Of a stretch of DNA of 64,000 nucleotides, positions 1 to 64,000 are shown in pieces; within the stretch, counting starts at the first letter, position 1; every line of letters starts with the position of its first letter. The notes under the pieces were generated by a model. That model had not been told where the DNA came from and searched no databases. It saw only the letters and a program-made list of their open reading frames with translations. A program made the position numbers and the translations under genes. Source of the stretch: Lachnospiraceae bacterium (GTDB taxonomy: Bacteria > Bacillota > Clostridia > Lachnospirales > Lachnospiraceae); contig WRLH01000017.1 in the NCBI GenBank assembly GCA_009777715.1, positions 2,191 through 66,190 on the forward strand. The letters run 5' to 3'.

Positions 1-879
1 TTGGTTAAATTTAATTAAGTCAAGATGGAGTCCCATTCTTAGGTAATCAAGGATTATTTCAACGGGGTTTGCCCCGCTGTTTAGGCGGGTCGGGGACATT
101 AAAATATATGACCCGAATTTAAAGCGTTTAAAGGCGGCCTTTAAGGCGGCCATTTCATCAATCTTTTCATTTAAAATCGGCAGCCGCTTTTTTTCCATGC
201 CCCTAATGCTGTCAAGGACGCGGAAAATATAAGAAAAACAGACTATATAAGGCTCTATTTCTTTTTTGAAGCGAAAATAAGAAAGCAGGTTGTTTGCCAA
301 TATAACAAATAAAGCTGCTACGCCGATTGCCGGGGAGATAGTTATCAGCAGTATCGCAGCCACAAAACTAATGATTGAAAAATAGTGGGGGATATTTGAC
401 CGTTTGCCCAGCTTGTCAAGATAGCCTAGATAATCATAAATTGAATATTTTCCGGTCCGCCCAATCCGGGCATATAAAAATTGCCAACGGACGCGGTCAT
501 TGGGGTTATTGCGGAAATAGGTAATGATTTCTTCTCTTTTTTGCAGCACGTTTTTATCTATGCAGGGGCTGCGCAAAAGATAATAAAGATATTCTTCGCC
601 CGCCGAAGAATAGGTATGGTTCATGCGTTTAAATATTTCGTCCATTTCTAGGTCATGCCAAGTGATATCGTCAATAAAAAAACCTTTTTTCTTTCGCCAG
701 AAATAATGGCTTATGTTTTGGTATTGTTCCGCCACGTATTCACGCTTCGGCAAGCTGCCATAATCAGCGCGTAAAAACTTGGTAAATTTACGTTCATTTC
801 GTTTTTCTTGTATCCAGCCGGACAGCATAATAATAAAAACTATGCCAAAGGCGGCAAGGGCAAAAAAGAGATATTCCAT
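1..879 (-). CDS. MutS-related protein, membrane-anchored N-terminal part (partial; 3' end lies beyond the window start)
   Basis: Absent from the ORF track because it runs off the window edge. My translation from ATG 879-877 is MEYLFFALAAFGIVFIIML...DDITWHDLEMDEIFKRMNHTYSSAGEEYLYYLLRSP... and stays open to base 1 (293 codons). An N-terminal TM helix followed by this motif pattern is typical of MutS-family paralogues. The start lies 1 nt after the stop of the upstream amidohydrolase. Confidence 0.5.
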   Translation of the reverse strand, partial: MEYLFFALAAFGIVFIIMLSGWIQEKRNERKFTKFLRADYGSLPKREYVAEQYQNISHYFWRKKKGFFIDDITWHDLEMDEIFKRMNHTYSSAGEEYLYYLLRSPCIDKNVLQKREEIITYFRNNPNDRVRWQFLYARIGRTGKYSIYDYLGYLDKLGKRSNIPHYFSIISFVAAILLITISPAIGVAALFVILANNLLSYFRFKKEIEPYIVCFSYIFRVLDSIRGMEKKRLPILNEKIDEMAALKAAFKRFKFGSYILMSPTRLNSGANPVEIILDYLRMGLHLDLIKFNQ

Positions 880-880
880 G

Positions 881-2158
881 TTAAGCACCTTGATTTTTCA
901 CTCTATTAATAATCCCATTTGCTTTTGCATAAATATCCGCAACATCACCAACCAGAAATTCACCCTTTTCATAAAGAATGCGGCCATGAATCATTGTCAT
1001 CATGACATTTTGCTTGCTTCCGCTATATACGATATTGTTGGCAATATTGTTCATCGGCTGCATATTGGGCTGATTTAGGTCAAGCAAAATAAGGTCGGCA
1101 AAATTTCCCGCCGCCAAGCTCGTTGACTTATTAAGGCCCATGCACTTAGCTCCGTTTACGCAAGCCATCTTTAAGACTTCCATCGCCGGAACGGCGGCGG
1201 CATCGTTGTCACGGACTTTGGCGAGGCCAGTAACCAGGAACATTTCGCGGAACATATCAAGGCAATTGTTGCTTGCCGGCCCGTCAGTGCCAATCGCGAC
1301 AGGAATGTAATTTTTGAGGAACGCTGAAATCGGGGCAATCCCGCTGGCAAGCTTTAAATTTGAGGCCGGGTTAGTAACCGCATAAAGGCGCTTAGCCCGG
1401 AAAATGTTTAAATCTTCTTCAGTTAGGTGGACGCAGTGATAGCCGCCCCCGCCATAATCAAATATGCCCAAGTAATCAAGATATCCGACCGGGGTTTTTG
1501 CATACCTTTCAATGCACCCCTTTACTTCGTCAGCAGTTTCGCAAAGATGGGTAAAAACCGGGGCTTTATAATGCTTTGAAAGTTCGGCAATTTCCCTTAG
1601 CAATGATTCGCTGCAAGTATATTCAGCATGAAAGCCTAAATGATAAGAAGTAAGCGGATTGACATTATTGAGCTTTTCGTAGAACTGGGCAACCTGCTTG
1701 GGGGTCGTGCCAAAATTGTTGGCCGCCCCGACCTGGACACAGCGCATCCCCATTTCCTGACAGGCCGCCGCAATCGTTTCCTGGGCCATATACATCTCAA
1801 AAATGGCCGTGATTCCGCTGGTTAAATACTCTAGGATCGCCAGCTTTGTTAAATGATAAATATCATCGGCATTTAACTTTTCCTCAATGGGGAAAACTTG
1901 ATTGAATAACCAATCCGCCAGCGGCAAATCATCAGCATGGGAACGAAGAAGCGTCATGCCGGAGTGGGTATGGGCGTTTTTGAAGCCCGGCATCAGCAAA
2001 TTGCCTTGGCAATCAATTTCTTTATCCCAGTCAGTTAAAGCCGCCGGCTCCTCCCCGGCATAGGTAATTAATTCATCATTAATATGAATTTCGCCGCAAA
2101 AAAGGGGGCGGTTTTCTTCCATCGTTAAGATTCGGGCATTAAATAAGCGGATTTTCAT
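881..2158 (-). CDS. Amidohydrolase-family nucleoside/nucleobase deaminase (MtaD/chlorohydrolase-like)
   Basis: 425 aa. Contains the metal-binding motif PGFKNAHTHSGMTLLR, followed by DDLPLADWL and a later HL..T / GTDG pattern typical of amidohydrolase-superfamily deaminases. It is the last gene of a punA-cdd operon. Confidence 0.75.
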   Translation of the reverse strand: MKIRLFNARILTMEENRPLFCGEIHINDELITYAGEEPAALTDWDKEIDCQGNLLMPGFKNAHTHSGMTLLRSHADDLPLADWLFNQVFPIEEKLNADDIYHLTKLAILEYLTSGITAIFEMYMAQETIAAACQEMGMRCVQVGAANNFGTTPKQVAQFYEKLNNVNPLTSYHLGFHAEYTCSESLLREIAELSKHYKAPVFTHLCETADEVKGCIERYAKTPVGYLDYLGIFDYGGGGYHCVHLTEEDLNIFRAKRLYAVTNPASNLKLASGIAPISAFLKNYIPVAIGTDGPASNNCLDMFREMFLVTGLAKVRDNDAAAVPAMEVLKMACVNGAKCMGLNKSTSLAAGNFADLILLDLNQPNMQPMNNIANNIVYSGSKQNVMMTMIHGRILYEKGEFLVGDVADIYAKANGIINRVKNQGA

Positions 2159-2177
2159 TTTTCACCTCACAAAGTCA

Positions 2178-2609
2178 TCATATGCCAAGCTTTTCCGGCC
2201 CAAAGCTGGCTGGCAGTATTTCGTTTAAAGTAAAGATACGGTACTCTTCTTCGTTTTTTGCCACAATAACAGCAAACTCATCAGGGTTTAAGCAAAACTC
2301 ACGCATTACTTGGCGGCAGACACCACAAGGATAAGCAAATCCGGTGATTTCTTCGTCTCTTGGCCCGCCAACGACACAAACGGCTTTTAGTTTTGCGTTC
2401 CCCTCGCTGACCGCTTTAAAAATGGCGGTCCGTTCGGCACAGTTTGACGCGCCATAAGAAGCATTTTCGATATTTGCCCCCGTATAAACACGGTCGTCCT
2501 TGGTCAAAACAGAAGCACCAACAAGATAGCTTGAATAAGGGGCATAAGCCTTTGTCCTGGCGGCCAGTGCTGATTTTATCAGTTCAAGGATGGGTATATT
2601 TGTTTTAAT
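2178..2609 (-). CDS. cdd: Cytidine deaminase
   Basis: Zinc motifs CAERTAIF and PCGVCRQVMREF. The track ORF (2178-2507) starts at an internal TTG. The frame stays open upstream (IKTNIPILELIKSALAARTKAYAPYSSYLVGASVL) back to an ATT at 2609-2607. That ATT lies 4 nt after AAGGAGAG, and there is no in-frame ATG/GTG/TTG between it and the upstream stop. Confidence 0.85.
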   Translation of the reverse strand: MKTNIPILELIKSALAARTKAYAPYSSYLVGASVLTKDDRVYTGANIENASYGASNCAERTAIFKAVSEGNAKLKAVCVVGGPRDEEITGFAYPCGVCRQVMREFCLNPDEFAVIVAKNEEEYRIFTLNEILPASFGPEKLGI

Positions 2610-2625
2610 TTTACTCTCCTTTATA

Positions 2626-3474
2626 TTATGTAAGCTTAAAAGCTTTAATTGATTCAGTTACTAGCTTTTTGAAGCGCGGAGCAGCTTCATTTGCCGCTTC
2701 CTGCACTTCCTCATGCGTAAGCGGTGTTTCCGAAAGCCCGGCCGCCGGATTGCAAACACAAGATACCCCACATACTTTCATGCCCATGTGGTTTGCCGCT
2801 ATTGCTTCAACCGCCGTACTCATTCCGACAGCGGAAGCCCCCATTGCTTTAAACATCATGACTTCGGCCGGAGTTTCAAAGGAAGGGCCGGCCGCCTGGC
2901 CGTAAATGCCTTCGGGCAAGGGAATGTTTAGGCTGGCTGCTGTGACGCGGATAATATCATTTAACTCAGGGCGGTAAACCGTGCTCATGTCCGGGAAGCG
3001 CGTTCCAAGCTCATCAACATTTGCGCCAGTTAAGGGATTGGTCACAAAACTGCTGATATGGTCAGTAATCAGCATTAAAGTGCCAGCTTTCATATCCGCG
3101 CCGATACCGCCGGAAGCATTGGTGAGAAAAAGTATCTCTGCCCCTAATAAGCCCATCAGGCGGATTGGCAAGACAACATCGGAAATATGGTAGCCCTCAT
3201 AAAAATGAACCCGCCCTTTCATGCAGATAACCGGGACATCTTCGACATAACCAAAAACGAATTTCCCGGCGTGTCCCTCAACCGTTGATTGGGGGAAGCC
3301 ATCTATCTCGGCATAGTCAAGTTCGGCGCAAATCTTCATCGTTTCGGCATAATCACCTAGGCCAGAACCAAGCACCAAGGCAAGTTTTGGCTTAAAATCA
3401 GCAATGCCGGCGTTTTTTTGGAAATCAATTATGCTTTGTTTGCATTTAAGTAATTTTTCGTAAATTGGGTTCAT
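2626..3474 (-). CDS. punA: Purine nucleoside phosphorylase (trimeric PNP-I type)
   Basis: 282 aa. Motifs LGSGLG, EGHAGKFVFG, RVHFYEGY, LTNASGG, GPSFETPAE and GMSTAVE are characteristic of inosine/guanosine PNP. Confidence 0.9.
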   Translation of the reverse strand: MNPIYEKLLKCKQSIIDFQKNAGIADFKPKLALVLGSGLGDYAETMKICAELDYAEIDGFPQSTVEGHAGKFVFGYVEDVPVICMKGRVHFYEGYHISDVVLPIRLMGLLGAEILFLTNASGGIGADMKAGTLMLITDHISSFVTNPLTGANVDELGTRFPDMSTVYRPELNDIIRVTAASLNIPLPEGIYGQAAGPSFETPAEVMMFKAMGASAVGMSTAVEAIAANHMGMKVCGVSCVCNPAAGLSETPLTHEEVQEAANEAAPRFKKLVTESIKAFKLT

Positions 3475-3754
3475 TTATTCTCCTTTTCGCCACTATGCGT
3501 ATGCCCTCTCATGCCGCTCCGATTTAAAATACAAAGAAATATTTTTGCTTACGCTTCTGAATCCCATTGTAAATTAATTGTATATACTACAGGCATTTTT
3601 AACTCCTTTAATTCTTAATATAAATATATTATACCATGATTTCTAATGAAATCATGTCCCCGCCGGGGGATGCGCACTAAAACTGCGCTGGTATAATGTC
3701 TTAGTGACATTATACCATAAATTAATAAAAACGGATAGACTAAATTTGAACAGC

Positions 3755-3784
3755 AAAAAAGGTGACACTCGCGTCACCTTTTTT
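3755..3784 (-). terminator. Rho-independent terminator downstream of spoIVA (symmetrical, A6-stem-loop-stem-T6)
   Basis: AAAAAAGGTGAC-ACTCGC-GTCACCTTTTTT, located 20 nt past the spoIVA stop. Confidence 0.8.
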
Positions 3785-3804
3785 ACATAACTCTTGCCCA
3801 CTCA

Positions 3805-5292
3805 CTAAATAATAATGCACACCATCCCACCATTGCTGTCATTGACAATCTTTTGCATTGTTTCCTGTAATTTCAGCTGGCTTTCATCACCAATCATTGA
3901 AATCTTCCCGTTAATTCCGTCATTCACCAGCTGTTCAACTGTTTTGCCGAAAATATTTGTCTCCCAGATCCCCTCTTCGCTGGTATCGGCACTTGCAATA
4001 TATTGAATCAAATCCTTAGCCTGGTTTTCCGTCCCGACGATTGGTGAGATTTCGGTTTCAATATTTGCCTTAATCATGTGAATGCTTGGGCTTTCAGCTT
4101 TTATTTTAACCCCATATTTGTTGCCGTGCTTGATGATTTCCGGGCTTTCCAAACGAATTTCCTCGCGATCCGGGGTCACGACACCATATCCTTTCATTCT
4201 GACGGCATCGACGGCGTGTAAAACCTTGATATATTCGCGGCGCATTCTGGAAAGCTCACGCAGGACATTAAGCAGATGATACTCACTTTTTATGTCTTCG
4301 CCAATCAGCTCACTTAGCATTTCGTAATAATAAGTGTCATCAACCTCAAGCCAGACCTTCACACAGCCGTCAGACATACTGATCTGGTTCACTTTTGAAT
4401 TTTTGATATAGCTGCTTTCCAGCACAATTCCGCCGTCAACAACGCTTTTAATATTGCCAAGCTGTTTCATAAGGGCTTTGATATTGGAAACAATGTCAAC
4501 TTTCATCGGGTGGGTCGCCGGAAGCATTTCAACCCATTTTGGCATAAAAAATTCGACCATCGTCAGCGGAAATTCATACAAAATCCGTTCCATTATCGCG
4601 TGGATATCTTCTTTTTTGAGCTGCTCGCAATTTACCGGAAGCGCGGTAACATTGTATTTTCTCCGGATATCGTCAACCAGCATTTTTGCGTCATCGGAAT
4701 GGGGTTTTGCGGTATTTACCAACACGATAAAAGGCTTATGTATTTTCAATAGCTCCAAAATTGTCCGGTCTTCCGCTTCCTTGAAGCTTTCGCGGGGAAG
4801 GTCGCCAAAGCTTCCGTCACAGGTAATGACGATTCCGATTGTCGAATGGTCATTAATGACCTTTCGTGTACCTATTTCAGCGGCTTCAGTAAAAGGAATT
4901 TCCTGGCTCGACCATGGCGTTTTAACCATTCTTTCCGCATCATCTTCCATATGGCCGCTTGCGCCGTCAACCATATAACCGACACAATCGATTAAGCGGA
5001 CTTTTGCTTCAATTTCCCCGGCCAGCTTTATTTCTGCTGCTTCCTTGGGAATGAATTTGGGTTCGGTCGTGGTAATTGTCCGCCCGCCCGAGCTTTGCGG
5101 CATTTCATCAGTCGCCCGCTCCTTTTCAAATTCTTCATTCATATAAGGAAGCACCATCAAATCCATAAAACGCTTAATGAAAGTCGATTTTCCCGTCCTG
5201 ACCGGACCGACTACCCCGATATAAATTTCACCGCCACATCTTAATTGAATATCCTTATACAAGTCATAAGTACCGCTACTTAAATTTTCCAT
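3805..5292 (-). CDS. spoIVA: Stage IV sporulation protein A (spore coat morphogenetic ATPase)
   Basis: 495 aa. The N-terminus ...DIQLRCGGEIYIGVVGPVRTGKSTFIKRFMDLMVLP carries the Walker A motif. Overall length and C-terminus fit SpoIVA. Confidence 0.95.
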   Translation of the reverse strand: MENLSSGTYDLYKDIQLRCGGEIYIGVVGPVRTGKSTFIKRFMDLMVLPYMNEEFEKERATDEMPQSSGGRTITTTEPKFIPKEAAEIKLAGEIEAKVRLIDCVGYMVDGASGHMEDDAERMVKTPWSSQEIPFTEAAEIGTRKVINDHSTIGIVITCDGSFGDLPRESFKEAEDRTILELLKIHKPFIVLVNTAKPHSDDAKMLVDDIRRKYNVTALPVNCEQLKKEDIHAIMERILYEFPLTMVEFFMPKWVEMLPATHPMKVDIVSNIKALMKQLGNIKSVVDGGIVLESSYIKNSKVNQISMSDGCVKVWLEVDDTYYYEMLSELIGEDIKSEYHLLNVLRELSRMRREYIKVLHAVDAVRMKGYGVVTPDREEIRLESPEIIKHGNKYGVKIKAESPSIHMIKANIETEISPIVGTENQAKDLIQYIASADTSEEGIWETNIFGKTVEQLVNDGINGKISMIGDESQLKLQETMQKIVNDSNGGMVCIII

Positions 5293-5368
5293 GAAAAACT
5301 CCTTCCAAATCTTTACTGATTAAAGATATGCGAAAGGAGTTTTTATTATACGCAATATTTAGTTTATG

Positions 5369-8300
5369 CTACTTATTTCCGGTCTTAAGCTTGATTACCA
5401 CCGCCGCGCCGCAGCCAAGCATTATCGTTAAAACCCCGGCAAGGACAATTTGCATAAAGTTTTTATGGCCCATTAAGGCGGCGATGGCCGGGACTCGTTT
5501 TAGGGCTGGGCTGGCCGCCCGGACATCTTCTAAAACAGTTACGTCTTCGGTAAGGTACATAGGTTCATTTTCAGAGGCATAATCAGCATTTTCTCCATGT
5601 GAAACTTTGGCAAGTTCGGTTTCCAAATTCTTGCTTTCATCTTCACTTTTTTCTTCATTGTTTTCTATTACTTGAATGTTTTCAATCACTTGATTGCCTT
5701 CAATCACTTGCGGTTCTGAAACCGTTGCCCTGTCTGCCGGGGACGGAGTGGCTATGACAGTCTGGGGCGGGGCGGCTGCGACAGCCTGATTCGGTCCATT
5801 GCCCGTAGAACCATTGCTCATAGAGCCATTGCTCGTAGAGCCATTGTTCGCAGAACCATTACTCGTAGAACCATCGCTCGTAGAACCATTGCTCGTTGAG
5901 CCATTGCTCGTAGAACCATTGCTCGTTGAGTTTTGACCCGGAGTGCCTTGGTCCGGAGTGCTTTGCCCCGGAGTGCTTAAAGGCGGTGTTTCTTTTTGTG
6001 ATTGCCCGCTTTCTTCATTGGGAAGAGGGTCCGGTCCCGGTTCTTTATTATCTTTATCATCTTTATCATCTTTATTTTCGTTTTCATCGCTTCCGGCCGG
6101 GGAATCAGCTTTTGTTATGTTAACCGTTATCCCCTCCGGCTGGGTAAGCAAATAATTACCGCTAGCTAAGCCCGTCAGCTTAATATCAGCCGTCACCGCC
6201 CAAGTACCTGTCTGGTCACTTTGTGCAATGCCGTAACCCAAAGCAAAATCAAGCCTTGCTTTATCTTTATCTAAAGCTAAAACATCATTAAGCGTTCCGC
6301 CTGTTAAAACGACTTTATCTGTTCCGTCATAAGGGCGGTCTATTGCTTCCACGCCATCAATTGTGATGGTTCTCGGCGTAATCTGGGCATTTGCAAAAAT
6401 AGGCTGGCCAATCGGCAAATTATATTTCCAAGCATCGCTTGCGTTGCTTGTTGCATCGCTTGCGTTGCTTGTTGCATCGCTTGCGTTGCTTGTTGCATCG
6501 CTTGCGTTGCTTGCGTCATCGGTTGTTAGCACCGAATAACCGCTTGCAACCACCGTTACGCTATTTCCGGCATTAGCCGAGCTAAAAGCCGCCGTTCCAG
6601 TTTCCATCTTAATATTGTCATCATTGATAATGCCATTAAGGACTGGCAAAGTCACTATCTCGGCGAAAGTCCCGCCGTCATAAACCTTGGCAGCAACAGT
6701 TCCGTTGCTGAAAGTAAGATTTTTCTTTGCAATCGTAAAGCTTTCGCTTGTGCCGCTCCCGGCGTGGGTTTCACTTTCTAAAACAGCGGTCACGGTATAT
6801 ATGCCCGGCGCGGTTGGTTTCGTCTTGCTCGGCAGATAAATGTCACCGTTTAAAAGAGTGCCGGAATAGGAAAAAGTAAATGAATCTCCGCCCTCTGTTG
6901 CCTTCGCGCTTGGTTCACCAAGAACCATGCCGTAAAGTAAGCCAAGCGTTGGGGCATAGGCGGTTACAACAGCCGGAATTTTGTCAGTTTGGGTGGGCAA
7001 AAGGATATTCACCGTCAAATCCGGCTGGACCAAGATATAATTGGCGGCTTTTGTTCCGGTCAGCTTAATATCAGTAAGAACAGGCTTGTTATTCCCGGCG
7101 TTCGGATCAGCCATTTGCCCGCTTCCAAGGACGAAACTAAGCTTGGCTGGGTCGCCCAAATCAGAGTCTGCTACTCCGGTCAGCGTTCCGCCGTTTAGCG
7201 TTAAACTAGTATCTGTGCTAATATATTCCCGGCTGTCCGCTGTTACTCCGGCAATTGTGATTGTTTTTGGGTTTGCCGTCACATTAATGCTTGTTGAAAT
7301 TGAATCATATTTTTCATCGGAAGCTTTGGTCGCGGTAATCGTAAAAGTGCCTGTCCCAACGATAAGGACCGCTCCGGTGATGCTGTCAATGGTGGCAATA
7401 TTGGTATTGCTTGAGGAATAAGATACGCTCCCTGAACCGCTTCCGCCCTTTGTCCCGACGCTAAACTGATCCGCATAAGTTATCGCCGCAGGAATATCGG
7501 TAATTGACAATGGGTCTTGTGAAATATTTTCAGCACCGCTAATCGGCACAGCTTTGTCCGGCATTCCGTTATAGACCGGAATTTTAAAGACAAAAGCATT
7601 ATCAAGCGAATTTCGGTATGAATTAAAAGTTGTTATTGCTTCCGAACGCGGAGCTTGGATATTTTGCATATATTGATGGCTGTAGACACCATTCGAAACA
7701 TTAAACTTTTGCAAATAAAGAGTGTCCTGCCCTCTTTTTATGTAACTGTTGCCAATAAAAGCCGAACCGCCTTCAAGCGAGCGGTAGCGTGTCGTCCAGC
7801 CTTCATTCCGCGCCCGGGTCAGCCCGTTAACAATAACTTGCGTTGTCGTCTGGCCGGAAGCACCGATGTTAAAATAATTGTAAAGTCCCTCATAACCGGG
7901 ATACGCTCCCGAAATAAGCGCCGAACCGTTTGTTCCATGCTCTTGGCGTACCCGCCCGGCAAGATGGTAAGGGCTGATTCCGTTATTAGCTCCCAGCGTC
8001 ATAAAAGCCTGGGCGTATGTCCTCGTGTCACCGGGAATCAAACCGCTCATAAAAGTACCTTGCAGGATATTGGCCATTGAAGCATGATTATGGTATGAGC
8101 TGTTGTAGGTCAGCTGCTCGTATTGGAAAATATAGTTTTCAGTCAGATTGTTGCGCGGGTCCATGATATGAGAAACAGCGTCACTTGTTGCGATATGCCA
8201 GCGTCCCTCATACCATGCCCCAACCCATGCCGGAGTTGCCGTATCCCAAATCAGGCTGCGGTGAGCCGGATTAAGCTGGCCGCTGACCGAAGCCGCCCAA

Positions 8301-9283
8301 TCTTGGACGGTATTCATGCGGACAAAAGTCCATGAGGGATATTTATTTTTTAGTTCATACAAGGCCGGGCGGTAGCTTTCCGGGAATTGCTCGATATCGG
8401 GCGAACTGCTTATGCTAAAAGAGTTGGCCATCAAGCCAGTTTCAGCAAACGAAAAATCGGCAAAAGAAGCCGCCATAAAAAATGACTCAAAGCCATCAAG
8501 AAGCTCTAGTTCTTCATCTAAAAGCTGATCATCAATTTCCTCAACCACTTCCGGCATAAGCAAATAATTTTCCAGTAAAAGCAGACAATTTTCATAATGA
8601 ATGACTGCGTTTAACCAGCTAACAAGATGTTCCGCTTCCCATTTTAGCAAAAGTTCGTCCGAATAGGCCAGGAAACTGCTCTCAACATAACCGGAAAAGA
8701 GGGTAAAATCAGCATCCGTAATCTCCTGTTCCGTGTCTATATTATCATTTAGCAAATAAAAATTGACAAGATACCAAAACTCGCCGTCAATAAATTCTAT
8801 GCCGCGGATTTCAACCGTCTGGCCGGAATAAACGCGGGCTTTTGTTTCTGCGTCAAATGCAGGTGCTTCCTTTACGTCATAGTACTCACACAAATAAACC
8901 AGCGCAAACAAAGACTTCTCCGCGATAATGCCACTAAGGGCATTTACAGCGTTTTGTTCTTTATTTTTTGCCGTCTCGTCAGCTTCTTCCAATTGCTGTT
9001 TGAGAAAGTTAAGGTGGGCGTCTATTTCTTCTTCTGTTAAGCTGTTTTCATTCTCATTATTGGTTGGGGTGGGGTTGTCACTGCCATCAACAATCGATGT
9101 TTCGCCATTTTCAGCAGTCAGAAACTCTGAAACCGCTTCGTTTGCTGTTTCATTATTAGTGGCTAAGGTATTTATATATGTAAGGGTGCTGGTATAAAAA
9201 AGGATGGCGACCAGGGTAAGCGACAAAATCCGCCGTGAAAAACCTTTGCTTAATTTTTTCTTCTCTTTAATTTTCATCTTCAT
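5369..9283 (-). CDS. Large cell-surface peptidoglycan hydrolase: N-terminal signal/anchor, SH3-like region, glucosaminidase (LytD-like) domain, Ig-like and MBG-type repeats, low-complexity S/T/N/P region, C-terminal TM helix
   Basis: 1304 aa. The central segment PESYRPALYELKNKYPSWTFV...YHLAGRVRQEHG...YNYFNIGA...YIKRGQDTLYLQKFN matches the mannosyl-glycoprotein endo-beta-N-acetylglucosaminidase family. Repeated R.Y(D/I)GT...LTGGTL units are MBG-like. There is a hydrophobic C-terminal helix and I saw no LPXTG motif. Confidence 0.7.
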   Translation of the reverse strand: MKMKIKEKKKLSKGFSRRILSLTLVAILFYTSTLTYINTLATNNETANEAVSEFLTAENGETSIVDGSDNPTPTNNENENSLTEEEIDAHLNFLKQQLEEADETAKNKEQNAVNALSGIIAEKSLFALVYLCEYYDVKEAPAFDAETKARVYSGQTVEIRGIEFIDGEFWYLVNFYLLNDNIDTEQEITDADFTLFSGYVESSFLAYSDELLLKWEAEHLVSWLNAVIHYENCLLLLENYLLMPEVVEEIDDQLLDEELELLDGFESFFMAASFADFSFAETGLMANSFSISSSPDIEQFPESYRPALYELKNKYPSWTFVRMNTVQDWAASVSGQLNPAHRSLIWDTATPAWVGAWYEGRWHIATSDAVSHIMDPRNNLTENYIFQYEQLTYNSSYHNHASMANILQGTFMSGLIPGDTRTYAQAFMTLGANNGISPYHLAGRVRQEHGTNGSALISGAYPGYEGLYNYFNIGASGQTTTQVIVNGLTRARNEGWTTRYRSLEGGSAFIGNSYIKRGQDTLYLQKFNVSNGVYSHQYMQNIQAPRSEAITTFNSYRNSLDNAFVFKIPVYNGMPDKAVPISGAENISQDPLSITDIPAAITYADQFSVGTKGGSGSGSVSYSSSNTNIATIDSITGAVLIVGTGTFTITATKASDEKYDSISTSINVTANPKTITIAGVTADSREYISTDTSLTLNGGTLTGVADSDLGDPAKLSFVLGSGQMADPNAGNNKPVLTDIKLTGTKAANYILVQPDLTVNILLPTQTDKIPAVVTAYAPTLGLLYGMVLGEPSAKATEGGDSFTFSYSGTLLNGDIYLPSKTKPTAPGIYTVTAVLESETHAGSGTSESFTIAKKNLTFSNGTVAAKVYDGGTFAEIVTLPVLNGIINDDNIKMETGTAAFSSANAGNSVTVVASGYSVLTTDDASNASDATSNASDATSNASDATSNASDAWKYNLPIGQPIFANAQITPRTITIDGVEAIDRPYDGTDKVVLTGGTLNDVLALDKDKARLDFALGYGIAQSDQTGTWAVTADIKLTGLASGNYLLTQPEGITVNITKADSPAGSDENENKDDKDDKDNKEPGPDPLPNEESGQSQKETPPLSTPGQSTPDQGTPGQNSTSNGSTSNGSTSNGSTSDGSTSNGSANNGSTSNGSMSNGSTGNGPNQAVAAAPPQTVIATPSPADRATVSEPQVIEGNQVIENIQVIENNEEKSEDESKNLETELAKVSHGENADYASENEPMYLTEDVTVLEDVRAASPALKRVPAIAALMGHKNFMQIVLAGVLTIMLGCGAAVVIKLKTGNK
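5796..5930 (-). repeat. In-frame 15-bp tandem repeat x9 (CCATTGCTCGTAGAA) encoding (NGSTS)n in the 1304-aa protein
   Basis: I counted nine contiguous 15-nt units with a few substitutions. Confidence 0.9.
6432..6515 (-). repeat. In-frame 21-bp tandem repeat x4 (GCATCGCTTGCGTTGCTTGTT) encoding (SNASDAT)n
   Basis: Four contiguous 21-nt units. The protein shows ASNASDATSNASDATSNASDATSNASDA. Confidence 0.9.
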
Positions 9284-9413
9284 GCCTTTCTATGTGCATT
9301 TTTTCCAATCACCCTCTTTGGGGGTTCATGGCCATTTACATAATATCATTGACATAACTTCATTGACATAAAAAATTTATGTCAACTTCTTATTTATATA
9401 ATACCAAAATTGG

Positions 9414-9449
9414 AAAAAAAAGCAAGCTTTTTTTTGCTTGCTTTTTTTT
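9414..9449. terminator. Symmetrical A8-GCAAGC-T8-GCTTGC-T8 hairpin, candidate bidirectional terminator
   Basis: AAAAAAAAGCAAGCTTTTTTTTGCTTGCTTTTTTTT. The A-run and T-run can extend the stem. It sits between the repeat-filled tyrS 3' region and the promoter region of the 1304-aa gene. Confidence 0.5.
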
Positions 9450-9510
9450 CGAGCTTTTTTAATTGCATATGAAAAAATAATTACTGTAAAGTTAGTTGTT
9501 TTCGCTTATA

Positions 9511-9748
9511 CGAGAGTGTCGATTCATCGTCCGACTCGCTTTCGCTCCGAGAGAGACTCCGCGCGTTCGAGAGTGTCGATTCATCGTCCGACTCGCTTTC
9601 GCTCCGAGAGACTCCGCGCGTTCGAGAGTGTCGATTCATCGTCCGACTCGCTTTCGCTCCGAGAGAATCGTTGCGTTACATAAATTCGCAAAGTACGCGA
9701 ATTAAGTAACGACGATTCTCAAGGGTCGGTCTTATGAATCGCACTCTC
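9511..9748. repeat. Mosaic ERIC-like repeat: 55-57 bp unit x3 followed by a long imperfect hairpin centred on TTGCGTTACATAA...TTAAGTAACGA
   Basis: Units start at 9511, 9568 and 9623 (CGAGAGTGTCGATTCATCGTCCGACTCGCTTTCGCTCCGAGAG...). The closing arm GGTCGGTCTTATGAATCGCACTCTC is the imperfect reverse complement of the unit start. Confidence 0.85.
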
Positions 9749-9774
9749 TATCGCACGATGAAGTGTTTGGCTGT

Positions 9775-9799
9775 GTCATTGCGGACTTGTTCCGCAATC
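9775..9799 (-). repeat. REP-like hairpin (GTCATTGCGG-ACTTGTT-CCGCAATC)
   Basis: Member of the GATTGCGG-loop-CCGCAATGAC family, in inverted orientation. Confidence 0.85.
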
Positions 9800-9839
9800 C
9801 CAAAATCAAATCCGCAAAACGCAAAGCCGTAACTGTAAG

Positions 9840-10077
9840 GTACATGAGCAAAAAATTATCCGCGTCCTACCCTTTGAGACAAGAAATCATAAAATGCTCA
9901 ATTGAGTATGCAACAGAGTATATCATTCCAATAAGAATGCTAACATACCAGAGGTGTGTTAGCATTCTTGCCAGCGTTGCTGCCGAGCAACGCTTTTTTT
10001 ATGACCGAAAATTGGGCATTTTGCTTTTGATTTCGCAGTCACATGGTCAGGACGTGGGAATTTATTTGCTCATGTAC
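9840..10077. mobile_element. MITE-like nested palindrome, copy E1 (arms GTACATGAGCAAA...; variable central hairpins)
   Basis: The left arm GTACATGAGCAAAAAATT...CCCTTTGAGACAAGAAATCATAAAATGCTCAATTGAG and the right arm TTATGACCGAAAATTGGGCATTTT...TTTATTTGCTCATGTAC are imperfect inverted repeats. They are homologous to 55801-56041 and 57266-57476. Confidence 0.7.
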
Positions 10078-10098
10078 CCTGCTAACGAAATCTAGCGG

Positions 10099-10156
10099 GA
10101 TTGCGGAACAAATCCGCAATGACAGGCAAAGATTGCGGCGTGGGGGCCGCAATGAC
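10099..10156 (+). repeat. Two tandem REP-like hairpins (10099-10123, 10131-10156) 4 nt past the tyrS stop
   Basis: GATTGCGGAACAAATCCGCAATGAC and GATTGCGGCGTGGGGGCCGCAATGAC. Confidence 0.9.
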
Positions 10157-10159
10157 CCC

Positions 10160-11380
10160 TCACACCACAAACCTCCGGAAATGCTTCTTCCCCCTCTTTA
10201 CTAGCAAGCCCTCACCGCCAAAGCTGGCTTTAGTAAAAGCTTGCTTAAAATCCGTAACCTTTTCATTGTCAATTGAAACCCCGCCCTGCTCGACTGCCCG
10301 GCGGCCTTCGGAGCGGCTTAAAACCAGCTCGCCTTTGGTAAGAAGCGAAACAATATCAATGGCTTCATTTTCAAAATCATCATCAACAAGAACAGTCGTT
10401 GGAATTTCAGTACCGCCGCCCCCGGCAAACAAAGAAAGCGCCCCGGCCTTTGCTTTATCCGCTTCTTCTTTGCCGTGAACCATCTTTGTCACTTCAAAAG
10501 CCAAGATTTCTTTGGCTTCATTTAATCTGCTTCCCTCCCACTTGCTCATTTCCCCGATTTCGGCAAGGGGCAGGAAAGTCATCATTTTAAGGCATTTGAT
10601 GACCTCACTGTCAGCCACATTGCGCCAGTATTGGTAAAATTCAAACGGTGAAGTTTTTTCGGCGTCAATCCATAATGCCCCTTTGACGGTTTTGCCCATT
10701 TTGCTCCCATCTGCGTTAAGTAAAAGGGTATTCGTCAAGGCATAGGCTTTTTTGCCCAGCTTCCGGCGGATTAAATCAGCCCCTGCCAGCAAATTGCTCC
10801 ATTGGTCATCGCCGCCCAGCTGCATATTGCAGCCATATTTTTGGAAAAGCACATAATAATCATAGCTTTGCATAATCATATAGTTAAACTCAAGAAAGCT
10901 TAGGCCTTTTTCCATTCGCTGTTTATAGCATTCCGCCGTCAGCATCCGGTTGACGGAAAAATGGGCTCCCACTTCGCGTAACATATCTACATATTTTAAT
11001 TCGCGCAGCCAGTCAGCATTATTAACGAAGATCGCTTTGCCTTCGCCAAAATCAAGAAAATTTTCCATTTGCCGTTTAAAGCGTTCACCGTTTTCATCAA
11101 TCATGCTAGTCTCAAGCATTGAGCGCATATCTGTTTTTCCGCTTGGGTCGCCGACCATTCCTGTGCCGCCGCCGATTAGGACAATCGGGCGATTACCGGC
11201 CAGCTGCAAGCGTTTCATCATGCAAAAAGCCATGAAATGGCCGATATGGAGCGAGTTGGCAGTCGGGTCAAAGCCCATATAAAAAGTGGCTTTCCCGTTA
11301 TTAATCAGCTCCTTTATTTCCTCTTCATCGTTAAGCTGGGCAATCAAGCCCCGCGCTTTTAATTCTTCAAATAACTGCAT
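10160..11380 (-). CDS. tyrS: Tyrosine--tRNA ligase
   Basis: 406 aa. Has the class I HIGH motif (SLHIGHF), a KMGKT (KMSKS) motif and a C-terminal S4-like domain. AGGAGG lies 5 nt before the ATG. Confidence 0.95.
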   Translation of the reverse strand: MQLFEELKARGLIAQLNDEEEIKELINNGKATFYMGFDPTANSLHIGHFMAFCMMKRLQLAGNRPIVLIGGGTGMVGDPSGKTDMRSMLETSMIDENGERFKRQMENFLDFGEGKAIFVNNADWLRELKYVDMLREVGAHFSVNRMLTAECYKQRMEKGLSFLEFNYMIMQSYDYYVLFQKYGCNMQLGGDDQWSNLLAGADLIRRKLGKKAYALTNTLLLNADGSKMGKTVKGALWIDAEKTSPFEFYQYWRNVADSEVIKCLKMMTFLPLAEIGEMSKWEGSRLNEAKEILAFEVTKMVHGKEEADKAKAGALSLFAGGGGTEIPTTVLVDDDFENEAIDIVSLLTKGELVLSRSEGRRAVEQGGVSIDNEKVTDFKQAFTKASFGGEGLLVKRGKKHFRRFVV

Positions 11381-11444
11381 TTTTTCCTCCTAAAATAGTT
11401 TATGACAGCATTGCCTCAATTAAGCTTACCCATAACATATATAT

Positions 11445-11520
11445 CAAAAAACTTTAATTTCCACACTAAACTCAAAAAACTTTAGTTTTTTATAGAAAGT
11501 GGAAATTTAATTTCCACACT
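11445..11520. repeat. Terminator-like palindromic module (AAAAAACTTTAGTTTTTT + AGTGGAAATTTAATTTCCACACT), copy A, with a partial extra half
   Basis: The same module is seen at 45006-45068 and 55942-55990. It abuts the stop codon of the VWA gene. Confidence 0.8.
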
Positions 11521-11521
11521 A

Positions 11522-12724
11522 TCACTTTCTTAACATCAGCTCGTCCATGGCTTTTTTTAGGCCCGCAACGGTTAATTTGTACATCGGTAAGAGATTTTTA
11601 ACCGCCGTTTCCGCCTCGCGCCAAGGGGCATGGCCGGGTGCCATCTTTGGGTTAAGCCAGACAATCTTTCGGTAATTTTGCTTCAAAAGCTTTAGCCACA
11701 TGAATCCGGACAGGCCGCCGTTTGGCCCGCGGTAATTGCCGCTTTCGGAATAAAGCTCCTCCGGTGCCATCGCCGCGTCACCAACAATAATGACCTTGTA
11801 ATCACTTTCGAGGTTGCGAAACAGCCATTCTGTTTCGATCCAATCGCCGTTTTCGCATTCAGGAGTTTTATAAAGATGGGAATAAATGCAATTATGGAAA
11901 TAATAACACTTTACATCTTTATAATGATTCGCTTTATGGACCGATTGGAAAAGTTCATTTAAAAGTGATGTATAAGGTATCATTGTACCGCCTGAATCCA
12001 TTAAAAGCAAGAGCTTGACGGCATTTTTCCGCGGTTTTTCCATGACAATTTGCAAAAAGCCGCCATTAGTGCAGGTTTTATCGATTGTGCCGTTAATATC
12101 AAGCTCTGTTCTCGGAATGTCAAGCCGCGTTGAAAACTGCCGTAACTTCCTTAATGCCAATTGAAACTGCCGATTGTCAATAATCCGGTCGTCCCGGAAA
12201 TCCTTGTATTTGCGTTCACCCAAAACGGCAAAAGCAGATTGATGGCCAGACATTCCGCCAATGCGGATTCCGCCAAGGTTTGCCCCGGTGTTGCCAAATG
12301 AGGTCTTACCCATTGTGCCAATCCAGTAATTTCCGCCATTATGCTCGCTATCCTGCTCTTTTTTTCGCTCGTTTAACTTCGCTTCTATTTCATCTTTTGA
12401 CAAAGCTGGTTCTTCTTCCCGGTTTAACATACTGCGCAAATCTTCATTGACCAAGTCGGTCAATTCCTCTTTGTTAAGCCAGCGGAGCATTTCTTTGGAA
12501 ATGATGTCATTAGAATTAATGCCCTTAAAGCATTCATCAAAAGCAAGGTCAAACTTGTCATAGTCTGTTTCATTTTTGACAAGGACGGCGCGGGCAACAT
12601 AATAAAAGGCGGCCAGGCTGTTCTTGGCCAAATCCTTATTAAGCGCGTCTTGCAAGGTGAGCCATTCATTAAGGCTTATCTTTAAACCTTTGGCTTTTAA
12701 GGCATAAAAAAAATCAATGAACAT
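11522..12724 (-). CDS. VWA domain-containing protein (CoxE-like partner of a MoxR-class ATPase)
   Basis: 400 aa. The N-terminus MFIDFFYALKAKGLKISLNEWLTLQDAL and the C-terminal LLLMDSGGTM / IIVGDA pattern (VWA MIDAS-like) fit this family. It overlaps the upstream ATPase gene by 11 nt. Confidence 0.7.
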   Translation of the reverse strand: MFIDFFYALKAKGLKISLNEWLTLQDALNKDLAKNSLAAFYYVARAVLVKNETDYDKFDLAFDECFKGINSNDIISKEMLRWLNKEELTDLVNEDLRSMLNREEEPALSKDEIEAKLNERKKEQDSEHNGGNYWIGTMGKTSFGNTGANLGGIRIGGMSGHQSAFAVLGERKYKDFRDDRIIDNRQFQLALRKLRQFSTRLDIPRTELDINGTIDKTCTNGGFLQIVMEKPRKNAVKLLLLMDSGGTMIPYTSLLNELFQSVHKANHYKDVKCYYFHNCIYSHLYKTPECENGDWIETEWLFRNLESDYKVIIVGDAAMAPEELYSESGNYRGPNGGLSGFMWLKLLKQNYRKIVWLNPKMAPGHAPWREAETAVKNLLPMYKLTVAGLKKAMDELMLRK

Positions 12725-13532
12725 TCTTTATCACGTCCAAATCTTCATCTTTTTTGATGATTACGCCAATAAAAGGCAAGCTCTTTTTAAGTTGTTCCGC
12801 GCTTATTCCGCCAATTTGCAGGGCTTTTATCCAATCAATCAGTTCCGATGTGCTTGGCTTTTTACGCAGGTCACGAAGTGAGCGGATTTCATAAAAACGA
12901 TCCATTGCGCTTTTTAGCAGATTTTCCTCAACATCGGGATAATGGGTGCGGACGATTTTTTCCATCAAACCTGCATCAGGAAAATCAATATAATGGAAAA
13001 CCAAACGGCGCAGAAATGCGTCCGGCAATTCTTTTTCGGCATTTGAAGTAATAATTACAATCGGCCGTTGCTTTGCCTTGACCAAACTCTTTGTTTCATG
13101 GATATAAAATTCCATCTGGTCAAGCTCCCACAATAAATCATTGGGAAACTCAAGGTCGGCTTTGTCAATTTCATCAATCAAAAGGACAACCTGCTCTTCG
13201 GCTCTAAAGGCTTCGCCTAATTTACCCAAGGTAATATACCTCGCGATGTCGGAAACCCCTTCTTCGCCAAACTGGCCGTCATAAAGGCGGCGGATCGTAT
13301 CATAAGCATAAAGGCCTTCCTGGGCCTTAGTTGTTGATTTGATATTCCAAATAATCAGCTTTTTGTTAAGAGACTCGGCAACCGAAGCAGCAAGGCGCGT
13401 TTTCCCCGTGCCGGGTTCACCCTTAATTAACAAAGGTTTGCCCAGCGAAACCGCAACATTAACGGAAAGCTTTAGCTCCTCGGAAGCTACATAATCATCA
13501 GTGCCTGTAAAAATGCTCATGCTTATATCCAT
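12714..13532 (-). CDS. MoxR/CoxD-like AAA+ ATPase
   Basis: Walker A GEPGTGKT and Walker B LLIDEIDKA. The track ORF extends to 13619, but that N-terminus looks non-coding. ATG 13532 (MDISMSIF...) or ATG 13520 is more plausible, so the start is uncertain. Confidence 0.8.
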   Translation of the reverse strand: MDISMSIFTGTDDYVASEELKLSVNVAVSLGKPLLIKGEPGTGKTRLAASVAESLNKKLIIWNIKSTTKAQEGLYAYDTIRRLYDGQFGEEGVSDIARYITLGKLGEAFRAEEQVVLLIDEIDKADLEFPNDLLWELDQMEFYIHETKSLVKAKQRPIVIITSNAEKELPDAFLRRLVFHYIDFPDAGLMEKIVRTHYPDVEENLLKSAMDRFYEIRSLRDLRKKPSTSELIDWIKALQIGGISAEQLKKSLPFIGVIIKKDEDLDVIKNVH

Positions 13533-13634
13533 GTTCCTTTCTATAAAGTACGCTGTTATGTTAACCATCCACAAGAATCGTACACCAAAGCTGTGTTTCG
13601 TTTCTTGCCCCATCAGCAAAGCTTCCGTTTTTTC

Positions 13635-14204
13635 TCACACATCTAACTGCAACATTACTTCATTTTCGGCCTGCATTTTAAATTCTTCAATTTGGACCGG
13701 GTTCATCTGCGGCAAATCAGCCAAAGACTTAACCCCAAAGCAGCGCAAAAATTCCTCGGTCGTGCCAAATAACAGCGGACGGCCCGGCGCGTCTAGGCGG
13801 CCAAGTTCAGTTACTAAATCAAATTCAAGCAAGCGGTTAACGGCATGGTCACAGCTGACCCCGCGGATTTTTTCTATTTCGAGCCGCGTAATCGGCTGTT
13901 TGTAAGCAATAATTGAAAGTGTTTCCAAAACCGTTTCGCTCAAAACATATTTTCGCGGAGTTTTGGCTATTTTGATCAAATACTCATACATATCGCCGCG
14001 GGTACACATCTGGAAAGAATCTTCAAGCTCCAAAAGCGCCATGCCCCTAAAATCCTTTTCGTATTCGCTCTTCATTTCCAGAAGCATTTCATGCGTTGCC
14101 GCTTTTTCTTCTTCTATTACTGCCGCCAGCCTTTCGATTTCGACTGAATCACCCATCGTAAAAAGGATGGCTTCCAAGATGGCTTTTTTTTCTTTTCTTT
14201 CCAT
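13635..14204 (-). CDS. scpB: Segregation and condensation protein B
   Basis: 189 aa. ILEAILFTMGDSV..., and it lies immediately downstream of scpA. Confidence 0.9.
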   Translation of the reverse strand: MERKEKKAILEAILFTMGDSVEIERLAAVIEEEKAATHEMLLEMKSEYEKDFRGMALLELEDSFQMCTRGDMYEYLIKIAKTPRKYVLSETVLETLSIIAYKQPITRLEIEKIRGVSCDHAVNRLLEFDLVTELGRLDAPGRPLLFGTTEEFLRCFGVKSLADLPQMNPVQIEEFKMQAENEVMLQLDV

Positions 14205-14210
14205 GTTAAA

Positions 14211-15095
14211 CTATCTTTCCTCCAGCGTTTGCGTCTGCACTTGCGTCTGCACTTGCGTCTGCACTTGCGTCTGCACTTGCGTCTGCACTTGCTTTTTATC
14301 TTGCGCCAGCCCCTGCGTCTGCCCTTGCGCCAGCCCATGCGCTTGCTTTTTTGCTTTTGCCTGTTCAATAATTATGTCATCTTTAATATCATTTTGATAG
14401 ATAATGACCCGCCCCAGCTTCATTAACTCAAGCACGACAAGAAAGGTAACAATGATTTCCATTTTGCTTTGGCCTTGGGAAAGCAAGGCGGTAAAGCTAA
14501 AACGCTTGTGCTTTTCTAAATAAGCTTCAACAAACAGCATTTTTTGCTCAACGTTGATTTCGTCTTTTTCGACCTCGCTAAAAGTAGAACGGATGGGGTC
14601 AATTTTGTCAACTTGACGCTTTAGCATGGTTTTAAATATCTCATGAAGCTTTTGTAAATCCGCGTCCCCGAGCAAATCTTCATAATCAAACGGCTGGCGG
14701 TAATTCTTAACTTCATCGGGCAGTGACTGGGGTTTGAATAAATTGCGGCGGGCGTCAACTTGGCGGTCTTTTAACTCGGCGGACATATATTTGTACATTT
14801 TGTACTCAAGGAGCTTTTGGACTAGCTCGGCCCTGGGGTCTTCCTCTTCGCCATCTTCATTTTCGGCAGGGGGCAGGAGCATCCGGCATTTGATGTCAAG
14901 CAAGGTCGCGGCAATAACGAGAAATTCACTCATTAAATTCATGTCCTCGCTTTCAAGATGGCGGATATATTCCAAATATTGTTCGGTAATCAAAACGATG
15001 GGGATATCGTAGATATCGACTTTATTTTTTTCTATCAGGTGCAAAAGCAAGTCAAGAGGGCCTTCAAAAACCTGTAATTTCACTTGTAAGGGCAT
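14211..15095 (-). CDS. scpA: Segregation and condensation protein A (kleisin) with an unusual repetitive C-terminal tail
   Basis: 294 aa. The N-terminus LQVFEGPLDLLLHLIEKNKVDIYDIPI is typical of ScpA. The C-terminus carries (QVQT)n encoded by a 12-bp repeat. Confidence 0.9.
   Translation of the reverse strand: MPLQVKLQVFEGPLDLLLHLIEKNKVDIYDIPIVLITEQYLEYIRHLESEDMNLMSEFLVIAATLLDIKCRMLLPPAENEDGEEEDPRAELVQKLLEYKMYKYMSAELKDRQVDARRNLFKPQSLPDEVKNYRQPFDYEDLLGDADLQKLHEIFKTMLKRQVDKIDPIRSTFSEVEKDEINVEQKMLFVEAYLEKHKRFSFTALLSQGQSKMEIIVTFLVVLELMKLGRVIIYQNDIKDDIIIEQAKAKKQAHGLAQGQTQGLAQDKKQVQTQVQTQVQTQVQTQVQTQTLEER
14229..14292 (-). repeat. In-frame 12-bp tandem repeat x5 (TTGCGTCTGCAC) at the 3' end of scpA
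   Basis: I counted five perfect units at 14229-14288 plus a partial unit. It encodes QVQTQVQTQVQTQVQTQVQT. Confidence 0.9.
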
Positions 15096-15102
15096 ATTAT
15101 GT

Positions 15103-15209
15103 TAACTCCAAATTCCACTTGTTGACAGCGTTTTTTTAACTTCAAATTCCGCTTGCTTACGGCGGATAATTTTTCAACTCCAAAATTCCGCTTGTTTACG
15201 GCGGATAAA
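15103..15209. repeat. Three direct ~36-bp repeats filling the deoC-scpA intergenic region
   Basis: (T/C)AACT(C/T)CAAA(A)TTCC(A/G)CTTG(T/C)T(G/T)AC(A/G)GCG(GATAA), beginning near 15103, 15136 and 15175. Each contains a short CCGC...GCGG hairpin on the coding strand. Confidence 0.75.
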
Positions 15210-15210
15210 T

Positions 15211-15846
15211 TTAACTCACGATTTCAACTGTCCGGCTTGTCCCTAAGCGGGTCGCCCCGGCCTTTACCATCTTTTCTGCGTCTTTTTTGGTTCTGATACC
15301 GCCGGAGGCTTTAATGCCAAGGCGGCCGCCAATTTCTTCGTGCATTAAAGCGATATCGTCAGCCGTTGCCCCGCCGCTCGAAAAGCCCGTTGATGTTTTG
15401 ACAAAATCAGCACCCGCTTCCAAAACCAAACGGCAAGCAATCCGTTTCTCCTCGTCTGTAAGAAGGCAAGTTTCGATAATAACCTTTAATAGGGCGTTCC
15501 CGCAAGCTTCTTTAACGCTTTTTATTTCTTCACGGACAAAATGATAGTTTTTGTCTTTTAATGCGCCGACATTTATTACCATGTCGATTTCGTCCGCTCC
15601 GTCAATGACGGCCAGTTTTGTTTCTTCGTATTTCGCGGCCGTATTCATCTGCCCTAACGGAAAACCAATCACCGAACAGGCCTTTACGCTGCTGTCCTTT
15701 AGCTTTTCTTTTACAAAGGCGGTATAAAACCCATTAACACAAACGGACATAAAACCGTATTTCAAAGCTTCGGTGCAAATTTGGGTCACCGCTTCTAAGG
15801 TGGCATTGGGGTTAAGAATGGTGTGGTCAAATAGTTTGGGGTCCAT
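15211..15846 (-). CDS. deoC: Deoxyribose-phosphate aldolase
   Basis: 211 aa. The catalytic-lysine region is DFVKTSTGFSSGGAT, followed by IKASGGIRT. Confidence 0.92.
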   Translation of the reverse strand: MDPKLFDHTILNPNATLEAVTQICTEALKYGFMSVCVNGFYTAFVKEKLKDSSVKACSVIGFPLGQMNTAAKYEETKLAVIDGADEIDMVINVGALKDKNYHFVREEIKSVKEACGNALLKVIIETCLLTDEEKRIACRLVLEAGADFVKTSTGFSSGGATADDIALMHEEIGGRLGIKASGGIRTKKDAEKMVKAGATRLGTSRTVEIVS

Positions 15847-15961
15847 AGGGGTTAATTCCTTTCAGATATTTCATGCTCCCATAATTTCGCCGAGAGCTGC
15901 CAGCACGAATGAGACACTACGGATTGCTCCGCATTTCATGCTCCGTAATTTTACGGGTTTT

Positions 15962-16867
15962 CTAGTGTCTCATATGTATGACAACCAGCTCGCCGGGGTT
16001 AAAGAGCCTTAGCGGTAATATATGCGAGCCAAGCCCCCGGCTGACGATCATGGTTGATTTCTTGTCGGTAAATAAACCGCCGTCATATCTGGGGAAAAGG
16101 CGGTAACGCGGTGAAATTAGCCCGCCAACCAAAGGAAGCTTGACGATTCCGCCATGCAAATGGCCGGAAACAACCAAATCAGCCCCCCAATCAGCATAAA
16201 CAGGGAAGTATTCCGGATTGTGGGCAATGACAAGGTTGACGGCATCCGGGTTCGGTTCGCCGATTTTTTCATCTAGATACTCAACCGTCAATTCATTTTT
16301 ACCAAATCTTTTGTAAAAATCCCAGTCAAGCTCCAGCCCATATAAATTGAGGTTCAAGCCGGAAAGATATTCTTTTTCATTTAAAAGCCGCCTGACCGGA
16401 AGCTCGGCCACTGCCTTTTCGTATTCGATGGCCCGCGGCACATGATCCTTTTCCGCGAGGACAGTCAAGTTGGTTTCATGGTTGCCGTTCCCGTAATAAA
16501 CAGGATATTTTGAAGATAATAAGCGCAAAAATTCATAAGCCGGGGTATTGTCGCCTTTTCCGGCGGTAATCATGTCTCCGGCAATGATAATGAGATCCGG
16601 CGCAATCAAATCAATGGCATTCCACAAAACTTGATTATTCCTGCCAAACTGCTTGTTATGCAAATCGGTAATCAATAACAGCTTGGCATTTTTGGAAAGC
16701 CCGGTTGCGCAATAATAATACTCGCGCAGAATGAAGCGGTTAACATCGCGGACACCGACAATAATAAGCCAAATGACAATAAAAGCAATAACAGCAACGA
16801 TAATCTCTGCCGTCATATCCGCAATTTTTATTTTGGGAAAATTAAGTGTTTCCAAAATCTGCTCCAT
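15962..16867 (-). CDS. Membrane-anchored metallophosphoesterase (calcineurin-like)
   Basis: 301 aa with an N-terminal TM helix. Motifs are DLH, GDMI, GNGNHE, AHNP and SGHLHGG. Confidence 0.8.
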   Translation of the reverse strand: MEQILETLNFPKIKIADMTAEIIVAVIAFIVIWLIIVGVRDVNRFILREYYYCATGLSKNAKLLLITDLHNKQFGRNNQVLWNAIDLIAPDLIIIAGDMITAGKGDNTPAYEFLRLLSSKYPVYYGNGNHETNLTVLAEKDHVPRAIEYEKAVAELPVRRLLNEKEYLSGLNLNLYGLELDWDFYKRFGKNELTVEYLDEKIGEPNPDAVNLVIAHNPEYFPVYADWGADLVVSGHLHGGIVKLPLVGGLISPRYRLFPRYDGGLFTDKKSTMIVSRGLGSHILPLRLFNPGELVVIHMRH

Positions 16868-16932
16868 AAATGACTCCTATGATTGATATACATATAGAGT
16901 AACCTATTTTTCCGATTTCGACAAGTCTTTTG

Positions 16933-18123
16933 TCACACCAGCAATAATTTAAACGCCTTATGCAAATAATCAAAATAACCCGCTTTTTCTACTGTCATGG
17001 CGGAAAAAATCGAAACGCTGCCAACCCGCTCCCCATTTAGGCGGTAAACCGCTTCACCAATCGCGTCACCTTTATTGACTGGTGCAGTCAATTTTTCCGG
17101 CAGGTTAATGACTTTTTCAATTTGCGCTAAATCACTCCCTTTAATATCAAGATACTTAAACGGCCCTTGGTACTCAATCGCCACATAATCCAGAACACTT
17201 CCGCTAATGGGCAACTCCGGTAAAATATCTTCGTTTTTATCCTCGAATAATTGCGAAACCGTATAACCGTAATTTAGTAAAGCCATCGCTTCTTCAAAGC
17301 GCGTTTTTCCGCTTGGGGCAGCCATGATGACGGCTATTAAATCAATCCCATCACGGCTTGCGGTCGCCGAAAGGCAAAATTTTGCCTTAGATGTTGACCC
17401 TGTTTTAAGGCCTGTCGTCCATTCATACATACGCAAAAGCTTATTGGTGCTTGACAAAGTAAAGACCGATGAGCCTTGGGCAGTATTGTGGACGATGTCT
17501 TCCATCCAAATTTGGGTATATTCAAGCACCTCCGGATATTTTGTCACTAACTCACGGGAAAGGGTGGCGATATCCTTGGCGCTCATATAATGCTCGTCGT
17601 CGTCAGTAAGCCCGCTGCAATCAGTAAAATTGGTGTCCCTCATTCCAAGTTCCCTTGCCCGCTCATTCATCAGCTTGACAAACTCCGCCTCACTTCCGGC
17701 GATATGTTCAGCAACTGCAACACTGGCGTCATTTCCGGAAGCAACCGCAATGCACTTTATCAAAGTCTCAAGCGTCTGGATTTCCCCCTCTTCTAGAAAA
17801 ACCTGTGAGCCGCCCATTGATTTGGCATAAGCACTAGTGATAATCTCATGCTCAAGCTTTACCCGCCCTTTTTCAATAAAATCAAAAATAAGCAGCAGCG
17901 TCATGACTTTGGTAACGCTGGCCGGGGCTAATCGTTCATTGGCGTTTGATTCGGCAATGACCTGGCCTGTTTGCGCTTCAATCAGGATATATGAGGGGGT
18001 CTCTTTTATTGGTGCTTCGGCATATGAGGGAAAAGCGGGGGTCAAAATCAAGGTCAAGCTAAGGAAAACTAAGACAGCTTTCCGCAAAAATAATCTTACC
18101 GTTTTTGATTTAGGCATAGACAA
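16933..18123 (-). CDS. D-alanyl-D-alanine carboxypeptidase (S11 penicillin-binding protein)
   Basis: 396 aa. Has a signal peptide, SVTK (SxxK), SGND (SxN), KTGST (KTG) and a C-terminal PBP5-like domain. Confidence 0.88.
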   Translation of the reverse strand: MSMPKSKTVRLFLRKAVLVFLSLTLILTPAFPSYAEAPIKETPSYILIEAQTGQVIAESNANERLAPASVTKVMTLLLIFDFIEKGRVKLEHEIITSAYAKSMGGSQVFLEEGEIQTLETLIKCIAVASGNDASVAVAEHIAGSEAEFVKLMNERARELGMRDTNFTDCSGLTDDDEHYMSAKDIATLSRELVTKYPEVLEYTQIWMEDIVHNTAQGSSVFTLSSTNKLLRMYEWTTGLKTGSTSKAKFCLSATASRDGIDLIAVIMAAPSGKTRFEEAMALLNYGYTVSQLFEDKNEDILPELPISGSVLDYVAIEYQGPFKYLDIKGSDLAQIEKVINLPEKLTAPVNKGDAIGEAVYRLNGERVGSVSIFSAMTVEKAGYFDYLHKAFKLLLV

Positions 18124-18323
18124 ATAACTCCTAAACGTGCGTTCTTTAACAATGTCTATGCGCTATTAAGACAAATAATGCAAGTACAAAAAAATAGGGA
18201 ATCCAAAAAAAAAGAAAAATCGAGATTGGTAGATAAGCCCGATTTTTCTAATTGGTGCCGATAAACGATTCTTTAATGGGATTAACGCAATGTGTCCTGC
18301 GCATGAACGCGAATTACGCAATC

Positions 18324-18364
18324 AAAAGGTACTGCCCTCTGCAGGCCGGGCAGTACCTTTTTTT
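18324..18364 (-). terminator. Rho-independent terminator directly after rpsU
   Basis: On the coding strand: AAGGTACTGCCC-GGCCTGCAGA-GGGCAGTACCTTTT. It starts at the rpsU stop codon. Confidence 0.8.
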
Positions 18365-18539
18365 AATTAAATTTTCGTTTTCTCGCTGCTTCTGATTTCT
18401 TCTTGCGTCTGACGCTCGGTTTCTCATAATGCTCGCGCTTTCTGATTTCCTGCTGGATACCAGCTTTCGCGCAGCTTCTCTTAAAGCGGCGTAAGGCACT
18501 ATCTAAAGTTTCATTTTCTTTTACGATAACACTTGACAT
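18363..18539 (-). CDS. rpsU: 30S ribosomal protein S21
   Basis: Below the ORF-track size cutoff. My translation is [58 protein letters not shown] (58 aa). GGGAGG lies upstream. The track ORF 18314-18499 is an out-of-frame shadow of this gene. Confidence 0.93.
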
Positions 18540-18637
18540 TTTCCAACCCTCCCTTCAGCCCCAAAATCTCACGACTGCTGGGTTTTTCGCAAATTATACT
18601 TGCACTTTCTATATTATAAACATAAACTATATGCTCG

Positions 18638-19528
18638 TCAAGGGTTAATTTGCAGTTGCACAAAATCCGTGATATCAATTGATTGGGCAAAAATGCCGAT
18701 GCCTACGCAAAACAAAAGCACCGACAACGCAATCACGGCAAATTTATCCTTCTTGTTTTTGCGTTCGGGATTTAGTAATTTTCCGGCGCAAAAGTATAGG
18801 ACTGGCGCAAGTGCCGAAAGGACAAGATAAACGCCGACAAATTCAAGCTCAATTGTCACCGCTATGTCAATTTCGGCGACCGTAAATGAGCTATATCCGG
18901 CTGAAAGCGAAACAGCGTTATTCAGAAAATGATATAAGACCGGAAGCAAAAAGTTTTTTGTCCTAATCATCAGGTATGTAATGACAAAGCCCAAAATTGC
19001 CGTTGGCAAAAACCGATAAACATCAAGGTGGAAAAGCCCGAAGATGACCGCAACGATTAACATCACCCAAAATTCGCTCTTTATCTTTTTGAGCGTGAAT
19101 AAAATCGTCCCCCGGAATAAAACCTCTTCACAAATCCCCGGCATTACCGCAACAATAAAAAACGCCGCAATAAACGGGACTGACGCAAAGAAACTGCCCA
19201 GCGCATTGCTGACTTCCAGCATTCCGGGGAAAAAATATGCCGTTATCATCGTTACCGCATTAACGAAAATAAAAGTCGCAGCATACAGAAGTATTGTCCC
19301 AAAAAAATGCTTGGCGGTGATTTTTTTGATTGGCAATACTTCGCTTAATTTCCATTTAAATAGAAGCGGCGCAGCCAGTGCAATCAAAAGCAAGCCCAGC
19401 TGTGTCAGCATAAGCCCATACATTCCCCAATTCATCTGCATTGGGGTTGCGCCAAAGATAAGGAAAAGTAGCGCGATTGCTAATACTAAAGCTCCGATAT
19501 ACCATTGGGGGGTTATTTTTTTCTGCAT
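18638..19528 (-). CDS. CPBP-family intramembrane glutamic endopeptidase (CAAX protease-like)
   Basis: Multi-pass membrane protein with motifs EEVLFRG, FGLFH and HFLNN. The track ORF reaches 19636 by reading into a repeat. ATG 19528 (MQKKITPQWY) has AAGGAG 10 nt upstream. ATG 19537 and ATG 19549 are alternative starts. Confidence 0.8.
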   Translation of the reverse strand: MQKKITPQWYIGALVLAIALLFLIFGATPMQMNWGMYGLMLTQLGLLLIALAAPLLFKWKLSEVLPIKKITAKHFFGTILLYAATFIFVNAVTMITAYFFPGMLEVSNALGSFFASVPFIAAFFIVAVMPGICEEVLFRGTILFTLKKIKSEFWVMLIVAVIFGLFHLDVYRFLPTAILGFVITYLMIRTKNFLLPVLYHFLNNAVSLSAGYSSFTVAEIDIAVTIELEFVGVYLVLSALAPVLYFCAGKLLNPERKNKKDKFAVIALSVLLFCVGIGIFAQSIDITDFVQLQINP

Positions 19529-19554
19529 TTTGTTCATGCTCCTTTTCATTTTCC

Positions 19555-20001
19555 GCGTGAGGATTCTTTGCACTTCAATGCAGACCCGCTTTCGCTCGAT
19601 GTAAAACGTTGCGTTACATAAGTTCGTCAAAAACACGAACTATGTAACGACGTTTTACAACGGTCTGCGTTTGAAGTCAAAAATCCTCTCGCGAATACAC
19701 TACGCCGCGAGGGCGAAAGTGCGGTTCATAAGGCCGGGCCTTGAGATATCGTCAAAACGATTCTCTCGGAGCGAAAGCGTCCCGGACGATGAAGCGACAG
19801 CTTTCGTCCACGCGGAAAGATTCGCATTTGCATTGAAGTACAAAGAATCCTTACGCGGAAAAAATCCGGACGATGAAGCGACAGCTTTCCTCCACGCGGA
19901 AAGATTCGCGTCTGCATTGAAGTGCAAAGAATCCTCACGCGGAAAAAATCCAGACGGTGAAGCGACAGCTTTCGCCTACGCGGAAAGATTCGCGCCTCCT
20001 T
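19555..20001. repeat. Mosaic repeat array downstream of alaS: 138-nt long hairpin (19555-19692), a collapsed H-module, then an 84-bp unit x2.6 (19782-20001)
   Basis: Hairpin arms are GCGTGAGGATTCTTTGCACTTCAATGCAGACC and GGTCTGCGTTTGAAGTCAAAAATCCTCTCGC, around TTGCGTTACATAAGTTCG...CGAACTATGTAACGA. Unit starts are at 19782, 19866 and 19950. Confidence 0.85.
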
Positions 20002-20005
20002 TTGG

Positions 20006-22651
20006 CTACTCGCCGCCAGCGATCTGCGTCCGCAAAACCTTCTCTGCTTCGCTTAACGCTTCATCTATTCCGGCGGGATTTTTCCCTCCGGCCTGTGCCA
20101 TGCCTGGCCGTCCGCCGCCGCCGCCGCCGACTAGCGGAGCGATAGCCTTAATCAGATTCCCGGCATGGGCGCCTTTTGCTTGCGCTTTCTCGTCTGCCAT
20201 CGCCATTAGGTTTACTTTTCCGTCATTATCAGAAATGATTAAAATAACACCTGTTATTAATCGTTCTTTTTGCTGGTCGCCCAGCTCACGCAATCCATTC
20301 ATGTCAACGCCCGAGACTTTTACGGCCAGCAGTTTTACCCCGCCTAAATCAACTGCCTGATTCGCCACGTCACCTAACGCATTTTTGGCGGCCTTGCTCT
20401 TAAGCGATTCATTTTCACTATTAAGGCGTTTGATTTCATTAACCAAGCTCTCAACTTTATCCTTTAGGGCAGACGGTGTGGATTTTAGGCTGCGGGACAC
20501 ATCAAGCAAGACCTGTTCAATCTGCCAATAATACTCAAAAACGCCCCGGCCGGTTAAGGCCTCAATCCGGCGTACCCCGGCGGCAATCCCCGTTTCGGAA
20601 ATGATTTTAAAAGCCGTAATCGCGCTACTGTTTCCAACATGAGTCCCGCCGCATAATTCAACGGAATCACCCATCTCTACAACCCGGACATTTTCGCCAT
20701 ATTTTTCACCAAACAAAGCCATCGCGCCTTTTTCACGGGCTTTGGCTAAAGCCATTGTTTCAATATGAACCTCGATATTTTCAGCGATTTTTTCATTAAC
20801 AATTTTTTCAACGGTGCTGATCTCTTCGTCAGTAAGCGCAGAAAAATGGCTAAAATCAAACCTCAAACGGTCCTTATCAACATAAGAGCCAGCCTGTTCA
20901 ACATGAGTCCCCAGCACCAAGCGCAGAGCCTTTTGCAACAAATGGGTTGCGCTATGGTTTTTACAAATATCATTGCGGCTGTCAGGGTCAACGCTTAGCA
21001 TGGCGTTATCGCCAATTTTTAACATTCCACTAATTACTTTTCCCAGATGGCCGATTTTATCCCCGGTTAGTTTTATTGTTTCGCTAACAAGAAATTCGCC
21101 GTCCGCTGATTTGATGATGCCGCAATCGCCATTTTGGCCGCCGCCAGTTGGATAAAAACACGTCCGTTCAGTTATGACCGTCCCATTTTGGCCATCGGTT
21201 AAAGCTTCGGTCACTTCGCTATCGGTTGTCAGGGCGGTAATGTTTGCCTGGCAATCAAGGCTTAAATAGCCCGAAAATTCTGTTTTGAGGGCTGGATTAA
21301 GTTTTTCGTAAACGGTCGGGTCCGCTCCCATATAATTTGAGTCCTTGCGGGCTTTCCTTGCTTTATCCTGTTGCTCTTTCATAAAAGCATTAAAGCCGTC
21401 AACATCAACGCTAAAGCCTTTTTCCGCCATTATTTCAATCGTTAAGTCAAGCGGGAAACCAAAGGTGTCGTAAAGCTTAAACGCTTGCTGGCCGGATAAT
21501 TCCGTGCTTTTTTCATTTTTCATCTTTGTTTCGATTTCTAAAAGAATGGAAAGGCCTTGGTCAATCGTGCTGTTAAATTTATGCTCTTCTTGCTTTAGGA
21601 CATTATTAATAAAATTTCTTTTTTCATTTAATTCCGGATAACCGTCTTTGCTGCCGTCAATTACCTCATTGCCCAGCCCCACCAAAAAAGTACCCTGAAT
21701 CCCCAAAAGCCGCCCATGTCTTGCGGCCCGCCTGATTATTCTTCTAAGGACATAACCCCTGCCTTCATTGGTTGGCATGATTCCGTCAGAAATCATGAAC
21801 GTTGCGGAGCGGATATGGTCGGTGATAATCCGGATTGAAACGTCCCATTTATCCTTACTGCCATATTCTTTTAAAGCCAAGGCACAAACTTTTTCACGGA
21901 GCGAACGCATGGTATCAATGTCAAAAATCGATTCAACGTCCTGGACAGCCACCGCTAGGCGTTCCAAGCCCATTCCGGTATCGATGTTTTTTTGCTCAAG
22001 TTCGGTATAACCGCCTTTGCCGTCACCATCAAACTGGGTAAAAACGTTGTTCCAAATCTCAATATAGCGGTCACAGTCACAGCCGACCGTGCAATTTTTG
22101 CTTAAGCAGCCGTATTTTTCGCCGCGGTCATAATATACTTCCGAGCAAGGGCCGCAAGGACCTGCCCCATGCTCCCAAAAATTATCTTCTTTGCCAAAGC
22201 GGAAAATCCGCTCTTTGCTGATTCCGATTTCGTTTTCCCAAATCGCAAACGCTTCATCATCTTCAAGATATACAGAGGGATAAAGGCGGTTTGGGTCTAA
22301 ACCAATTATTTCGGTCAAAAATTCCCAGGTCCAGGCTAATGATTCGCGTTTGAAATAGTCGCCAAAGGAGAAGTTGCCGAGCATTTCAAAAAAAGTGCCG
22401 TGGCGGGCGGTTTTCCCAATGTTTTCGATATCGCCTGTGCGGATGCATTTTTGGCATGAAGCCGCCCGGTTTTTCGGGGGGATTGTTTGCCCGGTGAAGT
22501 AGGGTTTGAGGGGGGCCATTCCGGAATTTATCAAAAGCAGGCTATTATCATTATGCGGGACTAGGGACGCGCTTTTTAAGACGAGGTGGTCTTTGCTTTC
22601 AAAATAATCAAGAAACATTTTGCGCAGTTCGTTGACAGTGTAGGTTTTCAT
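20006..22651 (-). CDS. alaS: Alanine--tRNA ligase
   Basis: 881 aa. Has the class II core, an editing domain with the HSATHLL / CGGTH zinc motifs, and a C-terminal DHHA1-like region with a GGGGGG run. Confidence 0.96.
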   Translation of the reverse strand: MKTYTVNELRKMFLDYFESKDHLVLKSASLVPHNDNSLLLINSGMAPLKPYFTGQTIPPKNRAASCQKCIRTGDIENIGKTARHGTFFEMLGNFSFGDYFKRESLAWTWEFLTEIIGLDPNRLYPSVYLEDDEAFAIWENEIGISKERIFRFGKEDNFWEHGAGPCGPCSEVYYDRGEKYGCLSKNCTVGCDCDRYIEIWNNVFTQFDGDGKGGYTELEQKNIDTGMGLERLAVAVQDVESIFDIDTMRSLREKVCALALKEYGSKDKWDVSIRIITDHIRSATFMISDGIMPTNEGRGYVLRRIIRRAARHGRLLGIQGTFLVGLGNEVIDGSKDGYPELNEKRNFINNVLKQEEHKFNSTIDQGLSILLEIETKMKNEKSTELSGQQAFKLYDTFGFPLDLTIEIMAEKGFSVDVDGFNAFMKEQQDKARKARKDSNYMGADPTVYEKLNPALKTEFSGYLSLDCQANITALTTDSEVTEALTDGQNGTVITERTCFYPTGGGQNGDCGIIKSADGEFLVSETIKLTGDKIGHLGKVISGMLKIGDNAMLSVDPDSRNDICKNHSATHLLQKALRLVLGTHVEQAGSYVDKDRLRFDFSHFSALTDEEISTVEKIVNEKIAENIEVHIETMALAKAREKGAMALFGEKYGENVRVVEMGDSVELCGGTHVGNSSAITAFKIISETGIAAGVRRIEALTGRGVFEYYWQIEQVLLDVSRSLKSTPSALKDKVESLVNEIKRLNSENESLKSKAAKNALGDVANQAVDLGGVKLLAVKVSGVDMNGLRELGDQQKERLITGVILIISDNDGKVNLMAMADEKAQAKGAHAGNLIKAIAPLVGGGGGGRPGMAQAGGKNPAGIDEALSEAEKVLRTQIAGGE

Positions 22652-22691
22652 TGGGGGGGCTTCCTTTTTCTCTATTATTTTTGGGGGTTTT

Positions 22692-23404
22692 GCGTGAGGA
22701 TTCTTTGTCTCTGCGTTGTACGTTTACGGTTTCTCCGCGTGAGGATTCTTTGTCTCTGAGTTGTGCGTTTACGGTTTTCCGCGTGGGCGAAAGCTGTCGC
22801 TTCACCGTCCGGGACGCTTTCGCTCCGAGAGAATCATTGCGTTACATAAACTCACAAAATACGTGAGTTAAGTAACGATGATTCTCAAGGCCCGGCCTTA
22901 TGAACCGCACTTTCACCCTCACGGCTTAGCGCTATTCATATTTCAAGCCTCACGGCATAGGGTTGCGCTGTACGTTTGCCAATTCAACCTCACAGCGTGT
23001 GCTAGTCGTCTACCGTTTCAATCCTCACGGCATAGAGTTGCGCGAGAGGATTTTTGACTTCAAACGCAGACCGTTGTAAAACGTCGTTACTTAGTTCGTG
23101 CTTTTGACGAACTTATGTAACGCAACGTTTTACATCGAGCGAAAGCGCGTCTGCATTGAAGTGCAAAGAATCCTCCGTGTAGCATAAGCTTTCGCCCACG
23201 CGGATAGATCGCGCGTCTGCATTGAAGTGCAAAGAATCCTCCGCGTAGCATAAACTTTCGCCCACGCGGATAGATTGCGCGTCTGCATTGAAGTGCAAAG
23301 AATCCTCCGCGTAGCATAAGCTTTCGCCCAAGCGGTGAGATTGCGGGTACGCCCGCAATGACGTGTGGCCTGTGCGGATAGATTGCGGGTACGCCCGCAA
23401 TGAC
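22692..23404. repeat. Mosaic repeat array upstream of alaS: ~45-bp unit x2.3, H-module hairpin (22827-22886), four CCTCACGGC modules, 136-nt long hairpin (23042-23177), 66-bp unit x3 (23147-23344), two REP hairpins (23339-23362, 23381-23404)
   Basis: The modules are shared with 9511-9748 and 19555-20001. Unit starts are at 23147, 23213 and 23279. Confidence 0.85.
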
Positions 23405-23434
23405 AGCTCGCCGGAGTGACGGGCCACGCGCAAT

Positions 23435-24823
23435 CTAAAACGCGAACTTATCCGCGAAATAAGCCTCCAAATCCGCAATCGCAACCCTCTCCTGCTCCAT
23501 CGAATCACGAAACCTTACCGTTACGCTCTTGTCCTCTTCCGACTCAAAATCATAAGTAATGCAAAACGGCGTTCCAATCTCGTCCTGGCGGCGGTAACGC
23601 TTGCCAATATTTCCACGGTCGTCAAACTCACAATTATATCTCTTCGAAAGCAGGGCATAAATCTTTTCTGCTTCCTCATTAAGCTTTTTCGAAAGCGGGA
23701 AAATGCCAATTTTCACCGGGGCTAAAGCCGGGTGGAAATGAAGCACCGTCCGCATATCGCCATCACCTAAATCCTCTTCATCATAAGCCCCGCACAAAAA
23801 AGCCAGGAGCGTCCGGTCAACCCCAAGCGAGGGTTCGACCACATAAGGGACATAACGGATATTTTTTACATCATCAAAAAAAGATAAATCCTGCCCCGAA
23901 ACATTTTGATGCTGGGTAAGGTCGTAATCCGTCCGGTCAGCAATGCCCCAAAGTTCGCCCCAACCAAAGGGGAACAAAAACTCAATATCCGTTGTTGCTT
24001 TGGAATAAAAGGAAAGCTCTTCCTGGCCATGGTCACGAATCCGCATTTCCTCATCTTTCATGCCCAAATCCTTTAGCCACTTAATGCAAAAATCTTTCCA
24101 ATAAGCAAACCATAAAAGGTCGGTGTCCGGCTCACAAAAAAACTCAAGCTCCATCTGCTCAAACTCGCGTGTCCGGAAAATAAAATTGCCCGGCGTAATT
24201 TCATTGCGGAACGACTTGCCGATTTGGGCAATCCCAAAAGGCATTTTTTTCCGTGAGGTCCGTTGGACATTCTTAAAATTGACAAAAATGCCCTGGGCCG
24301 TTTCCGGGCGGAGGTAAACAACGTTTTTTGCATCCTCGGTTACGCCTTGGAAGGTTTTGAACATCAGATTAAACTGCCTGATGTCGGTAAAATTGTGCTT
24401 TCCGCAGGTCGGGCAAGGGACTTTATTTTTAATGATAAAATCATTCATTTTATCTAAATCCCAGCCGTCAAGGCCGCTTTCTAACTTAATTTCATTGGCG
24501 GCAACATAAGCTTCAATCGTCTGGTCAGCCCGCGACCTTGCCTTGCAGTCACGGCAATCCATCATTGGGTCGGAAAAGCTTTTAAGATGCCCCGAAGCTT
24601 CCCAAGTTTGCGGATTCATGATAATTGCGCTGTCCAAGCCGACATTATAAGGGCTTTCCATGACAAACTTCTGCCACCATGCTTTTTTGACATTATTCTT
24701 AAGCTCCACCCCTAAAGGGCCATAATCCCAGCTATTTGCCAGGCCGCCGTAAATCTCCGAGCCGGGATAAACAAAACCCCGCGCCTTTGCTAAAGCGACT
24801 ATTTTTTCCATTGTTTTTTCCAT
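23435..24823 (-). CDS. glyQS: Glycine--tRNA ligase (dimeric alpha2 type)
   Basis: 462 aa. [40 protein letters not shown] is typical of GlyQS, with class II motifs and a C-terminal anticodon-binding domain. Confidence 0.95.
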
Positions 24824-24926
24824 ATATTATACTCATACTCCTTTCAAAATCTGGAAGCTTTGAACGTAGCCCATAATTTTAATCCGAATCCAGATTCGGT
24901 TCGAATCCATGATTCGGGTTTTCTTC

Positions 24927-25589
24927 TTACTTAAATAAAATATAAATCAGTTCATCGCTGACATCTAAAATCATAACCGAATTACGACCATGCCATGCCG
25001 CAATTCCATTGCTTACGTATGAAATTCTCCCAAAAACCTCAACCGAAAGCGGCCCGATTTCCCGGTGTTCATTGGTAATCAGGATAAAATAATCTTTCAT
25101 TGCGTCCAAATCGTCTTTATCGATGGTTTTTTCTTCATCATTGATATCATGCAAAATCTGGTTTAGCCTTAAACCACTATTTAAGGCTTCTTCAATTGTG
25201 CCGACGAAAAAAACCGCTTCATTATATAAAGCATATGCTTCACGGTCAGCAAATTTAAGGACGGCATTAACTATTTCTTCTTCCACAAGGACATTTTCGG
25301 CCGTCATGCTTTCCGTCCCGGTTTTTTCATTAAAAGCTAAAACTTCATCATTAATCATGTGATAAAGCTCATCGACATTATAATAATACTCGCTGAAGTT
25401 ATCCACCAAAGTCGCGGTTATGCTAAGGTCGCTATTTACTTTGATGGCATTTTCTAATTTGAAATCGGGAACGAAATCTTCCGTTTTATTGCACCCGGTT
25501 AAGGAAAATGCAATTAAAATAGCCAAAAAAGCCGGATAAATAATTTTCATTTTGCGTTGTTTCATATAAGCCTTTCTATTATTATCCAC
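24927..25589 (-). CDS. Hypothetical lipoprotein
   Basis: 220 aa. Has a signal peptide with the lipobox LTGC. I recognise no family. Confidence 0.5.
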   Translation of the reverse strand: MDNNRKAYMKQRKMKIIYPAFLAILIAFSLTGCNKTEDFVPDFKLENAIKVNSDLSITATLVDNFSEYYYNVDELYHMINDEVLAFNEKTGTESMTAENVLVEEEIVNAVLKFADREAYALYNEAVFFVGTIEEALNSGLRLNQILHDINDEEKTIDKDDLDAMKDYFILITNEHREIGPLSVEVFGRISYVSNGIAAWHGRNSVMILDVSDELIYILFK

Positions 25590-25784
25590 ACACCAAAAAA
25601 TGTGCTGGCATTGTTGCTAGAGACTGCTGTCGCGCAATCCCTTTTTCAAGTATAAACGACAAATGAAGCTTTTTCAACTATAACTGGCATTAAAATAAAA
25701 TTTTTCTTATGGGAAATATTTTGCGGTATAATTAAGCATAGGAAATTTACTTGCTAATATAGCTCTGACACACTACGAATTATT

Positions 25785-26468
25785 CTAGCATTCCCTTGGC
25801 TCTGACAAGCTTTCCAAAATCTCTAAGCTTTTTAATGATTTATCAATGAAGCGGAGGCGGAAAATATCCGCGATTTCTGCTATTTCAGCTAGAATTTCGG
25901 GCAGAACTTGAAAATTAAAGAGTTTTTCGATGCCTTGGCTTGTTATGTAATCAAGGGCAAAAATGGTCGGCTCTAAAAAATCTGCCGATTTTCCTACGCG
26001 CTTTGGCGGGCCGGGGTACTCGCCATTTAAACTTAAGGCTTTGATTTCAAAAACATAGCGGATTAGGCGGTTATCATATGCCTGATGGCTTAAGGCTTTT
26101 AAGGCTTGGTAAAGCAGATTAAGCATCATTTTTTCATCGTTATTTTCGCGGGTATAATAATCCATCAGCTCCAGAAAATACATTCCATAAAAAGCTGCTT
26201 CAAAATCTGACCTTAAATGAGGGAAGAAATTGCTTATTTCTGCTTCGCTTAAATTAAAGGAAGAGCGGCCATGATAGAGGGTAAAAATGCCAAAGCTAAA
26301 AGGATTGGTGGCCAGGAGCAGGCGGCTATTCTGCCGTCTTGCCCCTTTGGCAAAAGCCGCGATTTTCCCTTTTTCCCCGGTAAGCAGGACAATTCTTCTG
26401 TCATACTCCCCGATTGGCTCGGCTTTAAGGACAATGCCCGTGACTTTTTCGGTACTCAAGTCAATCAT
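25785..26468 (-). CDS. recO: DNA repair protein RecO
   Basis: 227 aa with an N-terminal OB-fold pattern (GIVLKAEPIGEYDRRIVLLTGEKGKI). Sits in the conserved era-yqzL-recO context. Confidence 0.85.
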   Translation of the reverse strand: MIDLSTEKVTGIVLKAEPIGEYDRRIVLLTGEKGKIAAFAKGARRQNSRLLLATNPFSFGIFTLYHGRSSFNLSEAEISNFFPHLRSDFEAAFYGMYFLELMDYYTRENNDEKMMLNLLYQALKALSHQAYDNRLIRYVFEIKALSLNGEYPGPPKRVGKSADFLEPTIFALDYITSQGIEKLFNFQVLPEILAEIAEIADIFRLRFIDKSLKSLEILESLSEPREC

Positions 26469-26604
26469 TTACCTTTCCAACGACTCTGCTCGTTTCATCA
26501 TTATTTTTTGCTTTCAAAAAATCCAAATAGTCACTGACCGTCCCCGATGTCAAGAAATGGTCCCATTCTTTTTCTTCTTCTGATCCCGGTATTCGATTAA
26601 GCAT
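26461..26604 (-). CDS. yqzL: YqzL-family small protein
   Basis: Below the ORF-track cutoff. My translation is MLNRIPGSEEEKEWDHFLTSGTVSDYLDFLKAKNNDETSRVVGKVND (47 aa). It has the F..TG.(V/I)..YL motif and the era/recO position typical of YqzL. Its stop overlaps the recO start by 8 nt. Confidence 0.7.
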   Translation of the reverse strand: MLNRIPGSEEEKEWDHFLTSGTVSDYLDFLKAKNNDETSRVVGKVND

Positions 26605-26827
26605 TTTTATTTCCACACTCCTTTGCTAAGTCATTAAAATTCCATGGAATTAATTTTCATATGAAAGCAATTCCAATGAAAGTAATTTCTTTTAACTCTA
26701 TATTGAAAGTATTTTTCATGAAAATCATCCCCATGACACTTAGGATTTCAAAAAATGCTTATTTTTATTCATAATACTGTTCCGCATAGTTGTTCAGCAC
26801 ATTGCTTCGCACATTGCTCCGCTGCCT

Positions 26828-27718
26828 TTAGTCATAATACGGCCGATAACCCAAATCCTTAAGCAAAAACTCACTGTCGCGCCAGTCTTTTTTGACTTTG
26901 ACCCACAGCTTTAAAAAAACTTTCTGCTTAAGCAGCTGCTCAATTTCATAGCGGGCGTTTGTGCCGATTTTTTTGAGCATTTCCCCGCTTTTTCCAATAA
27001 TAATCCGCTTGTGCGAATCGCGTTCACAAATAATCACCGCATTGATTTCATAAAGCTTGCCCTTTTTTTTCATTGTTTCGATGACCACCGTAATGCCGTG
27101 GGGGATTTCATCATTTAGGGTATGGAGTGCCTTTTCGCGGATCAGTTCCGCCACAATATGGCGTTCCGGCTGGTCGGTTAGGGCATCTTCTTCATAATAA
27201 GGTTCACCCTCCGGCAGGTAATCAACAATGCAGGAAACAAGCTTATCGGTATTGTCTTTTTCGCGGGCAGAAACCGGGATGATTTCCGCAAAATCCATTT
27301 CATTTCTGTAAACATCAATCACCCGGTAAAGCTCTTCTTTTTTGACCATGTCGATTTTATTTACCACCAAAATAACCGGAACGCGGACATTTTTGAGCTG
27401 TTCGATAATATGCCGCTCACCGCCGCCGATAAAGCTTACTGGCTCAACCAGCCACAGGATTAAATCAACGTCCCTTAAGCTTTGATTGGCAATATTTACC
27501 ATATATTCACCCAAGCGGTTTTTTGCCTTGTGAATGCCCGGAGTATCAAGAAAAATAATTTGGGCTCCGTCAAGGGTCAGGATTGCTTGAATGCAGTTCC
27601 TTGTTGTTTGCGGTTTATTTGAGGTAATGGCTATTTTTTGCCCGACCAGGCCGTTCATCAAAGTCGATTTCCCGACATTGGGACGGCCCAGCAGGGTCAC
27701 AAATCCGGATTTGTGCAT
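26828..27718 (-). CDS. era: GTPase Era
   Basis: 296 aa. G1 GRPNVGKST, G3 DTPG, G4 NKID, and a C-terminal KH domain. Confidence 0.95.
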   Translation of the reverse strand: MHKSGFVTLLGRPNVGKSTLMNGLVGQKIAITSNKPQTTRNCIQAILTLDGAQIIFLDTPGIHKAKNRLGEYMVNIANQSLRDVDLILWLVEPVSFIGGGERHIIEQLKNVRVPVILVVNKIDMVKKEELYRVIDVYRNEMDFAEIIPVSAREKDNTDKLVSCIVDYLPEGEPYYEEDALTDQPERHIVAELIREKALHTLNDEIPHGITVVIETMKKKGKLYEINAVIICERDSHKRIIIGKSGEMLKKIGTNARYEIEQLLKQKVFLKLWVKVKKDWRDSEFLLKDLGYRPYYD

Positions 27719-27732
27719 ATTTTGTCCTTTTT

Positions 27733-28770
27733 TTATTTTTCTTGATTATCACCATCATAATTAGGCGGAACTTGATAAGCTTGGCTATCGTTTTTCACCT
27801 TTGATTTCTTGAGGCTAAACCTTATCGTAAATACTATTGCCGTAATAATGACCGCCCAGATTACAAGGAATGGGCTGTTGATGAACAGCCAGATAAAGAA
27901 ATTCGAAATTCCGCGGCCAACCGCCCTTAAGCTGCTTGAAAAACCGATCCTTATTTTTTCGCCAAAGCTAAGCTCTTCGACAATCGTCAGCTCCGTAACT
28001 TCCTGGACCGACAAAGAAACCGTGCTATAGGCAACCAAGTTGTCAAAGGTCTTTAATTGTGAACCCAGCCATTCCATATGGTAACGGACTTCAGACATAC
28101 GCTGTTCAAGCAAGAGGATATCTTCAATTGATTCTGCCCTGGCCAAAAGTTCAAGCAGCCTGTCATGTTCAACTTCGAGGGCTTCTTTTCTGCTTTCGGT
28201 ATCGGCATATTGAAGCGTCACGTCACGGATGCTTTCGTAATGATAAAGGACGTTAGAAATATTGCTGACCATATTGATGAAGCTGTCGTATGAATCAGCC
28301 GGAATCCTGATTGTCATATAGGCGTTACGGCTTTGGACTCCGCCATAACCAAAACGTGAGTTATTACTGGTGTTAAAATTCTCCATGTAACCGCCAAGGC
28401 TTTCAACCCGGAACTGGATATCTGAAAGCAGGAAATCAAATTCTTCCGTCTCAACATTAAGGTTCGCGTCGCGGATAAGTTTTCGGAATGCCAAATCACT
28501 AACCGCGGTTGAGTCTGGCGCATTTTGCGTGGCATTTTGCCTTAAACTGCTGTCTTCTTGCATTTCGTAAGCTTCATTAGAAACTACGTCAGCAGTAATG
28601 CCAAATGACGCGCCGCCACTTGAAGACGCAGTCCCCATTTCTTCCATCATCGGGACTATCGCCCGCGGGGCCATCTCGGTCATTTCGTATGAATCAGCGC
28701 GGCCCGCCGAACAGGCGGATAAAATAACAGTTGTTATTATTACTAAGACCAAACTTACATATTTTTTCAT
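27733..28770 (-). CDS. DUF4349-like lipoprotein with a C-terminal TM segment
   Basis: The track ORF reaches 28872 by reading through REP hairpins. ATG 28770 (MKKYVSLVLVIITTVILSACS, with a lipobox) has GGAGGAGAG upstream. Confidence 0.55.
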   Translation of the reverse strand: MKKYVSLVLVIITTVILSACSAGRADSYEMTEMAPRAIVPMMEEMGTASSSGGASFGITADVVSNEAYEMQEDSSLRQNATQNAPDSTAVSDLAFRKLIRDANLNVETEEFDFLLSDIQFRVESLGGYMENFNTSNNSRFGYGGVQSRNAYMTIRIPADSYDSFINMVSNISNVLYHYESIRDVTLQYADTESRKEALEVEHDRLLELLARAESIEDILLLEQRMSEVRYHMEWLGSQLKTFDNLVAYSTVSLSVQEVTELTIVEELSFGEKIRIGFSSSLRAVGRGISNFFIWLFINSPFLVIWAVIITAIVFTIRFSLKKSKVKNDSQAYQVPPNYDGDNQEK

Positions 28771-28790
28771 AATCTCTCCTCCAAATTCCA

Positions 28791-28914
28791 GATTGCGGGT
28801 CAGGCCCGCAATGACAATACCTTGGCGTGATTGCGGGTCAGGCCTGCAATGACAATAAATTGCTTGCGTCACCAGGGCCTCCGAGCCGCGTCATTGCGGG
28901 CTTGACCCGCAATC
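28791..28914. repeat. Cluster of three REP-like hairpins (28791-28815 +, 28829-28853 +, 28890-28914 -)
   Basis: GATTGCGGGTCAGGCCCGCAATGAC, GATTGCGGGTCAGGCCTGCAATGAC and GTCATTGCGGGCTTGACCCGCAATC, plus a GGCCTCCGAGCCGC half-site. Confidence 0.9.
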
Positions 28915-28917
28915 TCC

Positions 28918-31842
28918 TCACAGCAATAGCGGCATGACCGCCTTAAACATCTCTTTGTGTTCATTAATTTTTTCTTCCGCCCCGACCACGCAAAAACATT
29001 CATAACCAATAAATGCCTCAACATAGCGGTACAAACCGCGGATTGTTTCTAAGTCGGTTGACAAAAGCTCATCGCGTTCTTTTTGGATTCTCTCAAAGCT
29101 AAGGCCGCTCATATACGCCGTCATCGAATATGCACCCTTTGCCGCCGGATTCATCGGCGTATCTAGGTCGCCGATTGCCCCAATGACGAAGCCATTAATC
29201 GCCCGTTCATCAGCTTGGTAATCGCGGATAAACAAAGCCGCCTTTTCAAAAATCTCATTCGTCCGCTTAAGATGAGGGTCGCGGTATGAGACAAAGTAGC
29301 TGTCGCCAGTCCGCGTAAAATTGCACATACATCCATAAGCTCCGCCCAGAACCCGGATTTGCGTCCACAGATACTCATAACCCATCATCACCTTTAGCAC
29401 CTTTAGCGCGCCAGTATAAGGTAAGCCAGCAGTGATGAAATTCCCGGCCCGGCAGACATACTGCACCTGCCCGGCGGTCATGAAGCCCTCGTTTAGCTTT
29501 TTTGCTTCATATTCGTAGCTTCCGGCTTCGAGCGGGCATTTAAACAGGCTGGCGGCAAAATCCTTTACTGCTTCCGCGATAATATAACCGTCCTCGGAAG
29601 CGGTATAGTCAACCAGCAAATTTTCCGCTCTAAATAGATACGTTGCCAGCGTCTTAAGTTTATGGCTTAAATCTGATTTTTTTTCTTCATAATTCGCCAT
29701 CAAGTCTGAAAGCAAGCGATATTGGGCAATTCCGCTCATCGTGTCAGCCAAAGAAGCCGTTTCGGAAAAATATGATAATGTCCTAAGGGCAGAAAGGCTG
29801 TGGCCGCTGCTTTGCATTGTTGCTTCCATTTTTGACTTCATTTCGGCAATGATTTCATATAACCGCTTGCTGTCGTCAAATTTTGATGTTAGGACAATCT
29901 CATTAATTAGTTCAAAGGCTTTAGGGATATTTTCATATAAAACCTTAACATTTATTTCTAATTTTGCTTGATATTCCGTGGTTTTTTCGGAATTTACATA
30001 AGATGTGACAGTTGTGATGACCCCGCCAGTATAAATGTTTATTTCATTAAACAAATCGGCGAAAGCATAGTTTTCCGTGTCAACCAAAGCTAAGGTTGAT
30101 TTCAGTATGCCTAAATAAGGAAGCAATTGGCCGGGGATTTTCATAATGTCAAAAATAAAGCGCAGATACCCAATCCCATTGGTAAAAATATTGTGGTATA
30201 AAATATCCGTCCCGTCAGCTTTCCGAAGCTCATTAACAAATTCAACCGCTTCCTTGCGGATATCTTCGCGGTTAAGCATGGGGATTTTTAATAAATCCTC
30301 CGGCTTGCTTGGCTCTCTTTGATAAAGAGCAAGCTCTTCCTTCTCGCTGACAATCGTTTTTATTTCGTCGGCGGTAAGGCTTTTTTGGTATTTTTTTAGC
30401 CTGTCCGCTAGTTTTTCATCGTTGGCAGCAGTTAAGCCGCAAACAGGCAAGACCTTCATCATCGTTTTGTGGGGGTTAGAAAGCAAATAATCTTTGATTA
30501 AATTTTCAAAATAATCCGTTTCAATTGCTTCTTTTAGGAAACTAAAAGTATCTAGGGCTTCCAAATATAAGAATGGCTTTCCTTCATCATAAATCCAGCT
30601 GTCGAGGGCTTGAAGCCCATAAATCAAGCCTTTGGGATAAGAGCCAAAATCAGCCTCGCGGTAGCGGAACTCATAGAGATTAAGACCAGCCCTTAGGGCT
30701 TTTTTGTCAAGGCCATTATTGACCAGCTCGGTCAATGTGCTATTGATAACCGCAATGAACTCATCTTCCCTTTCACTTTTAGCGTCTTTGGCAATGACGC
30801 TAAAATAAGGCTGGCCAATGCCCATTTCCATAATGCTGCTGATATCCTTGCCGAGACGCTTGTCTAAGAGGGCTTGCTTTAACTTCGCCCCTTGGGCGCC
30901 TAACAGCGCGTAATCTAGGATCTGGAAAGCCAGATAAAGGCGGGCATCAACCCCGATATTGAGGGCAGTATTGTAAGTAAGGTAAGTGCTTTCGTTTGTG
31001 TCCTCGCCGTCAAGGACGGGGTACTCTTTGTTTAGGTAAAGCGGTTCGGTAAAACTTTCTTGATGGATAATGGTAGAATCAATCTCAAGCCGCTCAAAGC
31101 GGGATAAATACACCTCATCAAGAAACTTAAGCCGTTCCGCAACATCAACATCGCCATAAAGATAAATAAAGCTGTTTGACGGATGGTAATAGCTTTTGTG
31201 GAAATCAAGGAACTGCTGATAAGATAGGCTGGGAATAACGGCCGGGTCGCCGCCTGACTCAAGCCCATATGTCCCATTAGGATAAAGGGAAGCAGTAATC
31301 TCTTTTTCGACAACATCATCGGGGGTCGAAAAAGCGCCTTTCATTTCATTATAAACAACACCGTTTAGGGTAAGGTCTTCTTTTTCATCTTGCAGCACAT
31401 AATGCCAGCCTTCCTGCTGGAAAATCTTTTTTTCTTTGTAGATATTGGGATAAAAAACCGCGTCAAGATAGACGTGCATCAAATTGGCAAAATCCTTTTT
31501 ATTACAGCTTGCAACCGGGTAAACGGTTTTGTCAGGATAGGTCATCGCATTAAGGAATGTATTAAGCGAGCCTTTAACCAGCTCAATAAAAGGGTCTTTG
31601 GCCGGGAATTTTTCTGAGCCGCATAAGACGCAATGCTCCAGGATATGGGCAACGCCAGTCGAGTCCGTTGGCGGGGTGCGAAACGCGATATAAAAGACTT
31701 TGTTGTCGTCGTCATTTAGTAAAAGGGTAATTCTTGCCCCGGTTTTACGGTGCTTTAAGAGCAGCCCTTGGGATTTTAAATCGCCAATCGGGCGGTCTTC
31801 AATGATTTCGTAGATTTCGGTGTTGATGTCGGTGGTTTTCAT
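28918..31842 (-). CDS. M16C-family zinc metallopeptidase (PreP/insulinase-like)
   Basis: 974 aa. Has the inverted zinc motif HILEH followed by CVLCGS. Length and architecture fit presequence-protease-like M16C enzymes. Confidence 0.88.
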   Translation of the reverse strand: MKTTDINTEIYEIIEDRPIGDLKSQGLLLKHRKTGARITLLLNDDDNKVFYIAFRTPPTDSTGVAHILEHCVLCGSEKFPAKDPFIELVKGSLNTFLNAMTYPDKTVYPVASCNKKDFANLMHVYLDAVFYPNIYKEKKIFQQEGWHYVLQDEKEDLTLNGVVYNEMKGAFSTPDDVVEKEITASLYPNGTYGLESGGDPAVIPSLSYQQFLDFHKSYYHPSNSFIYLYGDVDVAERLKFLDEVYLSRFERLEIDSTIIHQESFTEPLYLNKEYPVLDGEDTNESTYLTYNTALNIGVDARLYLAFQILDYALLGAQGAKLKQALLDKRLGKDISSIMEMGIGQPYFSVIAKDAKSEREDEFIAVINSTLTELVNNGLDKKALRAGLNLYEFRYREADFGSYPKGLIYGLQALDSWIYDEGKPFLYLEALDTFSFLKEAIETDYFENLIKDYLLSNPHKTMMKVLPVCGLTAANDEKLADRLKKYQKSLTADEIKTIVSEKEELALYQREPSKPEDLLKIPMLNREDIRKEAVEFVNELRKADGTDILYHNIFTNGIGYLRFIFDIMKIPGQLLPYLGILKSTLALVDTENYAFADLFNEINIYTGGVITTVTSYVNSEKTTEYQAKLEINVKVLYENIPKAFELINEIVLTSKFDDSKRLYEIIAEMKSKMEATMQSSGHSLSALRTLSYFSETASLADTMSGIAQYRLLSDLMANYEEKKSDLSHKLKTLATYLFRAENLLVDYTASEDGYIIAEAVKDFAASLFKCPLEAGSYEYEAKKLNEGFMTAGQVQYVCRAGNFITAGLPYTGALKVLKVMMGYEYLWTQIRVLGGAYGCMCNFTRTGDSYFVSYRDPHLKRTNEIFEKAALFIRDYQADERAINGFVIGAIGDLDTPMNPAAKGAYSMTAYMSGLSFERIQKERDELLSTDLETIRGLYRYVEAFIGYECFCVVGAEEKINEHKEMFKAVMPLLL

Positions 31843-32120
31843 ATGGCCTCTTTTCTAATAGCAGGTAATTGGTAAATTGTGTCTGGGTCAATGTCTATAC
31901 ATTTGCTCCCATCTTTGTCTCCCCCTATATCCCAAGCAAGCGTATCATTTAAAATTGTACAAGCTCCGATAAAGACATTAATATCCCGGAGTGGTTCAAA
32001 AATTGGCTTATTAAGTAAATCGGCCATATTGTATAAAACAATTTTACCATCGTGAAAATAAACCGTGACGGTATAATCATGATGTGGCAGTACTTGCACT
32101 ATTTCAGGAAAATAATCCAT
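31839..32120 (-). CDS. DUF2442 domain-containing protein
   Basis: 93 aa. The small-protein pattern (..VLPHHDYTVTVYFHDGKIVLYNM..) and its pairing with an upstream DUF4160 gene fit DUF2442. Its stop overlaps the peptidase start (ATGA). Confidence 0.6.
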   Translation of the reverse strand: MDYFPEIVQVLPHHDYTVTVYFHDGKIVLYNMADLLNKPIFEPLRDINVFIGACTILNDTLAWDIGGDKDGSKCIDIDPDTIYQLPAIRKEAI

Positions 32121-32130
32121 TTTTTGCTCC

Positions 32131-32391
32131 TTACATGAGGGGATTAATATTATTTAATTCTTTGCCGTCCTTGGCAAGCTCCCAGTTTTGCATTAATTCA
32201 TCATGATGTATTTCACACCATGCAAGAACAAGTTTCATTTGTTTGGATGGCAAAAAACCCTTGCTGATTCTTGCTTTCGAAATCTCAATAAGGGCTTTAT
32301 TATTATTATATTCTGCATGGAAATGCGGTGGATTGTGGTCATCATAATACATTGTGACCCTAATTCCATAAAATAATGATATTTCTGGCAA
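32131..32391 (-). CDS. DUF4160 domain-containing protein
   Basis: 86 aa. ISLFYGIRVTMYYDDHNPPHFHAEY is the hallmark DUF4160 motif. It uses a TTG start 7 nt after AAGGAG. Confidence 0.7.
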   Translation of the reverse strand: MPEISLFYGIRVTMYYDDHNPPHFHAEYNNNKALIEISKARISKGFLPSKQMKLVLAWCEIHHDELMQNWELAKDGKELNNINPLM

Positions 32392-32426
32392 TTATATTCT
32401 CCTTATGGTTTTGATTGTCTTTATTA

Positions 32427-32552
32427 TACCACGCACGAGCCAAGTAAATCAATTCAATATTTGTACCACAAACCACACGCACGAGCCAAGTAAATCCTTT
32501 TAAGGGAAAATGCGAAGCATTTTTATAAGTCGATACGTCAGTATCGACTTAT
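32427..32552. repeat. ~85-bp twin-hairpin repeat, copy 1 (plus a partial duplicated head)
   Basis: TGTACCACAAACCACACGCACGAGCCAAGTAAATCC...AAAATGCGAAGCATTTTTATAAGTCGATACGTCAGTATCGACTTAT. An inverted copy lies at 62981-63061. Confidence 0.8.
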
Positions 32553-33773
32553 TTACTCCCCCAGCACCTTAAGGACAAGCTCCGCGATTTTCTGATGCCC
32601 CAGCGGATTCGGGTGAATGATGTCAAAGCTTAAATTCATCTTAGCAAGGTCAAGATAATAATTCATCAGCTCGCTTAAAGCTTCCATGTCAGCAAAGATT
32701 AAGTCAACGTCAGCGATCAAATAACCATAATTTTGCTCTGTAAAATTTTTTTGCTCTGTAAAATTTTTTTGCTCTGTAAAATTTTTTTGCTCTGTAAAAT
32801 TTTTTTGCTCTGCAAAATGATGCCCTGCAAAAATAATTTCATTAATTGCCTGTGTGTATGCCCCGGCTTGCCCGGCCAGATCAAGCTCTAACCCTAGCAC
32901 CGCTTCGGGAATTGGGTTGTAAAGCGTGTTGACAACGAGGGTTGCGCTGGGGGCATTCTCCTTAAGCCATGCGATAATTTCTGAAAACTCGGCCGCAAAA
33001 TCAGCGATTCCCTCTTCCATCTCGGCGGTCAATTCTTCGGGCAAAGGGCCTGCTAAAACCGCCAGCGGATTATTGGCGTTAAGCTCGTTCATGCGGGCAA
33101 AAATTTCCATTGAATCACCAAAAATTAAGGTTGCCCTTTGCAAAAATTCCCCGATTCTAAGTAAGTCAGACAAAGAAAAATTCTCCGATATGCCTTGAAG
33201 TTCAGCATTCAGCCCCTCAAATTCCCCGGCCACGCCCATGGCGTCAATCGCAATCGTGCCAACATCGGCAATCATGTCCGTGATGGCCTGGAAATCCGGA
33301 AGATAACTTATCATGGGCTTAAGGATATTGTTTCCGCCGATATTAAGGGAAATAATCCGCGCATTATTAATGGCATTAAGTTCATCTGCGTTCAAGCTAG
33401 AAAGCTGTTCCAGAAGCATTCCGGTTGTTAGCCCGGTTGCGCTAAAATTCTCGTAACGGTTCACGTCGCCTAATTCACTAAGCCGCTCAAAGACCAAATC
33501 CGGGTATCGCTCTTCTAAGGAAACGCCGTACCCGGCCGGGATTGAATCACCCAGCGCGATAAAAAAAAGCGGCTCGGGCTCTGGCTCTGGTTCTGGCTCT
33601 ACCTGCGCTTCCTCAAGGGTCAAAAAATCAAACGCACCGCTTCCCTCTTGCTGGCCCAGATTTAAGTTTTGCCCCTCATTATTTTTCTTAAGCAGCACGG
33701 CAATAATAACACCTGTTATTAAAAGGCACAAGATGAGGAATAAGATGATGACTTGATAAGTTGTTTTTTTCAT
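32553..33773 (-). CDS. Membrane-anchored SGNH/GDSL-family hydrolase
   Basis: 406 aa. Has an N-terminal TM helix, block I FIALGDSIPAGYG, block III GGNN and a C-terminal HPNPLGH. It contains an internal (EQKNFT)n repeat. Confidence 0.75.
   Translation of the reverse strand: MKKTTYQVIILFLILCLLITGVIIAVLLKKNNEGQNLNLGQQEGSGAFDFLTLEEAQVEPEPEPEPEPLFFIALGDSIPAGYGVSLEERYPDLVFERLSELGDVNRYENFSATGLTTGMLLEQLSSLNADELNAINNARIISLNIGGNNILKPMISYLPDFQAITDMIADVGTIAIDAMGVAGEFEGLNAELQGISENFSLSDLLRIGEFLQRATLIFGDSMEIFARMNELNANNPLAVLAGPLPEELTAEMEEGIADFAAEFSEIIAWLKENAPSATLVVNTLYNPIPEAVLGLELDLAGQAGAYTQAINEIIFAGHHFAEQKNFTEQKNFTEQKNFTEQKNFTEQNYGYLIADVDLIFADMEALSELMNYYLDLAKMNLSFDIIHPNPLGHQKIAELVLKVLGE
32733..32818 (-). 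repeat. In-frame 18-bp tandem repeat x4.7 (TTGCTCTGTAAAATTTTT) inside the SGNH hydrolase gene
   Basis: Units are at 32733, 32751, 32769 and 32787, with a partial unit at 32805. It encodes FTEQKNFTEQKNFTEQKNFTEQKNFTEQN. Confidence 0.9.
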
Positions 33774-33789
33774 TTATCTCCTATATAAT
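33761..33789 (+). promoter_or_regulatory. Candidate sigma-A promoter TTGTTT-17-TATAAT placed 7 nt before the PIG-L ATG (a leaderless transcript is possible)
   Basis: TTGTTT at 33761-33766, a 17-nt spacer, TATAAT at 33784-33789, then ACCTACT and ATG 33797. There is no Shine-Dalgarno sequence before the ATG. Confidence 0.4.
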
Positions 33790-33796
33790 ACCTACT

Positions 33797-34639
33797 ATGA
33801 ACCTAACCAACCCAAACGCCCAGCTTTTTATCCCCGGCGGAACTAACGAAAAAACCGCCTTAGAAAGAATAACCCATCTTTGTATCGCCGCCCACCAAGA
33901 CGATGTAGAAATCATGGCTTATGGCCCGATTGCTGAATGCTACAATTCAGAAAGCAAATGGTTTGGTGCGGTGGTCGTAACTGATGGGTCTGGTTCACTG
34001 CGTGATGGTTCGCCGCCGGGCGGTAAAGCCAATGCCGAAATCAAAGCAATCCGCGCCGTTGAGCAAAACAAAGCGGCCTTAATCGGCAGGTATTCAGCCA
34101 TGCTCCAGTTAGGTTACGAAAGCAAAGCGGTCAAAAAACCAAATGCTTCATGCACCGCGGAAATGGCCGCCATTGTCTGCGCGTGCCGCCCCCAGTTCTT
34201 ATTTACCCACAATCTATTCGACAAGCACGATACCCATGTCGCTATTGCCATGCGTTTACTGGAAGCACTCCAGCTTGTCCCGGAAAACCTACGCCCGGAA
34301 AAAGTCTATGCCCTTGAGGTATGGCGCGGACTTGACTGGCTAAATGACGAGGCAAAAGTCATTTTTGACACCGCGCCTTATCCGGAGCTTGCGTTAGAGC
34401 TTTTAAGCGTCTTTGCCTCCCAAATAAAAGGCGGTAAGCGTTATGACTTAGCCGCAATGGGCCGCCGCGTTGGCAACGCGACCTTTTTGGCTCCTGATTC
34501 GGTTGACGAAAAAAGTTCCCTTACTTACGGCATGGATATGACCGCATTGGTCAGAAATCCTGACCTTAATGGTTTTATCAATGCCCATCTTGACGAGTTT
34601 CGCCGTGATGTCCTTAACCGGATTATGCGGACGAGCTAA
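33797..34639 (+). CDS. PIG-L/LmbE-family deacetylase
   Basis: The motif CIAAHQDDVEIM corresponds to AHPDDE. The N-terminus MNLTNPNAQLFIPGG fits the family. The track start at 33761 (TTG) would overlap the divergent gene start. Confidence 0.75.
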   Translation: MNLTNPNAQLFIPGGTNEKTALERITHLCIAAHQDDVEIMAYGPIAECYNSESKWFGAVVVTDGSGSLRDGSPPGGKANAEIKAIRAVEQNKAALIGRYSAMLQLGYESKAVKKPNASCTAEMAAIVCACRPQFLFTHNLFDKHDTHVAIAMRLLEALQLVPENLRPEKVYALEVWRGLDWLNDEAKVIFDTAPYPELALELLSVFASQIKGGKRYDLAAMGRRVGNATFLAPDSVDEKSSLTYGMDMTALVRNPDLNGFINAHLDEFRRDVLNRIMRTS

Positions 34640-34642
34640 TTT

Positions 34643-35584
34643 TCAAACTACCCCGGCCAAAGCTGCCCCGATTATCCCGGCATCGTTGCCCAGTGAAGCA
34701 ATCCGGATTTCGGTATTCCGTACCGGATGCCGGAACGTCGATTTTTCGACCATTTCCCTGACGGGCAGCAGCATCGCGTCACCCTCATTGCTGATTCCGC
34801 CGCCGATCGTGATTATTTCCGGCTGGAAAATATTGACAATGCTGCTAAGGCCGCTGGCAAGATAATTAAGATATTTATTAACAACCAGCTGGCCGGAAGC
34901 GTCACCCTCACCTTTTGCAATAAAGGCCGTCTGCCCATCAACCAAATGTTTATCAGGGGCGATTTGCCACATGGTGCTAGCCGGGTCGATGTCCATCTGC
35001 TCTTTCGTAAGGGCAATCAGACCGCTCGCTGAAGCATATTTTTCCCAGCAGCCTTTTGCTCCGCAGTTACATGATTTTCCATCATGGATAAAGGCCATAT
35101 GCCCGATTTCACCGCCGATCTGGTTAAAGCCGGTAAAAATTTTGCCATTGATGACAATGCCGCCGCCAATGCCGGTCCCTAATGTAATCATGACCATATT
35201 GGCACAGCCTTTGGCGCTTCCGGCATAGGCTTCCCCAAAAGCGGCCGCGTCAGCATCGTTTAGCAAGTGGATTTTGACGTTCCATTTTTCCTTGAGCATA
35301 TCCGCAAGAGAGGCATTAGTTAAGGGCAGGTTGGCGCAGAAAATCACTTTTCCGCTGTCATTGTCAACCGGGCCGGGAATGCCTAAGCCAATTGAGGTGA
35401 TTTTGCTTTCACTTAACCCGGCTTTATCGCAAGCTTCGGCAATAATCGTTTTGATGTCATCGATGATTGCATTCGCGCCTTTGTCATTTATGGTCGGGCG
35501 TTTGGCTTTTGCGAGTATTTCGCCCTCTTTGGTAACGACTCCGGCGACAAGGTTCGTTCCGCCGACATCTACTCCTATGTGCAT
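34643..35584 (-). CDS. glcK: ROK-family glucokinase
   Basis: 313 aa. Has the DVGGTN ATP-binding motif and the zinc motif CNCGAKGCWE. AGGAGA lies upstream. Confidence 0.85.
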   Translation of the reverse strand: MHIGVDVGGTNLVAGVVTKEGEILAKAKRPTINDKGANAIIDDIKTIIAEACDKAGLSESKITSIGLGIPGPVDNDSGKVIFCANLPLTNASLADMLKEKWNVKIHLLNDADAAAFGEAYAGSAKGCANMVMITLGTGIGGGIVINGKIFTGFNQIGGEIGHMAFIHDGKSCNCGAKGCWEKYASASGLIALTKEQMDIDPASTMWQIAPDKHLVDGQTAFIAKGEGDASGQLVVNKYLNYLASGLSSIVNIFQPEIITIGGGISNEGDAMLLPVREMVEKSTFRHPVRNTEIRIASLGNDAGIIGAALAGVV

Positions 35585-35608
35585 GGTTATTCTCCTATGA
35601 AGTTTATA

Positions 35609-35721
35609 GATTGCGGGTCAAGCCCGCAATGACGTAAAATGGGGTCATTCCGCAATGACGTAAAAGGGGGTCATTCCGCAATGACGTAAAAGGGGGTCAT
35701 TGCGGCCTCCGAGCCGCAATC
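35609..35721. repeat. REP cluster: REP(+) 35609-35633, two collapsed copies GTCATTCCGCAATGAC (35644-35659, 35670-35685) within a 26-bp tandem unit, REP(-) 35696-35721
   Basis: Read directly from the sequence. The last REP overlaps the stop codon of the 674-aa gene. Confidence 0.9.
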
Positions 35722-37721
35722 TCCTCAATCTCCCATAAATAAGCGGCCGACACATACGCGGTCGGTATACTGCTAGTATAATTAATCGCTGCCCAGCCAT
35801 TGCTTATCCCGGTCACCCTGACGATGTCCCCGGCGCGTAAAGTGCCGACAACCCTGCCATTCATGCCCGGCGCGTTCCGGACAAACAAGCGCGAAGCCGG
35901 GCTTATGTTAACAGCATATGCCGTCACCTGACCAAGGCTTACTTCTGTTTCCAAAGGCCTGACAGGTCCGCTAAGATGGTTAAGGTACATGACTGCCAGC
36001 CATGTCCCGGTATGGGCAAGCACCCACTCGCCATCAGGGCTAAATTCGATTATCTCAACAACCGTCCCCCTTGCCAATCTGCCGACCAGCGGGAAATGAG
36101 TTCCCGGCCCGCTTCTTTCATTTAAAAAATTCGCATTGACAGTATATAAAGACTTGGCTGGCGTTGGTGGCTCTGGCTTTTTACTCACTTCCTGCGTAAC
36201 TATTATATTTGCCACGTTTGACCGATACCGCACCGCTCCGCCAATCAAACTGCCCGATCCGCGGAAACCGTTTGTCCAGCTCTCTATCACGCCGTGATTC
36301 CTGACCGTGCCGCCATTATAAAGTGTTACTCCGTTGGGGATGTTAAGGACCGAAGTCCCCGGTATATTAAGCGTATAACCCTCCGCAATGATCAAATTTT
36401 CACTTAGCGTCACATTGCCATAAACCGTTGCCTTATCATCTTCAAACAAGATTCCCCGTGAACCGGGGGCGGCAATTAATGGGGAAAATATATCAAATGA
36501 AGAAAGATCAGAAAGTACCGCTGATGACGCATATATCATCAGGTTGTCTTTTATGATCAGGCTTCCTGCTGTCACAATGCCGCCCGTTTGATCACTGCCT
36601 GCTCCGCCTGTGATCTGCCCCACCGGGCCGTTTCCGGAGAATGTAATAATGCTTGCAGCTCCACCACTTGTAACAATCCCTCTTTCGCCGCCGCTAATTG
36701 CCCCTGTCGTACCCGAAATAGTGATGTTCCGGCCGGTAATTCCGCTCGATTCGGTTCCGCTAACCGACCAGGCTTCGCAAAAATTGACAACACCCCCCCC
36801 CGCCAATGCCCAAATTCCATTGCCACCGCCGGAAATGTTTCCGATCGTGCCGCCAATTGTGACGTTCATGGCCAAAATGCCGTTAATTGTAGCGGAAATG
36901 CTTTCTACTTCCCCGCCAATGGTGATATTGCCGTTATTAGCCCAAATGCCATGGGCAGGAGGGCCTAAGTCGAAAATGGTAATGCCGCTTATCGCCCCGG
37001 TTGATCCTAAGATGGTGACATTACCAAGATAGGCTTCAATTGCACTCGCTATCCCCGAAATATTCCCCGTCCTGCCCTCAATGGTAACGCTTTGATTGGC
37101 TAAAATTCCGTTTCTATCCGTCCCGGTAATATTGCCAACGTCTCCGGAGATAATAATATTGCCGGCCGCCGACCTAATGCCAGTATTACCGCTAATAGCC
37201 AAAACCGTGCCGGAGATTATGATATCGTTAACCGCGTAAATACCGGTGCCGCCTGTTGCGCCTGTTGCTGAAATACTGCCGATGCTTCCATCGATTGTCA
37301 CATTCCCAAAAGCCTCAAGTCCGCTCATGGATAATTTTGACTCAATAACAATATCCTCACCTTGGCCGCGGATAATGGCGTCTTCATACAGGACTAGCGC
37401 AGGATAATTAACCTCGCTGGTAATCTTCGTGCCCGGGGAAAGGGTAATGTCTTTGGCGTGCGTAACTACGACCGGGCGGCCGCCACTATCGCCGGCAAGG
37501 AGAATTGCGTCCGGGGTAGCTATCATGATGATATTTCCCCCGGCACCAGAATCTCCGTGGATAAAAAAGCCTTCGCCAACATAACCGTCCGGCAAAGCCG
37601 CCAGTGCCGTCAGGTCAAACACAGTGGGCATGGGTGCCGGACTGGCGTATGCCGCTTTTGGGATTAGTAAGGCAAACGCTAGGGCTAGCAATGCCAATAA
37701 TGGGTAAAATCGTTTCTTCAT
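35697..37721 (-). CDS. Secreted beta-helix-repeat protein with two C-terminal SH3b domains (paralogue P1)
   Basis: 674 aa. Has a signal peptide (...AAYA/SPAP) and roughly 20-residue periodic G.I.I.G..G.I.G...GI repeats. A PEPPTPAK linker is followed by two SH3b-like modules (YTVNANFLNERSGPG...; VNISPASRLFVRNAPGMNG...). Confidence 0.7.
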   Translation of the reverse strand: MKKRFYPLLALLALAFALLIPKAAYASPAPMPTVFDLTALAALPDGYVGEGFFIHGDSGAGGNIIMIATPDAILLAGDSGGRPVVVTHAKDITLSPGTKITSEVNYPALVLYEDAIIRGQGEDIVIESKLSMSGLEAFGNVTIDGSIGSISATGATGGTGIYAVNDIIISGTVLAISGNTGIRSAAGNIIISGDVGNITGTDRNGILANQSVTIEGRTGNISGIASAIEAYLGNVTILGSTGAISGITIFDLGPPAHGIWANNGNITIGGEVESISATINGILAMNVTIGGTIGNISGGGNGIWALAGGGVVNFCEAWSVSGTESSGITGRNITISGTTGAISGGERGIVTSGGAASIITFSGNGPVGQITGGAGSDQTGGIVTAGSLIIKDNLMIYASSAVLSDLSSFDIFSPLIAAPGSRGILFEDDKATVYGNVTLSENLIIAEGYTLNIPGTSVLNIPNGVTLYNGGTVRNHGVIESWTNGFRGSGSLIGGAVRYRSNVANIIVTQEVSKKPEPPTPAKSLYTVNANFLNERSGPGTHFPLVGRLARGTVVEIIEFSPDGEWVLAHTGTWLAVMYLNHLSGPVRPLETEVSLGQVTAYAVNISPASRLFVRNAPGMNGRVVGTLRAGDIVRVTGISNGWAAINYTSSIPTAYVSAAYLWEIEEIAARRPQ

Positions 37722-37742
37722 AAAATCTCCTATGGGTTTATA

Positions 37743-37820
37743 GATTGCGGGTCAAGCCCGCAATGACGTAAAAGGGTCAAGCACGTAAAATAAGGTCATT
37801 GCGGCCTCCGAGCCGCAATC
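37743..37820. repeat. REP pair: REP(+) 37743-37767 and REP(-) 37795-37820, between P1 and P2
   Basis: Same arrangement and flanks (TCTCCTATG.GTTTATAGATTGCGGG) as the cluster at 35592-35721. Confidence 0.9.
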
Positions 37821-37827
37821 TTGAAAT

Positions 37828-40158
37828 CTAATTCTGCCGCAAATACTGCGCCGACACATAAGCGGTCGGTATGCCGCTGGTATAATTAATCGTCGCCCAG
37901 CCATTGCTTAACCCGGTCACCCTGACAATGTCCCCGGCGCGTAAAGTGCCGACTATCCGTCCGTTCATGCCCGGCGCGTTCCGGACAAACAGGCGCGAGG
38001 CCGGGCTTATATTAACGGCATATGCCATTACGCGGCCTGGGCTTGCTTCTGTTTCTAATGGCCTGACAGGGCCGCTAAGATGGTTAAGGTACATTAATGA
38101 CAGCCACGTCCCGGTATGGGCAAGCACCCAATCGCCATCAGGGCTAAATTCGATTATCTCTACAACCGTCCCCCTTGCCAATCTGCCGACTAGTGGGAAA
38201 TGAGTCCCCGGCCCGCTTCTTTCATTTAAAAAAGTAGCATTGACTGTATATAGAGACTTGGCTGGCGTTGGTGGATCTGGCTGTTCAGCCACTTCTGCTT
38301 GGGCTGCTGTATTTGGCACATTTGACCGATAACGCACTGGTGTGCCAATCAAAGTGCCGCTTCCACCAAAACCGCCGATCCGGCTTTCGATCACGCCATG
38401 ATTAATAATCGTCCCATTATTCGTTAATGTAATCCAGTTGGGAATCGTTAAAACGCTTCCTTGCGGTATGGTCAGCGTCTGGTATTCCCCAATCGTTAGG
38501 CTGTGCTTTAGCGTCACATTGCCGTAGACTGTGCATTCGTTATGGCTAAGCAAGATCCCTTGTGAACCAGGGGCCGGAAAGCTAGGGACTTCGCCGCTTA
38601 TTGAAGAGTCCCATGTCCAAACTGACGACGCATAAACAACGCGGCTGTCTTTTAGCACGAGGTCTCCGTACACGCTATAAATGCCGCCATCCCCCCCCCC
38701 GATCTGCCCGGTCGTGCCGTTTCCGGAAATGATGACATCGCCAGAACGTACGGCAATGCCTTTGCCGTCAGTTCCGCCATTTATCGCGCCGGTTGTCCCA
38801 GAGATAAGGACCCCGCCACTGTCTGAATTAATGCCGCCCAGGCCGCCATAAATGCTCCCCGTCGTCCCGGAAATAGTGACTCCAAGAGTTGCAACAAGGC
38901 CTCCACCGGAATCTCCGCCGCTAATCGCGCCGGTAGTCCCGGAGATTGTAATATCCCCCGCTCCTGCGCGGATGCCGTTAATTGTTCCTTGTATTCTCTC
39001 TGTCCTGCCAGCGATGGTGACATCTCCTGATTGTGTAATAATTCCATTAAAGGCACCGTAAATGTTCCCGGTCTGGCCCAGGATGGTGATATTGCCGTTA
39101 TTAGCTATAATGCCGCTCCCGCTGGGGCCCATGCCGCCAATATCGCCGAACGTCCCGGTTAGCGTAACGCCATTTACTGCGCCGATGGCGTGATTTCCAT
39201 GGCCGTAGATGTTAACGTCGCTGCCATCACCCCTTACAACTGCTTCGTGGTTAAGCCTTAGGGCCGGTTCAGTCGTCGAATCGCTCATAATCTTTGTCCC
39301 GGCCGCCAAGGTTATGTCTGTCGCATAAGTAATGACGACCGAGCGGCCGCCGCTATCGCCGGTCAGGATAATCGGCACGTTGTTTTCGGTAATGATAATG
39401 TTATTAAGGCTAATCATCCAGCTTGGGCCGGCAGCATTGTCAGGCGCAGCTGACAGTTCATCAAGGTCAAAAGTCATCGGGGGAGCGGCTGTCCATGTCG
39501 CCGTATACCACCGATGGCCAAAGGATCCAACCGGGATATGGACGCTCATCGTTGGTTCTGAAAGCCCTGTCCCCGTCCAGCCGGCAAAGGTAAAGTTTTG
39601 CTTGGTCGGGTTATTTAAGGTAATCGACTGATGATCCATAAAGCTTCCATAAATCGAAAACTGGACTGGGTTAGGGGTTAATGGGTTGACTGTCCCGCCG
39701 TCAAGGTCATAGAATATATCGTAAAGCACAGCACCCCACTCCGCTTGGACCGATATGTCGGAAGTAACAACGGTGTCAGCATCAAACGGCTCGATGCCTG
39801 TACCCGGATTATATAACCAGCCGTGGAAATAAAAACCGTCTCGCTCCGGGTCAGCCGGAAACCTCGTCCCTACTGTCTCGCCGTCAGCTACCGAGATGAC
39901 GATATTACCCGGATTAGGGGTGTAACCGTGGAAAAAAGTGACCGTGTGAGTGCCGGAGGCCCAGACGTTAAGCGTAAATGCCAGCATTAGCGTTAGCGTC
40001 AGAGCCAGTGTCAGCACCAGCCTCACCAGCACTGCACCAGCGTTAGCGTTAGCACTGGCGTTAGGGCCTGCGTTAGCACTGGCGTTAGCCCCTGCGTTAG
40101 CACTGGCGTTAGGGCTAAAGATTTTAGGATTTGGGGGGAAATTTGCTTTTGGTTTCAT
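37828..40158 (-). CDS. Secreted protein: low-complexity N-terminus, two Listeria-Bacteroides-type repeats, beta-helix repeats, two C-terminal SH3b domains (paralogue P2)
   Basis: 776 aa. HTVTFF...DGFYFHGW... and YDIFYDLDGG...FTFAGWTG resemble Flg_new-type repeats. The passenger and C-terminal modules are homologous to P1 and P3. Confidence 0.7.
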   Translation of the reverse strand: MKPKANFPPNPKIFSPNASANAGANASANAGPNASANANAGAVLVRLVLTLALTLTLMLAFTLNVWASGTHTVTFFHGYTPNPGNIVISVADGETVGTRFPADPERDGFYFHGWLYNPGTGIEPFDADTVVTSDISVQAEWGAVLYDIFYDLDGGTVNPLTPNPVQFSIYGSFMDHQSITLNNPTKQNFTFAGWTGTGLSEPTMSVHIPVGSFGHRWYTATWTAAPPMTFDLDELSAAPDNAAGPSWMISLNNIIITENNVPIILTGDSGGRSVVITYATDITLAAGTKIMSDSTTEPALRLNHEAVVRGDGSDVNIYGHGNHAIGAVNGVTLTGTFGDIGGMGPSGSGIIANNGNITILGQTGNIYGAFNGIITQSGDVTIAGRTERIQGTINGIRAGAGDITISGTTGAISGGDSGGGLVATLGVTISGTTGSIYGGLGGINSDSGGVLISGTTGAINGGTDGKGIAVRSGDVIISGNGTTGQIGGGDGGIYSVYGDLVLKDSRVVYASSVWTWDSSISGEVPSFPAPGSQGILLSHNECTVYGNVTLKHSLTIGEYQTLTIPQGSVLTIPNWITLTNNGTIINHGVIESRIGGFGGSGTLIGTPVRYRSNVPNTAAQAEVAEQPDPPTPAKSLYTVNATFLNERSGPGTHFPLVGRLARGTVVEIIEFSPDGDWVLAHTGTWLSLMYLNHLSGPVRPLETEASPGRVMAYAVNISPASRLFVRNAPGMNGRIVGTLRAGDIVRVTGLSNGWATINYTSGIPTAYVSAQYLRQN

Positions 40159-40275
40159 TTTTCTCCTTTTTTATATGTTTGGCAAAATAAAGGCTTTCAA
40201 CTTAAGCATTTATCTGCTATACTATTAATGATACCACAATCTCCCCTCATCAGCAAACCAAATCAAGGAGCAATT

Positions 40276-40752
40276 ATGAAAAATATCAAAGACAAAGGCA
40301 CAATTTTAATCGGCTTACTCGAAAAATACTCAAAATTCTTCGAAGTGGCAATTGCATTTTTGCTGCTGGCAGTCATCACCATCAAGCTCGTTGACGTTTT
40401 CCTTGTCCTAATCGATGTGGACATCGCGATTATGAACATGGAGTTTGAAAGCGTCCTCACTTTGGTCTTTAACTTGGTCATCGGCATTGAGTTCACCAAA
40501 ATGCTGATCAAACATACACCCGAAACCGTCCTTGACGTCCTTTTATTCGTCATCGCCCGGCAGATGGTCGTCCACGGCGAGGGCAACTTCAATATCCTGC
40601 TTGGCGTTATCGCTATTATCGGCATTTTTGCCACCAAAAAATACCTCGTTGACGCGAAAAAATACCGTGATGATGAACTCGTGCTTGAGGAAGCTTCTTT
40701 AGCCCCGCATGAAACGCTTGAGGGGGAGGGTGGCGCAAAGGATGGTAAATAA
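40276..40752 (+). CDS. PsiE-like (phosphate-starvation-inducible E family) membrane protein
   Basis: ATG 40276 (MKNIKDKG) lies 5 nt after AAGGAGC. Four hydrophobic helices with IGIEFTKMLIKH...LLFVIARQMVV resemble PsiE. The track start at 40228 is unlikely. Confidence 0.55.
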   Translation: MKNIKDKGTILIGLLEKYSKFFEVAIAFLLLAVITIKLVDVFLVLIDVDIAIMNMEFESVLTLVFNLVIGIEFTKMLIKHTPETVLDVLLFVIARQMVVHGEGNFNILLGVIAIIGIFATKKYLVDAKKYRDDELVLEEASLAPHETLEGEGGAKDGK

Positions 40753-42306
40753 TTATTTTTCTATTATTTTCCAGGACCCGGTTTTATTAGACCCAATTCT
40801 TAATAGAATGCCATCCTGCTTCAATGCTTTTGTCTCACGCTCAATTGTTCTTGAGGACAAACCTGTTGCTTCTGCCAGTTGCTTCTTTGACATACTGGGG
40901 TTTTTCTCCAGCAGACCGATAATTAACTTGTGCCGATTTATACCGCCATTTATACCGCCATTTATACCGCCATTTATACCGCCATTTATACCGCCATTTA
41001 TACCGCCATTTATACCGCCATTTATATCATCATCTATTTCCTTACTGACATTAAACGCCTCATGTGCATAAATCGTTGCTATGAAATAATGACGGTCTTC
41101 ATCTGTTTCAAACTCCGGAGTCGGTGAACCGTTAATTTTTAAAGCTCGCAAAATCTTTGTAACGCCTGTTGATTTCTTTTCTGATAAATCTATTTCCTTA
41201 AAAAATTCACCTATGCGCCGATTGCGGTAACGTCTTGAAACAGCAAGTCCATTACTAAACTTTACCATATCAATGTGCTTCTCCGGGCCGGGATGATTGA
41301 TGACCATGATACGATTTAAGTAAATGCGAATTTCGACCGGCTCGTAAATACTATAGGATTTATGAAAAACTGCATTTACCAAAACTTCTTCCAATGCGTC
41401 ATATGGATAATTGAAAAATCGGTCTGCTTCAGCACGGTCACGATGCTTTACTACTTTTTCTTCGATTACGTTTGTCTTAATATACGAAAGAGCGTCGCGT
41501 ACCTGCTTATGTATCGGCCCTTTGAATATCTTTTCAACAAAATCATCAGATCCTTCGGCTTCTGGCGAGTTAAACCGTATCAGTTCAATTTGTGAGCATG
41601 GATGGAATTTTTCTGGCTTGTCCGAAAACATAAGTAAGCCAATGTTTCGGATATCGTATCCTGTATCGGTTACATTCGCTACTTCAAGGGCCGTAAGAAT
41701 GTCGCCTAGAGGCCTCTTGTCAATTTCACTGGCAAGTGAGCTGTTGCTCTCAACTAGATAATCCTCAAGATAAGCTCGGCGAATATCAGTGATTTTCGCT
41801 TCACGATTGACACGGTCATCTAATGGCACTGAAGTAAATTTCATAAAAAGTTCGTTAAGATCATCTCGTCTGGCAATAGTTTTTACTGATGACGGCTTAA
41901 TCCAAAACACTTTATTTGATTTGGTTTTTGCATAAATATCTTCGGGAGCTGAATATGGGCCGGCATCGCCACCTGAACACCAAAGATATAATAAGCATTT
42001 TTCCTGATAACGTATTATCTCAGATTTCGGAATATAGCGTGGTTCAATGAAATTGCAAAACCTAAATAACTCTTGCTGGATTTTATCTAATTCATTTTCA
42101 TCAACTCCGATGGGTGGTAAAATAGGGCGGCCATTCTTCTCTTCTATGCCAATGACGACATAACCGCCATTCGTATTCGAAAAATCATTAGCATATGCAC
42201 AAATGGTGGTAATAATCTCAGATGGATTCCAGCCACGTTTGTATTCCACGCGGTCATTTTCGACTATGCGGCCTTCTAATAGGGTTTCTAATTTTAGGGG
42301 AATCAT
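40753..42306 (-). CDS. AlbA_2 (Schlafen-like) / HATPase_c_4 / C-terminal winged-HTH protein (putative ATP-binding transcriptional regulator)
   Basis: The N-terminus LLEGRIVENDRVEYKRGWNP is the AlbA_2 hallmark, and the central VLVNAVFHKSY...INHPG matches HATPase_c_4. The C-terminal LLEKNPSMSKKQLAEATGLSSRTIERETKAL is an HTH. ATG 42306 lies 4 nt after the P3 stop, with AAGGTG upstream. Confidence 0.75.
   Translation of the reverse strand: MIPLKLETLLEGRIVENDRVEYKRGWNPSEIITTICAYANDFSNTNGGYVVIGIEEKNGRPILPPIGVDENELDKIQQELFRFCNFIEPRYIPKSEIIRYQEKCLLYLWCSGGDAGPYSAPEDIYAKTKSNKVFWIKPSSVKTIARRDDLNELFMKFTSVPLDDRVNREAKITDIRRAYLEDYLVESNSSLASEIDKRPLGDILTALEVANVTDTGYDIRNIGLLMFSDKPEKFHPCSQIELIRFNSPEAEGSDDFVEKIFKGPIHKQVRDALSYIKTNVIEEKVVKHRDRAEADRFFNYPYDALEEVLVNAVFHKSYSIYEPVEIRIYLNRIMVINHPGPEKHIDMVKFSNGLAVSRRYRNRRIGEFFKEIDLSEKKSTGVTKILRALKINGSPTPEFETDEDRHYFIATIYAHEAFNVSKEIDDDINGGINGGINGGINGGINGGINGGINGGINRHKLIIGLLEKNPSMSKKQLAEATGLSSRTIERETKALKQDGILLRIGSNKTGSWKIIEK
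40931..41026 (-). repeat. In-frame 12-bp tandem repeat x7 (+1 degenerate) CCGCCATTTATA encoding (GGIN)7
   Basis: Seven perfect units at 40943-41026, preceded by TGCCGATTTATA. It sits in the linker before the C-terminal HTH. Confidence 0.92.
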
Positions 42307-42310
42307 ATTG

Positions 42311-44794
42311 TCACCTTTGGTCAATCTCCTGCAAATACCGCGCCGCCACATACGCGGTCGGTATACCACTAGTATAATTAATCGCCGCCCAGCCATTGCT
42401 TAATCCGGTCACCCTGACGATGTCCCCGGCGCGTAAAGTGCCGACTATCCGCCCATTCATGCCCGGCGCGTTCCGGACAAACAGGCGCGAGGCCGGGCTT
42501 ATATTAACAGCATATGCCGTCACCCGCTCTTGGCTTGCTTCTGTTTCTAAAGGCCGGACCGGCCCGCTAAGATGGTTAAGGTAATTAACTGACAGCCACG
42601 TTCCGGTATGGGCAAGCACCCACTCGCCATCAGGGCTAAACTCAATTATCTCAACAACCGTCCCTCTTGCCAATCTGCCGACTAGTGGGAAACCAGTCCC
42701 CGGTCCGCTTCTTTCATTTAAATAAGTAGCATTCACAGTATAGAAAGATTTCGCGGGGGCAGGCTCTGGCTTTTCTGTCACACTCGCTGGCGGTACGCTT
42801 TGGGGCGGCGTATTCGACCGATACCGCACCGCTCCGCCGACTAAAACACCGCTTCCCCTAACGCCATCTACCCGGCTGTCAATCGTGCCATGGTTAAGAA
42901 TCGTCCCGCTGTTATTAAGCGTCCCGTTATTCGTAAGGATAATGCTTTGTGGAATCGTAAGGCTATTGCCGCTTGGCACAGACAAAGACTGGTGGCGTTG
43001 AAGAACCAAATTGCGCCTTAATGTGACATCGCCGTAAACCCTGCCGCTTGGGAAATCTTTTCCCCCGGTGAATAATATGCCCTGTGAATTATGGGTGGGA
43101 TTAAGGGGGACTTGATTAAAACCATCAGATGTAGATACGCCTGTCGCGTAAACGACACTATTGTTTGCGATTGTAAAGCTGTCGGCCAGAATGGCGGTCG
43201 GGATATAATGACCTGTGTATTCTAATGACGTTCCGGAGATTTGCCCCACCGTGCCGGAAATATATATATTTTCGCCCGCTTGCAGGCATATGCCAAGGCC
43301 AACATCGATATTGCCGACTGATCCGTCAATTTCAATTGATATAGAGCCATAAGGCGCATAGATAGCATTTGCGAAAGAATCAAAGTCGGAAGCTTTAATA
43401 TTACCCACCGAGCCAGAAATGATGATATCAGAGATAATGGAGATAATGGCTGGGTTGCCAATAATATTGCCGACCGTCCCATTTATATCAACCGTCCCAA
43501 CTCCTGAAATGGCTGAATTGACAGCATTTATTCCGCCAATCCGGCCAGATATTGAAATAATGTCAAATTCTCGGTTAGAATTTTGTTGTATTCCAACGCT
43601 CGCGGAAACATAATCTATATTTCCGTTTATTATTATACCCACATTTGCATAAATGCCAACTGTCCCTTTAATTAACGAGATATTGCCATCTTGGCCAATA
43701 ACAGCATTATCACACCGGATGGCAGTATGGGCTTCAATTTTATTTATCACCCCATCGATAATAACATTGCCATTTGCATGAATCCCATTGCCATAGGAAA
43801 TACCGAGCATAGAATCAACGACATCTCCGCCCCCTATAAAGCCAATCCGGGCAGTATCGGTAATCCTTGCGTTCCCCCCAGCCCGTATTCCTTCCCCGGC
43901 CGCCAACCCCTCTAAGGCCTCTATCCCGCCAATCGTGGCTGTGATGGTAATATTATCACCCAAGATGGCAACACTATTGCCAGATTGCCCTATGCTTCCG
44001 GCGTTAATGTTGCCGAATTCACCGGAAAGCGTCACATCGCCAGCGGCAAAAATGCCATGGCTGAATCCATTTATCCAAATCTCGCTGCCCTCGCCATGGA
44101 TTGTTGCACCATCTGGAACTACAAGAGCCATCCCGGCGCCCTCATTGCGCATAATCTTTGTATTATCCAAAATGGTGATGTCCAAGGACTCTTGAATAAC
44201 GACCGAGCCCATCCAATAACCACCTTTGAGGACAACAGACGAAGTGCCAAAGACGGTGATAGTATTATTAGCATAATCAACATTATAATCACTATGACCA
44301 GGAACTAGATTGTCAAAGTCAATGACAAGCGGGCATTCGCAAGGGTCTTGGCCGCAGTCAAGGCAAATTACTATGTTTACTATACATACGCAAGGGTCTT
44401 CCCCGCAGTCGGGGCATAATGCGAATAATGAGATGTCCCCGCTAAGCTCTGTAATTTTTGTGATTTCGAAGTCGGTGTTGCCGGATTGGTTGGGGTCTTC
44501 GTCTTCGATGGAATTGTTTTCCAAGGAAGTGGAATCTTCTTTGGGATTATTTTCGATGGAAAGGTTTTCCATGTTGTCAATGGAAAGGTTGTTGATGGAA
44601 AGATTTTCTTTGGAAAGATTTTCCATATTGTCTAAACTCATAAGTTCTGTTGCCGCCAAAGGGAACGGCTTTAGAATCAAGGCAAAGACCAGCAGTAAGG
44701 CGATTGCTTTGGCAAATGCCTTGGCATGGGCGGGTTTGGTTAATAAGCTTTCGCGAGTATGGAGTGCTGATTTCGTGAATATATTTCGTTTCAT
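42311..44794 (-). CDS. Secreted protein: NLS-rich repeats, twin C.DCG.DPC.C motifs, beta-helix repeats, two C-terminal SH3b domains (paralogue P3)
   Basis: ATG 44794 (MKRNIFTKSAL...) lies 7 nt after AAAGGA. The track start at 44890 is unlikely. The C-terminal ~150 aa are nearly identical to P1 and P2. Confidence 0.7.
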   Translation of the reverse strand: MKRNIFTKSALHTRESLLTKPAHAKAFAKAIALLLVFALILKPFPLAATELMSLDNMENLSKENLSINNLSIDNMENLSIENNPKEDSTSLENNSIEDEDPNQSGNTDFEITKITELSGDISLFALCPDCGEDPCVCIVNIVICLDCGQDPCECPLVIDFDNLVPGHSDYNVDYANNTITVFGTSSVVLKGGYWMGSVVIQESLDITILDNTKIMRNEGAGMALVVPDGATIHGEGSEIWINGFSHGIFAAGDVTLSGEFGNINAGSIGQSGNSVAILGDNITITATIGGIEALEGLAAGEGIRAGGNARITDTARIGFIGGGDVVDSMLGISYGNGIHANGNVIIDGVINKIEAHTAIRCDNAVIGQDGNISLIKGTVGIYANVGIIINGNIDYVSASVGIQQNSNREFDIISISGRIGGINAVNSAISGVGTVDINGTVGNIIGNPAIISIISDIIISGSVGNIKASDFDSFANAIYAPYGSISIEIDGSVGNIDVGLGICLQAGENIYISGTVGQISGTSLEYTGHYIPTAILADSFTIANNSVVYATGVSTSDGFNQVPLNPTHNSQGILFTGGKDFPSGRVYGDVTLRRNLVLQRHQSLSVPSGNSLTIPQSIILTNNGTLNNSGTILNHGTIDSRVDGVRGSGVLVGGAVRYRSNTPPQSVPPASVTEKPEPAPAKSFYTVNATYLNERSGPGTGFPLVGRLARGTVVEIIEFSPDGEWVLAHTGTWLSVNYLNHLSGPVRPLETEASQERVTAYAVNISPASRLFVRNAPGMNGRIVGTLRAGDIVRVTGLSNGWAAINYTSGIPTAYVAARYLQEIDQR

Positions 44795-44916
44795 GGGTGA
44801 TTCCTTTCTATATATCATATCCATAATTGGCGAGCCATCGTAAAGGTTAATTCTCATTGTTAGTTTAATATAATTTTGGCGGAAATGCAATAGCTTTTTT
44901 GTTGACTGGTGTGGTC

Positions 44917-44959
44917 AAAAAAATGACCCTGTTCCAAGACGGGAACAAGGGTAAAAAAA
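44917..44959 (-). terminator. Rho-independent terminator separating the Rpn gene from the P3 promoter region
   Basis: Coding strand: TTTTTTTACCCTTGTTCCC-GTCTT-GGAACAGGGTCATTTTTTT. Confidence 0.7.
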
Positions 44960-45005
44960 GCTGGGCGGAAGTATTGGCGAAAGATTACGATTATCAAACT
45001 TAAAC

Positions 45006-45068
45006 CCAAAAAACTAAAGTTTTTAACACTTTAGTTTTTTAGAAAGTGGAAATTTTAATCTTCACACT
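45006..45068. repeat. Terminator-like palindromic module, copy B (AAAAAACTAAAGTTTTT...AGTGGAAATTTTAATCTTCACACT)
   Basis: Homologous to 11445-11520 and 55942-55990. Its end supplies the last codons and the TGA of the Rpn gene. Confidence 0.8.
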
Positions 45069-46048
45069 AGCACTTCCTGATATGCAAGGATTTTTTCAAC
45101 GCTTTCCTTAGTAATCTTCGCTATTTTTGCTATTTCCTCAACCGGATAGCCAGCTTCATACATATTCAAGATAATTTCGGCTTTGCCTTTTACTACGCCC
45201 TTTTCTATGCCCTTTTCTATACCCTCTTCTATGCCTTCCATAAAAACCATTTCGCCTAATCCTGACATCTTCTTTACCTCCTGGCTTAGTGACTTGCTAT
45301 ATTTAACGTGGTTTTCCAATACTTTATATGATTTCTTCGTCCGCGGATAAAACAAGGCGTTCATAATCCGGATTATTTCTTCGGTATTGTCATCGTCCGG
45401 ATCACCCAGCCTGATTATGACCATCGTCATTAAATCATTGTCACCCGGTTGAGTCTCTATGTCCTTGCTGTTCCAAGTGTTAACTAGCTCATATTGGGAA
45501 ATTGTGTTGCGTAAATCTTTCGGCACATTTTCCCGGCAGATAAAGATATTATAGACTTTCGCCAAAACGGTGTAGTCAGTCTTTGCTGTCGGGGCCGCTA
45601 TTTGTGAGCCAATCATCCTTGACATATAGTATATGCCGCGCTTTTCGATCGGATATCCCGGCCTATAGTTTCCCTGTGCCTCTACATCAACGTAAATATA
45701 ACAAGCAACTTCCTCATTAGAAAGTTTCGGGTTAATGACCTTAAAATATACATCGAACCGCGACATCATTTCATTTAGTGCTTTAAATTCAGGATTCAGC
45801 CCCTCAATCCGGTTTTGGTTAGTCCTGCCCGGCGCAACTTCTGTCACATTGCTGATTTTATCAGCTTCTATGCAATCGGCAATTTCCTGATATGACATAT
45901 CCTTAAATTCTTTGGCGGTATGCTTAAGCAATATGGCAAGGAACTCTTTATTCGATAAAATCTCTTTGCTCGTGTCATCTAACTGCGGAGCTTTGTCGGT
46001 TATCTGTAGTGAACTTGCTGCTGCTTCGCTCATTTCAATTTTGCCCAA
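45062..46048 (-). CDS. Rpn-family recombination-promoting nuclease / putative transposase (PD-(D/E)XK)
   Basis: 328 aa. Core ..FDVYFKV...YIYVDVEAQGNY.., and a C-terminal EGIEEGIEKGIEKG...ILNMYEAGYPVEEIAKIAKITKESVEKIL tail typical of this family. Confidence 0.65.
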   Translation of the reverse strand: MGKIEMSEAAASSLQITDKAPQLDDTSKEILSNKEFLAILLKHTAKEFKDMSYQEIADCIEADKISNVTEVAPGRTNQNRIEGLNPEFKALNEMMSRFDVYFKVINPKLSNEEVACYIYVDVEAQGNYRPGYPIEKRGIYYMSRMIGSQIAAPTAKTDYTVLAKVYNIFICRENVPKDLRNTISQYELVNTWNSKDIETQPGDNDLMTMVIIRLGDPDDDNTEEIIRIMNALFYPRTKKSYKVLENHVKYSKSLSQEVKKMSGLGEMVFMEGIEEGIEKGIEKGVVKGKAEIILNMYEAGYPVEEIAKIAKITKESVEKILAYQEVLV

Positions 46049-46153
46049 TTTTCTGTCATTCTCCTATCCTCTGATTCCTGCCAACTTAATTATAACATAT
46101 TCGGGCTGACAGTTAAATAGTTTTTTACGCCCATCTTAATTGCTTGATTGCTC

Positions 46154-47059
46154 CTACAGCTCATACGGCGTTTGCTGGTAAACATAATAATTGACCCAGT
46201 TGCTGTAAAAATTAATGCTGTGTGAACGCCATTGCAAATGCGGCTTTTTCGCCATGTCATTGTCAGGGTAGTAATTAAGGGGCATTTTTATTGCCAAGCC
46301 TTTCCCAATATCGCGGACGTATTCATTATGAAGGGTCAGGCGGTCATATTCCGGGTGGCCGAACACAAAAATCTGCTTGCCTTCATCGGCTTCACACAGG
46401 AAAATGCCCGCTTCTTTTGATTTAGCCAGCACCTTAAGCCTGCCATTTTTATGAATTGCTTCTTCGTCGCTGGCGGTATGGCGGCTATGCGGAATCATGA
46501 AAACATCATCAAAGCCGCGGACAAGCGGTATTTTCCGGTTAATGATTGTATGTTCATAAACACCGAACAATTTTTCCGGCAGGGATTTTTTTCCAATGCC
46601 ATAATGATAATAAAGGGCGGCCTGGGCACCCCAGCAGATATGAAAGGTTGAGGTGACATTACGCTTTGACCATTCCATTATTTCACATAATTCTGCCCAA
46701 TAATCAACCTCTTCAAAGGGCAGATGTTCAATCGGGGCCCCGGTGATAATCAAGCCGTCAAATTTTTGCTGTTTTAAATTTTCAAAGTTATCATAAAACT
46801 TATTCAGGTGGCTGCTGTCCGTATTAAGGGAAACGTGGCTGTCGATTTTCATAAAAGTTACGTCTATTTGGAGCGGGGTATTGGATAATCCGCGCAGTAA
46901 TTGCAGTTCGGTGTCTTGTTTGATTGGCATCAAATTAAGGATGCAGATTTGCAGCGGGCGGATATCTTGCGATATTGCCCTTAGTTCGTCCATCACGAAG
47001 ATGTTTTCGTTTTCAAGGATTTCCTTGGCTGGTAATTGGCTTTGAATTTTGATTGGCAT
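46154..47059 (-). CDS. metA: Homoserine O-acyltransferase (MetA family)
   Basis: 301 aa. [23 protein letters not shown]..., [14 protein letters not shown] and CWGAQAA (catalytic Cys) are typical of MetA. Confidence 0.92.
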
Positions 47060-47122
47060 GGTTGCTCTCCGTTTTACTATGGTTTTTCGTTTGAAGTCAA
47101 ACTTACGAACCGAATTATCCCC

Positions 47123-49081
47123 CTACCCCAGATACTCCCCGGCAAATTCGTCCTCGGTCACCACCGGAATCCCCAATTCCTTGGCGGTCTTGTTCTTTGA
47201 CGAGTTCGAGGCATTGTCATTATTTATTAAGGCTTTGGTTTTTGAACTTACCGATCCGGTCACTTTTCCGCCCCGCTTTTCTATTTCTTCCTTTAGTTCA
47301 TGGCGGGTAAAATTATTAAGGCTTCCGGTAATGACAAAACTTAGGCCGTCAAGATTCCTGGCGGTGGTTTCAGTTTTCGCCGTTTCAATGTAAAGTTCGT
47401 TAAGGAGCTTGTCAAGCTCTTCGCTATTCTTTCCGGCCCGGAAATAATCATATAATGAAGCGGCAATCACTTCACCGATTCCCTCGATACCGCTAAGCTC
47501 TTCGATTGTCGCATTCCGAAGCCTTTCAATATCATCATCAAACTCACGGCATAACATTTTCGCGTTCGCCGCGCCGATGTTTAGGATGCCCAAGCCGTAA
47601 ATCACGCGGGGCAAGGTCGTCTTTCTGGCAATATCAATGCTTTTGATGAGATTTTGATAAGATTTTTCGCCGAAGCCCTCCATCGTGATGATATCCTGAC
47701 GGTAATTTTCCAAATGGAATAAATCAGCATAAGTGCGGATAAAGCCCTTGCCGATAAATTTTTCTAAAGTCGCTTCACTCATTCCGGCGATGTTTAGGGC
47801 GTTCCGGCTGACCAGCAAGGTAAATGATTTTATTTTTTTGACCCCGCAATCAGGGTTAAAGCAATAAAGGGATTTAACATCACTTACGCTATGGATTTTC
47901 GTTTCTTTTCCGCAAGCCGGGCATTTAGCCGGGACTATGACCGAGTCAGAGCAAGTCAGGTTTTCGGCAATTTGAGGAATAATCATATTTGCTTTATAAA
48001 CGCTGATCCGGTCGCCAATGCCAAGCTTTAGGTTCTTAAGGATGCTGATATTGTGGACTGATGCGCGGCTTATGGTCGTCCCCTCTAACTCAACCGGGGC
48101 AAAAATCGCAACCGGGTTAATAAGGCCTGTCCGGCTCGGGCTCCATTCAATTTCGAGCAGGGTTGTTTCGCGGATCTCATCTTCCCACTTAAATGCCATC
48201 GAATCGCGGGGGAATTTTGCGGTCGCGCCAAGGCTTTCACCATAAGCGATATCATCATAGCTAATCACCAGGCCATCAGAGGGGATATCACTACTCTTAA
48301 CCTTTTCCTCATATTGCCCGATTATTAAGTTAAGGTTATTTTCATCAACCAGGGTAAAATCAACAACTAAAAAACCTTGCGCTTTTAAAAATGACATCTG
48401 TTCTTTGCGGAAAGCAAACTCTTTTCCGGCCGCTTTGACAATGGCAAAGGCAAAAAACCTGACCATTCTGGCCGCGGTTACTTTATTATTGAGCTGCCTG
48501 ACTGAACCGCTTGAAAGATTGCGCGGATTTTTGTAAAGCTCTTCGGTTTCTGGAAGTGCTTCATTTATTTGGGTAAAATCGCTGTAGGTGATTACCGCTT
48601 CGCCCCTTAAAACCAATTCTTGCTTAAACGGGATGGTCAATGGCAAATCAAGAAAGGCCCGCGCATTGCCTGTCACCACCTCGCCGATTTCGCCGTTCCC
48701 TCTGGTGACAGCTTTTGCAAGTTTTCCGTCATTGTAGGTAAGGACAACCGTCAAACCGTCCAATTTCCATGATAAAATTCCTTGCTTGTCTTTAAGCCAA
48801 TCTTTAAGCTCTTCACGATTTTTGGTTTTGCCAAGGGAAAGCATCGGTTTTTCATGGCGTTCTTTGGGAAGCTCTAAAACGGCTTCATAACCTACATATT
48901 GTGTCGGGCTGTTTGACAAGCTAAAGCCTGTTTCTTTTTCAAGCAAGCTAAGCTCATCATATAATTTATCATATTCGTAATTGCTCATTATTTCCCGGTC
49001 TTCGGCGTAATAAGCCCGCGCTGCCGCTGATAAAGTTTCGGTCAGTTCTTTAATCCGGGCGATTGTGGGGGAGTTTTCCAT
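47123..49081 (-). CDS. ligA: NAD-dependent DNA ligase
   Basis: The adenylation motif is region WKLDG, with a Cys4 zinc finger (CPACG...C.NPDC), HhH and BRCT domains. ATG 49081 (MENSPTIARIKEL) is preceded by GAGAGG. The track start at 49108 is a TTG. Confidence 0.95.
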   Translation of the reverse strand: MENSPTIARIKELTETLSAAARAYYAEDREIMSNYEYDKLYDELSLLEKETGFSLSNSPTQYVGYEAVLELPKERHEKPMLSLGKTKNREELKDWLKDKQGILSWKLDGLTVVLTYNDGKLAKAVTRGNGEIGEVVTGNARAFLDLPLTIPFKQELVLRGEAVITYSDFTQINEALPETEELYKNPRNLSSGSVRQLNNKVTAARMVRFFAFAIVKAAGKEFAFRKEQMSFLKAQGFLVVDFTLVDENNLNLIIGQYEEKVKSSDIPSDGLVISYDDIAYGESLGATAKFPRDSMAFKWEDEIRETTLLEIEWSPSRTGLINPVAIFAPVELEGTTISRASVHNISILKNLKLGIGDRISVYKANMIIPQIAENLTCSDSVIVPAKCPACGKETKIHSVSDVKSLYCFNPDCGVKKIKSFTLLVSRNALNIAGMSEATLEKFIGKGFIRTYADLFHLENYRQDIITMEGFGEKSYQNLIKSIDIARKTTLPRVIYGLGILNIGAANAKMLCREFDDDIERLRNATIEELSGIEGIGEVIAASLYDYFRAGKNSEELDKLLNELYIETAKTETTARNLDGLSFVITGSLNNFTRHELKEEIEKRGGKVTGSVSSKTKALINNDNASNSSKNKTAKELGIPVVTEDEFAGEYLG

Positions 49082-49122
49082 CTGTACCTCTCTAAAGTGT
49101 TTATACAAGTACTTTCAAGGGG

Positions 49123-49204
49123 GATTGCGGCGCAGGGCCGCAATGACACAATGTTTACACAAGTACATTTCAAGGGAAATATGCGGCTTGGGGGCCGCAA
49201 TGAC
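49123..49204 (+). repeat. Two REP-like hairpins (49123-49147; degenerate 49179-49204) within a ~57-bp tandem duplication
   Basis: GTTTATACAAGTACTTTCAAGGGGGATTGCGGCGCAGGGCCGCAATGACACAA is followed by GTTTACACAAGTACATTTCAAGGGAAATATGCGGCTTGGGGGCCGCAATGACACAA. Confidence 0.85.
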
Positions 49205-49249
49205 ACAAGTGTTTACACCGGAATGGCATGGTGTTTTAAATAACACTTG

Positions 49250-50005
49250 TTATTTAACTATATGTTGTGGTTGACATAAACTGACTTTTCCCGCCAAATT
49301 ATGCCCCATGCCCACGCTTTGGTATAAGGCCTTAAGTTCGTCATGCAAAATCCGGCGGTGTTCACCGGGTTTTAAATTTGCAAGTCCAATATTGATAATC
49401 CGTGTCCTTTTTAGTTTTTTGACCCGGTATCCGCAAACTTCGCACATTCTTCTTATCTGTCTATTGACTCCTTGGGTCAAAATAATTGTAAAAGTATACT
49501 TTCCCAATTGCTTAATCCGGCAGGGTTTTGTTTTTATTTTTAATTCCGGAAGATAAATTCCGCCGGATAATTTCGCTATCATATCAGCTGTTATTTCTTT
49601 ATCTACTTTAACCTCATATTCTTTTTCATTTCCTTCCGCGCCGCCCATCATCTTGCTGATTAAGTCCCCGTCATTCGTCATAAGTAAAAGGCCTTCAGAA
49701 TCCTTGTCAAGGCGGCCGGAATAAGTTAAGCGGACCGGGTAATGTAAAACATCTTTAACTATTTTTTTGGCAAAGCGGTCTTTTTCGGTGCAGGTTACGC
49801 CAATCGGTTTGTAAAACGCCAAGACGATTTTTTCTTCTTGCTGGCTAAGTTTTTTGCCGCCGACAGTAACAACATCGCTTGGGCTGATCTCCATTCCCAT
49901 GACCGCGGCTATTTCGTTTACCGTTACTTTTCCTGCTTTGATTAATTTGTCTGCGTCACGCCGGGAGCAAGTCCCCGCTGCGGCGATGAATTTATTAAGC
50001 CTCAT
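49250..50005 (-). CDS. Pseudouridine synthase, RsuA/RluB family
   Basis: 251 aa. Has an N-terminal S4 domain (MRLNKFIAAAGTCSRRDADKLI) and the catalytic motif GRLDKDSEGLLLMTNDG. Confidence 0.88.
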   Translation of the reverse strand: MRLNKFIAAAGTCSRRDADKLIKAGKVTVNEIAAVMGMEISPSDVVTVGGKKLSQQEEKIVLAFYKPIGVTCTEKDRFAKKIVKDVLHYPVRLTYSGRLDKDSEGLLLMTNDGDLISKMMGGAEGNEKEYEVKVDKEITADMIAKLSGGIYLPELKIKTKPCRIKQLGKYTFTIILTQGVNRQIRRMCEVCGYRVKKLKRTRIINIGLANLKPGEHRRILHDELKALYQSVGMGHNLAGKVSLCQPQHIVK

Positions 50006-50014
50006 GTTTTATAC

Positions 50015-51355
50015 CTAGGGATTGCGGCGCGGGGGCAGCAATGACAACGGCTGCAGATCGCTATCCCCAGCCTCATCCCTCATATACTTCTTGTATTTGT
50101 CCCGGTCCGCCACATGGCATCTGACGGTCATGGCAGCCCCCTCTTCAAAATACTGAAGCTTTTTTATTTCGGCATTTTCTATAAAATATGACGTAACAGC
50201 ACCATCTTGATAGGGAATAAGCACGTCCATTTCCTGATAATCGGCAAAAACTATGTCAATAATCATTTCGGTCAGCTCCTCAATGCCAATCTGCTTGCTG
50301 GCGGAAATATAAATCCGGTTTTCGTCCATTTTGAACGGTATATCTTCCATGCACTTATCCGCTTTATTATAGACATAAATCATCGGGATATGGGCAGCCC
50401 CCAGCTCCGTAAGGGTCGCCAGCGTGTCTTTAATATGGGCTTGGTGCTGGTCGTCCGCAAAATCAATGACATGGAGTAAAAGGTCGGCTTCTTTTACTTC
50501 TTCAAGTGTTGAATGGAAAGCCTTAATCAAGCTATGGGGCAAATTGTGAATAAAGCCAACCGTATCAGAAAGCAGGAAAACCGGGCTACTGCCATTATCA
50601 ATCCGCCTGACCGTCGTGTCAAGGGTTGCAAAAAGCATATCTTTTTCCAAAACTTTTTTCTCGTCATCTTCCATATACGTATCAACCATTGCGTTAAGGA
50701 GCGTTGATTTCCCGGCGTTGGTATAGCCAACCAGCGAGACGAGCGGAAGCCGTGATTCCATGCGCTTTTTCCGCTTCACCAAACGCCCGGCCGCCACTTC
50801 CTTTAGCTCCCGGCGCAGTTCGTCAAGGCGGTGGTTAATTTTCCGCTTGTCAAGCTCTAACTTCTTTTCACCCAATCCCCGGCTTGACTTGCTTCCGCTT
50901 GTTCCGGCCTGTCTGGTTAGGGCTTCGTGCATTCCGACAAGGCGCGGCAGCAGGTACTGGAGTTTGGCGGCTTCAACCTGCAATTTTGCCTCGCTGCTTT
51001 CCGCCCTTTTTTCAAAGATATCCAAAATAAGCGCGGTCCTGTCCATCACCGGGCATTCAATTTCTTTTTGCAGATTGCGTAATTGGGTCGGGGATAAAGA
51101 ATCATAAAAAACGATGATGTCCGCATTAAGAGCCTTGGCCGCTTCCCGGATTTCTTCGGCTTTTCCTGTTCCCACATATAATGAGCGGTGCTTTTCGGGC
51201 ATATTTTGGGTCAAAACGCCCACCACTTCCATCTGGCTTGCTTCGGCAAGTTTTTCCAGTTCTTCCATGCAAGCATCGAAATCAGGCTCAGCCCCTGTAT
51301 TTACGCCCACTAAAATGGCGCGTTCTTCGCGTTCGTAAGTTTCAATTTTTTCCAT
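50015..51355 (-). CDS. hflX: GTPase HflX
   Basis: The HflX N-domain is followed by G1 GYTNAGKST, DTVGF and NKAD. I chose ATG 51355 as the start. The track start at 51376 is a TTG and remains possible. Confidence 0.9.
   Translation of the reverse strand: MEKIETYEREERAILVGVNTGAEPDFDACMEELEKLAEASQMEVVGVLTQNMPEKHRSLYVGTGKAEEIREAAKALNADIIVFYDSLSPTQLRNLQKEIECPVMDRTALILDIFEKRAESSEAKLQVEAAKLQYLLPRLVGMHEALTRQAGTSGSKSSRGLGEKKLELDKRKINHRLDELRRELKEVAAGRLVKRKKRMESRLPLVSLVGYTNAGKSTLLNAMVDTYMEDDEKKVLEKDMLFATLDTTVRRIDNGSSPVFLLSDTVGFIHNLPHSLIKAFHSTLEEVKEADLLLHVIDFADDQHQAHIKDTLATLTELGAAHIPMIYVYNKADKCMEDIPFKMDENRIYISASKQIGIEELTEMIIDIVFADYQEMDVLIPYQDGAVTSYFIENAEIKKLQYFEEGAAMTVRCHVADRDKYKKYMRDEAGDSDLQPLSLLPPRRNP
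50020..50045 (+). repeat. REP-like hairpin lying inside the last codons of hflX
   Basis: GATTGCGGCGCGGGGGCAGCAATGAC. On the coding strand it reads ..CTG TCA TTG CTG CCC CCG CGC CGC AAT CCC TAG. Confidence 0.85.
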
Positions 51356-51414
51356 ATTTTTCCAATTATCCTCCAAAGCTGGCGACTTGAGCGTAGCTCA
51401 TAATCTCATCCCAT

Positions 51415-52746
51415 TTATCTAGTTAACTCATCAATAATCGCAAAATAATCAGCAAAGGTTTTTGCCGAGCAAGCCGGGTTTTTGATGGTAATTTTGCCAG
51501 TTTTCAGTCCAATCAGCGTAAAAGCCATTGCCATGCGGTGGTCTTCGTATGTTTCGATTAAAAAGTTTTTTTCAAGCTCTTCTGCCAGCGGTTTGATTAA
51601 AATCCCGCTTTCATTTTCGATTAAATGACAGGTTACCCCCAACCGCGTAAGTTCTTGCCAAGCGGCCAAAAGCCGATCTGACTCTTGCTTACGGATATGC
51701 GCTACGTTGGTAATTTTCGTTTCTGTAAAAGCAAACGGTGCAATTGCCGCGTATGTCAGGACTTGGTCAGAAAAATCCTGCATATCGATTATCATGCCGG
51801 GGTATTTGCTTAAATGCCTTCCCCTTACCCAGATTCCCGCTTTGGTTTCTTCTAAATTGCAGCCAATTTTTTCCAATAAGAATAAAAATTTCAAATCGCC
51901 CTGCAAAGTATTAAGGAAGACATTTTTCACCAGGACATTAACCCTTAACAGCGGGGCAAGCGCGTAAAAATAACAAGCTGCCGAAAGATCCGGCTCAATC
52001 TGGTATTCATTAATGCCAAATTCTTTAGTTTGGCTAACATCATATCTGTTTCCGTCTTTTTTAGTTTCAATTCCAAAATCCGCCATCATTTTAAGAGTCA
52101 GGTTAATATATGCGCCATCGCTCCGTTCACCTGTCAGCAAAAGCCTAAGCCCTGTCTTCATAATCGCTCCGGTGAGTAAAAACGCGCTGGCAAATTGGCT
52201 GCTTATGTTTGTGTCAACGGAAATTAATGAGGGGACAGCCTGTTTTCCTAGTTCCGAAGTAATCTTAAGGGGAAAAAAACCTTCTTTTCCGAGGCATTTT
52301 ATTTCTACGCCCAGCGAACGTAAGATTTCAATGGCTTGCGCCATCGGCCGTTTTTTCATCTGCTTGGACGCTTCAATAATATATTCGCCGCCGCTAAGGC
52401 TAAGAAAAACCACCAGAAACCGGGCCGCTGTTCCGGCACTCCGTACATTTATCGTGGCTTTACGGACAGGAATTTGCCCCGCCAAGCCAAAAACGGTTAC
52501 TTCTTTTTTCTCTTCATTAATAAGAAGCTTAAAACCAAGCGCTTTCAGGCAATCAAGCATTGCCAAGGTATCATCACTAAACAGCACTCCTTTTAATAGG
52601 CAGCGTTTGGCGGAAATGGCCGCCAGCAGCAAGGCCCGGTTGGTAATGCTTTTTGAGCCGGGCACCGAAACCGTGATCTCTTTTCCGCCCGCATATTTTT
52701 TTACTTTGTATAAATCGTCCACGTGGTATATTATACATGATTTCAA
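51415..52746 (-). CDS. aroA: 3-phosphoshikimate 1-carboxyvinyltransferase (EPSP synthase)
   Basis: The motif VSVPGSKSITNRALLLAA and the length fit EPSP synthase. The start is uncertain: TTG 52746 in the track, or in-frame GTG codons a few codons downstream. Confidence 0.9.
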   Translation of the reverse strand: MKSCIIYHVDDLYKVKKYAGGKEITVSVPGSKSITNRALLLAAISAKRCLLKGVLFSDDTLAMLDCLKALGFKLLINEEKKEVTVFGLAGQIPVRKATINVRSAGTAARFLVVFLSLSGGEYIIEASKQMKKRPMAQAIEILRSLGVEIKCLGKEGFFPLKITSELGKQAVPSLISVDTNISSQFASAFLLTGAIMKTGLRLLLTGERSDGAYINLTLKMMADFGIETKKDGNRYDVSQTKEFGINEYQIEPDLSAACYFYALAPLLRVNVLVKNVFLNTLQGDLKFLFLLEKIGCNLEETKAGIWVRGRHLSKYPGMIIDMQDFSDQVLTYAAIAPFAFTETKITNVAHIRKQESDRLLAAWQELTRLGVTCHLIENESGILIKPLAEELEKNFLIETYEDHRMAMAFTLIGLKTGKITIKNPACSAKTFADYFAIIDELTR

Positions 52747-52761
52747 AAGCTAAGGCAAACC

Positions 52762-52790
52762 TTGACATGATTAAGCTGGCACAATATAAT
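52762..52790 (+). promoter_or_regulatory. Consensus sigma-A promoter for the DAHP synthase gene
   Basis: TTGACA (52762-52767), a 17-nt spacer and TATAAT (52785-52790), located 63 nt upstream of ATG 52854. Confidence 0.75.
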
Positions 52791-52853
52791 ATTGATGGTT
52801 ATTTTCTGCCCCCAGGCATTAATTAAGATTGGAAAGATTGGAGACAAAGAACC

Positions 52854-53882
52854 ATGTCATTTGATTTTATAAAAAAACTCCCCACCCCCGACATTATCCG
52901 GGTCGAATACCCCATTCCGGTTGAGCTTACCCGCATAAAAGAAGCGCGTGATGAAGAAATAAAAAAAGTAATTACTGGCGAGAGCAAAAAGTTTCTCGTT
53001 ATTATCGGCCCATGTTCCGCCGATAACGAAGAACCAGTCTGCGAGTATATCCGCCGCCTTGCTTCGATAAATGACAAAGTAAAAGACAAATTAATCCTTA
53101 TCCCCCGGATTTATACCAACAAGCCCCGGACAACAGGCGAGGGCTACAAAGGAATCAGCCACCAGCCCGACCCCGAAAAAAAGCCGGACTTCCTTGCCGG
53201 GCTGATTGCCATGCGGGAAATGCACATTCGCGCCATCAGGGAAACCGGGCTGACGGCCGCTGATGAAATGCTTTATCCGGAAAACTGGCGTTATGTCTCG
53301 GATATCCTTTCATATGTGGCAATCGGGGCGCGTTCGGTTGAAGACCAGCAGCACCGCTTGACGGTCAGCGGTTTTGACGTCCCCGCCGGAATGAAAAACC
53401 CCACCAGCGGCGACTTTACTGTCATGCTCAATTCGGTCCATGCCGCCCAGCAGAGCCATTCCTTTGTTTATCGCGGCTGGGAAGTTAACACGACCGGAAA
53501 TCCTTTGGCACATACTGTCCTGCGCGGAGCGGTCAACAACCTTGGCCAAAGCATTCCCAACTACCATTATGAAGATTTGCACTTGCTTCTTAGTTTATAC
53601 AATGAAAGAAATTTGGCAAACCCGGCTTGCATTATCGACTCAAACCACAATAATTCCAACAAGCAATACAAAGAGCAAATCCGGATTGTCAAGGAAGTTA
53701 TGCACAGCCGCAAGCTTAGCCCTGATATCCATCAATTAATCAAAGGGGTAATGGTTGAAAGCTATCTTGAAGAAGGGGCCCAGAAAATAGGCGAGGGGAC
53801 TTACGGCCGCTCAATCACCGACCCATGCTTAGGCTGGGCTGATACGGAAAGATTGATTTATGATATTGCGGATTACGAATAA
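52854..53882 (+). CDS. 3-deoxy-7-phosphoheptulonate (DAHP) synthase, class I
   Basis: 342 aa. IIGPCSADNEE, TNKPRTT and the overall pattern fit AroF/G/H-type enzymes. GGAGA lies 9 nt upstream. Confidence 0.9.
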   Translation: MSFDFIKKLPTPDIIRVEYPIPVELTRIKEARDEEIKKVITGESKKFLVIIGPCSADNEEPVCEYIRRLASINDKVKDKLILIPRIYTNKPRTTGEGYKGISHQPDPEKKPDFLAGLIAMREMHIRAIRETGLTAADEMLYPENWRYVSDILSYVAIGARSVEDQQHRLTVSGFDVPAGMKNPTSGDFTVMLNSVHAAQQSHSFVYRGWEVNTTGNPLAHTVLRGAVNNLGQSIPNYHYEDLHLLLSLYNERNLANPACIIDSNHNNSNKQYKEQIRIVKEVMHSRKLSPDIHQLIKGVMVESYLEEGAQKIGEGTYGRSITDPCLGWADTERLIYDIADYE

Positions 53883-54003
53883 ATCTTGCGGGCTAGAATA
53901 AGCTTGTTTTTTAGTTTTGATTGTAAAGATGTGGCAGAAAAGCCACGGCGTGTATCATTAATTTATCCATGCTCGTTGCAAAGTCTGGATACTTTCAATC
54001 TTT

Positions 54004-54900
54004 TCAGCGTCTTGGATGGGCCTTGGCATACATATCACGCATCCGGTTATGTTGCATATTGGCGTAAATCTGCGTTGTTGAGATATCAGAATGGCCAAGC
54101 ATTTCCTGCACAATCTGTAAATCCGCCCCATTTTCGATTAAATGCGCGGCAAAAGAATGCCTTAGCGTATGGGGAGTGATATCCGCGCTGATTCCGGCTT
54201 TTTTGGCATAAAATTTGATCAGCTTCCAAAATCCTTGCCTGCTCATGGGCTGGCCTTGGCAATTAACAAATAAAATTTCGTTTTCGGGATTTTCAATCAT
54301 CTGCTCTCTGCCGCCGCTTAAGTATTTGAGAATCGCTGTCCTTGCCGCGCTGCCAAAAGGGATAATCCGCTCTTTTCCGGTGCTTTTGCTTCCGTAAGAG
54401 CAAATAATATAACCCATCTGTAAATTTAGGTCTGTCATTTTAAGTGAAACCAGCTCCGTCACCCTGATACCTGTCGCATAAAGCAGTTCCAGCATTGCTT
54501 TATCGCGAAGCTCTTTAGGCGTCGCCCCGGCCGGCTGCTCTAATAAACGGATTACCTCTGATGTCGATAAAACATCGGGAGCTTTCCTTTCAATCCGGGG
54601 GGCTTTTAAAACATCTGAAACGTCAACCGCAATCATTCCCTCTTTCATCATATAATAATAAAAAGCTTTGATGGAAGATATGTTCCGGGAAATTGTGGCG
54701 GCGGAAAACTTATTTTTTTCAAGGAATAAAATATATGAATTAAGATTGGTCACGGTAATATCGGAAACATTGGCAATTCCTTGCTGTCTCATATAAAGAT
54801 TCACTTTATTAAGGTCACGGCGATAAGACATTGCTGTATTATCAGAAGTTTTCTTAGTATTATGTAAATAAGAAATGAATGAGTTGATTACTTGTTCCAT
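54004..54900 (-). CDS. xerD: Site-specific tyrosine recombinase XerD/XerC
   Basis: Contains the R...HxxR...Y catalytic set (ATGIRVTEL; HTLRHSFAAHL; LGHSDISTTQIYA). ATG 54900 (MEQVINSFISYL) is preferred over the longer track ORF. Confidence 0.85.
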   Translation of the reverse strand: MEQVINSFISYLHNTKKTSDNTAMSYRRDLNKVNLYMRQQGIANVSDITVTNLNSYILFLEKNKFSAATISRNISSIKAFYYYMMKEGMIAVDVSDVLKAPRIERKAPDVLSTSEVIRLLEQPAGATPKELRDKAMLELLYATGIRVTELVSLKMTDLNLQMGYIICSYGSKSTGKERIIPFGSAARTAILKYLSGGREQMIENPENEILFVNCQGQPMSRQGFWKLIKFYAKKAGISADITPHTLRHSFAAHLIENGADLQIVQEMLGHSDISTTQIYANMQHNRMRDMYAKAHPRR

Positions 54901-55064
54901 ATCTTTAAAAATCTCCCTGGTTTCCGGCTGGTAAGTTTTATTATAATCGCAATCGGCAAGAAATGCAAACACTAATTTCCTTTATTTTAAGCTATTTTCA
55001 GTCATTTTTTTCCAGATACAATATCTCGTAATTTTTATAAAAAATTACACAAGATATAGGCTGG

Positions 55065-55664
55065 CTAAAATATTTTTAATAATTCGGTCAGGATGATTGG
55101 GTTTACATAACTTTCCAAAATACTGCCAATTATGACAACTCCAAAAATCCATAATAAAATAGCCCCTTTCCTTAACAGGTAATGCTTTTGGGTTGGGGCC
55201 TTTTCCGTAACCCGGTTGGGGAAGTAAAATCTCATGCACAGCTGGCAGCCCCAGTTTAGAAGCATTATCCATGCCGGGACCAGCAAAAGCTGCTGGGGGA
55301 ATACTCCGGCAAAAAAAAGCAGGATTCCTTTAAAGCCATAGCGGATTACCGCGGCCGTCAGGAACATTCCGGTTAAGACTCCCTGCCAGGCAACAAACAG
55401 GTATGACGCGATAATGCCGATAAAGGTGGTGGAAAAAATAATTAAGATAAAGGCGGTTTTTAGTCTTTCAAAAAGGGTGTAGCGCAGCAGCATTGTGCCG
55501 TCAACATTAAGGTATTTGATCCGGCTTAGGGTGCTGGAGTTTAGGATTCCGCCATCACTTAGGAAATAGGTTTTGGCGATATTCATAATTAAAATGCCAG
55601 CAATGAAGCTGCCAGCAAATGTTAAAAGCCATTTAAGATAACGTTCGGTTTCTCTTCTTGCCAT
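55065..55664 (-). CDS. spoIIM: Stage II sporulation protein M
   Basis: 199 aa with five predicted TM helices and a C-terminal ILESYVNPIIL. Its position next to xerD is typical of SpoIIM. Confidence 0.6.
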   Translation of the reverse strand: MARRETERYLKWLLTFAGSFIAGILIMNIAKTYFLSDGGILNSSTLSRIKYLNVDGTMLLRYTLFERLKTAFILIIFSTTFIGIIASYLFVAWQGVLTGMFLTAAVIRYGFKGILLFFAGVFPQQLLLVPAWIMLLNWGCQLCMRFYFPNRVTEKAPTQKHYLLRKGAILLWIFGVVIIGSILESYVNPIILTELLKIF

Positions 55665-55742
55665 CGCATTCTCCTAGCTGTAACATTATATGCTGGCTTG
55701 TTCAAGTAATTCTCTTTTTTGCCCGGCTCGCTTTTGGCCTGC

Positions 55743-55768
55743 GTCATTGCGGCCTCCGAGCTGCAATC
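55743..55768 (-). repeat. REP-like hairpin (GTCATTGCGGCCTCCGAGCTGCAATC)
   Basis: Family member with one stem mismatch. Confidence 0.85.
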
Positions 55769-55800
55769 TGGGCCCGACCCGCTTTCATTATTTTAGTACA

Positions 55801-56041
55801 GTACATGAGTAAATAAATTTCTACGCCTGCCCGGGAGACTTCGAAATCAAAGGACTAAAATGCCCAATTTTCGGCCATAATTTGCTCCTCAATTGAGCAT
55901 TTTACACCTCTTGCATTTCACAAGCGTAGCTTGTGAAACTGCAAAAAACTAAAGTTTTTTATAAAAAGTGGAAATTTTAATTTCCACACTATGATTTTCT
56001 TGTCTCAAAGGGCAGGGCATAGAAATTTTTTGCTCATGTAC
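55801..56041. mobile_element. MITE-like nested palindrome, copy E2, interrupted by an ~85-bp insertion (55905-55989) that carries the AGTGGAAAT module
   Basis: The arms match 57266-57476. In E3 the right arm reads GCATTTTATGATTTC without interruption. In E2 the same site reads GCATTTTA[CACCTC...CCACAC]TATGATTTT. Confidence 0.75.
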
Positions 56042-56135
56042 TTTACAATCTAGCCAAGCCTAGCGGGTCAGGCGATTACTAAACACTTTACCTTGCGATA
56101 GAGAGTGCGATAAAATGTTTAAATCGCACTCTCTG

Positions 56136-56162
56136 ACTAATATGATTGTTGATAGGGATATA
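56136..56162. repeat. Left 27-bp inverted repeat of the XRE cassette
   Basis: ACTAATATGATTGTTGATAGGGATATA. It matches the reverse complement of 57083-57109 at 25 of 27 positions. Confidence 0.85.
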
Positions 56163-56254
56163 TTTTCTATCCTGTGGCAATAGGAGTGTTTTGGCAAACA
56201 GGGAGTGTATGACAAATAGGACGCTTGCCACAGCTACAACGCAAAAAATACTTA

Positions 56255-56935
56255 TTAGGCACGATGTTCCTCGCATAATAACGCAAATATATGCTTCACA
56301 TCCTCAGTTGAGTTAAGTCCGAGAGTTATGAAATGGCATTGTTTATAGTCTACGCCCTCAAATGTGTATATCATAGTGTAAGGACATTTATTGCATTGAC
56401 AGCTTTTGCAATCATTGCACCTGAAATTCGCCTTTATGTATTCCGGCATATCGTTGATAACATGCATATAATTTGAGCAGTTCTGCAAAGCGAGCCTTAC
56501 AACGATGTTGTCGTTTTCAATATCCATTCTGATGATAAAATCATCCTTATCTGGATTGTTGAATATTGAGCTGCAGCTGTTAAAAACTGCGTCAAATACA
56601 TTGTATTCGTTTTTGTAGCTTATCGTGAAGCTAAACCTATCTTTCATCTTTTGGTAAAGCAGCAACGCAAACTCACTGCTCTTACCGTCTACGGCATCCG
56701 CGAAGTCCTGAAAAGCTGTGTCTTGTGCGGCGAATGGCAAAAGCATCGAGTCTATCGAGCAATTCAATATCTGTGCCAACAACGGGAGCAGAGCCGTTTC
56801 AGGCAAAGTATGTCCATTTTCCCATTTGCTTATTGCCTGTGCGGTTATTCCGACTTTTTCAGCCAATTCCTCTTGTGTGAGTTTGCTTTGCTTACGCAAA
56901 GCGGCAATTTTATTGCCTACTGCCACGTTATCCAT
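56255..56935 (-). CDS. XRE-family HTH regulator fused to a Cys-rich C-terminal domain
   Basis: ATG 56935 lies 9 nt after GGAGG. The HTH is IAALRKQSKLTQEELAEKVGITAQAISKWENG. The C-terminus FRCNDCKSCQCNKCPYTMIYTFEGVDYKQCHF suggests a metal-binding module of unknown family. Confidence 0.7.
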   Translation of the reverse strand: MDNVAVGNKIAALRKQSKLTQEELAEKVGITAQAISKWENGHTLPETALLPLLAQILNCSIDSMLLPFAAQDTAFQDFADAVDGKSSEFALLLYQKMKDRFSFTISYKNEYNVFDAVFNSCSSIFNNPDKDDFIIRMDIENDNIVVRLALQNCSNYMHVINDMPEYIKANFRCNDCKSCQCNKCPYTMIYTFEGVDYKQCHFITLGLNSTEDVKHIFALLCEEHRA

Positions 56936-57031
56936 ACATAAAACCTCCAACTATAATAATTTTATAATAAATTAATTATAGCTCCTATAAACTCATTTTT
57001 CCATGTAATACAGGTTGTTTTTTCGGAAACA

Positions 57032-57052
57032 AACTTAACTTGAAGTTAAGTT
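57032..57052. promoter_or_regulatory. Perfect 21-bp palindrome AACTTAACTT-G-AAGTTAAGTT upstream of the XRE gene (candidate operator)
   Basis: Read directly from the sequence. It lies about 97-117 nt upstream of the XRE start, inside the inverted-repeat-bounded cassette. Confidence 0.4.
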
Positions 57053-57082
57053 CTGAAAATATAAATTTTATACGTACATCCT

Positions 57083-57109
57083 TATATCCCTATCAGCAAC
57101 CATATTAGT
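57083..57109. repeat. Right 27-bp inverted repeat of the XRE cassette
   Basis: TATATCCCTATCAGCAACCATATTAGT. Confidence 0.85.
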
Positions 57110-57124
57110 TTTGGTCTGCGTTAT

Positions 57125-57149
57125 GTCATTGCGGACTTGCTCCGCAATC
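57125..57149 (-). repeat. REP-like hairpin (GTCATTGCGGACTTGCTCCGCAATC), left end of the composite palindrome
   Basis: Family member. Its partner in opposite orientation is at 57667-57692. Confidence 0.9.
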
Positions 57150-57265
57150 TCACTATTCTGTTTACGTGTCACACGCACTCACCCGCACTCCGCGCGTGAT
57201 TTGCACTCCGCGCGTTTGAGAGCTGCCGATTCATCGCCCGACCCGCAATCTCATTATTTTGTAAA

Positions 57266-57476
57266 GTACATGAGCAAATAAATTTCTACGCCTGCCCGGG
57301 AGACTTCGAAATCAAAGACTAAAATGCCCAATTCTCGGTCATAAAAATAAATCGCGGCAAATTCCTATTTTATATACAGGAATCTTGCTCGCGATTTTTT
57401 TTATTTGGTCCTCAATTGAGCATTTTATGATTTCTTGTCTCAAAGGGCAGGGCGTAGAAAATTTTTGCTCATGTAC
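57266..57476. mobile_element. MITE-like nested palindrome, copy E3 (uninterrupted)
   Basis: GTACATGAGCAAATAAATTTCTACGCCTGCCCGGGAGACTTCGAAATCAAAGACTAAAATGCCCAATTCTCGG...central AAATCGCGG..CGCGATTTTTTTT hairpin...CCTCAATTGAGCATTTTATGATTTCTTGTCTCAAAGGGCAGGGCGTAGAAAATTTTTGCTCATGTAC. Confidence 0.75.
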
Positions 57477-57666
57477 TTTACAATCTAGTCAAGCCTAGCG
57501 GGTCAGGCGATTACTAAACACTTTACCGTGCGATAGAGAGTGCGATTCATAAGACCGACCCTTGAGAAAACGTCAAAACGATTCTCTCGGAGCGAAAGCG
57601 GGTCGGGCGGTGAATCGGCAGCTCTCAAACGCGCGGAGTATGAATCACGCGAAAACACCATAATGG

Positions 57667-57692
57667 GATTGCGGCTCGGAGGCCGCAATGAC
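57667..57692 (+). repeat. REP-like hairpin (GATTGCGGCTCGGAGGCCGCAATGAC), right end of the composite palindrome
   Basis: Family member, 9 nt downstream of the NUDIX stop codon. Confidence 0.9.
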
Positions 57693-57700
57693 GCACACTC

Positions 57701-58258
57701 TCAAACGCGCGGAGTGCGAGTTGCGAGCGAAGTATGGGCAAGATACGCCATAATCGCCGCAACTGTCTTTGAATCCTGAATCTCGCAAGCAAAAATCTTT
57801 TGGCAAAGCGAGTCAACATCATGAGCCTCTACATTGATATACTCGTCCTCGTCCAAATCCTGCTGGCCAGATTTTAACCCTCTCGCCACATAAATATCAA
57901 TTTTTTCATTGCAAAATGCCACCGTGGTATAAATAGAAATCAATAATTCGAAAGAATCAGCGGCATACCCGGTCTCTTCAAGCAACTCACGCCGCGCCGC
58001 TTCAATGGTCGGCTCGCCCTTATAATCAACGCAGCCCGCCGGAATCTCCAACGTATATCGCTCCAGGGCATTACGGTATTGGCGGACCATGATTAATTTT
58101 CCGTCATCACGCACCGCAATAACGGCAGCTGCCCCTTGGTGGTCAATAAAATCCCATTTAGCAATATTCCCATTCGGAATCTGCATTGTGTCCTCATAAA
58201 AATCAATCACATTCCCTTTGTGGACAAGGTCTCTTTTTAACCGCTTAATTTCTTCCAT
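57701..58258 (-). CDS. NUDIX hydrolase (ADP-ribose pyrophosphatase-like)
   Basis: 185 aa. The Nudix box is GCVDYKGEPTIEAARRELLEETGY. The last ~7 codons and the stop lie in a repeat module. Confidence 0.85.
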   Translation of the reverse strand: MEEIKRLKRDLVHKGNVIDFYEDTMQIPNGNIAKWDFIDHQGAAAVIAVRDDGKLIMVRQYRNALERYTLEIPAGCVDYKGEPTIEAARRELLEETGYAADSFELLISIYTTVAFCNEKIDIYVARGLKSGQQDLDEDEYINVEAHDVDSLCQKIFACEIQDSKTVAAIMAYLAHTSLATRTPRV

Positions 58259-58262
58259 GGCT

Positions 58263-59537
58263 TTACATCTCCTCTAAAAACTTCCTGACACTAACAAGCT
58301 TTAAGCAAAGAACAAACAAATCCATCGCCTTGCGCAAATCTTCCACGCTCGGAAATGACGGCGCAATCCGGATATTGCTGTCGTTTGGGTCAAGCCCATC
58401 AGGATATGCCGCCCCGGCCTTTGTCATTGTTACCCCTGCTTCCTTTAATAGTGAAATAATCGCCTTTGCGCTCCCATTAATGCCGTCAAATGATATAAAA
58501 TAACCGCCTTTTGGTTTCTGCCATGTCCCAATCCCCAGGCCGCCAACTTCTTGCTCCAATTTATCAAGCACGATTTCAAATTTGGGCCTTAAAAGGGCAG
58601 CGTGTTTTTCCATATGGGCCTTAATGAAAGCCGGATCGCGGAAAAATTTTACATGACGGAGCATATTAAGCTTATCCGCACCAATCGTTTTAGCACCCAT
58701 GGAAGCTTTAATAAAATCAAGATTGGCTTTTGAAGCACAAAGAGCCGAAATGCCAGCTCCGGCAAAACTAATCTTTGAAAATGAAGAAAAATAATAAACC
58801 AGATCGGGGTTACCTGCTTTCTTGCATTCAGAAAAAAGGTCAAGGATTTCATCTTGCTCATCTTCATATAAATGATGGATCGCGTAAGCATTATCCCAAT
58901 AAATGCGGAAATCCTCGGCGGCGGGCTTAAGACAGGCAAATCTTTTTACCGTCTCATCACTATAGCTTATGCCTTGCGGATTGGAATATTTTGGCACGCA
59001 CCAAATCCCTTTGACCGATTTATCCTCATTTACGTATTTTTCGACTATCGCCATGTCCGGGCCGCTTTCAGACATCGGAATCGTAATCATTTCAATTCCA
59101 AAATGCCCGGTTATCCTAAAATGGCGGTCGTAACCCGGAGCTGGGCAAAGAAATTTCACTTTTTCACTTAAGTACCACGGCGGCGAGCCATTTACGCCAT
59201 GGGTCACCGAATTAGAAATCATGTCGTACATCAAATTCAAGCTGGAATTTCCGCTCACAAACACATTTTCAAACGGAACGGAAAGCAATTCAGAAAATAA
59301 AACCCTTGCTTCCTTTATCCCGGCCAAACCGCCGTAATTGCGGCAGTCAATCCCATCACTTGTATGAGTTTCATCAATTGCCAGCATCCGATTGCTTAGA
59401 TCAAGCTGCTCCGGTGAGGGTTTGCCCCTTGACATATCAAGTTTTAAGCCTTTTTTCTTCGCTTCATCATAGCTTGCTTCCAATTCTTTTAGCAAGCCTA
59501 AAAACTCTGATTTTGATAAATTTTCGTATTTTTTCAT
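58263..59537 (-). CDS. Class I/II PLP-dependent aminotransferase
   Basis: ATG 59537 (MKKYENLSKSEF) overlaps the upstream stop (ATGA). The PLP-lysine context is YYFSSFSKISFAGAG. The track start at 59639 is unlikely. Confidence 0.75.
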   Translation of the reverse strand: MKKYENLSKSEFLGLLKELEASYDEAKKKGLKLDMSRGKPSPEQLDLSNRMLAIDETHTSDGIDCRNYGGLAGIKEARVLFSELLSVPFENVFVSGNSSLNLMYDMISNSVTHGVNGSPPWYLSEKVKFLCPAPGYDRHFRITGHFGIEMITIPMSESGPDMAIVEKYVNEDKSVKGIWCVPKYSNPQGISYSDETVKRFACLKPAAEDFRIYWDNAYAIHHLYEDEQDEILDLFSECKKAGNPDLVYYFSSFSKISFAGAGISALCASKANLDFIKASMGAKTIGADKLNMLRHVKFFRDPAFIKAHMEKHAALLRPKFEIVLDKLEQEVGGLGIGTWQKPKGGYFISFDGINGSAKAIISLLKEAGVTMTKAGAAYPDGLDPNDSNIRIAPSFPSVEDLRKAMDLFVLCLKLVSVRKFLEEM

Positions 59538-61174
59538 AAATTCATTTGCTCCACTGCTTTCGCAACTGCCTCCGCCACCAGCACACCGTCCATTGTCGCT
59601 GAAATAATGCCCCCGGCATAACCTGCCCCCTCGCCGCAAGGGTATAGCCCATCATAATTTGCCCGGAAAAATTCGTCACGAGGAATCCTTACCGGGCTCG
59701 ATGTCCGGCTTTCAATCCCGGCGACTAAGGTCATGTCATCGTCAAAGCCGGGTATTTTTTGCCCAAATTCATTCATTGCGTCAAGAAATGCTTTGTTCAT
59801 TTCATCATCCAGAATTTCATGGACAGGGGCAAAGCAAAAATCGCCTTTGGTGCTGGGAATATTTTTATCCGTGCTGACAGCCAAATCTTCCGTCCCCAAG
59901 ACCGCTTTTTTAAAATCACCTAAATATGAAACGGGAATTTTGCCATTGCCAATTTGGTATGCCTTTTCTTCCAGCTTTCTTTGATACTCAATCCCGCTAA
60001 GCGGGTGGTTTAGGCCAAGCTTATGGGGATTAACCGCCATCACAATCGCGCTGTTGGCACTTTCCCCGGCCCGGTCACTATAGCTCATTCCATTGATCGA
60101 AAGAAAGCCTTTCTCGGTCGAAGCATTAACGATGAATCCGCCCGGACACATACAAAACGAATAAGCTGTTTTGCTGGCCAGCTTGTAATCAGCCGCCCCC
60201 AGCACTTTGTGATAATTTACCCCATGCTGGATTTTATTGATTAACACCTGCGGATGCTCAACCCTTAAGCCGACCGAAAAAGGTTTTGCTTCCATCTTGA
60301 CGCCATTTTGGTAAAGGGCATGGAACGTGTCCCTTGCACTATGCCCGATGGCCAAGATGACATAATCCGCTTTTAATTCTTCATTTTCATTAATAATAAC
60401 ACCTGTTATTTTATTTCCATGACGAGAAAACCCGGTTACTTTCTGGCCAAAACGGACTTCACCGCCATTTAGGATAATCTGCTTTCTGATGTCCTTAATA
60501 ATGTTTCTTAGCACATCGGTGCCCAGATGCGGTTTCTGCTCGTAGAGAATTTCCGCCGGGGCCCCGGCTTTTTTAAGAATCGACAGGACCGCTTTTTTTA
60601 TCCCCCTTGGGTCTTTAACCTGCGTACTTAGTTTTCCGTCCGAAAAAGTCCCTGCCCCGCCTTCGCCGAACAAAACATTGGATTCGGGGTTTAGGATTCC
60701 CTCATTAAAGAAGCGGTTTATCGTTTCCGTCCGCTCCCGGACCGCTTCGCCCCGCTCCAGAATAATCGGGCAAAAGCCGGAAAGCGCCAGCATATAGCCG
60801 CAAAACAGACCCGCCGGGCCAGCCCCGATGATGACCGGGCGGCTTTTAGTTTTGCCCGCGCGGTAAGGAAAAGAGTATTTCGCTTCTTCATTAACTGAAA
60901 TCGCTTTAACCTTAAGCTTCTTAATTAGATTATGCTCAAGCTCCGCCTTGCTTTGCTTTTCATTTGCCCCAAAATCAGGCTTTATGTCAACAGTATAACT
61001 ATAAAAAAGTTGCGGTTTTTTCCTTGCATCAACCGAACGCCTGATGATTTGGTATGTAAAAGAAGCACCCGGCTTTAAATTAAGCAGCCTTTTGATTTTG
61101 GCTTTTAGTTTTTCAGCGGGATTTTCCGTCTTGTCATTTTTTATTAATACCCGCAGTTGGTTTATTCTAATCAT
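59534..61174 (-). CDS. FAD-dependent protein (COG2509-like uncharacterised dehydrogenase)
   Basis: 546 aa. Has the dinucleotide-binding motif VIIGAGPAGLF, and the C-terminus LYPCGEGAGYAGGI is typical of this family. Confidence 0.7.
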   Translation of the reverse strand: MIRINQLRVLIKNDKTENPAEKLKAKIKRLLNLKPGASFTYQIIRRSVDARKKPQLFYSYTVDIKPDFGANEKQSKAELEHNLIKKLKVKAISVNEEAKYSFPYRAGKTKSRPVIIGAGPAGLFCGYMLALSGFCPIILERGEAVRERTETINRFFNEGILNPESNVLFGEGGAGTFSDGKLSTQVKDPRGIKKAVLSILKKAGAPAEILYEQKPHLGTDVLRNIIKDIRKQIILNGGEVRFGQKVTGFSRHGNKITGVIINENEELKADYVILAIGHSARDTFHALYQNGVKMEAKPFSVGLRVEHPQVLINKIQHGVNYHKVLGAADYKLASKTAYSFCMCPGGFIVNASTEKGFLSINGMSYSDRAGESANSAIVMAVNPHKLGLNHPLSGIEYQRKLEEKAYQIGNGKIPVSYLGDFKKAVLGTEDLAVSTDKNIPSTKGDFCFAPVHEILDDEMNKAFLDAMNEFGQKIPGFDDDMTLVAGIESRTSSPVRIPRDEFFRANYDGLYPCGEGAGYAGGIISATMDGVLVAEAVAKAVEQMNL

Positions 61175-62411
61175 TTTTCACCTGATTTTTCACCCCGCTC
61201 CCGGCAACATATCCGCTCGACCACGCCCATTGGAGATTGTAACCGCCGCACCGCCCATCAACATCAATTATTTCCCCGGCAAAAAAAAGGCCCGGCACTT
61301 TAAGCGACTCTAAATCGTCACTAAGGCCCTCAAGCTCCACGCCCCCGGCGCAAACCTGCGCATTTGCAAGAGAATCCGGCCGGGCAACTTCGAATTTTAG
61401 GTGGCGGTAGCTGTCAAGCAGCCCTTTCATTTTGTCATTGCCAATCTTGCTTACTCTTTCATTTTGCTTAAGCCCATGCAAAGATATCATTACTTGGTTA
61501 ATTTTTTTGTTTGCCATCCCCAGCAAAAATTCCGCCACGGTTCTTTCCGCAAATAATGTAAGCCGCTTAGAGCAAAATTCTTCGTATTCGGCCGCGGTCA
61601 TGTCGGGGAAAAAATCGACCAGCACAATCGCCCGTTCGCCGCGCGTCAAAGCATAAGCTGCCGTCCGGGAAAGCTGAAAAACCGGAATCCCGGAAATAGC
61701 CTGCGCAGTAAATTGTAATTCCCCGATTTCCGTCTGCTTTATTGTTCCGTTGACCAGCACAGTCAATTTTGCCCAGCAGCGGACTCCGGCTAAACTTTTT
61801 AAAAATTCTTCCTTGCATTTAAGCTTGCAAAGGCCAGGCACAAGCTTTACGACCTGATGGCCAAGCGACTCGGCCATCTCATATCCGCTTTCGCCTTCGT
61901 CATTTTTCCCATAAGCCATGCTGCCACAGGCAATGATTACTTTATCAAAAACATCACTCCCCACGTTAAACTGATTATTTTTCTTTTCCAGCGTTTTTAT
62001 CTCAGTTTCGCACACGACTAAAACGCCCAATTCCAAAAGCCGTAACCTAAGCGCGTCAAGAACCACGTTTGCTTGCTCTGGATAAGGATAAAGATAGCCG
62101 CCTTTGTTGCGGATCATCACGCCAAGGCTTTCGAAAAAGCTGATTGTCTCTTTTACCGAAAATTGAGCCAATATTTTCCCAACCCGCTCCGGCATTGATG
62201 TATAAAATTCATTGATTTCCATTTTGGCATTGCTTAAATTGCATTTGCCGTTCCCGGTCACAAGAAGTTTTTGCCCGACGCGGGCTTTTCTTTCATATAG
62301 TGTCACCGAGCAGCCCAAAGAAGCTGCCCTTATCGCTGCCATCATTCCTGAAGCTCCTGCCCCGATTACAGCCACTTTAATTTTTTCCACCAAATTTACT
62401 CCCTGCGACAT
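61167..62411 (-). CDS. NAD(P)/FAD-dependent oxidoreductase, HI0933/BaiN-like
   Basis: 414 aa. Has VAVIGAGASGMMAA, and the C-terminus GLFFAGEIIDVDGRCGGYNLQWAWSSG is typical of the family. It overlaps the next gene by 8 nt. Confidence 0.8.
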   Translation of the reverse strand: MSQGVNLVEKIKVAVIGAGASGMMAAIRAASLGCSVTLYERKARVGQKLLVTGNGKCNLSNAKMEINEFYTSMPERVGKILAQFSVKETISFFESLGVMIRNKGGYLYPYPEQANVVLDALRLRLLELGVLVVCETEIKTLEKKNNQFNVGSDVFDKVIIACGSMAYGKNDEGESGYEMAESLGHQVVKLVPGLCKLKCKEEFLKSLAGVRCWAKLTVLVNGTIKQTEIGELQFTAQAISGIPVFQLSRTAAYALTRGERAIVLVDFFPDMTAAEYEEFCSKRLTLFAERTVAEFLLGMANKKINQVMISLHGLKQNERVSKIGNDKMKGLLDSYRHLKFEVARPDSLANAQVCAGGVELEGLSDDLESLKVPGLFFAGEIIDVDGRCGGYNLQWAWSSGYVAGSGVKNQVKND

Positions 62412-62441
62412 TTTCTAAGGCTCGCCCCATTTAAGCCAATA

Positions 62442-62723
62442 CTATATTATAGCACAAAAAAAAATTACAACAACTCTTGGCCTTGGGCATGGGAGCATGG
62501 AGCCCCACCCATTGAAACCAACGGTTGATATATCCCCATGCAATAAATAAGCCCCTAAAACGAATAAAGCAACCAACAAACAGGCGGGAATAAAAGTGAT
62601 TACAGAAACTGCGATTTGTTTATACAAAGTATCGGGTGCTTTGAATTTGACTGCGTTTTTCGGCAAGACACCTACTGGTAGTTGAGAGTTGTCTTTGAAA
62701 AAACCTTTATAAACAAGTTTCAT
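62442..62723 (-). pseudogene. Probable truncated DUF3267-like membrane (zincin-type) protein fragment
   Basis: 93 aa. MKLVYKGFFKDNSQLPVGVLPKNAVKFKAPD plus one TM helix resembles the N-terminus of DUF3267 proteins. It ends before any HExxH-type region. Confidence 0.3.
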
Positions 62724-62938
62724 ATTCTTTTTCTCCCATTTGTGATTGCTTCTCTAACAATATCTTCATGACTTGCTTTAATTCTCTGTGCCAAAACAAA
62801 AATCCCCTTTGTAAAATATCATGCGTTACATATCCTCGTTATTTTACTTTCCTGAATTTCTTTTGTCAAGAACCTATGGATAACCGAGGCGATACGTTCA
62901 TCGTAACTTACGTTTTTTTCTTGTCTGGATTTTGGCAT
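62720..62938 (-). pseudogene. TetR-like HTH remnant with an in-frame TGA
   Basis: My translation from ATG 62938 is MPKSRQEKNVSYDERIASVIHRFLTKEIQESKITRICNA*YFTKGIFVLAQRIKASHEDIVREAITNGRKRI*. The internal TGA is at 62821-62819. Only about 72 codons are present, and there is no ligand-binding domain. Confidence 0.3.
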
Positions 62939-62962
62939 AATAAAACTTCTCCTTTAAAATTG

Positions 62963-63061
62963 TGTGGATTTATGGTACAATGTCGGTACTGACGTACCGA
63001 CTTATAAAAATGCTTCGCATTTTAGGATTTAATTGGCTCGTGCGTGTGGATTTATGGTACA
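62963..63061. repeat. ~85-bp twin-hairpin repeat, copy 2 (inverted relative to 32462-32552), bracketed by the 18-bp direct repeat GTGTGGATTTATGGTACA
   Basis: GTCGGTACTGACGTACCGACTTATAAAAATGCTTCGCATTTTAGGATTTAATTGGCTCGTGCGTGTGGATTTATGGTACA. The direct repeats are at 62963-62980 and 63044-63061. Confidence 0.8.
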
Positions 63062-63122
63062 ATTATCATAGAAAAAGCGATTTGCCATTTCTTGCAAGCC
63101 GCTTTAACATTTGGATGGGGGT

Positions 63123-63386
63123 GTGAAATTTTTGGCTGAATTAACTTCCTTAAGAAATATCGGTAAAGAATTAGAAAGAAAATTAAAGTCTATTGGTATT
63201 TTCACGGCAGAAGAATTAAAAGAAGCTGGCAGTAAAGATGCCTTCTTCAAACTAAAGCTACACTACCCAAATGTATGCCTTGTTCATCTTTATACTCTTG
63301 AGGGAGCAATTTCTGATGTTGAATATAACCAATTGCCAGAAGATGTAAAATGCACCTTGAAAGAGTTTAGCGATAGTTTGAAGTAG
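63123..63386 (+). CDS. TfoX C-terminal domain protein
   Basis: LTSLRNIGKELERKLKSIGIFTAEELKEAGSKDAFFKLK resembles the helix-hairpin-helix of TfoX_C. The start is uncertain: GTG 63123, TTG 63111 or TTG 63132. Confidence 0.5.
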   Translation: MKFLAELTSLRNIGKELERKLKSIGIFTAEELKEAGSKDAFFKLKLHYPNVCLVHLYTLEGAISDVEYNQLPEDVKCTLKEFSDSLK

Positions 63387-63392
63387 GTTTGC

Positions 63393-63493
63393 AAAATGCC
63401 CAATTTTCGGTCATAAAAATAAATCGCGGCAAATTCCTACTTTGTGAACACCGAACTAAAGTTCGTGGAATCTTGCTCGCGATTATTTATTGG
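63393..63493. repeat. Fragment of the MITE-like element (central hairpin plus one inner arm)
   Basis: AAAATGCCCAATTTTCGGTCATAAAAATAAATCGCGGCAAATTCC...GGAATCTTGCTCGCGATTATTTATTGG matches the core of 57300-57410. Confidence 0.7.
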
Positions 63494-63539
63494 AGAATCT
63501 TCCTTACAAAACAGAGTCGTCTCCAGCTGTTTCTAATAA

Positions 63540-64000
63540 TCATTCTGTGTAATTATTCTTTTCAAATTTCGTAATCTGAAAAGAACGCTCTAAAGCCTTT
63601 TCAATTTGCACATCAACATTATCAACTGTTTCCTCAACTCCTACATTTAGCTTTACTTGAATAAAATACTCAAGCGTTCCATTATTACCTGTTATTGGGC
63701 TGTTCGTTATCGCAAGAACAGATATATTCATTTCCAAAAATCTGTGGCACAAATTTCCTAGAAGACTGCGCAAGGTATCCGGATCATTTATCCTGCCGTT
63801 TCGACGAATTTCCGAAGACTCCACTTCATATATGGGTTTCACAAGGCAAACGACAATGCCAGGCCGCCCCTTAAATATCTCCATACATATTGGCAATGCT
63901 CTTGTTAACGATAAGTAAGATAAATCCAAGGTAATAATTTCAGGCACTGGCTCTAGATTACAGAGTGCTTGATCACTTAAATTTGTACGCTCCATATTAA
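63540..64000 (-). CDS. TlyA/FtsJ-like RNA methyltransferase, C-terminal part (the ORF is open to the window end and probably continues beyond it)
   Basis: TLDLSYLSLTRALPICMEIFKGRPGIVVCLVKPIYEV...SPITGNNGTLEYF parallels the TlyA pattern DVSFISL...LVKPQFE...SPI.G..GN.EFL. There is no stop codon between 63995 and base 64000. Confidence 0.45.
   Translation of the reverse strand, partial: NMERTNLSDQALCNLEPVPEIITLDLSYLSLTRALPICMEIFKGRPGIVVCLVKPIYEVESSEIRRNGRINDPDTLRSLLGNLCHRFLEMNISVLAITNSPITGNNGTLEYFIQVKLNVGVEETVDNVDVQIEKALERSFQITKFEKNNYTE

Follow-up and report, generated by a model that had tools for sequence, protein, structure and literature searches.

The 64-kb window considered here, that is, the whole stretch of DNA that was analysed, is interspersed with short hairpins, which raises the questions of what class of repeat they represent and how they came to settle in a spore-forming Clostridia bacterium. 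A preliminary description listed 18 hairpins and two loop-less copies, likened their organisation to REP/BIME elements and suggested movement by a RAYT transposase. Most of this description held, with the exception of the transposase.

Hairpin copies in the window

A search allowing one mismatch per arm recovered all 18 hairpins, including the degenerate copy 49179-49204, the left arm of which reads ATATGCGGC; all 20 elements were found at the positions given to them, the hairpins also on the same strands. Exact matches to ATTGCGG-N4-12-CCGCAAT numbered 14 in the window, against 0.02 expected by chance and a maximum of one in any of 100 dinucleotide shuffles. With at most one mismatch, CCGCAATGAC was matched 34 times (4.25 expected). 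Further one-mismatch half-sites (e.g. 496-514) lay within coding regions and are apparently matches by chance. The copies are as follows.

9775-9799, minus strand: stem ATTGCGGA, loop ACAAG; a singlet within the 876-bp intergenic stretch that separates tyrS from the gene of a 1304-aa surface protein
10099-10123, plus strand: stem ATTGCGGA, loop ACAAA; opens a same-orientation tandem pair
10131-10156, plus strand: stem ATTGCGGC, loop GTGGGG; its end lies 3 nt past the stop of tyrS
23339-23362, plus strand: stem ATTGCGGG, loop TACG; adjoins a 66-nt tandem array of three units (23145-23345)
23381-23404, plus strand: identical to 23339-23362, forming a 42-nt tandem pair; 30 nt downstream of the stop of a class II aminoacyl-tRNA synthetase gene
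28791-28815, plus strand: stem ATTGCGGG, loop TCAGG; 22 nt upstream of the start of a DUF4349 gene
28829-28853, plus strand: loop TCAGG, one stem mismatch (CCTGCAAT); 38-nt tandem duplicate of 28791-28815 and inward-tag doublet partner of 28890-28914
28890-28914, minus strand: loop TCAAG; starts 3 nt past the stop of an M16 peptidase gene
35609-35633, plus strand: stem ATTGCGGG, loop TCAAG; in an inverted doublet with tags inward, 24 nt upstream of the start of a ROK kinase gene
35644-35659 and 35670-35685, plus strand: loop-less units GTCATTCCGCAATGAC in a 26-nt tandem array of three units (35624-35701), in the spacer of the doublet
35696-35721, minus strand: stem ATTGCGGC, loop TCGGAG; encodes the last eight codons and the TGA stop (EIAARRPQ*) of an SH3-domain gene (35697-37721)
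37743-37767, plus strand: stem ATTGCGGG, loop TCAAG; doublet partner, paralogous to 35609-35633
37795-37820, minus strand: stem ATTGCGGC, loop TCGGAG; 7 nt past the stop of gene 37828-40158, and the sole copy followed by a T-rich tract, which is weak
49123-49147, plus strand: stem ATTGCGGC, loop GCAGG; 14 nt upstream of ligA
49179-49204, plus strand: degenerate copy, loop TTGGGG; 57-nt tandem duplicate of 49123-49147 and its flank
50020-50045, plus strand: one mismatch (GCAGCAAT); encodes the last nine codons (SLLPPRRNP) of HflX, the TAG stop of which (50015-50017) lies 3 nt past the REP
55743-55768, minus strand: one mismatch, loop TCGGAG; heads a segment of ~370-420 bp duplicated on either side of an Xre-type HTH gene
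57125-57149, minus strand: stem ATTGCGGA, loop GCAAG; heads the second copy of that segment
57667-57692, plus strand: stem ATTGCGGC, loop TCGGAG; 8 nt past the stop of a NUDIX gene

Read on the sense strand, each unit of the 66-nt array began with GCAATC or GCGATC, a REP 3' remnant. The loop-less GTCATTCCGCAATGAC units were absent from the paralogous doublet 37743-37820.

The copies were concentrated in intergenic DNA and at gene 3' ends, as previously claimed. Midpoints of 16 of the 18 fell in the non-coding 13.2 % of the window (binomial P about 1e-12) while the other two formed the last 25-31 nt of ORFs, and at eight of 11 sites the copy started no more than 50 nt after the upstream stop. 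The two ORF-terminal copies appear to have been absorbed into the reading frames, supplying C-termini and stop codons. Nearly all genes of the window were co-directional, and tags and loops were oriented both ways relative to transcription (12 versus six copies). Singles, inverted doublets and tandem pairs of such oriented extragenic palindromes indeed amount to a REP/BIME-like organisation.

Structure of the hairpins

Each hairpin consisted of a YGTC tag (CGTC or TGTC), an 8-bp stem starting with AT (A·T/T·A at its base), a loop of four to six nt, mostly of TCAAG type, and a C-rich tail, C(T/C)(C/A). The loop classes of the preliminary description were correct, and the asymmetry of the flanks was real: the stem was preceded by G in 17 of the 18 copies and followed by GAC. 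The base after GAC was G in seven, A in eight and C in three copies; of the 190 copies from other genomes (see below), 86 had A and 92 had G at this position. Every one of the 17 generic AT...ATGAC hairpins of the window belonged to a single stem family, with stems of 8 bp and loops of four to six nt.

Covariation was assessed on 38 distinct sequences anchored only on AT-N6-TC[AG]AG-N6-ATGAC, pairing not being required. In this set, 97.4 % of cells were paired (75.4 % in shuffles), compensatory changes occurred at all six free pairs and the covariation score was 0.617 versus 0.19. Covarying stems together with a fixed tag and loop indicate that the hairpin shape is under selection and that the ends are sequence-specific. 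Predicted folding energies of singles and clusters ranged from -12.6 to -69 kcal/mol (z-scores -2.4 to -7.5). A T tract followed the hairpin in only one of the 18 copies. The hairpins do not form part of a single gene or a known ncRNA, and an Rfam search with them returned no credible match.

Class assignment

The combination of YGTC tag, AT stem base, 8-bp stem and CTTGA/TCAAG loop placed the hairpins in the CGTC-tagged REP superfamily, a known class defined by Di Nocera, De Gregorio & Rocco (2013, BMC Genomics 14:522; PMC3733652). This membership is probable and was assigned by tag, stem base and length, and loop. By their dimensions (8-bp stem, 5-nt loop) the window hairpins came nearest to CGTC-2, and by loop sequence to CGTC-3; peptides of CGTC-3 such as VIAGLDPAIH and DARVKPAHD, when back-translated, yield this CTTGA/TCAAG loop. 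Shared with the superfamily are also the unpaired state of the tag, the short C-rich tail at the opposite end, the presence of several stem and loop subtypes per genome with doublets of unlike partners, the intergenic position near the 3' terminus of the preceding ORF, combined with an occasional in-frame copy inside a gene, and the lack of a transposase adjoining the copies.

The window departs from the published picture in several respects. Loops were six nt long in seven of 18 copies and tails were CTC or CCC, whereas published loops have four to five nt and the tail is CCA (PMC3733652). HH doublets (tags outward) predominate in the described CGTC families, TT being rare and tandem (HT) arrangements negligible (PMC3733652); here, doublets had their tags inward (TT) and tandem pairs were as common as doublets. 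The survey reported the class only from Proteobacteria, Chlorobi, Bacteroidetes, Spirochaetes and Thermotogae, Firmicutes not being among them (PMC3733652), in contrast to the Clostridia host found here.

Neisseria dRS3/NIME arrays and Rickettsia RPE-4/RPE-6 are named members of CGTC-1 and CGTC-4, respectively (PMC3733652). They resemble the window copies in occupying mosaic intergenic regions together with other repeat modules and, for Rickettsia, in inserting in frame into ORFs; they differ in stems and loops, and the window showed no prophage or IS element making use of its copies.

Distribution

The sample from other genomes comprised 120 loci (~0.8 Mb) surrounding 212 hairpins of the CGTC class with perfect stems, 190 of which belonged to the ATTGCGG stem family at no more than one mismatch per arm. 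An identical 24-mer occurred 62 times among these 190 copies, at loci with a GC content of 0.34 to 0.69, in genomes labelled Burkholderiales, Bacteroidota, Bacillota, Actinomycetota, Elusimicrobiota, Chloroflexota, Nitrospirota and Campylobacterota (at least eight phyla). Such hairpins had been called unexpected in Bacillota; this agrees with the absence of Firmicutes from the 2013 survey, but not with the occurrence of the same hairpin in other Bacillota MAGs (Clostridia, Oscillospiraceae, Defluviitaleaceae and Family XIII).

In the nearest relative (~72 % protein identity), the syntenic 20 kb spoIIM-xerD-aroA-hflX-rluF-ligA contained no copy, versus five in the matching stretch of the window. 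The REP-encoded codons of HflX close a C-terminal addition of 16-17 aa that this relative lacks. The empty syntenic region points to a lineage-specific expansion in this Clostridia lineage, the comparator being only ~72 % identical. The only other assemblies of the organism (L121, L166 and L167; 99.8-100 % identical) displayed no differences in REP presence or absence.

Origin and possible role

A classical REP/REPIN system, moved by a RAYT (Y1 HUH, IS200/IS605 type) encoded elsewhere in the genome, was the initial proposal. Like the RAYT-associated REPs, BIMEs and REPINs of E. coli and Pseudomonas (GTAG type), the window elements are short, oriented extragenic palindromes, one foot of which bears an unpaired tetranucleotide, occurring in high copy number as singlets, inverted doublets and clusters at gene 3' ends, and three inverted doublets can be folded as long REPIN-like hairpins (-36 to -69 kcal/mol). 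As stated previously, no RAYT-like gene was found in the 64 kb; a search of the window for Y1/HUH genes was negative and no transposase was encoded beside any copy. Failure to find one in 64 kb carries no information, since a genome's single RAYT works in trans. The tag, however, is YGTC and not the 5' GT[AG]G of RAYT-type REPs, which is used as a guide for REP detection in RAYT phylogenomics (PMC6006769). Unlike GTAG-type REPs, the CGTC class has no dedicated transposase: the survey found no transposase association, and none of the Y1 genes of CGTC-bearing genomes was flanked by CGTC repeats (PMC3733652). The sole RAYT in the ~0.8 Mb of other genomes (locus L091, 3128-3760) had unrelated GTAG REPs on its flanks and within it; the CGTC copy lay ~850 nt away beside another gene, and 20 REP-flanked ORFs scanned against Pfam were housekeeping genes or had no match. 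Mobilisation by a RAYT thus seems unlikely.

Regulatory RNA hairpins (terminators, attenuators or stabilisers) arisen in place by selection, and not mobile, would account for stable folds, covarying stems and positions directly past stop codons between co-directional genes. They would hardly account for identical 24-mers in several phyla at 34 % to 69 % GC, for the hairpin-free orthologous intergenic regions of the nearest relative, for the T tract missing in 17 of 18 copies or for the lack of an Rfam family; moreover, with the asymmetric tag and loop in both orientations, RNA sequences differ between copies. We regard such an origin as improbable. Repeats of this kind also serve other elements as targets, as dRS3 does for filamentous prophages and REPs do for IS110/IS1111-family elements. 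Retention of the hairpins mainly as recombination or integration targets would suit the mosaic repeat regions of the window, the REP heading each copy of the ~400-bp duplication around the Xre-type gene, and the mosaic intergenic arrays described for dRS3, a CGTC-1 repeat (PMC3733652). No integrase, IS110-type gene or prophage adjoins any window copy, however, XerD (54004-54972) being a housekeeping recombinase, and use as a target covers what is done with the hairpins rather than the origin of identical ones in many genomes. This explanation is very improbable.

We rather favour, with reasonable though far from complete confidence, a family of short, oriented, non-autonomous DNA palindromes that spread in trans, multiply by local slippage and form stem-loops in mRNA. 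Their mobility is an inference. The family appears to have invaded this Clostridia lineage and occupies short gaps directly behind genes. The occurrence of asymmetric features in both orientations relative to transcription argues for recognition at the DNA level, possibly by a trans-acting enzyme or host factor reading tag, loop and hairpin shape instead of stem sequence. After insertion, copies may multiply locally through replication slippage or tandem duplication, an explanation that suits the loop-less units and the arrays of 26, 38, 42 and 57 nt, and gene duplications would carry copies along. Because nearly all genes are co-directional, every copy would be transcribed; the stable stem-loop would then most likely work between cistrons, as a barrier to 3'-exonucleases or a processing point, rather than as a canonical terminator. 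If the class assignment is correct, the CGTC class would now extend to a spore-forming gut bacterium, of a phylum that the 2013 survey does not list for this class.

Hairpin copies in the window

The hairpin family was real and strongly non-random, its exact core (ATTGCGG-N4-12-CCGCAAT) occurring 14 times in the window against 0.02 occurrences expected. One arm with its tag, CCGCAATGAC, was found 34 times with at most one mismatch, against 4.25 expected. All 18 copies of the preliminary description were recovered at their positions and on their strands when one mismatch was allowed per arm, and both the degenerate copy at 49179-49204 and the two loop-less GTCATTCCGCAATGAC units were as described. 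Density was about one copy per 3.6 kb. When structure alone was searched (AT...ATGAC hairpins whose stem is 8 bp), the window gave 17 matches, all from the single stem family ATTGCGG(G/C/A). The repeated unit was as follows:

REP hairpin unit, as single-stranded sequence: CGTCATTGCGGGCTTGACCCGCAATCC

Every copy combined the arms ATTGCGG(G/C/A) and (C/G/T)CCGCAAT; 14 stems were perfect, three had one mismatch and one was degenerate. Without exception GAC came directly after the stem; the base behind it was G in seven of the 18 copies, A in eight and C in three, which corresponds to CGTC, TGTC and GGTC, respectively, on the other strand. The stem was preceded by G in 17 of 18 copies. Read on the other strand, the unit consisted of YGTC, a stem arm of AT plus six bp, the loop, six bp plus AT, and C(T/C)N. 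The tail had C at its first position in 17 of 18 copies, T or C at the second and C or A at the third. Loops were four (two copies), five (nine) or six nt long (seven), and those of class TCGGAG shrank to four nt once a G·T pair was permitted. Three inverted pairs (doublets) were present, at 28829/28890, 35609/35696 and 37743/37795, all with tags inward; there were four tandem pairs, and no close doublet with tags outward among the 18 copies.

The window is 86.8 % coding and its minus strand holds nearly all genes; 16 of the 18 copy midpoints were nevertheless intergenic (P about 1e-12), and the remaining two copies were in frame at ORF ends, filling the last 25-31 nt. At eight of 11 sites no more than 50 nt separated the upstream stop codon from the start of a copy. 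A CRISPR array was excluded, the copies being scattered over 48 kb in both orientations. Rfam returned no match at gathering score over the whole window, and in E-value mode only spurious hairpin matches at 28700-29000 (e.g. Yfr1, mir-335).

Assignment to the CGTC-tagged REPs

The preliminary description had recognised REP-like elements, which was borne out, and had linked them to mobilisation by RAYT transposases, which was not. The tag YGTC places the hairpins among the CGTC-tagged REPs; neither GTAG nor GTGG was found at either hairpin foot, and, unlike RAYT-associated REPs and REPINs, the window hairpins lack the GT(A/G)G guide tetranucleotide 5' of the foot. They belong to the CGTC-tagged, transposase-orphan class rather than to the RAYT class.

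As published, CGTC-tagged REPs bear an unpaired CGTC at one end, with TGTC or CCTC in many copies; their stems measure 8-9 bp and almost always open with A and T paired to their complements, their 4-5-nt loops come from a few sequence types, and a three-nt unpaired tail close to CCA makes up the other end (Di Nocera 2013, PMC3733652). They lie between unidirectional or convergent ORFs, and the survey linked them to no transposase gene (PMC3733652). Their doublets are predominantly arranged with tags outward, tags-inward pairs being rare and tandem pairs negligible (PMC3733652). Like these, the window hairpins displayed an unpaired tetranucleotide tag at one end, 8-bp stems with A·T and T·A as first two pairs, intergenic positions near the 3' end of the upstream ORF with occasional intragenic copies, and no dedicated transposase gene flanked by hairpins, either in the window or in the 120 loci examined. 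Peptides VIAGLDPAIH and DARVKPAHD, from intragenic CGTC-3 copies, back-translate to the same CTTGA/TCAAG loop. In contrast to the described class, seven window loops were six nt long, the tail was CTC or CCC instead of CCA, and the window showed tags-inward doublets and tandem pairs without close tags-outward ones; the prevalence of tags-outward doublets is an organisational tendency of the class and not part of its definition. These differences in doublet, loop and tail are variation inside the class and give no reason for exclusion.

The class was reported from Proteobacteria, Chlorobi, Bacteroidetes, Spirochaetes and Thermotogae, with no mention of Firmicutes (PMC3733652). A literature search found neither later work on CGTC repeats nor any paper with the hairpin sequence itself. 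What is new here is the presence of CGTC-type REPs in Bacillota, a phylum absent from the original survey, the class itself being already described.

Stem covariation

Sister hairpins in the same loci displayed very different stems while sharing the tag, the AT base and the TCAAG loop (e.g. ATCCCGGA, ATGCCGGA, ATCCTGAG and ATGCTGAA). A set of 38 distinct sequences was anchored on AT-N6-TC(A/G)AG-N6-ATGAC alone, without imposing pairing. Paired cells amounted to 97.4 % against 75.4 % in shuffles, compensatory changes were encountered at all six free pairs, and sliding the partners by one column lowered pairing to 32-41 %. The hairpin shape was therefore kept while the stem sequence was free; tag and loop were constrained in sequence.

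Distribution in other genomes

The pattern GATTGCGG-N4-10-CCGCAATGAC was scanned against one genome per species (596 Gb) and matched at least 120 loci. By our own estimate, a pattern with 18 fixed bases could match 596 Gb ~120 times by chance alone; most matches were not due to chance because the loops, unspecified in the pattern, were identical. Among the matches listed, an identical 24-mer made up 62 of 190 copies and loop TCAAG was found in 103 of 212 copies from other genomes; the base after GAC was A in 86 and G in 92 of 190 copies, and the tail was CCA, CCC or CTA.

Host labels among the matches listed included Comamonadaceae and other Burkholderiales, Bacteroidota, Actinomycetota, Elusimicrobiota, Chloroflexota, Nitrospirota and Campylobacterota, as well as Clostridia, Oscillospiraceae, Defluviitaleaceae and Family XIII within Bacillota. 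By genome label the hairpin was present in at least eight phyla, a lower bound from a non-random sample. Locus GC content ranged from 0.34 to 0.69 in agreement with the taxon labels, and a single contaminating organism therefore cannot account for the spread. A repeat centred on phages was likewise rejected, viral contigs containing just 29 matching stretches, mostly with single copies. No match was obtained by blastn of a 30-mer against PLSDB plasmids.

Tags-outward doublets were common in loci of other phyla, where the partners typically had unlike stems and so cannot pair with each other. Such doublets, with the ATTGCGG hairpin alternating with one of different stem, were seen in the compared loci L002 (4222-4414, a Zetaproteobacteria MAG), L100 (4302-4975) and L010 (6254-7196); those of L002 repeated with an exact 84-nt period.

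Comparison with other assemblies and the nearest relative

Genes of the window were ordinary chromosomal housekeeping genes of a spore-former (SpoIVA, SpoIIM, XerD, TyrRS, AlaRS, LigA, HflX, AroA, Era, RecO, ScpA/B). The same DNA was found, 99.8-100 % identical, in three further assemblies (two contigs of ENA ERZ27257348, and JGI 3300002469); no REP presence/absence polymorphism was detected among them, differences being confined to tandem-repeat length. Nearest relatives, in which the RluF-like protein was just 69-72 % identical, came from metagenomes Ga0082212 and Ga0131853, and one of them is named as a Lachnospiraceae MAG; the protein database held no closer relative, the next match being at 72 % identity. 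Naming, including MAG names of the Nt197/Lab288 type, suggests that Ga0082212 and Ga0131853 are termite-gut samples.

The syntenic 20 kb of the Lachnospiraceae MAG (ENA ERZ27257297, contig k141_2581634; spoIIM, xerD, DAHP synthase, aroA, hflX, rluF, ligA, HTS, ROK) lacked copies altogether, also when stringency was relaxed; the corresponding part of the window displayed five. In this relative hflX overlaps rluF. The window hflX bears an extension of 16-17 aa, the last nine codons of which (SLLPPRRNP) are the hairpin, with the stop three nt past it. No consistent direct repeat indicative of a target-site duplication was found at the boundaries of single copies, the only repeats nearby being the 8-nt ATGAGGCT, at a distance of 20-25 nt from the HflX copy, and one of 13 nt around 57667.

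Probable local amplification, and gene duplications

Tandem arrays with units of 26, 38, 42 and 57 nt contained REP copies and flanks. The loop-less units were members of the 26-nt array and were missing from the paralogous doublet, and each unit of a 66-nt array started with a REP remnant, GCAATC or GCGATC. Arrays, loop-less units and remnants suggest that insertion was followed by slippage or duplication, by which copies would have been amplified locally.

Three large paralogues, each bearing SH3_3 domains at the C-terminus and one also a Listeria-Bacteroides repeat, were encoded at 35697-37721, 37828-40158 and 42311-44890, their 3' ends being 86-88 % identical. The same inverted doublet followed two of them and the third was without hairpin; these two were duplicated along with the downstream doublet and the ribosome-binding region of the next gene. 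In one paralogue the REP supplied the last eight codons and the stop (EIAARRPQ-stop).

An Xre-type HTH gene (56255-56950, 231 aa) lay between nudF and spoIIM, bracketed by direct duplicates (55743-56111 and 57125-57546, ~370-420 bp, 92-97 % identity), each headed by a REP copy. The gene had no counterpart beside spoIIM in the syntenic region of the relative, which suggests an insertion or duplication event.

Other repeats and genes in the window

A second, mosaic repeat set was common to five long intergenic regions (9494-9757, 19567-19994, 22692-23345, 55772-56111 and 57236-57637) around tyrS, alaS and a class II aminoacyl-tRNA synthetase gene. It comprised arrays (55-nt x2.8, 84-nt x2.5, 45-nt x2.1, 66-nt x3) and dispersed modules of 110-130 nt; its units held a further hairpin, TTTGCA-TTGAAG-TGCAAA, bracketed by GATTC...GAATC, and it had no Rfam match at gathering score. 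An A+T-rich palindrome, GTGGAAAT-N3-4-ATTTCCAC, was present in three copies (11487-11541, 45035-45089 and 55957-56011), each just downstream of a gene end and followed by a T-rich run on the sense strand. The palindromes resemble genuine intrinsic terminators, in a small repeat family of their own that is separate from the REPs.

In-frame coding tandem repeats with units of 12, 15, 21 and 18 nt were located at 14229-14341, 5796-5926, 6432-6525, 40936-41026 and 32731-32818. In the ScpA gene, the 12-nt array (at the 3' end) differed by 24 nt between the window and L121, the other assembly of the same strain, and is therefore length-polymorphic or collapses in assembly. Two small adjacent genes, DUF4160 (86 aa) and DUF2442 (93 aa), lay at 31839-32391 upstream of an M16 peptidase gene; this pairing is typical of toxin-antitoxin-like modules.

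Likely effect on transcripts, and changes to gene ends

Folding energy was about -12.6 kcal/mol for single copies and -36 to -69 kcal/mol for doublets and clusters (z-scores -4.7 to -7.5), and doublets are predicted to be able to form one long hairpin. A terminator scan of 28000-38500 flagged only the copy at 37795-37820, with a weak T tract, and flanks of the remaining copies were not T-rich. With a single weak T tract the hairpins are not canonical terminators, and the reading as intrinsic (Rho-independent) terminators was rejected for want of a T tract after the stems. Relative to the mRNA, 12 copies were tag-first and six opposite, the asymmetric tag and loop being conserved in both orientations; a constraint acting on the DNA is therefore more plausible than one on the RNA. 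An effect on RNA would be a by-product which may still matter, for instance as a stem-loop barrier between cistrons. For annotation, the repeats create spurious ORFs, and they truly change gene ends in the HflX tail and in the new C-terminus and stop of the SH3-domain protein.

Search for an associated transposase

No substantial ORF of the window contained a Y1/HUH domain, in agreement with the earlier statement that it lacks a RAYT-like gene. Neither the 64-kb window nor the 120 loci contained a RAYT flanked by copies of these REPs (REPtron), and an all-against-all BLAST of 3239 ORFs from these loci and the window revealed no recurrent neighbour gene beside the hairpins. Queries with E. coli RayT (tblastn, phmmer; window and loci) detected one real homologue, in locus L091 of Candidatus Symbiothrix, where the CGTC copy lay ~850 nt from the RAYT, beside another gene. 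The 20 ORFs bracketed by hairpins elsewhere were, according to Pfam, housekeeping enzymes (including SAICAR synthetase, NusA, histidinol dehydrogenase, AIR carboxylase, Sua5, Era, amino-acid kinase and phosphatases) or had no match. None of the 20 was a transposase, nuclease-like domains being limited to weak sub-threshold Card1/NERD matches in locus L066. The lack of a RAYT link in the window and these loci agrees with the transposase-orphan status published for the class.

The homologue in L091 (region 2750-3760, Candidatus Symbiothrix dinenymphae) was a RAYT-like Y1 gene with HUH motif HWHAIV, flanked by GTAG-type REPs (GTAGAGACGTGGC(A/G)TGCCACGTCTC), a further copy of which was inserted in frame within the gene; the arrangement matches 'subclass 2.4' of the RAYT phylogenomic study (PMC6006769). 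The only transposase-like gene of the window, at 45062-46048, combined a PD-(D/E)XK 'transposase' domain (PDDEXK_2) with a resolvase-type HTH_7. It lay between the HTS and SH3-domain genes, was not REP-flanked, and was missing at the same position in the nearest relative.

The same short hairpin in very distant genomes, with a covarying stem, argues for a specific recognition factor. The same tag and loop, often within an identical 24-mer, on freely covarying stems, in at least eight phyla and at GC contents of 34-69 %, is the pattern expected of a single enzyme. It is conceivable, albeit rather doubtful, that one candidate single-strand-DNA enzyme, specific for sequence and structure, produced it instead of a REP-flanked RAYT; by this same tentative reading it would either be mobile by horizontal transfer or be a host protein, conserved universally, that the hairpin hijacks. 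Many scan matches were gut-community MAGs, which was counted toward a mobile enzyme. A speculative lead is the resemblance of the CTTGA loop to the nick or target motif (CTTG|A) of pC194/phiX174-type Rep proteins and of IS91.

The host range of a described and mechanistically unexplained repeat class is hereby extended to Bacillota. The most useful lead on its spread is the contrast between a REP-dense lineage and a REP-free syntenic relative; if a single enzyme is indeed responsible, the two would form a natural pair for finding it by gene presence and absence.

Follow-up and report, generated by a model that had tools for sequence, protein, structure and literature searches.

In a 64-kb stretch of DNA from an uncultured Firmicute (the window; its coordinates equal those of contig C17 minus 2190), three palindromic elements, E1, E2 and E3, share long arms and differ in the hairpin at their centre. 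The initial annotation described them as a MITE-like repeat with conserved arms around an exchangeable central hairpin, which raises the question of how the centres came to differ. The explanation that is probable on the present evidence is that all three belong to a family of terminator-bearing palindromic repeats, F1, and that the differing centres in the window are secondary insertions, losses and swaps that have spread by recombination or by recurrence.

The F1 Family and Its Copies in the Window

F1 is a lineage-restricted family of ~210-bp non-coding interspersed repeats in this organism, with about 25 loci on 20 contigs when the genome that contains the window (G000) is searched by BLAST (E-values down to 1e-85). 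The coordinates first given for E1, E2, E3 and a fourth, fragmentary copy are exact. The features of the window are as follows (E3 positions by module BLAST).

9716-9768: mirror copy of the long-hairpin repeat F3, adjoining E1; inverted repeat I4, 96% complementary to the E3-side copy
9778..9798, no strand: REP-like hairpin ATTGCGG-N7-CCGCAAT flanking E1; partner hairpin at 10100-10120
9840..10077, minus strand: E1, F1 copy in inverted orientation
11468..11531, plus strand: partial solo copy of the small repeat F2 (repeat family D14); second partial copy at 45025-45069
55746..55767, no strand: REP-like hairpin, 34 nt left of E2
55801..56041, plus strand: E2, F1 copy with precisely deleted centre C and an F2 insert in the right arm
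55905..55989, minus strand: F2 insert within E2, an independent repeat of ~75-90 bp (85 bp here)
57128..57148, no strand: REP-like hairpin, 118 nt left of E3, with another module intervening
57266..57476, plus strand: E3, canonical F1 copy of 211 bp
57266-57316, 57321-57349, 57350-57402, 57403-57426 and 57428-57476: E3 modules A, B, C (terminator hairpin plus T8), B' and A', respectively
57516..57568, no strand: start of the F3 long-hairpin repeat (GAGAGTGCGATTCATAAGACCGACCCTTGAGA), right flank of E3
63393..63493, plus strand: F1 fragment with module B and a loop-expanded C, lacking the outer arms

The fragment starts 7 nt past the stop codon of the ORF at 63111-63386 and is convergent with the ORF at 63540-63995. 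E2 and E3 lie on either side of a 1.2-kb gene cassette and, flanks included, are local duplicates of each other (repeat families D10 and D18).

Architecture and Predicted Fold of F1

F1 is built in three layers: arms A/A' on the outside, arms B/B' inside these and, at the centre, a hairpin, C, that is preceded by an A-rich run and followed by T8. The consensus is ~210 bp long and its longest ORF has 10 codons, so the element is non-coding. The original description of the arms holds, both for the outer (GTACATGAGCAAA...) and for the inner ones (AAAATGCCCAATT / AATTG.GCATTTT); the terminal inverted repeats, GTACATGAGCAAA and TTTGCTCATGTAC, pair at 13/13 positions, and imperfect pairing continues to ~50 nt. 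The proposal that the whole element can fold into one long hairpin is borne out by E3, which is predicted to form a single hairpin of -95 kcal/mol against a shuffle mean of -40.6 (z = -13.8; 0/200 shuffles equal it). Module C is predicted to form a hairpin of -23.2 kcal/mol followed by U8, and on the reverse strand one of -27 kcal/mol followed by UUUAUUUUUAU. Once transcribed, C would, on this predicted fold, cause intrinsic termination in both directions and stabilise 3' ends.

The centre indeed differs among E1, E2 and E3, but not across the family, as ~15/25 loci carry the E3-type centre (13 full-length copies including E3, plus two degenerate ones). The 12 other canonical copies are 84-92% identical to E3 over their full length (87-92% when one with a 17-bp insert is excluded), and column identity averages 92% over 11 canonical copies. 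The predicted fold of these contains 76 pairs, with 96.8% of cells paired. The centre helix is invariant in 24/25 pairs and is the least variable part of F1; variation, including compensatory changes, is located in the outer arms, which does not support a reading in which the arms stay constant and the centre is exchanged. Changes on both sides are found in six pairs, all in the arms (a number reached by 4/500 shuffles), for example TTTCTACG/CGTAGAAA in E2 and E3 versus TTTCCACG/CGTGGAAA in other copies. The E3 state is probably the canonical and original state of F1.

The strong fold, the terminator at its apex, some compensatory arm changes and the maintenance of copies at three orthologous loci in a sister species are also what would be seen if F1 copies were structured ncRNA genes or leaders, such as an sRNA ending at the central terminator, with the palindrome kept for RNA function. 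This is very unlikely: Rfam covariance models at the gathering score give 0 matches in the 64-kb window, both orientations relative to neighbouring genes are equally frequent (6:6 with respect to the upstream gene, on crude ORF calls), and the element is symmetric, with no promoter-to-terminator polarity evident and only weak internal promoter-like matches (9/12 positions, at the right end). Moreover, in a repeat that is a perfect palindrome, events at the DNA level can likewise produce compensation, and F1 tolerates 85-bp insertions and loss of the centre.

Variant States and Mosaicism

The window happens to sample three variant states of F1, those of E2, E1 and the 63.4-kb fragment.

What had been read as three exchangeable centres are different events at different positions: a loss combined with an arm insertion in E2, a substitution in E1 and the canonical state in E3. 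In E2, the arms of which are 95% identical to those of E3, C is absent, and alignment with E3 and other variants places the deletion junction (CATAA/TTTGCTC) at 55880/55881. The identical junction is found in one further copy (C43:17703-17838), making two copies in total. The hairpin TTTCACAAGC-GTA-GCTTGTGAAA, formerly taken as the E2 centre, belongs instead to the 85-bp F2 insert, which sits between the inner and outer right arms and is flanked by TA (55903-55904 and 55990-55991). In E1, a two-hairpin module of ~90 bp (about 9909-9999) replaces C plus the first 8 nt of B'; the same type of centre is 98% identical in C32:31698-31934, where the arms are only ~90% identical, and it also occurs in the metagenome locus L094 (two genomic copies plus L094). 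The loop of C is expanded (ACCGAACTAAAGTTCG) in two copies, the 63393-63493 fragment and C43:9932-10340, and a 17-bp palindrome is inserted in arm A in two copies.

F2 is an independent family. Its minus strand carries, in order, a hairpin with a T-run, a second hairpin and a Shine-Dalgarno-like GAGGTG; about 40 loci elsewhere in the genome carry it, and its copies have a leader-like context. F2 occupies the same TA insertion point in five F1 copies (E2 and four others) and in L094, in which the E1 centre and the F2 insert are joined. The nearest left arms of F2-bearing copies are those of copies lacking F2 (E2-E3, 0.95; C44-C14a, 0.96). The occurrence of variant modules on unrelated arm haplotypes and the combination in L094 indicate that copies exchange segments or that the same site is hit repeatedly.

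The probable origins of these variants are as follows: C, a palindrome of 57 bp, was precisely lost and an unrelated small repeat, F2, entered the right arm at TA (E2); the two-hairpin module took the place of C (E1); and the loop expanded (the fragment at 63.4 kb). The variant states would afterwards have spread among copies, or have arisen more than once; dispersed copies may have undergone homologous recombination or gene conversion with one another, or F2 may have inserted repeatedly at a specific site, and either would yield mosaics.

The idea in the initial annotation that recombination drives the pattern is thus retained in part: recurrence of variant states on different arm haplotypes points to copy-copy recombination or repeated site-specific insertion, not to a dedicated cassette mechanism. 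That the arms are a fixed scaffold within which cassette exchange or site-specific recombination swaps the central hairpin is highly improbable, marginally more so than an RNA gene. The centre state does vary among the window copies, the states recombine freely with arm haplotypes, and copies with the E1-type centre are more alike in that centre than in their arms. However, the same centre is found in most copies, and the events are unlike one another in kind and position (the CATAA/TTTGC deletion, the TA insertion between B' and A', the substitution taking 8 nt of B' and the insertion in arm A). The F1 variant events show no junction motif or recombination site in common, and the other copies of F2 lie outside F1.

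Genomic Context and the Flanking REP Hairpins

All F1 loci are intergenic, with 0 inside an ORF. On crude ORF calls, they lie mostly between co-directional genes, 50-550 bp away, and 3/25 lie between convergent genes. In E1, the T-run points away from the incoming transcript. Most copies are part of a fixed array in which a REP hairpin (ATTGCGG-N7-8-CCGCAAT), F1, another REP hairpin and the long hairpin F3 follow one another. REP hairpins are present on the left in 17/23 loci (at 20-34 nt) and on the right in 15/23 (at ~22 nt, 11 of them at exactly 22 nt), and the F3 motif lies to the right in 18/23 loci at a distance of 24-118 nt, mostly 59-91. The flanking hairpins, and not F1 itself, have the features that define REPs, namely short GC-rich palindromes in high copy number, arranged as inverted pairs with conserved linkers.

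F1 could possibly, if on balance doubtfully, form the interior of a larger composite, similar to a BIME or REPIN, that is bounded by the REP hairpins and copied as such, by a REP-processing enzyme or by REP-to-REP recombination. Consistent with this, the REPs lie at near-fixed distances, the right-hand REP is almost always of the AGCAAGT-loop subtype, linker motifs are found solely beside F1, the palindrome runs on through the linkers into the flanking REPs, and the REP family is large (202 strict copies in this genome, 33 in one congener and 5 in another). However, no gene for a Y1/RAYT enzyme is found in the assembly; a REP with part of the linker and F3 occurs with no F1 at C5:122860 and C11:23772; the two oldest F1 copies (C2 and C56) and a copy in the sister species G004 have no REPs; and G004 has F1-like copies yet one REP only. 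Under the favoured explanation of secondary events in a terminator-bearing repeat, F1 would have multiplied at the DNA level within the stereotyped array REP hairpin-linker-F1-linker-REP hairpin-F3, through recombination or an enzyme not identified in this assembly.

Distribution and Age of the Family

Apart from a few old copies in a single sister species, F1 is restricted to the source species. Among 40 relatives searched, only the congener G004 has F1 copies, and the arms are absent from seven other congeners. The F1 terminal pattern gives no match in representative genomes of other species beyond one, the number expected by chance. The initial annotation had named as grounds against its reading that the genome might hold only the copies in the window or that the arms might occur in distant relatives; instead, there are ~25 loci and none in distant relatives.

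Two F1 loci have no counterpart beside the orthologous gene in G004. At three others (C2, C56 and C54), the corresponding G004 site holds a centre-like terminator or a related element. G004 carries a further, fourth element, the decayed F1 of L004, to which no F1 in G000 corresponds. The shared loci and the decayed copy indicate that part of the family is old and vertically inherited. The elements at C2, C56 and C54 are at least as similar to other copies in G000 as to their G004 counterparts; the C54 copy, for instance, shares 93% identity with E3 across the first 162 nt.

This resemblance, together with the local duplication of E2 and E3 with their flanks, suits a view of F1 as immobile, that is, as old related native terminators homogenised by gene conversion, with arms and arrays grown in place by local duplication. 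Such an origin is quite unlikely, given that F1 is missing beside the orthologous gene in G004 at the two loci checked, that ~25 copies share arms which those seven congeners lack, and that the orthologous element at C2 has opposite orientations in the two species.

Signs of Mobility and Candidate Partner Enzymes

MITE-like is a fair label for F1, a nested palindrome that is multi-copy, non-coding and intergenic and has terminal inverted repeats and a terminator-like hairpin; target-site duplications, a clean empty site and a parent IS do not form part of the picture. When the flanks of 21 copies are aligned at the element ends, no shared or per-copy direct repeat, and hence no target-site duplication, is visible. 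The 20-30 nt beyond GTAC at the F1 ends are semi-conserved linkers, which leaves the true ends of the element undefined. No clean empty site is found in relatives, whose identity of 65-84% is too low to reveal exact breakpoints; even the closest genome reaches no more than ~76-84% in the genes that flank F1.

A search of the draft genome (64 contigs) for a full-length autonomous IS with F1 termini finds none, no pair of termini being separated by more than 500 bp. Both genes with rve domains and an IS256 fragment are on contigs that have no match to an F1 terminus. In the 96% complete assembly, there is no match to RAYT (Y1, PF01797), for which control genomes do match, and there are no IS630 or IS4/5 transposases and no small PDDEXK_3 or GIY-YIG nuclease. 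The matches to PF13366 (GxxExxY) are all weak and partial and fall within open frames of 403-541 aa, and the single GIY-YIG match is in a 634-aa frame; no match of either kind is at a contig position bearing F1 termini.

Comparison with Known Repeat Systems

ERIC/IRU and Correia elements are imperfectly palindromic, are 100-200 bp long and bear terminal inverted repeats; insertions within the element, at fixed sites, have enlarged some copies. Reported effects of ERIC/IRU and of the Neisseria Correia elements on transcripts include termination, cleavage and the supply of promoters. NIMEs have variable blocks between conserved short inverted repeats. A TA duplication accompanies Correia elements, which also have a defined IHF site, and ERIC belongs to the enterobacteria. 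F1 resembles ERIC and Correia elements in being a palindrome that ends in inverted repeats; the sole TA flank seen is that of the F2 nested in it.

In pneumococcus, the repeats BOX, RUP and SPRITE are found "inserted into one another" (Croucher et al., 2011, PMC3049150). BOX is modular (boxA-boxB(n)-boxC), with conserved terminal modules and internal modules that vary in number; SPRITE resembles a Rho-independent terminator in its build, has no established target-site duplication or empty site and is enriched at convergent gene ends; and RUP has a known IS partner (PMC3049150). Like these repeats, F1 is shorter than 250 bp, non-coding and hairpin-forming and has a Firmicute host, and like SPRITE it has a predicted stable stem followed by a U-rich tract and no established target-site duplication or empty site. 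Unlike all three, F1 forms one long palindrome of three layers, at the apex of which the terminator lies; no sequence relationship is expected. Unlike SPRITE, it lies mostly between co-directional genes in either orientation and shows no enrichment at convergent ends (3/25), and unlike RUP it has no IS partner that was found.

The REPs flanking F1 are similar to those of enterobacterial BIMEs and Pseudomonas REPINs (Bertels and Rainey, 2011, PMC3116915) in being short GC-rich palindromes of two subtypes, with inverted pairs, conserved linkers, intergenic mosaics, hundreds of copies and restriction to a lineage. They differ in that the "linker" between two REPs is here a 210-bp palindrome with a terminator, in the Firmicute host and in that no RAYT is found. 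Classical MITEs such as Nezha and Chunjie (Delihas, 2011, PMC3184786) are, like F1, small, with terminal inverted repeats, dispersed intergenic copies and no coding capacity, whereas for F1 the analysis shows neither a target-site duplication nor an empty site and finds no autonomous IS that shares its ends. F1 is itself new and belongs with the known small repeats (cf. BOX, SPRITE, ERIC, BIME, NIME), and mosaic centres formed by insertion, loss and swapping of small repeats are usual for bacterial intergenic repeats.

F1 and F2 as Possible Intergenic Cassettes

A more far-reaching reading, which is unlikely at present, is that F1 and its guest F2 are modular recombining intergenic cassettes, with F1 terminators evolving concertedly by gene conversion and F2 supplying ribosome-binding sites. 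Templated gene conversion would then keep F1 copies alike at dispersed and even orthologous loci while inner modules are traded. F2 would be a portable unit of terminator, hairpin and Shine-Dalgarno sequence that homes to TA in the spacer between the ribosome-binding site and ATG of a gene, bringing a new ribosome-binding site, and the F1 inner arm (TA/AAATGC) may mimic this target, which would account for the entry of F2 into F1. If this reading is true, the organism would have a genome-wide set of terminators that evolves in concert.

The F1 Family and Its Modular Consensus

F1 is a recently homogeneous, lineage-restricted, non-coding family of palindromic repeats with few recurring structural variants and reticulate relationships among its copies. 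BLAST of the elements against the whole host genome (a draft of 3.1 Mb in 64 contigs, 42.9% G+C; G000) recovers about 25 loci. The window is a section of contig C17, and a SpoIIM-family gene identifies the host as a Firmicute. The copies in the window lie exactly where the initial annotation placed them:

9840-10077, inverted: E1
55801-56041: E2
57266-57476: E3
63393-63493: core fragment

The F1 consensus is 210 bp long, has the termini GTACATGAGCAAA and consists of five modules.

Modules of the F1 consensus
A, 54 nt, 5' start GTACATGAGCAAATAAATTTCCAC
B, 29 nt, AAAATGCCCAATTTTCGGTCATAAAAATA
C, 53 nt, AATCGCGGCAAATTCCT-loop-AGGAATCTTGCTCGCGATTTTTTTT
B', 25 nt
A', 49 nt, 3' end TTTGCTCATGTAC

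Thirteen copies are full length with an E3-type centre C and are 84-92% identical to E3 (87-92% for all except one, which carries a 17-bp insert), and two more copies, on contigs C2 and C56, are degenerate. A peptide product was ruled out, the longest frame in the consensus being 10 codons.

As had been proposed, the element folds into one long hairpin: E3 forms a single hairpin of -95 kcal/mol, compared with -40.6 ± 3.9 for dinucleotide-preserving shuffles (z = -13.8). Eleven canonical copies were aligned; their mean column identity is 92%, and the consensus fold comprises 76 pairs with 96.8% of cells paired. The central helix is invariant at 24 of 25 pairs. Changes on both sides of a pair occur at six positions, all in the arms and four of them in outer-arm helix 2, and this number exceeds that in shuffles (3.0 ± 1.0; 4 of 500 reach six). 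Variation among these canonical copies therefore falls in the arms, while the centre stays constant, the reverse of the conserved arms and exchangeable centre that had been described.

Variant States of the Centre and Arms

E3 represents the canonical state. In E2, module C is precisely deleted, leaving the junction CATAA/TTTGCTC, which is identical in C43:17703-17838, and an 85-bp insert (55905-55989) is located between B' and A' with TA on either side. This insert is a copy of F2, a separate repeat family that has about 40 loci in the genome, and F2 occupies exactly the same insertion point in four other genomic copies (C44, C54, C43a, C14b) and in a metagenome locus (L094). In E1, a two-hairpin module of about 90 nt has replaced C together with the 8 nt at the start of B'; one of its hairpins folds as a textbook stem followed by T7, and the module recurs in C32:31698-31934 (98% identity) and in L094 (91%). 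The 63393-63493 fragment consists of B and C with the loop expanded by ACCGAACTAAAGTTCG, an expansion also present in C43a. Other altered copies are as follows:

C21b, C18b: 17-bp palindrome inserted in arm A
C40: 64-bp mini-copy, two ends only
C18:15658, C41:16123, C21:62039, C43:9932-10340: copies truncated by the F3 repeat or with F3 inside their arms

The repertoire, the size of which the initial annotation had proposed to test, is therefore small, with five or six states in all, every one of them recurrent.

Mosaicism and Origin of the Variants

The variant states do not track the arm haplotypes. The left arms of F2-bearing copies are nearest to those of F2-less copies (E2-E3, 0.95; C44-C14a, 0.96; C54-C14a, 0.92), the 17-bp arm insert is found on two different haplotypes, and L094 combines the E1 centre with a long F2 variant and the arm haplotype of C18a. 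E1 and C32, the centres of which are 98% identical, have arms of about 90% identity. The five genomic copies with F2 all have an extra T immediately after the insert (TGATTTTC), a sign of common origin; despite this shared T, both long and short F2 variants are present at that site. Either segment exchange between copies (recombination or gene conversion) or repeated F2 insertion at one site may be responsible, and probably both are at work. No junction motif common to the variant events, of the kind that would point to a dedicated cassette recombinase, is visible in the F1 copies. Of the two mechanisms envisaged earlier, a recombination-driven one is partly supported by the mosaics, whereas a cassette mechanism is not supported.

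When flanks of about 10-30 nt on the left and 70 nt on the right are included, E2 and E3 form direct repeats of 95-97% identity (window 55792-56111 and 57257-57546), which bracket a 1.2-kb segment with an XRE-family gene at 56255-56950. A private arm haplotype, CTACG/CGTAG, is common to both, and E2 and E3 are therefore local duplicates.

The F2 Repeat

F2, read on the minus strand (window 55905-55989), consists of a hairpin with a T-run, a second hairpin, a Shine-Dalgarno-like GGGGGT or GAGGTG, and TA. Further examples are located at:

C14:4297-4476
C15:50616-50704
C1:30455-30517

At 19 of 34 motif matches, a long ORF starts 1-35 nt (mostly 10-15) past the second hairpin, shortly after TA. 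The downstream genes are mutually unrelated and, judged from the N-termini, encode a DNA polymerase I-like protein, a response regulator and a MerR-type regulator, among others. The insert is often preceded at close range by a native ribosome-binding site, and the F2-free orthologue of one target in the sister species (G004) reads GGAGTTCATA/AAATG. F2, which is restricted to this genome, has the look of a small repeat that enters the spacer separating a ribosome-binding site from the start codon, and that carries a ribosome-binding site of its own. The TA/AAATGC site in the F1 arm resembles the F2 target.

Genomic Context of F1

All F1 loci are intergenic, most of them between co-directional genes, and the orientation of F1 relative to the upstream gene is forward in six cases and reverse in six. 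Of 23 loci, 17 have a REP-like hairpin (ATTGCGG-N7-8-CCGCAAT) 20-34 nt to the left of F1 and 15 have one about 22 nt to the right. F3, a long-hairpin repeat (GAGAGTGCGATTCATAAG...), starts 24-118 nt (mostly 59-91) to the right of F1 in 18 of the 23.

The linkers of 20-30 nt that adjoin F1 are semi-conserved, form imperfect inverted repeats with one another and are seen only beside F1. The true ends of the copied unit are therefore not set by GTAC and, with the linkers beyond GTAC being semi-conserved, no target-site duplication is readable at the F1 copies. REP, part of the linker and F3 also occur together without F1; as for empty sites within the genome, no REP-linker-linker-REP arrangement lacking F1 was found.

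Strict copies of the REP-like hairpin (GTCATTGCGG-N6-9-CCGCAAT) number 202 in the genome and 33, 5 and 1 in three congeners, with none in the other 37 of 40 relatives searched; the hairpin loop has at least two subtypes, CCTCCGAG and ACTTGCT/AGCAAGT. F3 (GAGAGTGTCGATTCACCGCCCGACCC...GGGTCGGCCTTATGAATCGCACTCTC) has about 45 starts in the genome, often abuts stop codons and, unlike F1, F2 and the REP hairpin, is multi-copy in G004 too (12 or more loci).

REP-like hairpins and F3 repeats in the window
9494-9770, F3
9778-9798, REP-like hairpin
10100-10120, REP-like hairpin
19559-19990, F3
22776-23350, F3
28784-28862, REP-like hairpin
35602-35722, REP-like hairpin
37736-37821, REP-like hairpin
55746-55767, REP-like hairpin
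57128-57148, REP-like hairpin
57516-57740, F3
57668-57689, REP-like hairpin

Distribution and Age

Of eight congeners searched, G004 alone contains F1, and 32 relatives at greater distance have no copy. G004 is the closest genome, with flanking genes about 76-84% identical. The C2 locus (C2:8150-8326) is collinear on both sides with C45:15254-15433 of G004 (L002), where a full F1-like element is found in the opposite orientation, which would fit either an in-place inversion between the arms of the element or its loss and later re-insertion. The C56 and C54 loci have one-sided synteny with G004 loci where a C-like terminator (AAATAAATCGCGGCAAATT...) is all that is present, a decayed F1, its inner arms still recognisable, occupies a G004 locus (L004) at which the host genome has no F1, and at two further host loci nothing comparable lies beside the orthologous gene in G004. 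F1 therefore predates the split between the two species, and loci have been gained or lost since. The host copies are more alike than independent vertical descent predicts, which points to concerted evolution or re-insertion. E2 and E3 lie in a 2-kb gap (55.6-57.7 kb) that is about 180 bp in two congeners (G006, G003), at a divergence too high for breakpoints to be placed, and holds unrelated genes in other congeners.

The exact terminal pattern had one chance-level match, in Oceanirhabdus, among 185,579 representative genomes. In viral contigs it occurred only as chance matches, and the F1 centre was absent. Another assembly of the same strain (L129) is 99.94% identical, with no indel. With the pattern shortened by three bases, a metagenome search gave 109 matches, mostly chance, of which L094 is the sole real copy. 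L094 is located on JGI metagenome contig Ga0099364_10081913 (3129-3669), and its repeats are 91-99% identical to host copies; the 836-aa gene beside them reaches just 71-74% identity with its best match in the host. Either the two genes are paralogues, or between lineages the repeats are conserved far better than the genes or have been exchanged.

Possible Propagation and Predicted Terminator Role

In a genome-wide search, no pair of F1 termini encloses a gene and all paired termini are less than 420 bp apart; unpaired termini are truncations by F3 or contig ends. A parent insertion sequence (IS), for which the initial annotation had proposed a search, was rejected on this search of the draft. 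The assembly has no Y1/RAYT, IS630 or IS4/5 transposase and no small PDDEXK_3 or GIY-YIG nuclease. Two rve-domain genes and an IS256 fragment were rejected as partners, none being near F1 termini. F1 may have multiplied at the DNA level as part of a REP-bounded array, by the action of an enzyme absent from or unrecognised in the draft, or by recombination.

Module C has a loop of 11-12 nt, because of which a simple terminator scan misses it; folded directly, it yields -23 to -27 kcal/mol, followed by U8 on one strand and UUUAUUUUUAU on the other. When transcribed, C would act as a two-way intrinsic terminator, and the long stem would protect 3' ends. E3 could plausibly serve as a terminator, as could the 63.4-kb fragment, which lies between convergent genes and 7 nt past a stop codon, and the old copies at C2 and C56, which fit tightly between convergent genes. 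For E1, no such role is evident, since the T-run points away from the incoming gene.

Relation to Known Repeats and Significance

Among described systems, the pneumococcal BOX, RUP and SPRITE repeats come closest. They occur in clusters, with insertions of one into another; BOX has a modular build in which the end modules are conserved, and SPRITE is a terminator-like repeat for which neither a target-site duplication nor an empty site could be established (PMC3049150). BIME and REPIN mosaics (PMC3116915) and the ERIC, Correia and NIME elements are also close. F1 differs from MITEs in two defining respects, target-site duplication and parent IS, and from REPINs in RAYT, and is therefore MITE-like or BIME-like in behaviour but a member of neither class. 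F1 is a new family of an already known kind of repeat. No new mechanism is revealed, in that the 'exchangeable centre' amounts to nesting, deletion and recombination, all known for such repeats.

Most oversized intergenic regions of this genome are layers of four repeat families (REP hairpins, F1, F2 and F3), which should be masked or annotated, as they could otherwise be mistaken for regulatory RNAs. F1 adds a Firmicute case of a terminator-carrying palindromic repeat with visibly mosaic copies, and is useful for the study of recombination between dispersed short repeats and of the possible co-option of repeats as terminators.

Follow-up and report, generated by a model that had tools for sequence, protein, structure and literature searches.

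Three genes in a 64,000-nucleotide stretch of a metagenome-assembled Lachnospiraceae genome (the whole stretch analysed, hereafter the window) share a 3' end that aligns base for base, and the remainder of each has diverged. This raises the question of whether the shared end has been kept alike by exchange of DNA between the genes or by selection on the protein, and of what the outward-facing parts of the products do. All three open reading frames (P1, P2, and P3) lie on the minus strand at the coordinates claimed in an earlier note on this DNA. They follow a common plan: a signal-peptide-like N-terminus, then Gly/Ile-rich repeats (here called the passenger), and a short Pro-rich linker leading to a pair of Pfam SH3_3 domains. 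Their parts are as follows.

35697..37721, minus strand: P1 gene, 674 aa, MCL2051695.1 (open reading frame, Pfam, accession)
37644..37721, minus strand: P1 signal-peptide-like N-terminus, aa 1-26, MKKRF...AAYA-S (by eye)
36213..37643, minus strand: P1 predicted beta-helix passenger, aa 27-503, with N-cap, 21-24-residue coils, and C-cap (AF2, alignments, periodicity)
35700..36212, minus strand: P1 homogenised 3' module, Pro-rich linker and two SH3_3 domains (Pfam, identity, blastn)
37828..40158, minus strand: P2 gene, 776 aa, MCL2051696.1 (open reading frame, Pfam, accession)
39958..40158, minus strand: P2 N-terminal region, (ANAG/S)n tract, then hydrophobic core ...VWA-S
39490..39951, minus strand: two P2 Listeria-Bacteroides (Flg_new) repeats (Pfam, TIGR02543)
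38317..39489, minus strand: P2 predicted beta-helix passenger, aa 224-614 (AF2, Foldseek)
37831..38316, minus strand: P2 homogenised 3' module, linker and two SH3_3 domains (Pfam, identity, blastn)
42311..44794, minus strand: P3 gene, 827 aa, MCL2051699.1 (open reading frame, Pfam, accession)
44342..44794, minus strand: P3 N-terminal region, signal-peptide-like aa 1-48, ENLS-type repeats, two CxDCGxDPCxC motifs
42809..44341, minus strand: P3 predicted beta-helix passenger, aa 152-662, GC3 0.444 (alignments, GC3)
42314..42808, minus strand: P3 homogenised 3' module, linker and two SH3_3 domains, GC3 0.539 (Pfam, identity, GC3)

The N-termini differ between the three proteins. Signal peptides had been claimed for all three proteins and, read by eye (n-region, hydrophobic core, and the ends AYA-S, VWA-S, and LAA-T), each N-terminus is recognisably signal-peptide-like. 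P1 has no additional module, its passenger beginning directly behind the signal peptide. P2 alone carries the two Listeria-Bacteroides-type repeats reported earlier (Flg_new, PF09479, 41.8-45.9 bits against a cut-off of 27, Pfam E 6e-12; TIGR02543, 40.8 bits against 20.95), and its (ANAG/S)n tract is a 12/24-nt tandem repeat at 40046-40115. In P3, where an independent ENA gene call concurs with the start ATG at 44794 (827 aa), we find the NLS-rich repeats as ENLS-type repeats, together with the twin Cys motifs at aa 127-137 and 144-154, which reach ~9 nt beyond 44342 into the passenger part; this N-terminal region has zero Pfam matches. The proposal that modules are shuffled at the N-terminal end is borne out by an Oscillospiraceae protein (P0010), in which the two Flg_new repeats and the passenger recur with a sortase-like anchor in place of SH3b.

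At the other end, SH3_3 (PF08239) is matched twice in each C-terminus, at 62.6, 65.7, and 67.6 bits against a cut-off of 27, and PDB matches include the SH3b structures 2kq8 and 2krs. The SH3b assignment made earlier therefore rests on sequence matches well above cut-off in all three proteins; in the full-length AF2 model the SH3b part is of low confidence (pLDDT <50).

The shared 3' block of P2 is 88.4% identical to that of P1 over 482 nt and 88.5% identical to that of P3 over 461 nt (blastn), and no further copy was found in the window. The estimate by eye that nine positions in ten are identical was thus right, at 88%; "near-identical" overstates a module with this identity and a dS of ~0.35. 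Nucleotide identity in 30-codon windows is not uniform along the genes: it is 33-63% in the passenger, 63-77% in the C-terminal cap, and 84-94% across the linker and SH3 domains, so that 3' homogenisation is visible as a step up at the linker. Synonymous divergence follows the same boundary, with a dS of 0.34-0.41 in the module versus 1.65-2.42 (saturated) in the passenger, where an alignment rich in repeats can inflate the value; the drop has a Fisher p of 1e-11 to 1e-13. Furthermore, the module is a mosaic. Among its 57 variable sites, the pattern in which P1 equals P2 accounts for 21 of 39 in the 5' two-thirds, outnumbering either other pattern, and falls to 1 of 18 across the last ~140 nt; none of 2000 permutations gave a maximum chi-square breakpoint as extreme (p<0.0005). 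Finally, the GC3 of P3 rises from 0.444 in the passenger to 0.539 in the module, where it agrees with P1 and P2, unlike P3's own passenger. Because of the dS drop, the mosaic module, and the GC3 discontinuity in P3, recombination between the paralogues explains the homogenised 3' anchor, as the earlier note had proposed, better than protein-level constraint alone. With 88% identity and a dS of ~0.35, the exchanges are not recent, and since the copies are 12% diverged, conversion must be old or infrequent.

The explanation that we favour, with moderate confidence, is that P1, P2, and P3 are old beta-helix paralogues held at the wall by SH3b domains, with a module homogenised by gene conversion and a passenger that probably binds. 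The products would be Sec-secreted and displayed on the cell surface. In each protein, a right-handed parallel beta-helix, capped at its ends, would be followed by a short Pro-rich linker and by two SH3b domains, the pair of which would hold the protein non-covalently on peptidoglycan or wall polymers. Homologous recombination would have moved the ~480-nt linker and SH3b module between the three genes at least twice, at a time when their beta-helix parts had long since diverged; all three products would thereby share one wall ligand and yet differ in their outward-facing parts. In other Firmicutes, the beta-helix family is fused to other anchors.

An unlikely alternative is that three beta-helix genes from unrelated lineages each gained the linker and SH3b cassette once and then drifted. 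This would suit the finding that the Flg_new repeats and passenger of P2 are about equally close to the Oscillospiraceae protein (47%) and to P1 (49-51%), as well as the many different anchors among relatives, because of which anchors have evidently been swapped in this family. It would also suit the module dS, which implies no recent exchange. However, to produce the mosaic inside the module, the graft would have to be followed by one or more additional exchanges, and the 63-77% shoulder of P1/P2 identity 5' of the linker suggests tracts of different lengths. A single early graft with one later exchange would fit the data nearly as well as repeated conversion. No related or sister-species locus was found among genome contigs (passenger and SH3 module queries) or metagenome contigs (SH3 module query). 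In a collection of 5.8 billion proteins, the SH3-module query missed even its own proteins and the full-length P1 query missed P3, so negatives from that search are uninformative.

Whatever the history of the anchor, the paralogues of the reading that we favour would present a beta-helix. The passenger repeats have a period of 21-24 residues. The AF2 model of the P2 passenger has a pLDDT of 95.8 and a pTM of 0.92 and consists entirely of short strands, and that of P1 is all-beta, with pLDDT >90 for aa 30-330. Foldseek matches in PDB (126) and BFVD (379) are nearly all beta-helices, including Cthe_2159, fucoidan and PL6 lyases, Ag43, tapirins, and tailspikes; none is significant at E≤0.001 (best E 0.09-0.16 in PDB and 0.012 in BFVD), and they have low TM-scores. 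Models and matches agree with the beta-helix suggested earlier, and the passengers of P1-P3 are predicted to be right-handed parallel beta-helices of the pectate-lyase-like superfamily. The passengers have no Pfam match at E≤10, and direct PDB sequence searches with them gave no match. They share a conserved N-cap (xDLxxL...GDSGGR / KGDGxxGGxGW) and C-cap (SQGILF...VYGNVTL...TLTIPxG). They are not passengers in the strict autotransporter sense: Pfam shows no translocator domain, SH3b domains form the C-terminus, and the host belongs to the Lachnospiraceae.

Outside this locus, the passenger family comprises 476 cluster representatives at E≤1e-3 among 1.84 billion proteins, without a Pfam model and thus uncovered by current domain libraries. 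Relatives carry SLH, sortase-like, dockerin, Cu_amine_oxidN1, or Por_Secre_tail (T9SS) anchors or tails, and in some cases Flg_new; among the members examined, the double-SH3b anchor was observed at P1-P3 only. Several relatives come from termite-gut metagenome-assembled genomes. Bridging members match PF14262 or Beta_helix_3. Two of them, P0018 and P0021, match PF14262 directly, and in P0018 the passenger profile (E 2.8e-34) and PF14262 (E 4e-7) cover overlapping residues. A profile of 14 family sequences matches 4peu (Cthe_2159) at E 9.8e-5, with a high compositional bias (17.4 of 24.7 bits). The passengers of P1-P3 themselves do not match PF14262 at E≤10. As part of the explanation that we favour, and held with the same moderate confidence, the family is rare and distantly related to Cthe_2159. 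A 1304-aa YDG-domain surface protein at 5369-9283 was considered as a fourth member and rejected, its HMM scores being negative.

Cthe_2159 of Clostridium thermocellum (4peu/4phb) belongs to PF14262, a family of carbohydrate-binding beta-helices in the pectate-lyase superfamily, and has a right-handed beta-helix of short Gly-rich coils like that predicted for P1-P3. It is the best or near-best Foldseek PDB match for the P1 and P2 models, at TM-scores of only 0.31-0.45; P1-P3 differ from it in having a distinct N-cap and C-cap and other anchors. Cthe_2159 is reportedly lyase-like and carbohydrate-binding, without reported activity, and its Pfam name and PDB title agree with the carbohydrate-binding description. 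Adhesive beta-solenoid domains with a distant relationship to Cthe_2159 have been published (PMC9210967).

Are the passengers then binding domains or enzymes? It is improbable, in our judgement, that P1-P3 are wall-anchored polysaccharide lyases, pectate-lyase-superfamily glycoside hydrolases, or tailspike-related depolymerases. Lyases, hydrolases, and tailspikes do make up many of the top Foldseek matches, and SH3b domains often stand beside hydrolases (NCBIfam EntFM/CwpFM-type partial matches). Against this, none of those Foldseek matches is significant, no Pfam lyase or glycoside hydrolase family is matched, no phage genes lie near the locus, and Cthe_2159, the closest solved relative, is the protein said to lack reported activity. 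Across 14 modules, invariance is confined to columns of G, I, L, P, and T and to one Asp, located in the N-cap; the helix body has zero conserved acidic or basic residues. Because that Asp is the sole charged residue invariant across the family, the "enzyme repertoire" of the earlier note is not supported, and binding is more likely than catalysis. The likeliest role of the beta-helix is to bind a polysaccharide or some other surface, such as plant fibre or other cells in an insect gut. The family could be relevant in lignocellulose-digesting guts, for adhering to plant fibre or to other cells.

A further alternative needs no DNA exchange: P1-P3 would be whole-gene duplicates whose SH3b end stayed alike through stronger purifying selection alone. 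SH3b domains are well conserved in general, and the module indeed has the smaller dN/dS (0.14-0.16, versus 0.34-0.36 for the passenger). However, dS in the module is also smaller, by a factor of 4-6 (Fisher p about 1e-11), the phylogenetic signal changes inside it, and the third-position GC of P3 shifts at its boundary. Protein-level constraint predicts none of these, which makes this alternative very unlikely. The same ratios bear on the earlier suggestion of diversifying evolution in the passenger, which did not hold up: a dN/dS of 0.34-0.36 with saturated dS gives no sign of positive selection.

Mis-assembly or consensus mixing is barely credible as the source of the repeated module: the source is a metagenome-assembled genome and the contig of a second assembly (ENA ERZ27257348) stops within the P1 passenger, but the module copies differ at 12% of positions, each in frame, the P2 and P3 modules of the second assembly are the same but for a single SNP, and the contig break falls in the passenger, outside the repeat. 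Over P3, P2, and the ~306 codons at the start of P1, that independent assembly agrees at 99.94% identity, and the locus is therefore not an assembly artefact; the P1 module lies outside its coverage. The SNP, in the P3 module, was considered as a conversion footprint and rejected as an ordinary SNP, because the same base occurs in all three copies in the window.

An anchor kept alike by recombination, with the remainder diverged, is in our view a real, if fairly ordinary, Gram-positive route to a surface-protein family. In the Cwp/CWB2 proteins of C. difficile, the pneumococcal choline-binding proteins, SLH proteins, and the GW proteins of Listeria such as InlB, one non-covalent wall module is shared by many paralogues with different exposed domains. 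Such modular Gram-positive wall-protein families are reviewed in PMC5817068. Relatives of the P1-P3 passenger make similar use of SLH, sortase, or Cu_amine_oxidN1 anchors. P1-P3 differ in their tandem SH3_3 anchor, and the DNA-level evidence of homogenisation is specific to this locus. Recombination-shaped clusters of genes for surface proteins with beta-solenoid and SH3b domains are known from Apilactobacillus (PMC12863079). The Giant1-5 genes of Apilactobacillus kunkeei resemble P1-P3 in being consecutive paralogues with extracellular products, an outward beta-solenoid, a shared C-terminal SH3b-like wall-binding domain, and a diversification attributed to recombination. The Giant proteins have 3,000-8,000 aa, long alpha-helical stalks, and an SRRP-like solenoid (PMC12863079), whereas P1-P3 have 674-827 aa, no stalk, and a Cthe_2159-like helix; the likeness noted is one of architecture. 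Tapirins of Caldicellulosiruptor (4wa0, 6n2b) and the binding region of L. reuteri SRRP are surface beta-helix adhesins for plant polysaccharides; the tapirin Foldseek matches are non-significant (E 0.4-2, rmsd >27 A), and SRRP (5NY0) is absent from the top 50 matches.

The P1-P3 locus leaves the understanding of Gram-positive surface display unchanged. It offers a clean, quantifiable case, here in an uncultivated gut Firmicute, of surface-protein paralogues in which the limit of a domain also serves as the limit of recombination. A more ambitious reading, which we consider possible and regard with some doubt, is that the passenger represents an undescribed beta-helix adhesion or carbohydrate-binding family of fibre-digesting gut Firmicutes carried on interchangeable anchors (SH3b, SLH, sortase, dockerin, and T9SS). 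The locus would then be a recombination-driven repertoire, whose direct SH3b repeats let the cell reshuffle, delete, and duplicate outward-facing modules.

The genes are interspersed with palindromic elements and with other genes.

35590..35722, minus strand: composite REP-like palindromic element 3' of P1, three copies of a 26-nt unit and two palindromes
37722..37827, minus strand: composite REP-like element between P2 and P1, terminator-like hairpin
40228..40752, plus strand: small membrane protein (context only)
40753..42306, minus strand: AlbA_2, HATPase_c_4, and wHTH gene between P2 and P3 (context only)
45062..46048, minus strand: Rpn-family / PDDEXK_2 nuclease-like gene (context only)

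The REP hairpins noted earlier at P1 and P2 are present, with a palindrome directly 3' of P2 and one inside the last codons of P1, where the last 11 codons of the module run into it; none lies 3' of P3. The element 3' of P1 folds at -59 kcal/mol, and the element between P2 and P1 is in parts 89-98% identical to it; folds of these elements are strong (z -6.7, for the element 3' of P1, and -4.7). One REP-like palindrome, ATTGCGGC-N6-GCCGCAAT, has 7 copies in the 64-kb window versus 0.6 expected, and a second palindrome type also has 7 copies, versus 0 expected. By copy number, short imperfect palindromy, and position at 3' gene ends, these dispersed, mostly intergenic palindromes are of REP type.

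Among the neighbouring genes named earlier, the "PsiE-like" one falls short of its family (PF06146, 11.7 bits against a cut-off of 23.9, E 0.29). The Rpn nuclease gene passes just above the cut-offs (TIGR01784, 52.2 bits against 52.1; PF12784, 29.7 against 27.4); a role for it in the module exchanges was considered and set aside, with nothing beyond adjacency to suggest one. No link of the AlbA_2, PsiE-like, or Rpn genes to P1-P3 was demonstrated. Foreign origin of P1 and P2, considered for their high GC, was rejected: their GC3 of 0.52-0.55 falls inside the 0.34-0.55 of the window, and their GC excess sits at second codon positions, reflecting richness in Gly, Ala, and Thr. Pfam confirms the identity of the AlbA_2 gene, whose likely ATG (42306) lies 4 nt from the stop of P3. 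Its GC3 of 0.344 is the lowest in the window, and it contains a perfect 12-nt tandem repeat of 7.6 copies.

Three neighboring paralogous genes encode proteins with a common architecture: a signal peptide, a capped beta-helix (the passenger, an autotransporter term used here for convenience only), a proline-rich linker, and two SH3b domains. The earlier note had proposed a three-paralog locus, and the three minus-strand open reading frames (ORFs) are present as it described:

35697-37721, minus strand: P1, ORF of 674 aa (NCBI MCL2051695.1)
37828-40158, minus strand: P2, ORF of 776 aa (NCBI MCL2051696.1)
40753-42306, minus strand: AlbA_2/HATPase_c_4/wHTH gene, containing a 12-nt tandem repeat
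42311-44794, minus strand: P3, ORF of 827 aa from ATG (NCBI MCL2051699.1)
44333-44416, within P3 (aa 127-154): pair of CxDCGxDPCxC motifs at a 17-residue spacing

The longest possible P3 ORF has a TTG start at 44890; the 827-aa form agrees with an independent ENA gene call. All three proteins are annotated by NCBI as 'MAG: SH3 domain-containing protein [Lachnospiraceae bacterium]'. The claimed tandem SH3b module is confirmed, with two SH3_3 domains at each C terminus (Pfam, 62.6-67.6 bits against a cut-off of 27 bits). The middle parts have no Pfam match, even at E<=10, and no PDB match by sequence search. Read directly from the sequence, the N termini resemble signal peptides of the Sec type (in P1, MKKRF...AAYA|S), with long n-regions preceding the hydrophobic core in P2 and P3. 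What had been described ahead of the passengers is also borne out: the P1 passenger begins directly after the signal peptide, with no extra module; two Listeria-Bacteroides (Flg_new) repeats occur in P2 only (Pfam, with which NCBIfam concurs); and P3 has ENLS-type repeats, previously termed NLS-rich, together with the two cysteine motifs. The motif pair stems from a 32-nt direct repeat (84% identical), has no Pfam match, and is found in none of the other 150 family members retrieved. Ahead of the beta-helix N-cap, it could fold into a small knot held by disulfides or metal.

The 3' module bears a signal of recombination. The 3' block of P2 is 88.4% identical to that of P1 over 482 nt and 88.5% identical to that of P3 over 461 nt (blastn), with no fourth copy in the 64-kb window. 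The module had been called near-identical; its similarity stands at ~88%, but the term is too strong for copies differing at 12% of positions. In 30-codon windows of the codon alignment, identity between paralogs is 33-63% in the passenger, 63-77% in the C-terminal cap, and 84-94% from the proline-rich linker to the stop. Nei-Gojobori estimates give a dS of 1.65-2.42 (saturated) and dN/dS of 0.34-0.36 for the passenger, 1.08-1.48 and 0.32-0.37 for the cap, and 0.34-0.41 and 0.14-0.16 for the linker and SH3 module; the contrast in synonymous differences is significant in all pairwise comparisons (Fisher P = 3e-11 to 1e-13). Both measures thus uphold the proposed 3' homogenization. Protein-level constraint cannot cut synonymous divergence four- to six-fold, and this reduction indicates that the common ancestor of the module is younger than that of the rest of the genes. 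The diversifying evolution suggested earlier is a different matter: with a passenger dN/dS of ~0.35 and saturated dS, positive selection is without support.

The module has 57 variable sites. The pattern in which P1 and P2 agree and P3 differs is the commonest in its 5' two-thirds (21 of 39 sites) and occurs at 1 of 18 sites in the last ~140 nt; in a max-chi-square breakpoint test, 0 of 2000 permutations were as extreme. This switch therefore requires two or more exchanges, and not all with one partner. Third-position GC in P3 jumps from 0.444 in the passenger to 0.539 in the module, within the range typical of P1 and P2 (0.51-0.56), which suggests a P1/P2-like donor. The exchanges are not recent, because the copies still differ at the 12% of positions noted.

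An assembly artifact is made very unlikely by a separate assembly (ENA ERZ27257348, contig k141_195608), which spans 36804-50158 at 99.94% identity with the same gene order and the same P2 and P3 modules; that contig stops inside the P1 passenger, and the P1 module lies outside its span. The eight SNPs comprise six in the Rpn-like gene adjoining P3, one in a REP spacer, and one in the P3 module, the last a plain SNP since the three window copies agree at that site. Over the 13.4 kb compared, the six fall in a 270-nt stretch inside this Rpn/PDDEXK_2 gene (45182-45452), a cluster that fits a multi-copy gene with paralog mixing or exchange.

The Flg_new repeats and passenger of P2 are 47% identical over 546 aa to a protein from an Oscillospiraceae MAG (P0010, MCL2014127.1), which has a second passenger module and a sortase-like tail in place of SH3b. 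Identity between P2 and P1 is about equal (49-51%). Thus, the passengers represent old lineages, and family members have swapped anchors. Once the three local genes had diverged, the SH3b cassette probably spread between them, followed by partial re-exchange.

The REP hairpins reported to flank P1 and P2 correspond to a composite REP-like element 3' of each gene, 89-98% identical in parts, which fills the interval between the stop codon and the ribosome-binding site of the next gene; the last 11 codons of P1 extend into the palindrome. This common element is a weak sign of a shared duplication unit, because these palindromes also occur at scattered sites elsewhere in the window. Two families, ATTGCGGC-N6-GCCGCAAT and ATTGCGGGTCAAGCCCGCAAT, are each present 7 times in the 64 kb (<1 expected); they often build composite arrays at the 3' ends of genes, and their predicted folding is strong (z -4.7 to -6.7):

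28792-28913: REP-like palindromes
35602-35722: REP-like palindrome array
37736-37821: REP-like palindrome array
9778, 10132, 49180, 50021, 55746, 57128, 57668: further REP-like palindromes

The beta-helix proposed for the passengers is upheld as a fold class, given structural matches and a repeat period of 21-24 residues. AlphaFold2 models P1 residues 30-330 as short strands throughout, with pLDDT >90 (three-paralog alignment), and the P2 passenger with a mean pLDDT of 95.8 and pTM of 0.92 (alignment of 14 family modules). A Foldseek search of the PDB with the P2 model returned 126 matches at E<=10, none significant (best E 0.16) and none a close solved relative. Virtually all are right-handed beta-helices, including fucoidan lyase FdlA, Cthe_2159 (probability 0.80, TMt 0.45), PL6 lyases, antigen 43, AlgE6, tapirins, and tailspikes. 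Cthe_2159 is the top match of the P1 model (E 0.09), and a BFVD search agrees with the PDB results (best E 0.012).

The passenger profile was run exhaustively as an HMM against 1.84 billion cluster representatives, of which 476 matched at E<=1e-3, 71 of these at <=1e-10 and 15 at <=1e-30. Judged by these sequence matches, the family is rare but real. Its modules share an N-cap (xDLDxL ... KGDGxxGGxGW, with GDSGGR instead in the P1/P2 subtype), a varying number of G-x-I coils, and a C-cap (VVYASS ... SQGILF ... VYGNVTL ... QTLTIPxGxxLTIPxGxTLxNxGTI), and occur in tandem, with a maximum of four in one protein. The C-terminal parts of relatives are SLH triplets, Cu_amine_oxidN1, dockerin, or Por_Secre_tail, or sortase-like signals that include a membrane-spanning segment and a charged tail; Flg_new, Big_2, YDG, and CBM_X2-like parts are also joined. 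By their predicted domains, all of these are extracellular-display contexts. Among the family sequences retrieved, the tandem SH3_3 anchor is confined to P1-P3. Three loci with relatives carry one family gene each, with no paralog cluster: two from the metagenome sample of the second assembly (ERZ27257348 k141_2122704 and k141_3888292) and one from a termite-gut Oscillospiraceae MAG (WRKL01000024.1).

Some members match Pfam Cthe_2159 (PF14262) or Beta_helix_3 directly, and in one (P0018) the passenger-profile and PF14262 matches overlap. A 14-sequence profile matches PDB 4peu (Cthe_2159) at E 9.8e-5, with high compositional bias. We read the passenger as remotely homologous to the Cthe_2159 group and outside PF14262. 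Across 14 modules, the sole invariant charged residue is an N-cap Asp, and helix-body conservation is limited to G, I, L, T, and P, which argues against a shared catalytic site and leaves the suggested enzyme repertoire without support.

P1-P3 would be exported through Sec, and their SH3b pair would hold them non-covalently to the wall, the three different beta-helices facing outward and binding polysaccharide or cell-surface ligands. The homogenized cassette might keep them matched to the same wall ligand, and its direct repeats, 2.1 and 4.5 kb apart, could serve as substrates for exchange, deletion, and duplication. The proteins are of a known type, surface proteins of Gram-positive bacteria that are modular and attach to the wall through a common anchor; their beta-helix domain family is still undescribed in domain libraries. 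Similar beta-solenoid adhesive domains, also distant relatives of Cthe_2159, have been described (PMC9210967), and the Apilactobacillus Giant1-5 cluster likewise combines a beta-solenoid with C-terminal SH3b-like domains, diversified by recombination (PMC12863079).

The P0010 gene lies on WRKL01000024.1 (GCA_009778115.1), inside the accession range of a higher-termite gut MAG set (WQRH-WRNX; PMC7024585). The ENA sample of the second assembly also yielded two family proteins (P0003 and P0009), and P1-P3, P0010, and P0155 (a member of the P0009 90%-identity cluster) share the MCL20 accession series. Together, these make a lignocellulose-digesting insect gut a plausible source.

The 3' end of P3 has no REP-like element; the P3 stop and the start ATG of the AlbA_2/HATPase_c_4/wHTH gene are separated by 4 nt. 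At 0.344, GC3 is lower in that gene than in any other of the window; the gene may therefore be foreign, and it may have been inserted later along with the small membrane-protein gene. The PsiE label formerly given to the latter is unsupported (E 0.29). A functional tie of P1-P3 to the AlbA_2 or Rpn genes is without support. The 12-nt repeat ATTTATACCGCC (40936-41026; 7.6 copies, 100% matches) encodes an in-frame (GING)n tract that joins the ATPase-like part to the winged helix; the length of the repeat could vary. Two other secreted or surface proteins contain in-frame repeats:

5369-9283, minus strand: YDG-domain surface protein of 1304 aa, with a signal peptide and three YDG domains
32553-33773, minus strand: GDSL-lipase-like secreted protein with (FTEQKN)x4-5 and (EP)x5 repeats

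The former, rejected as a passenger relative by negative HMM scores, has a C-terminal membrane span and (SNASDAT)n and (GSTSN)n repeats. Taken with the (ANAG/S)n tract of P2, these repeats suggest a genome rich in short tandem repeats within coding sequence.
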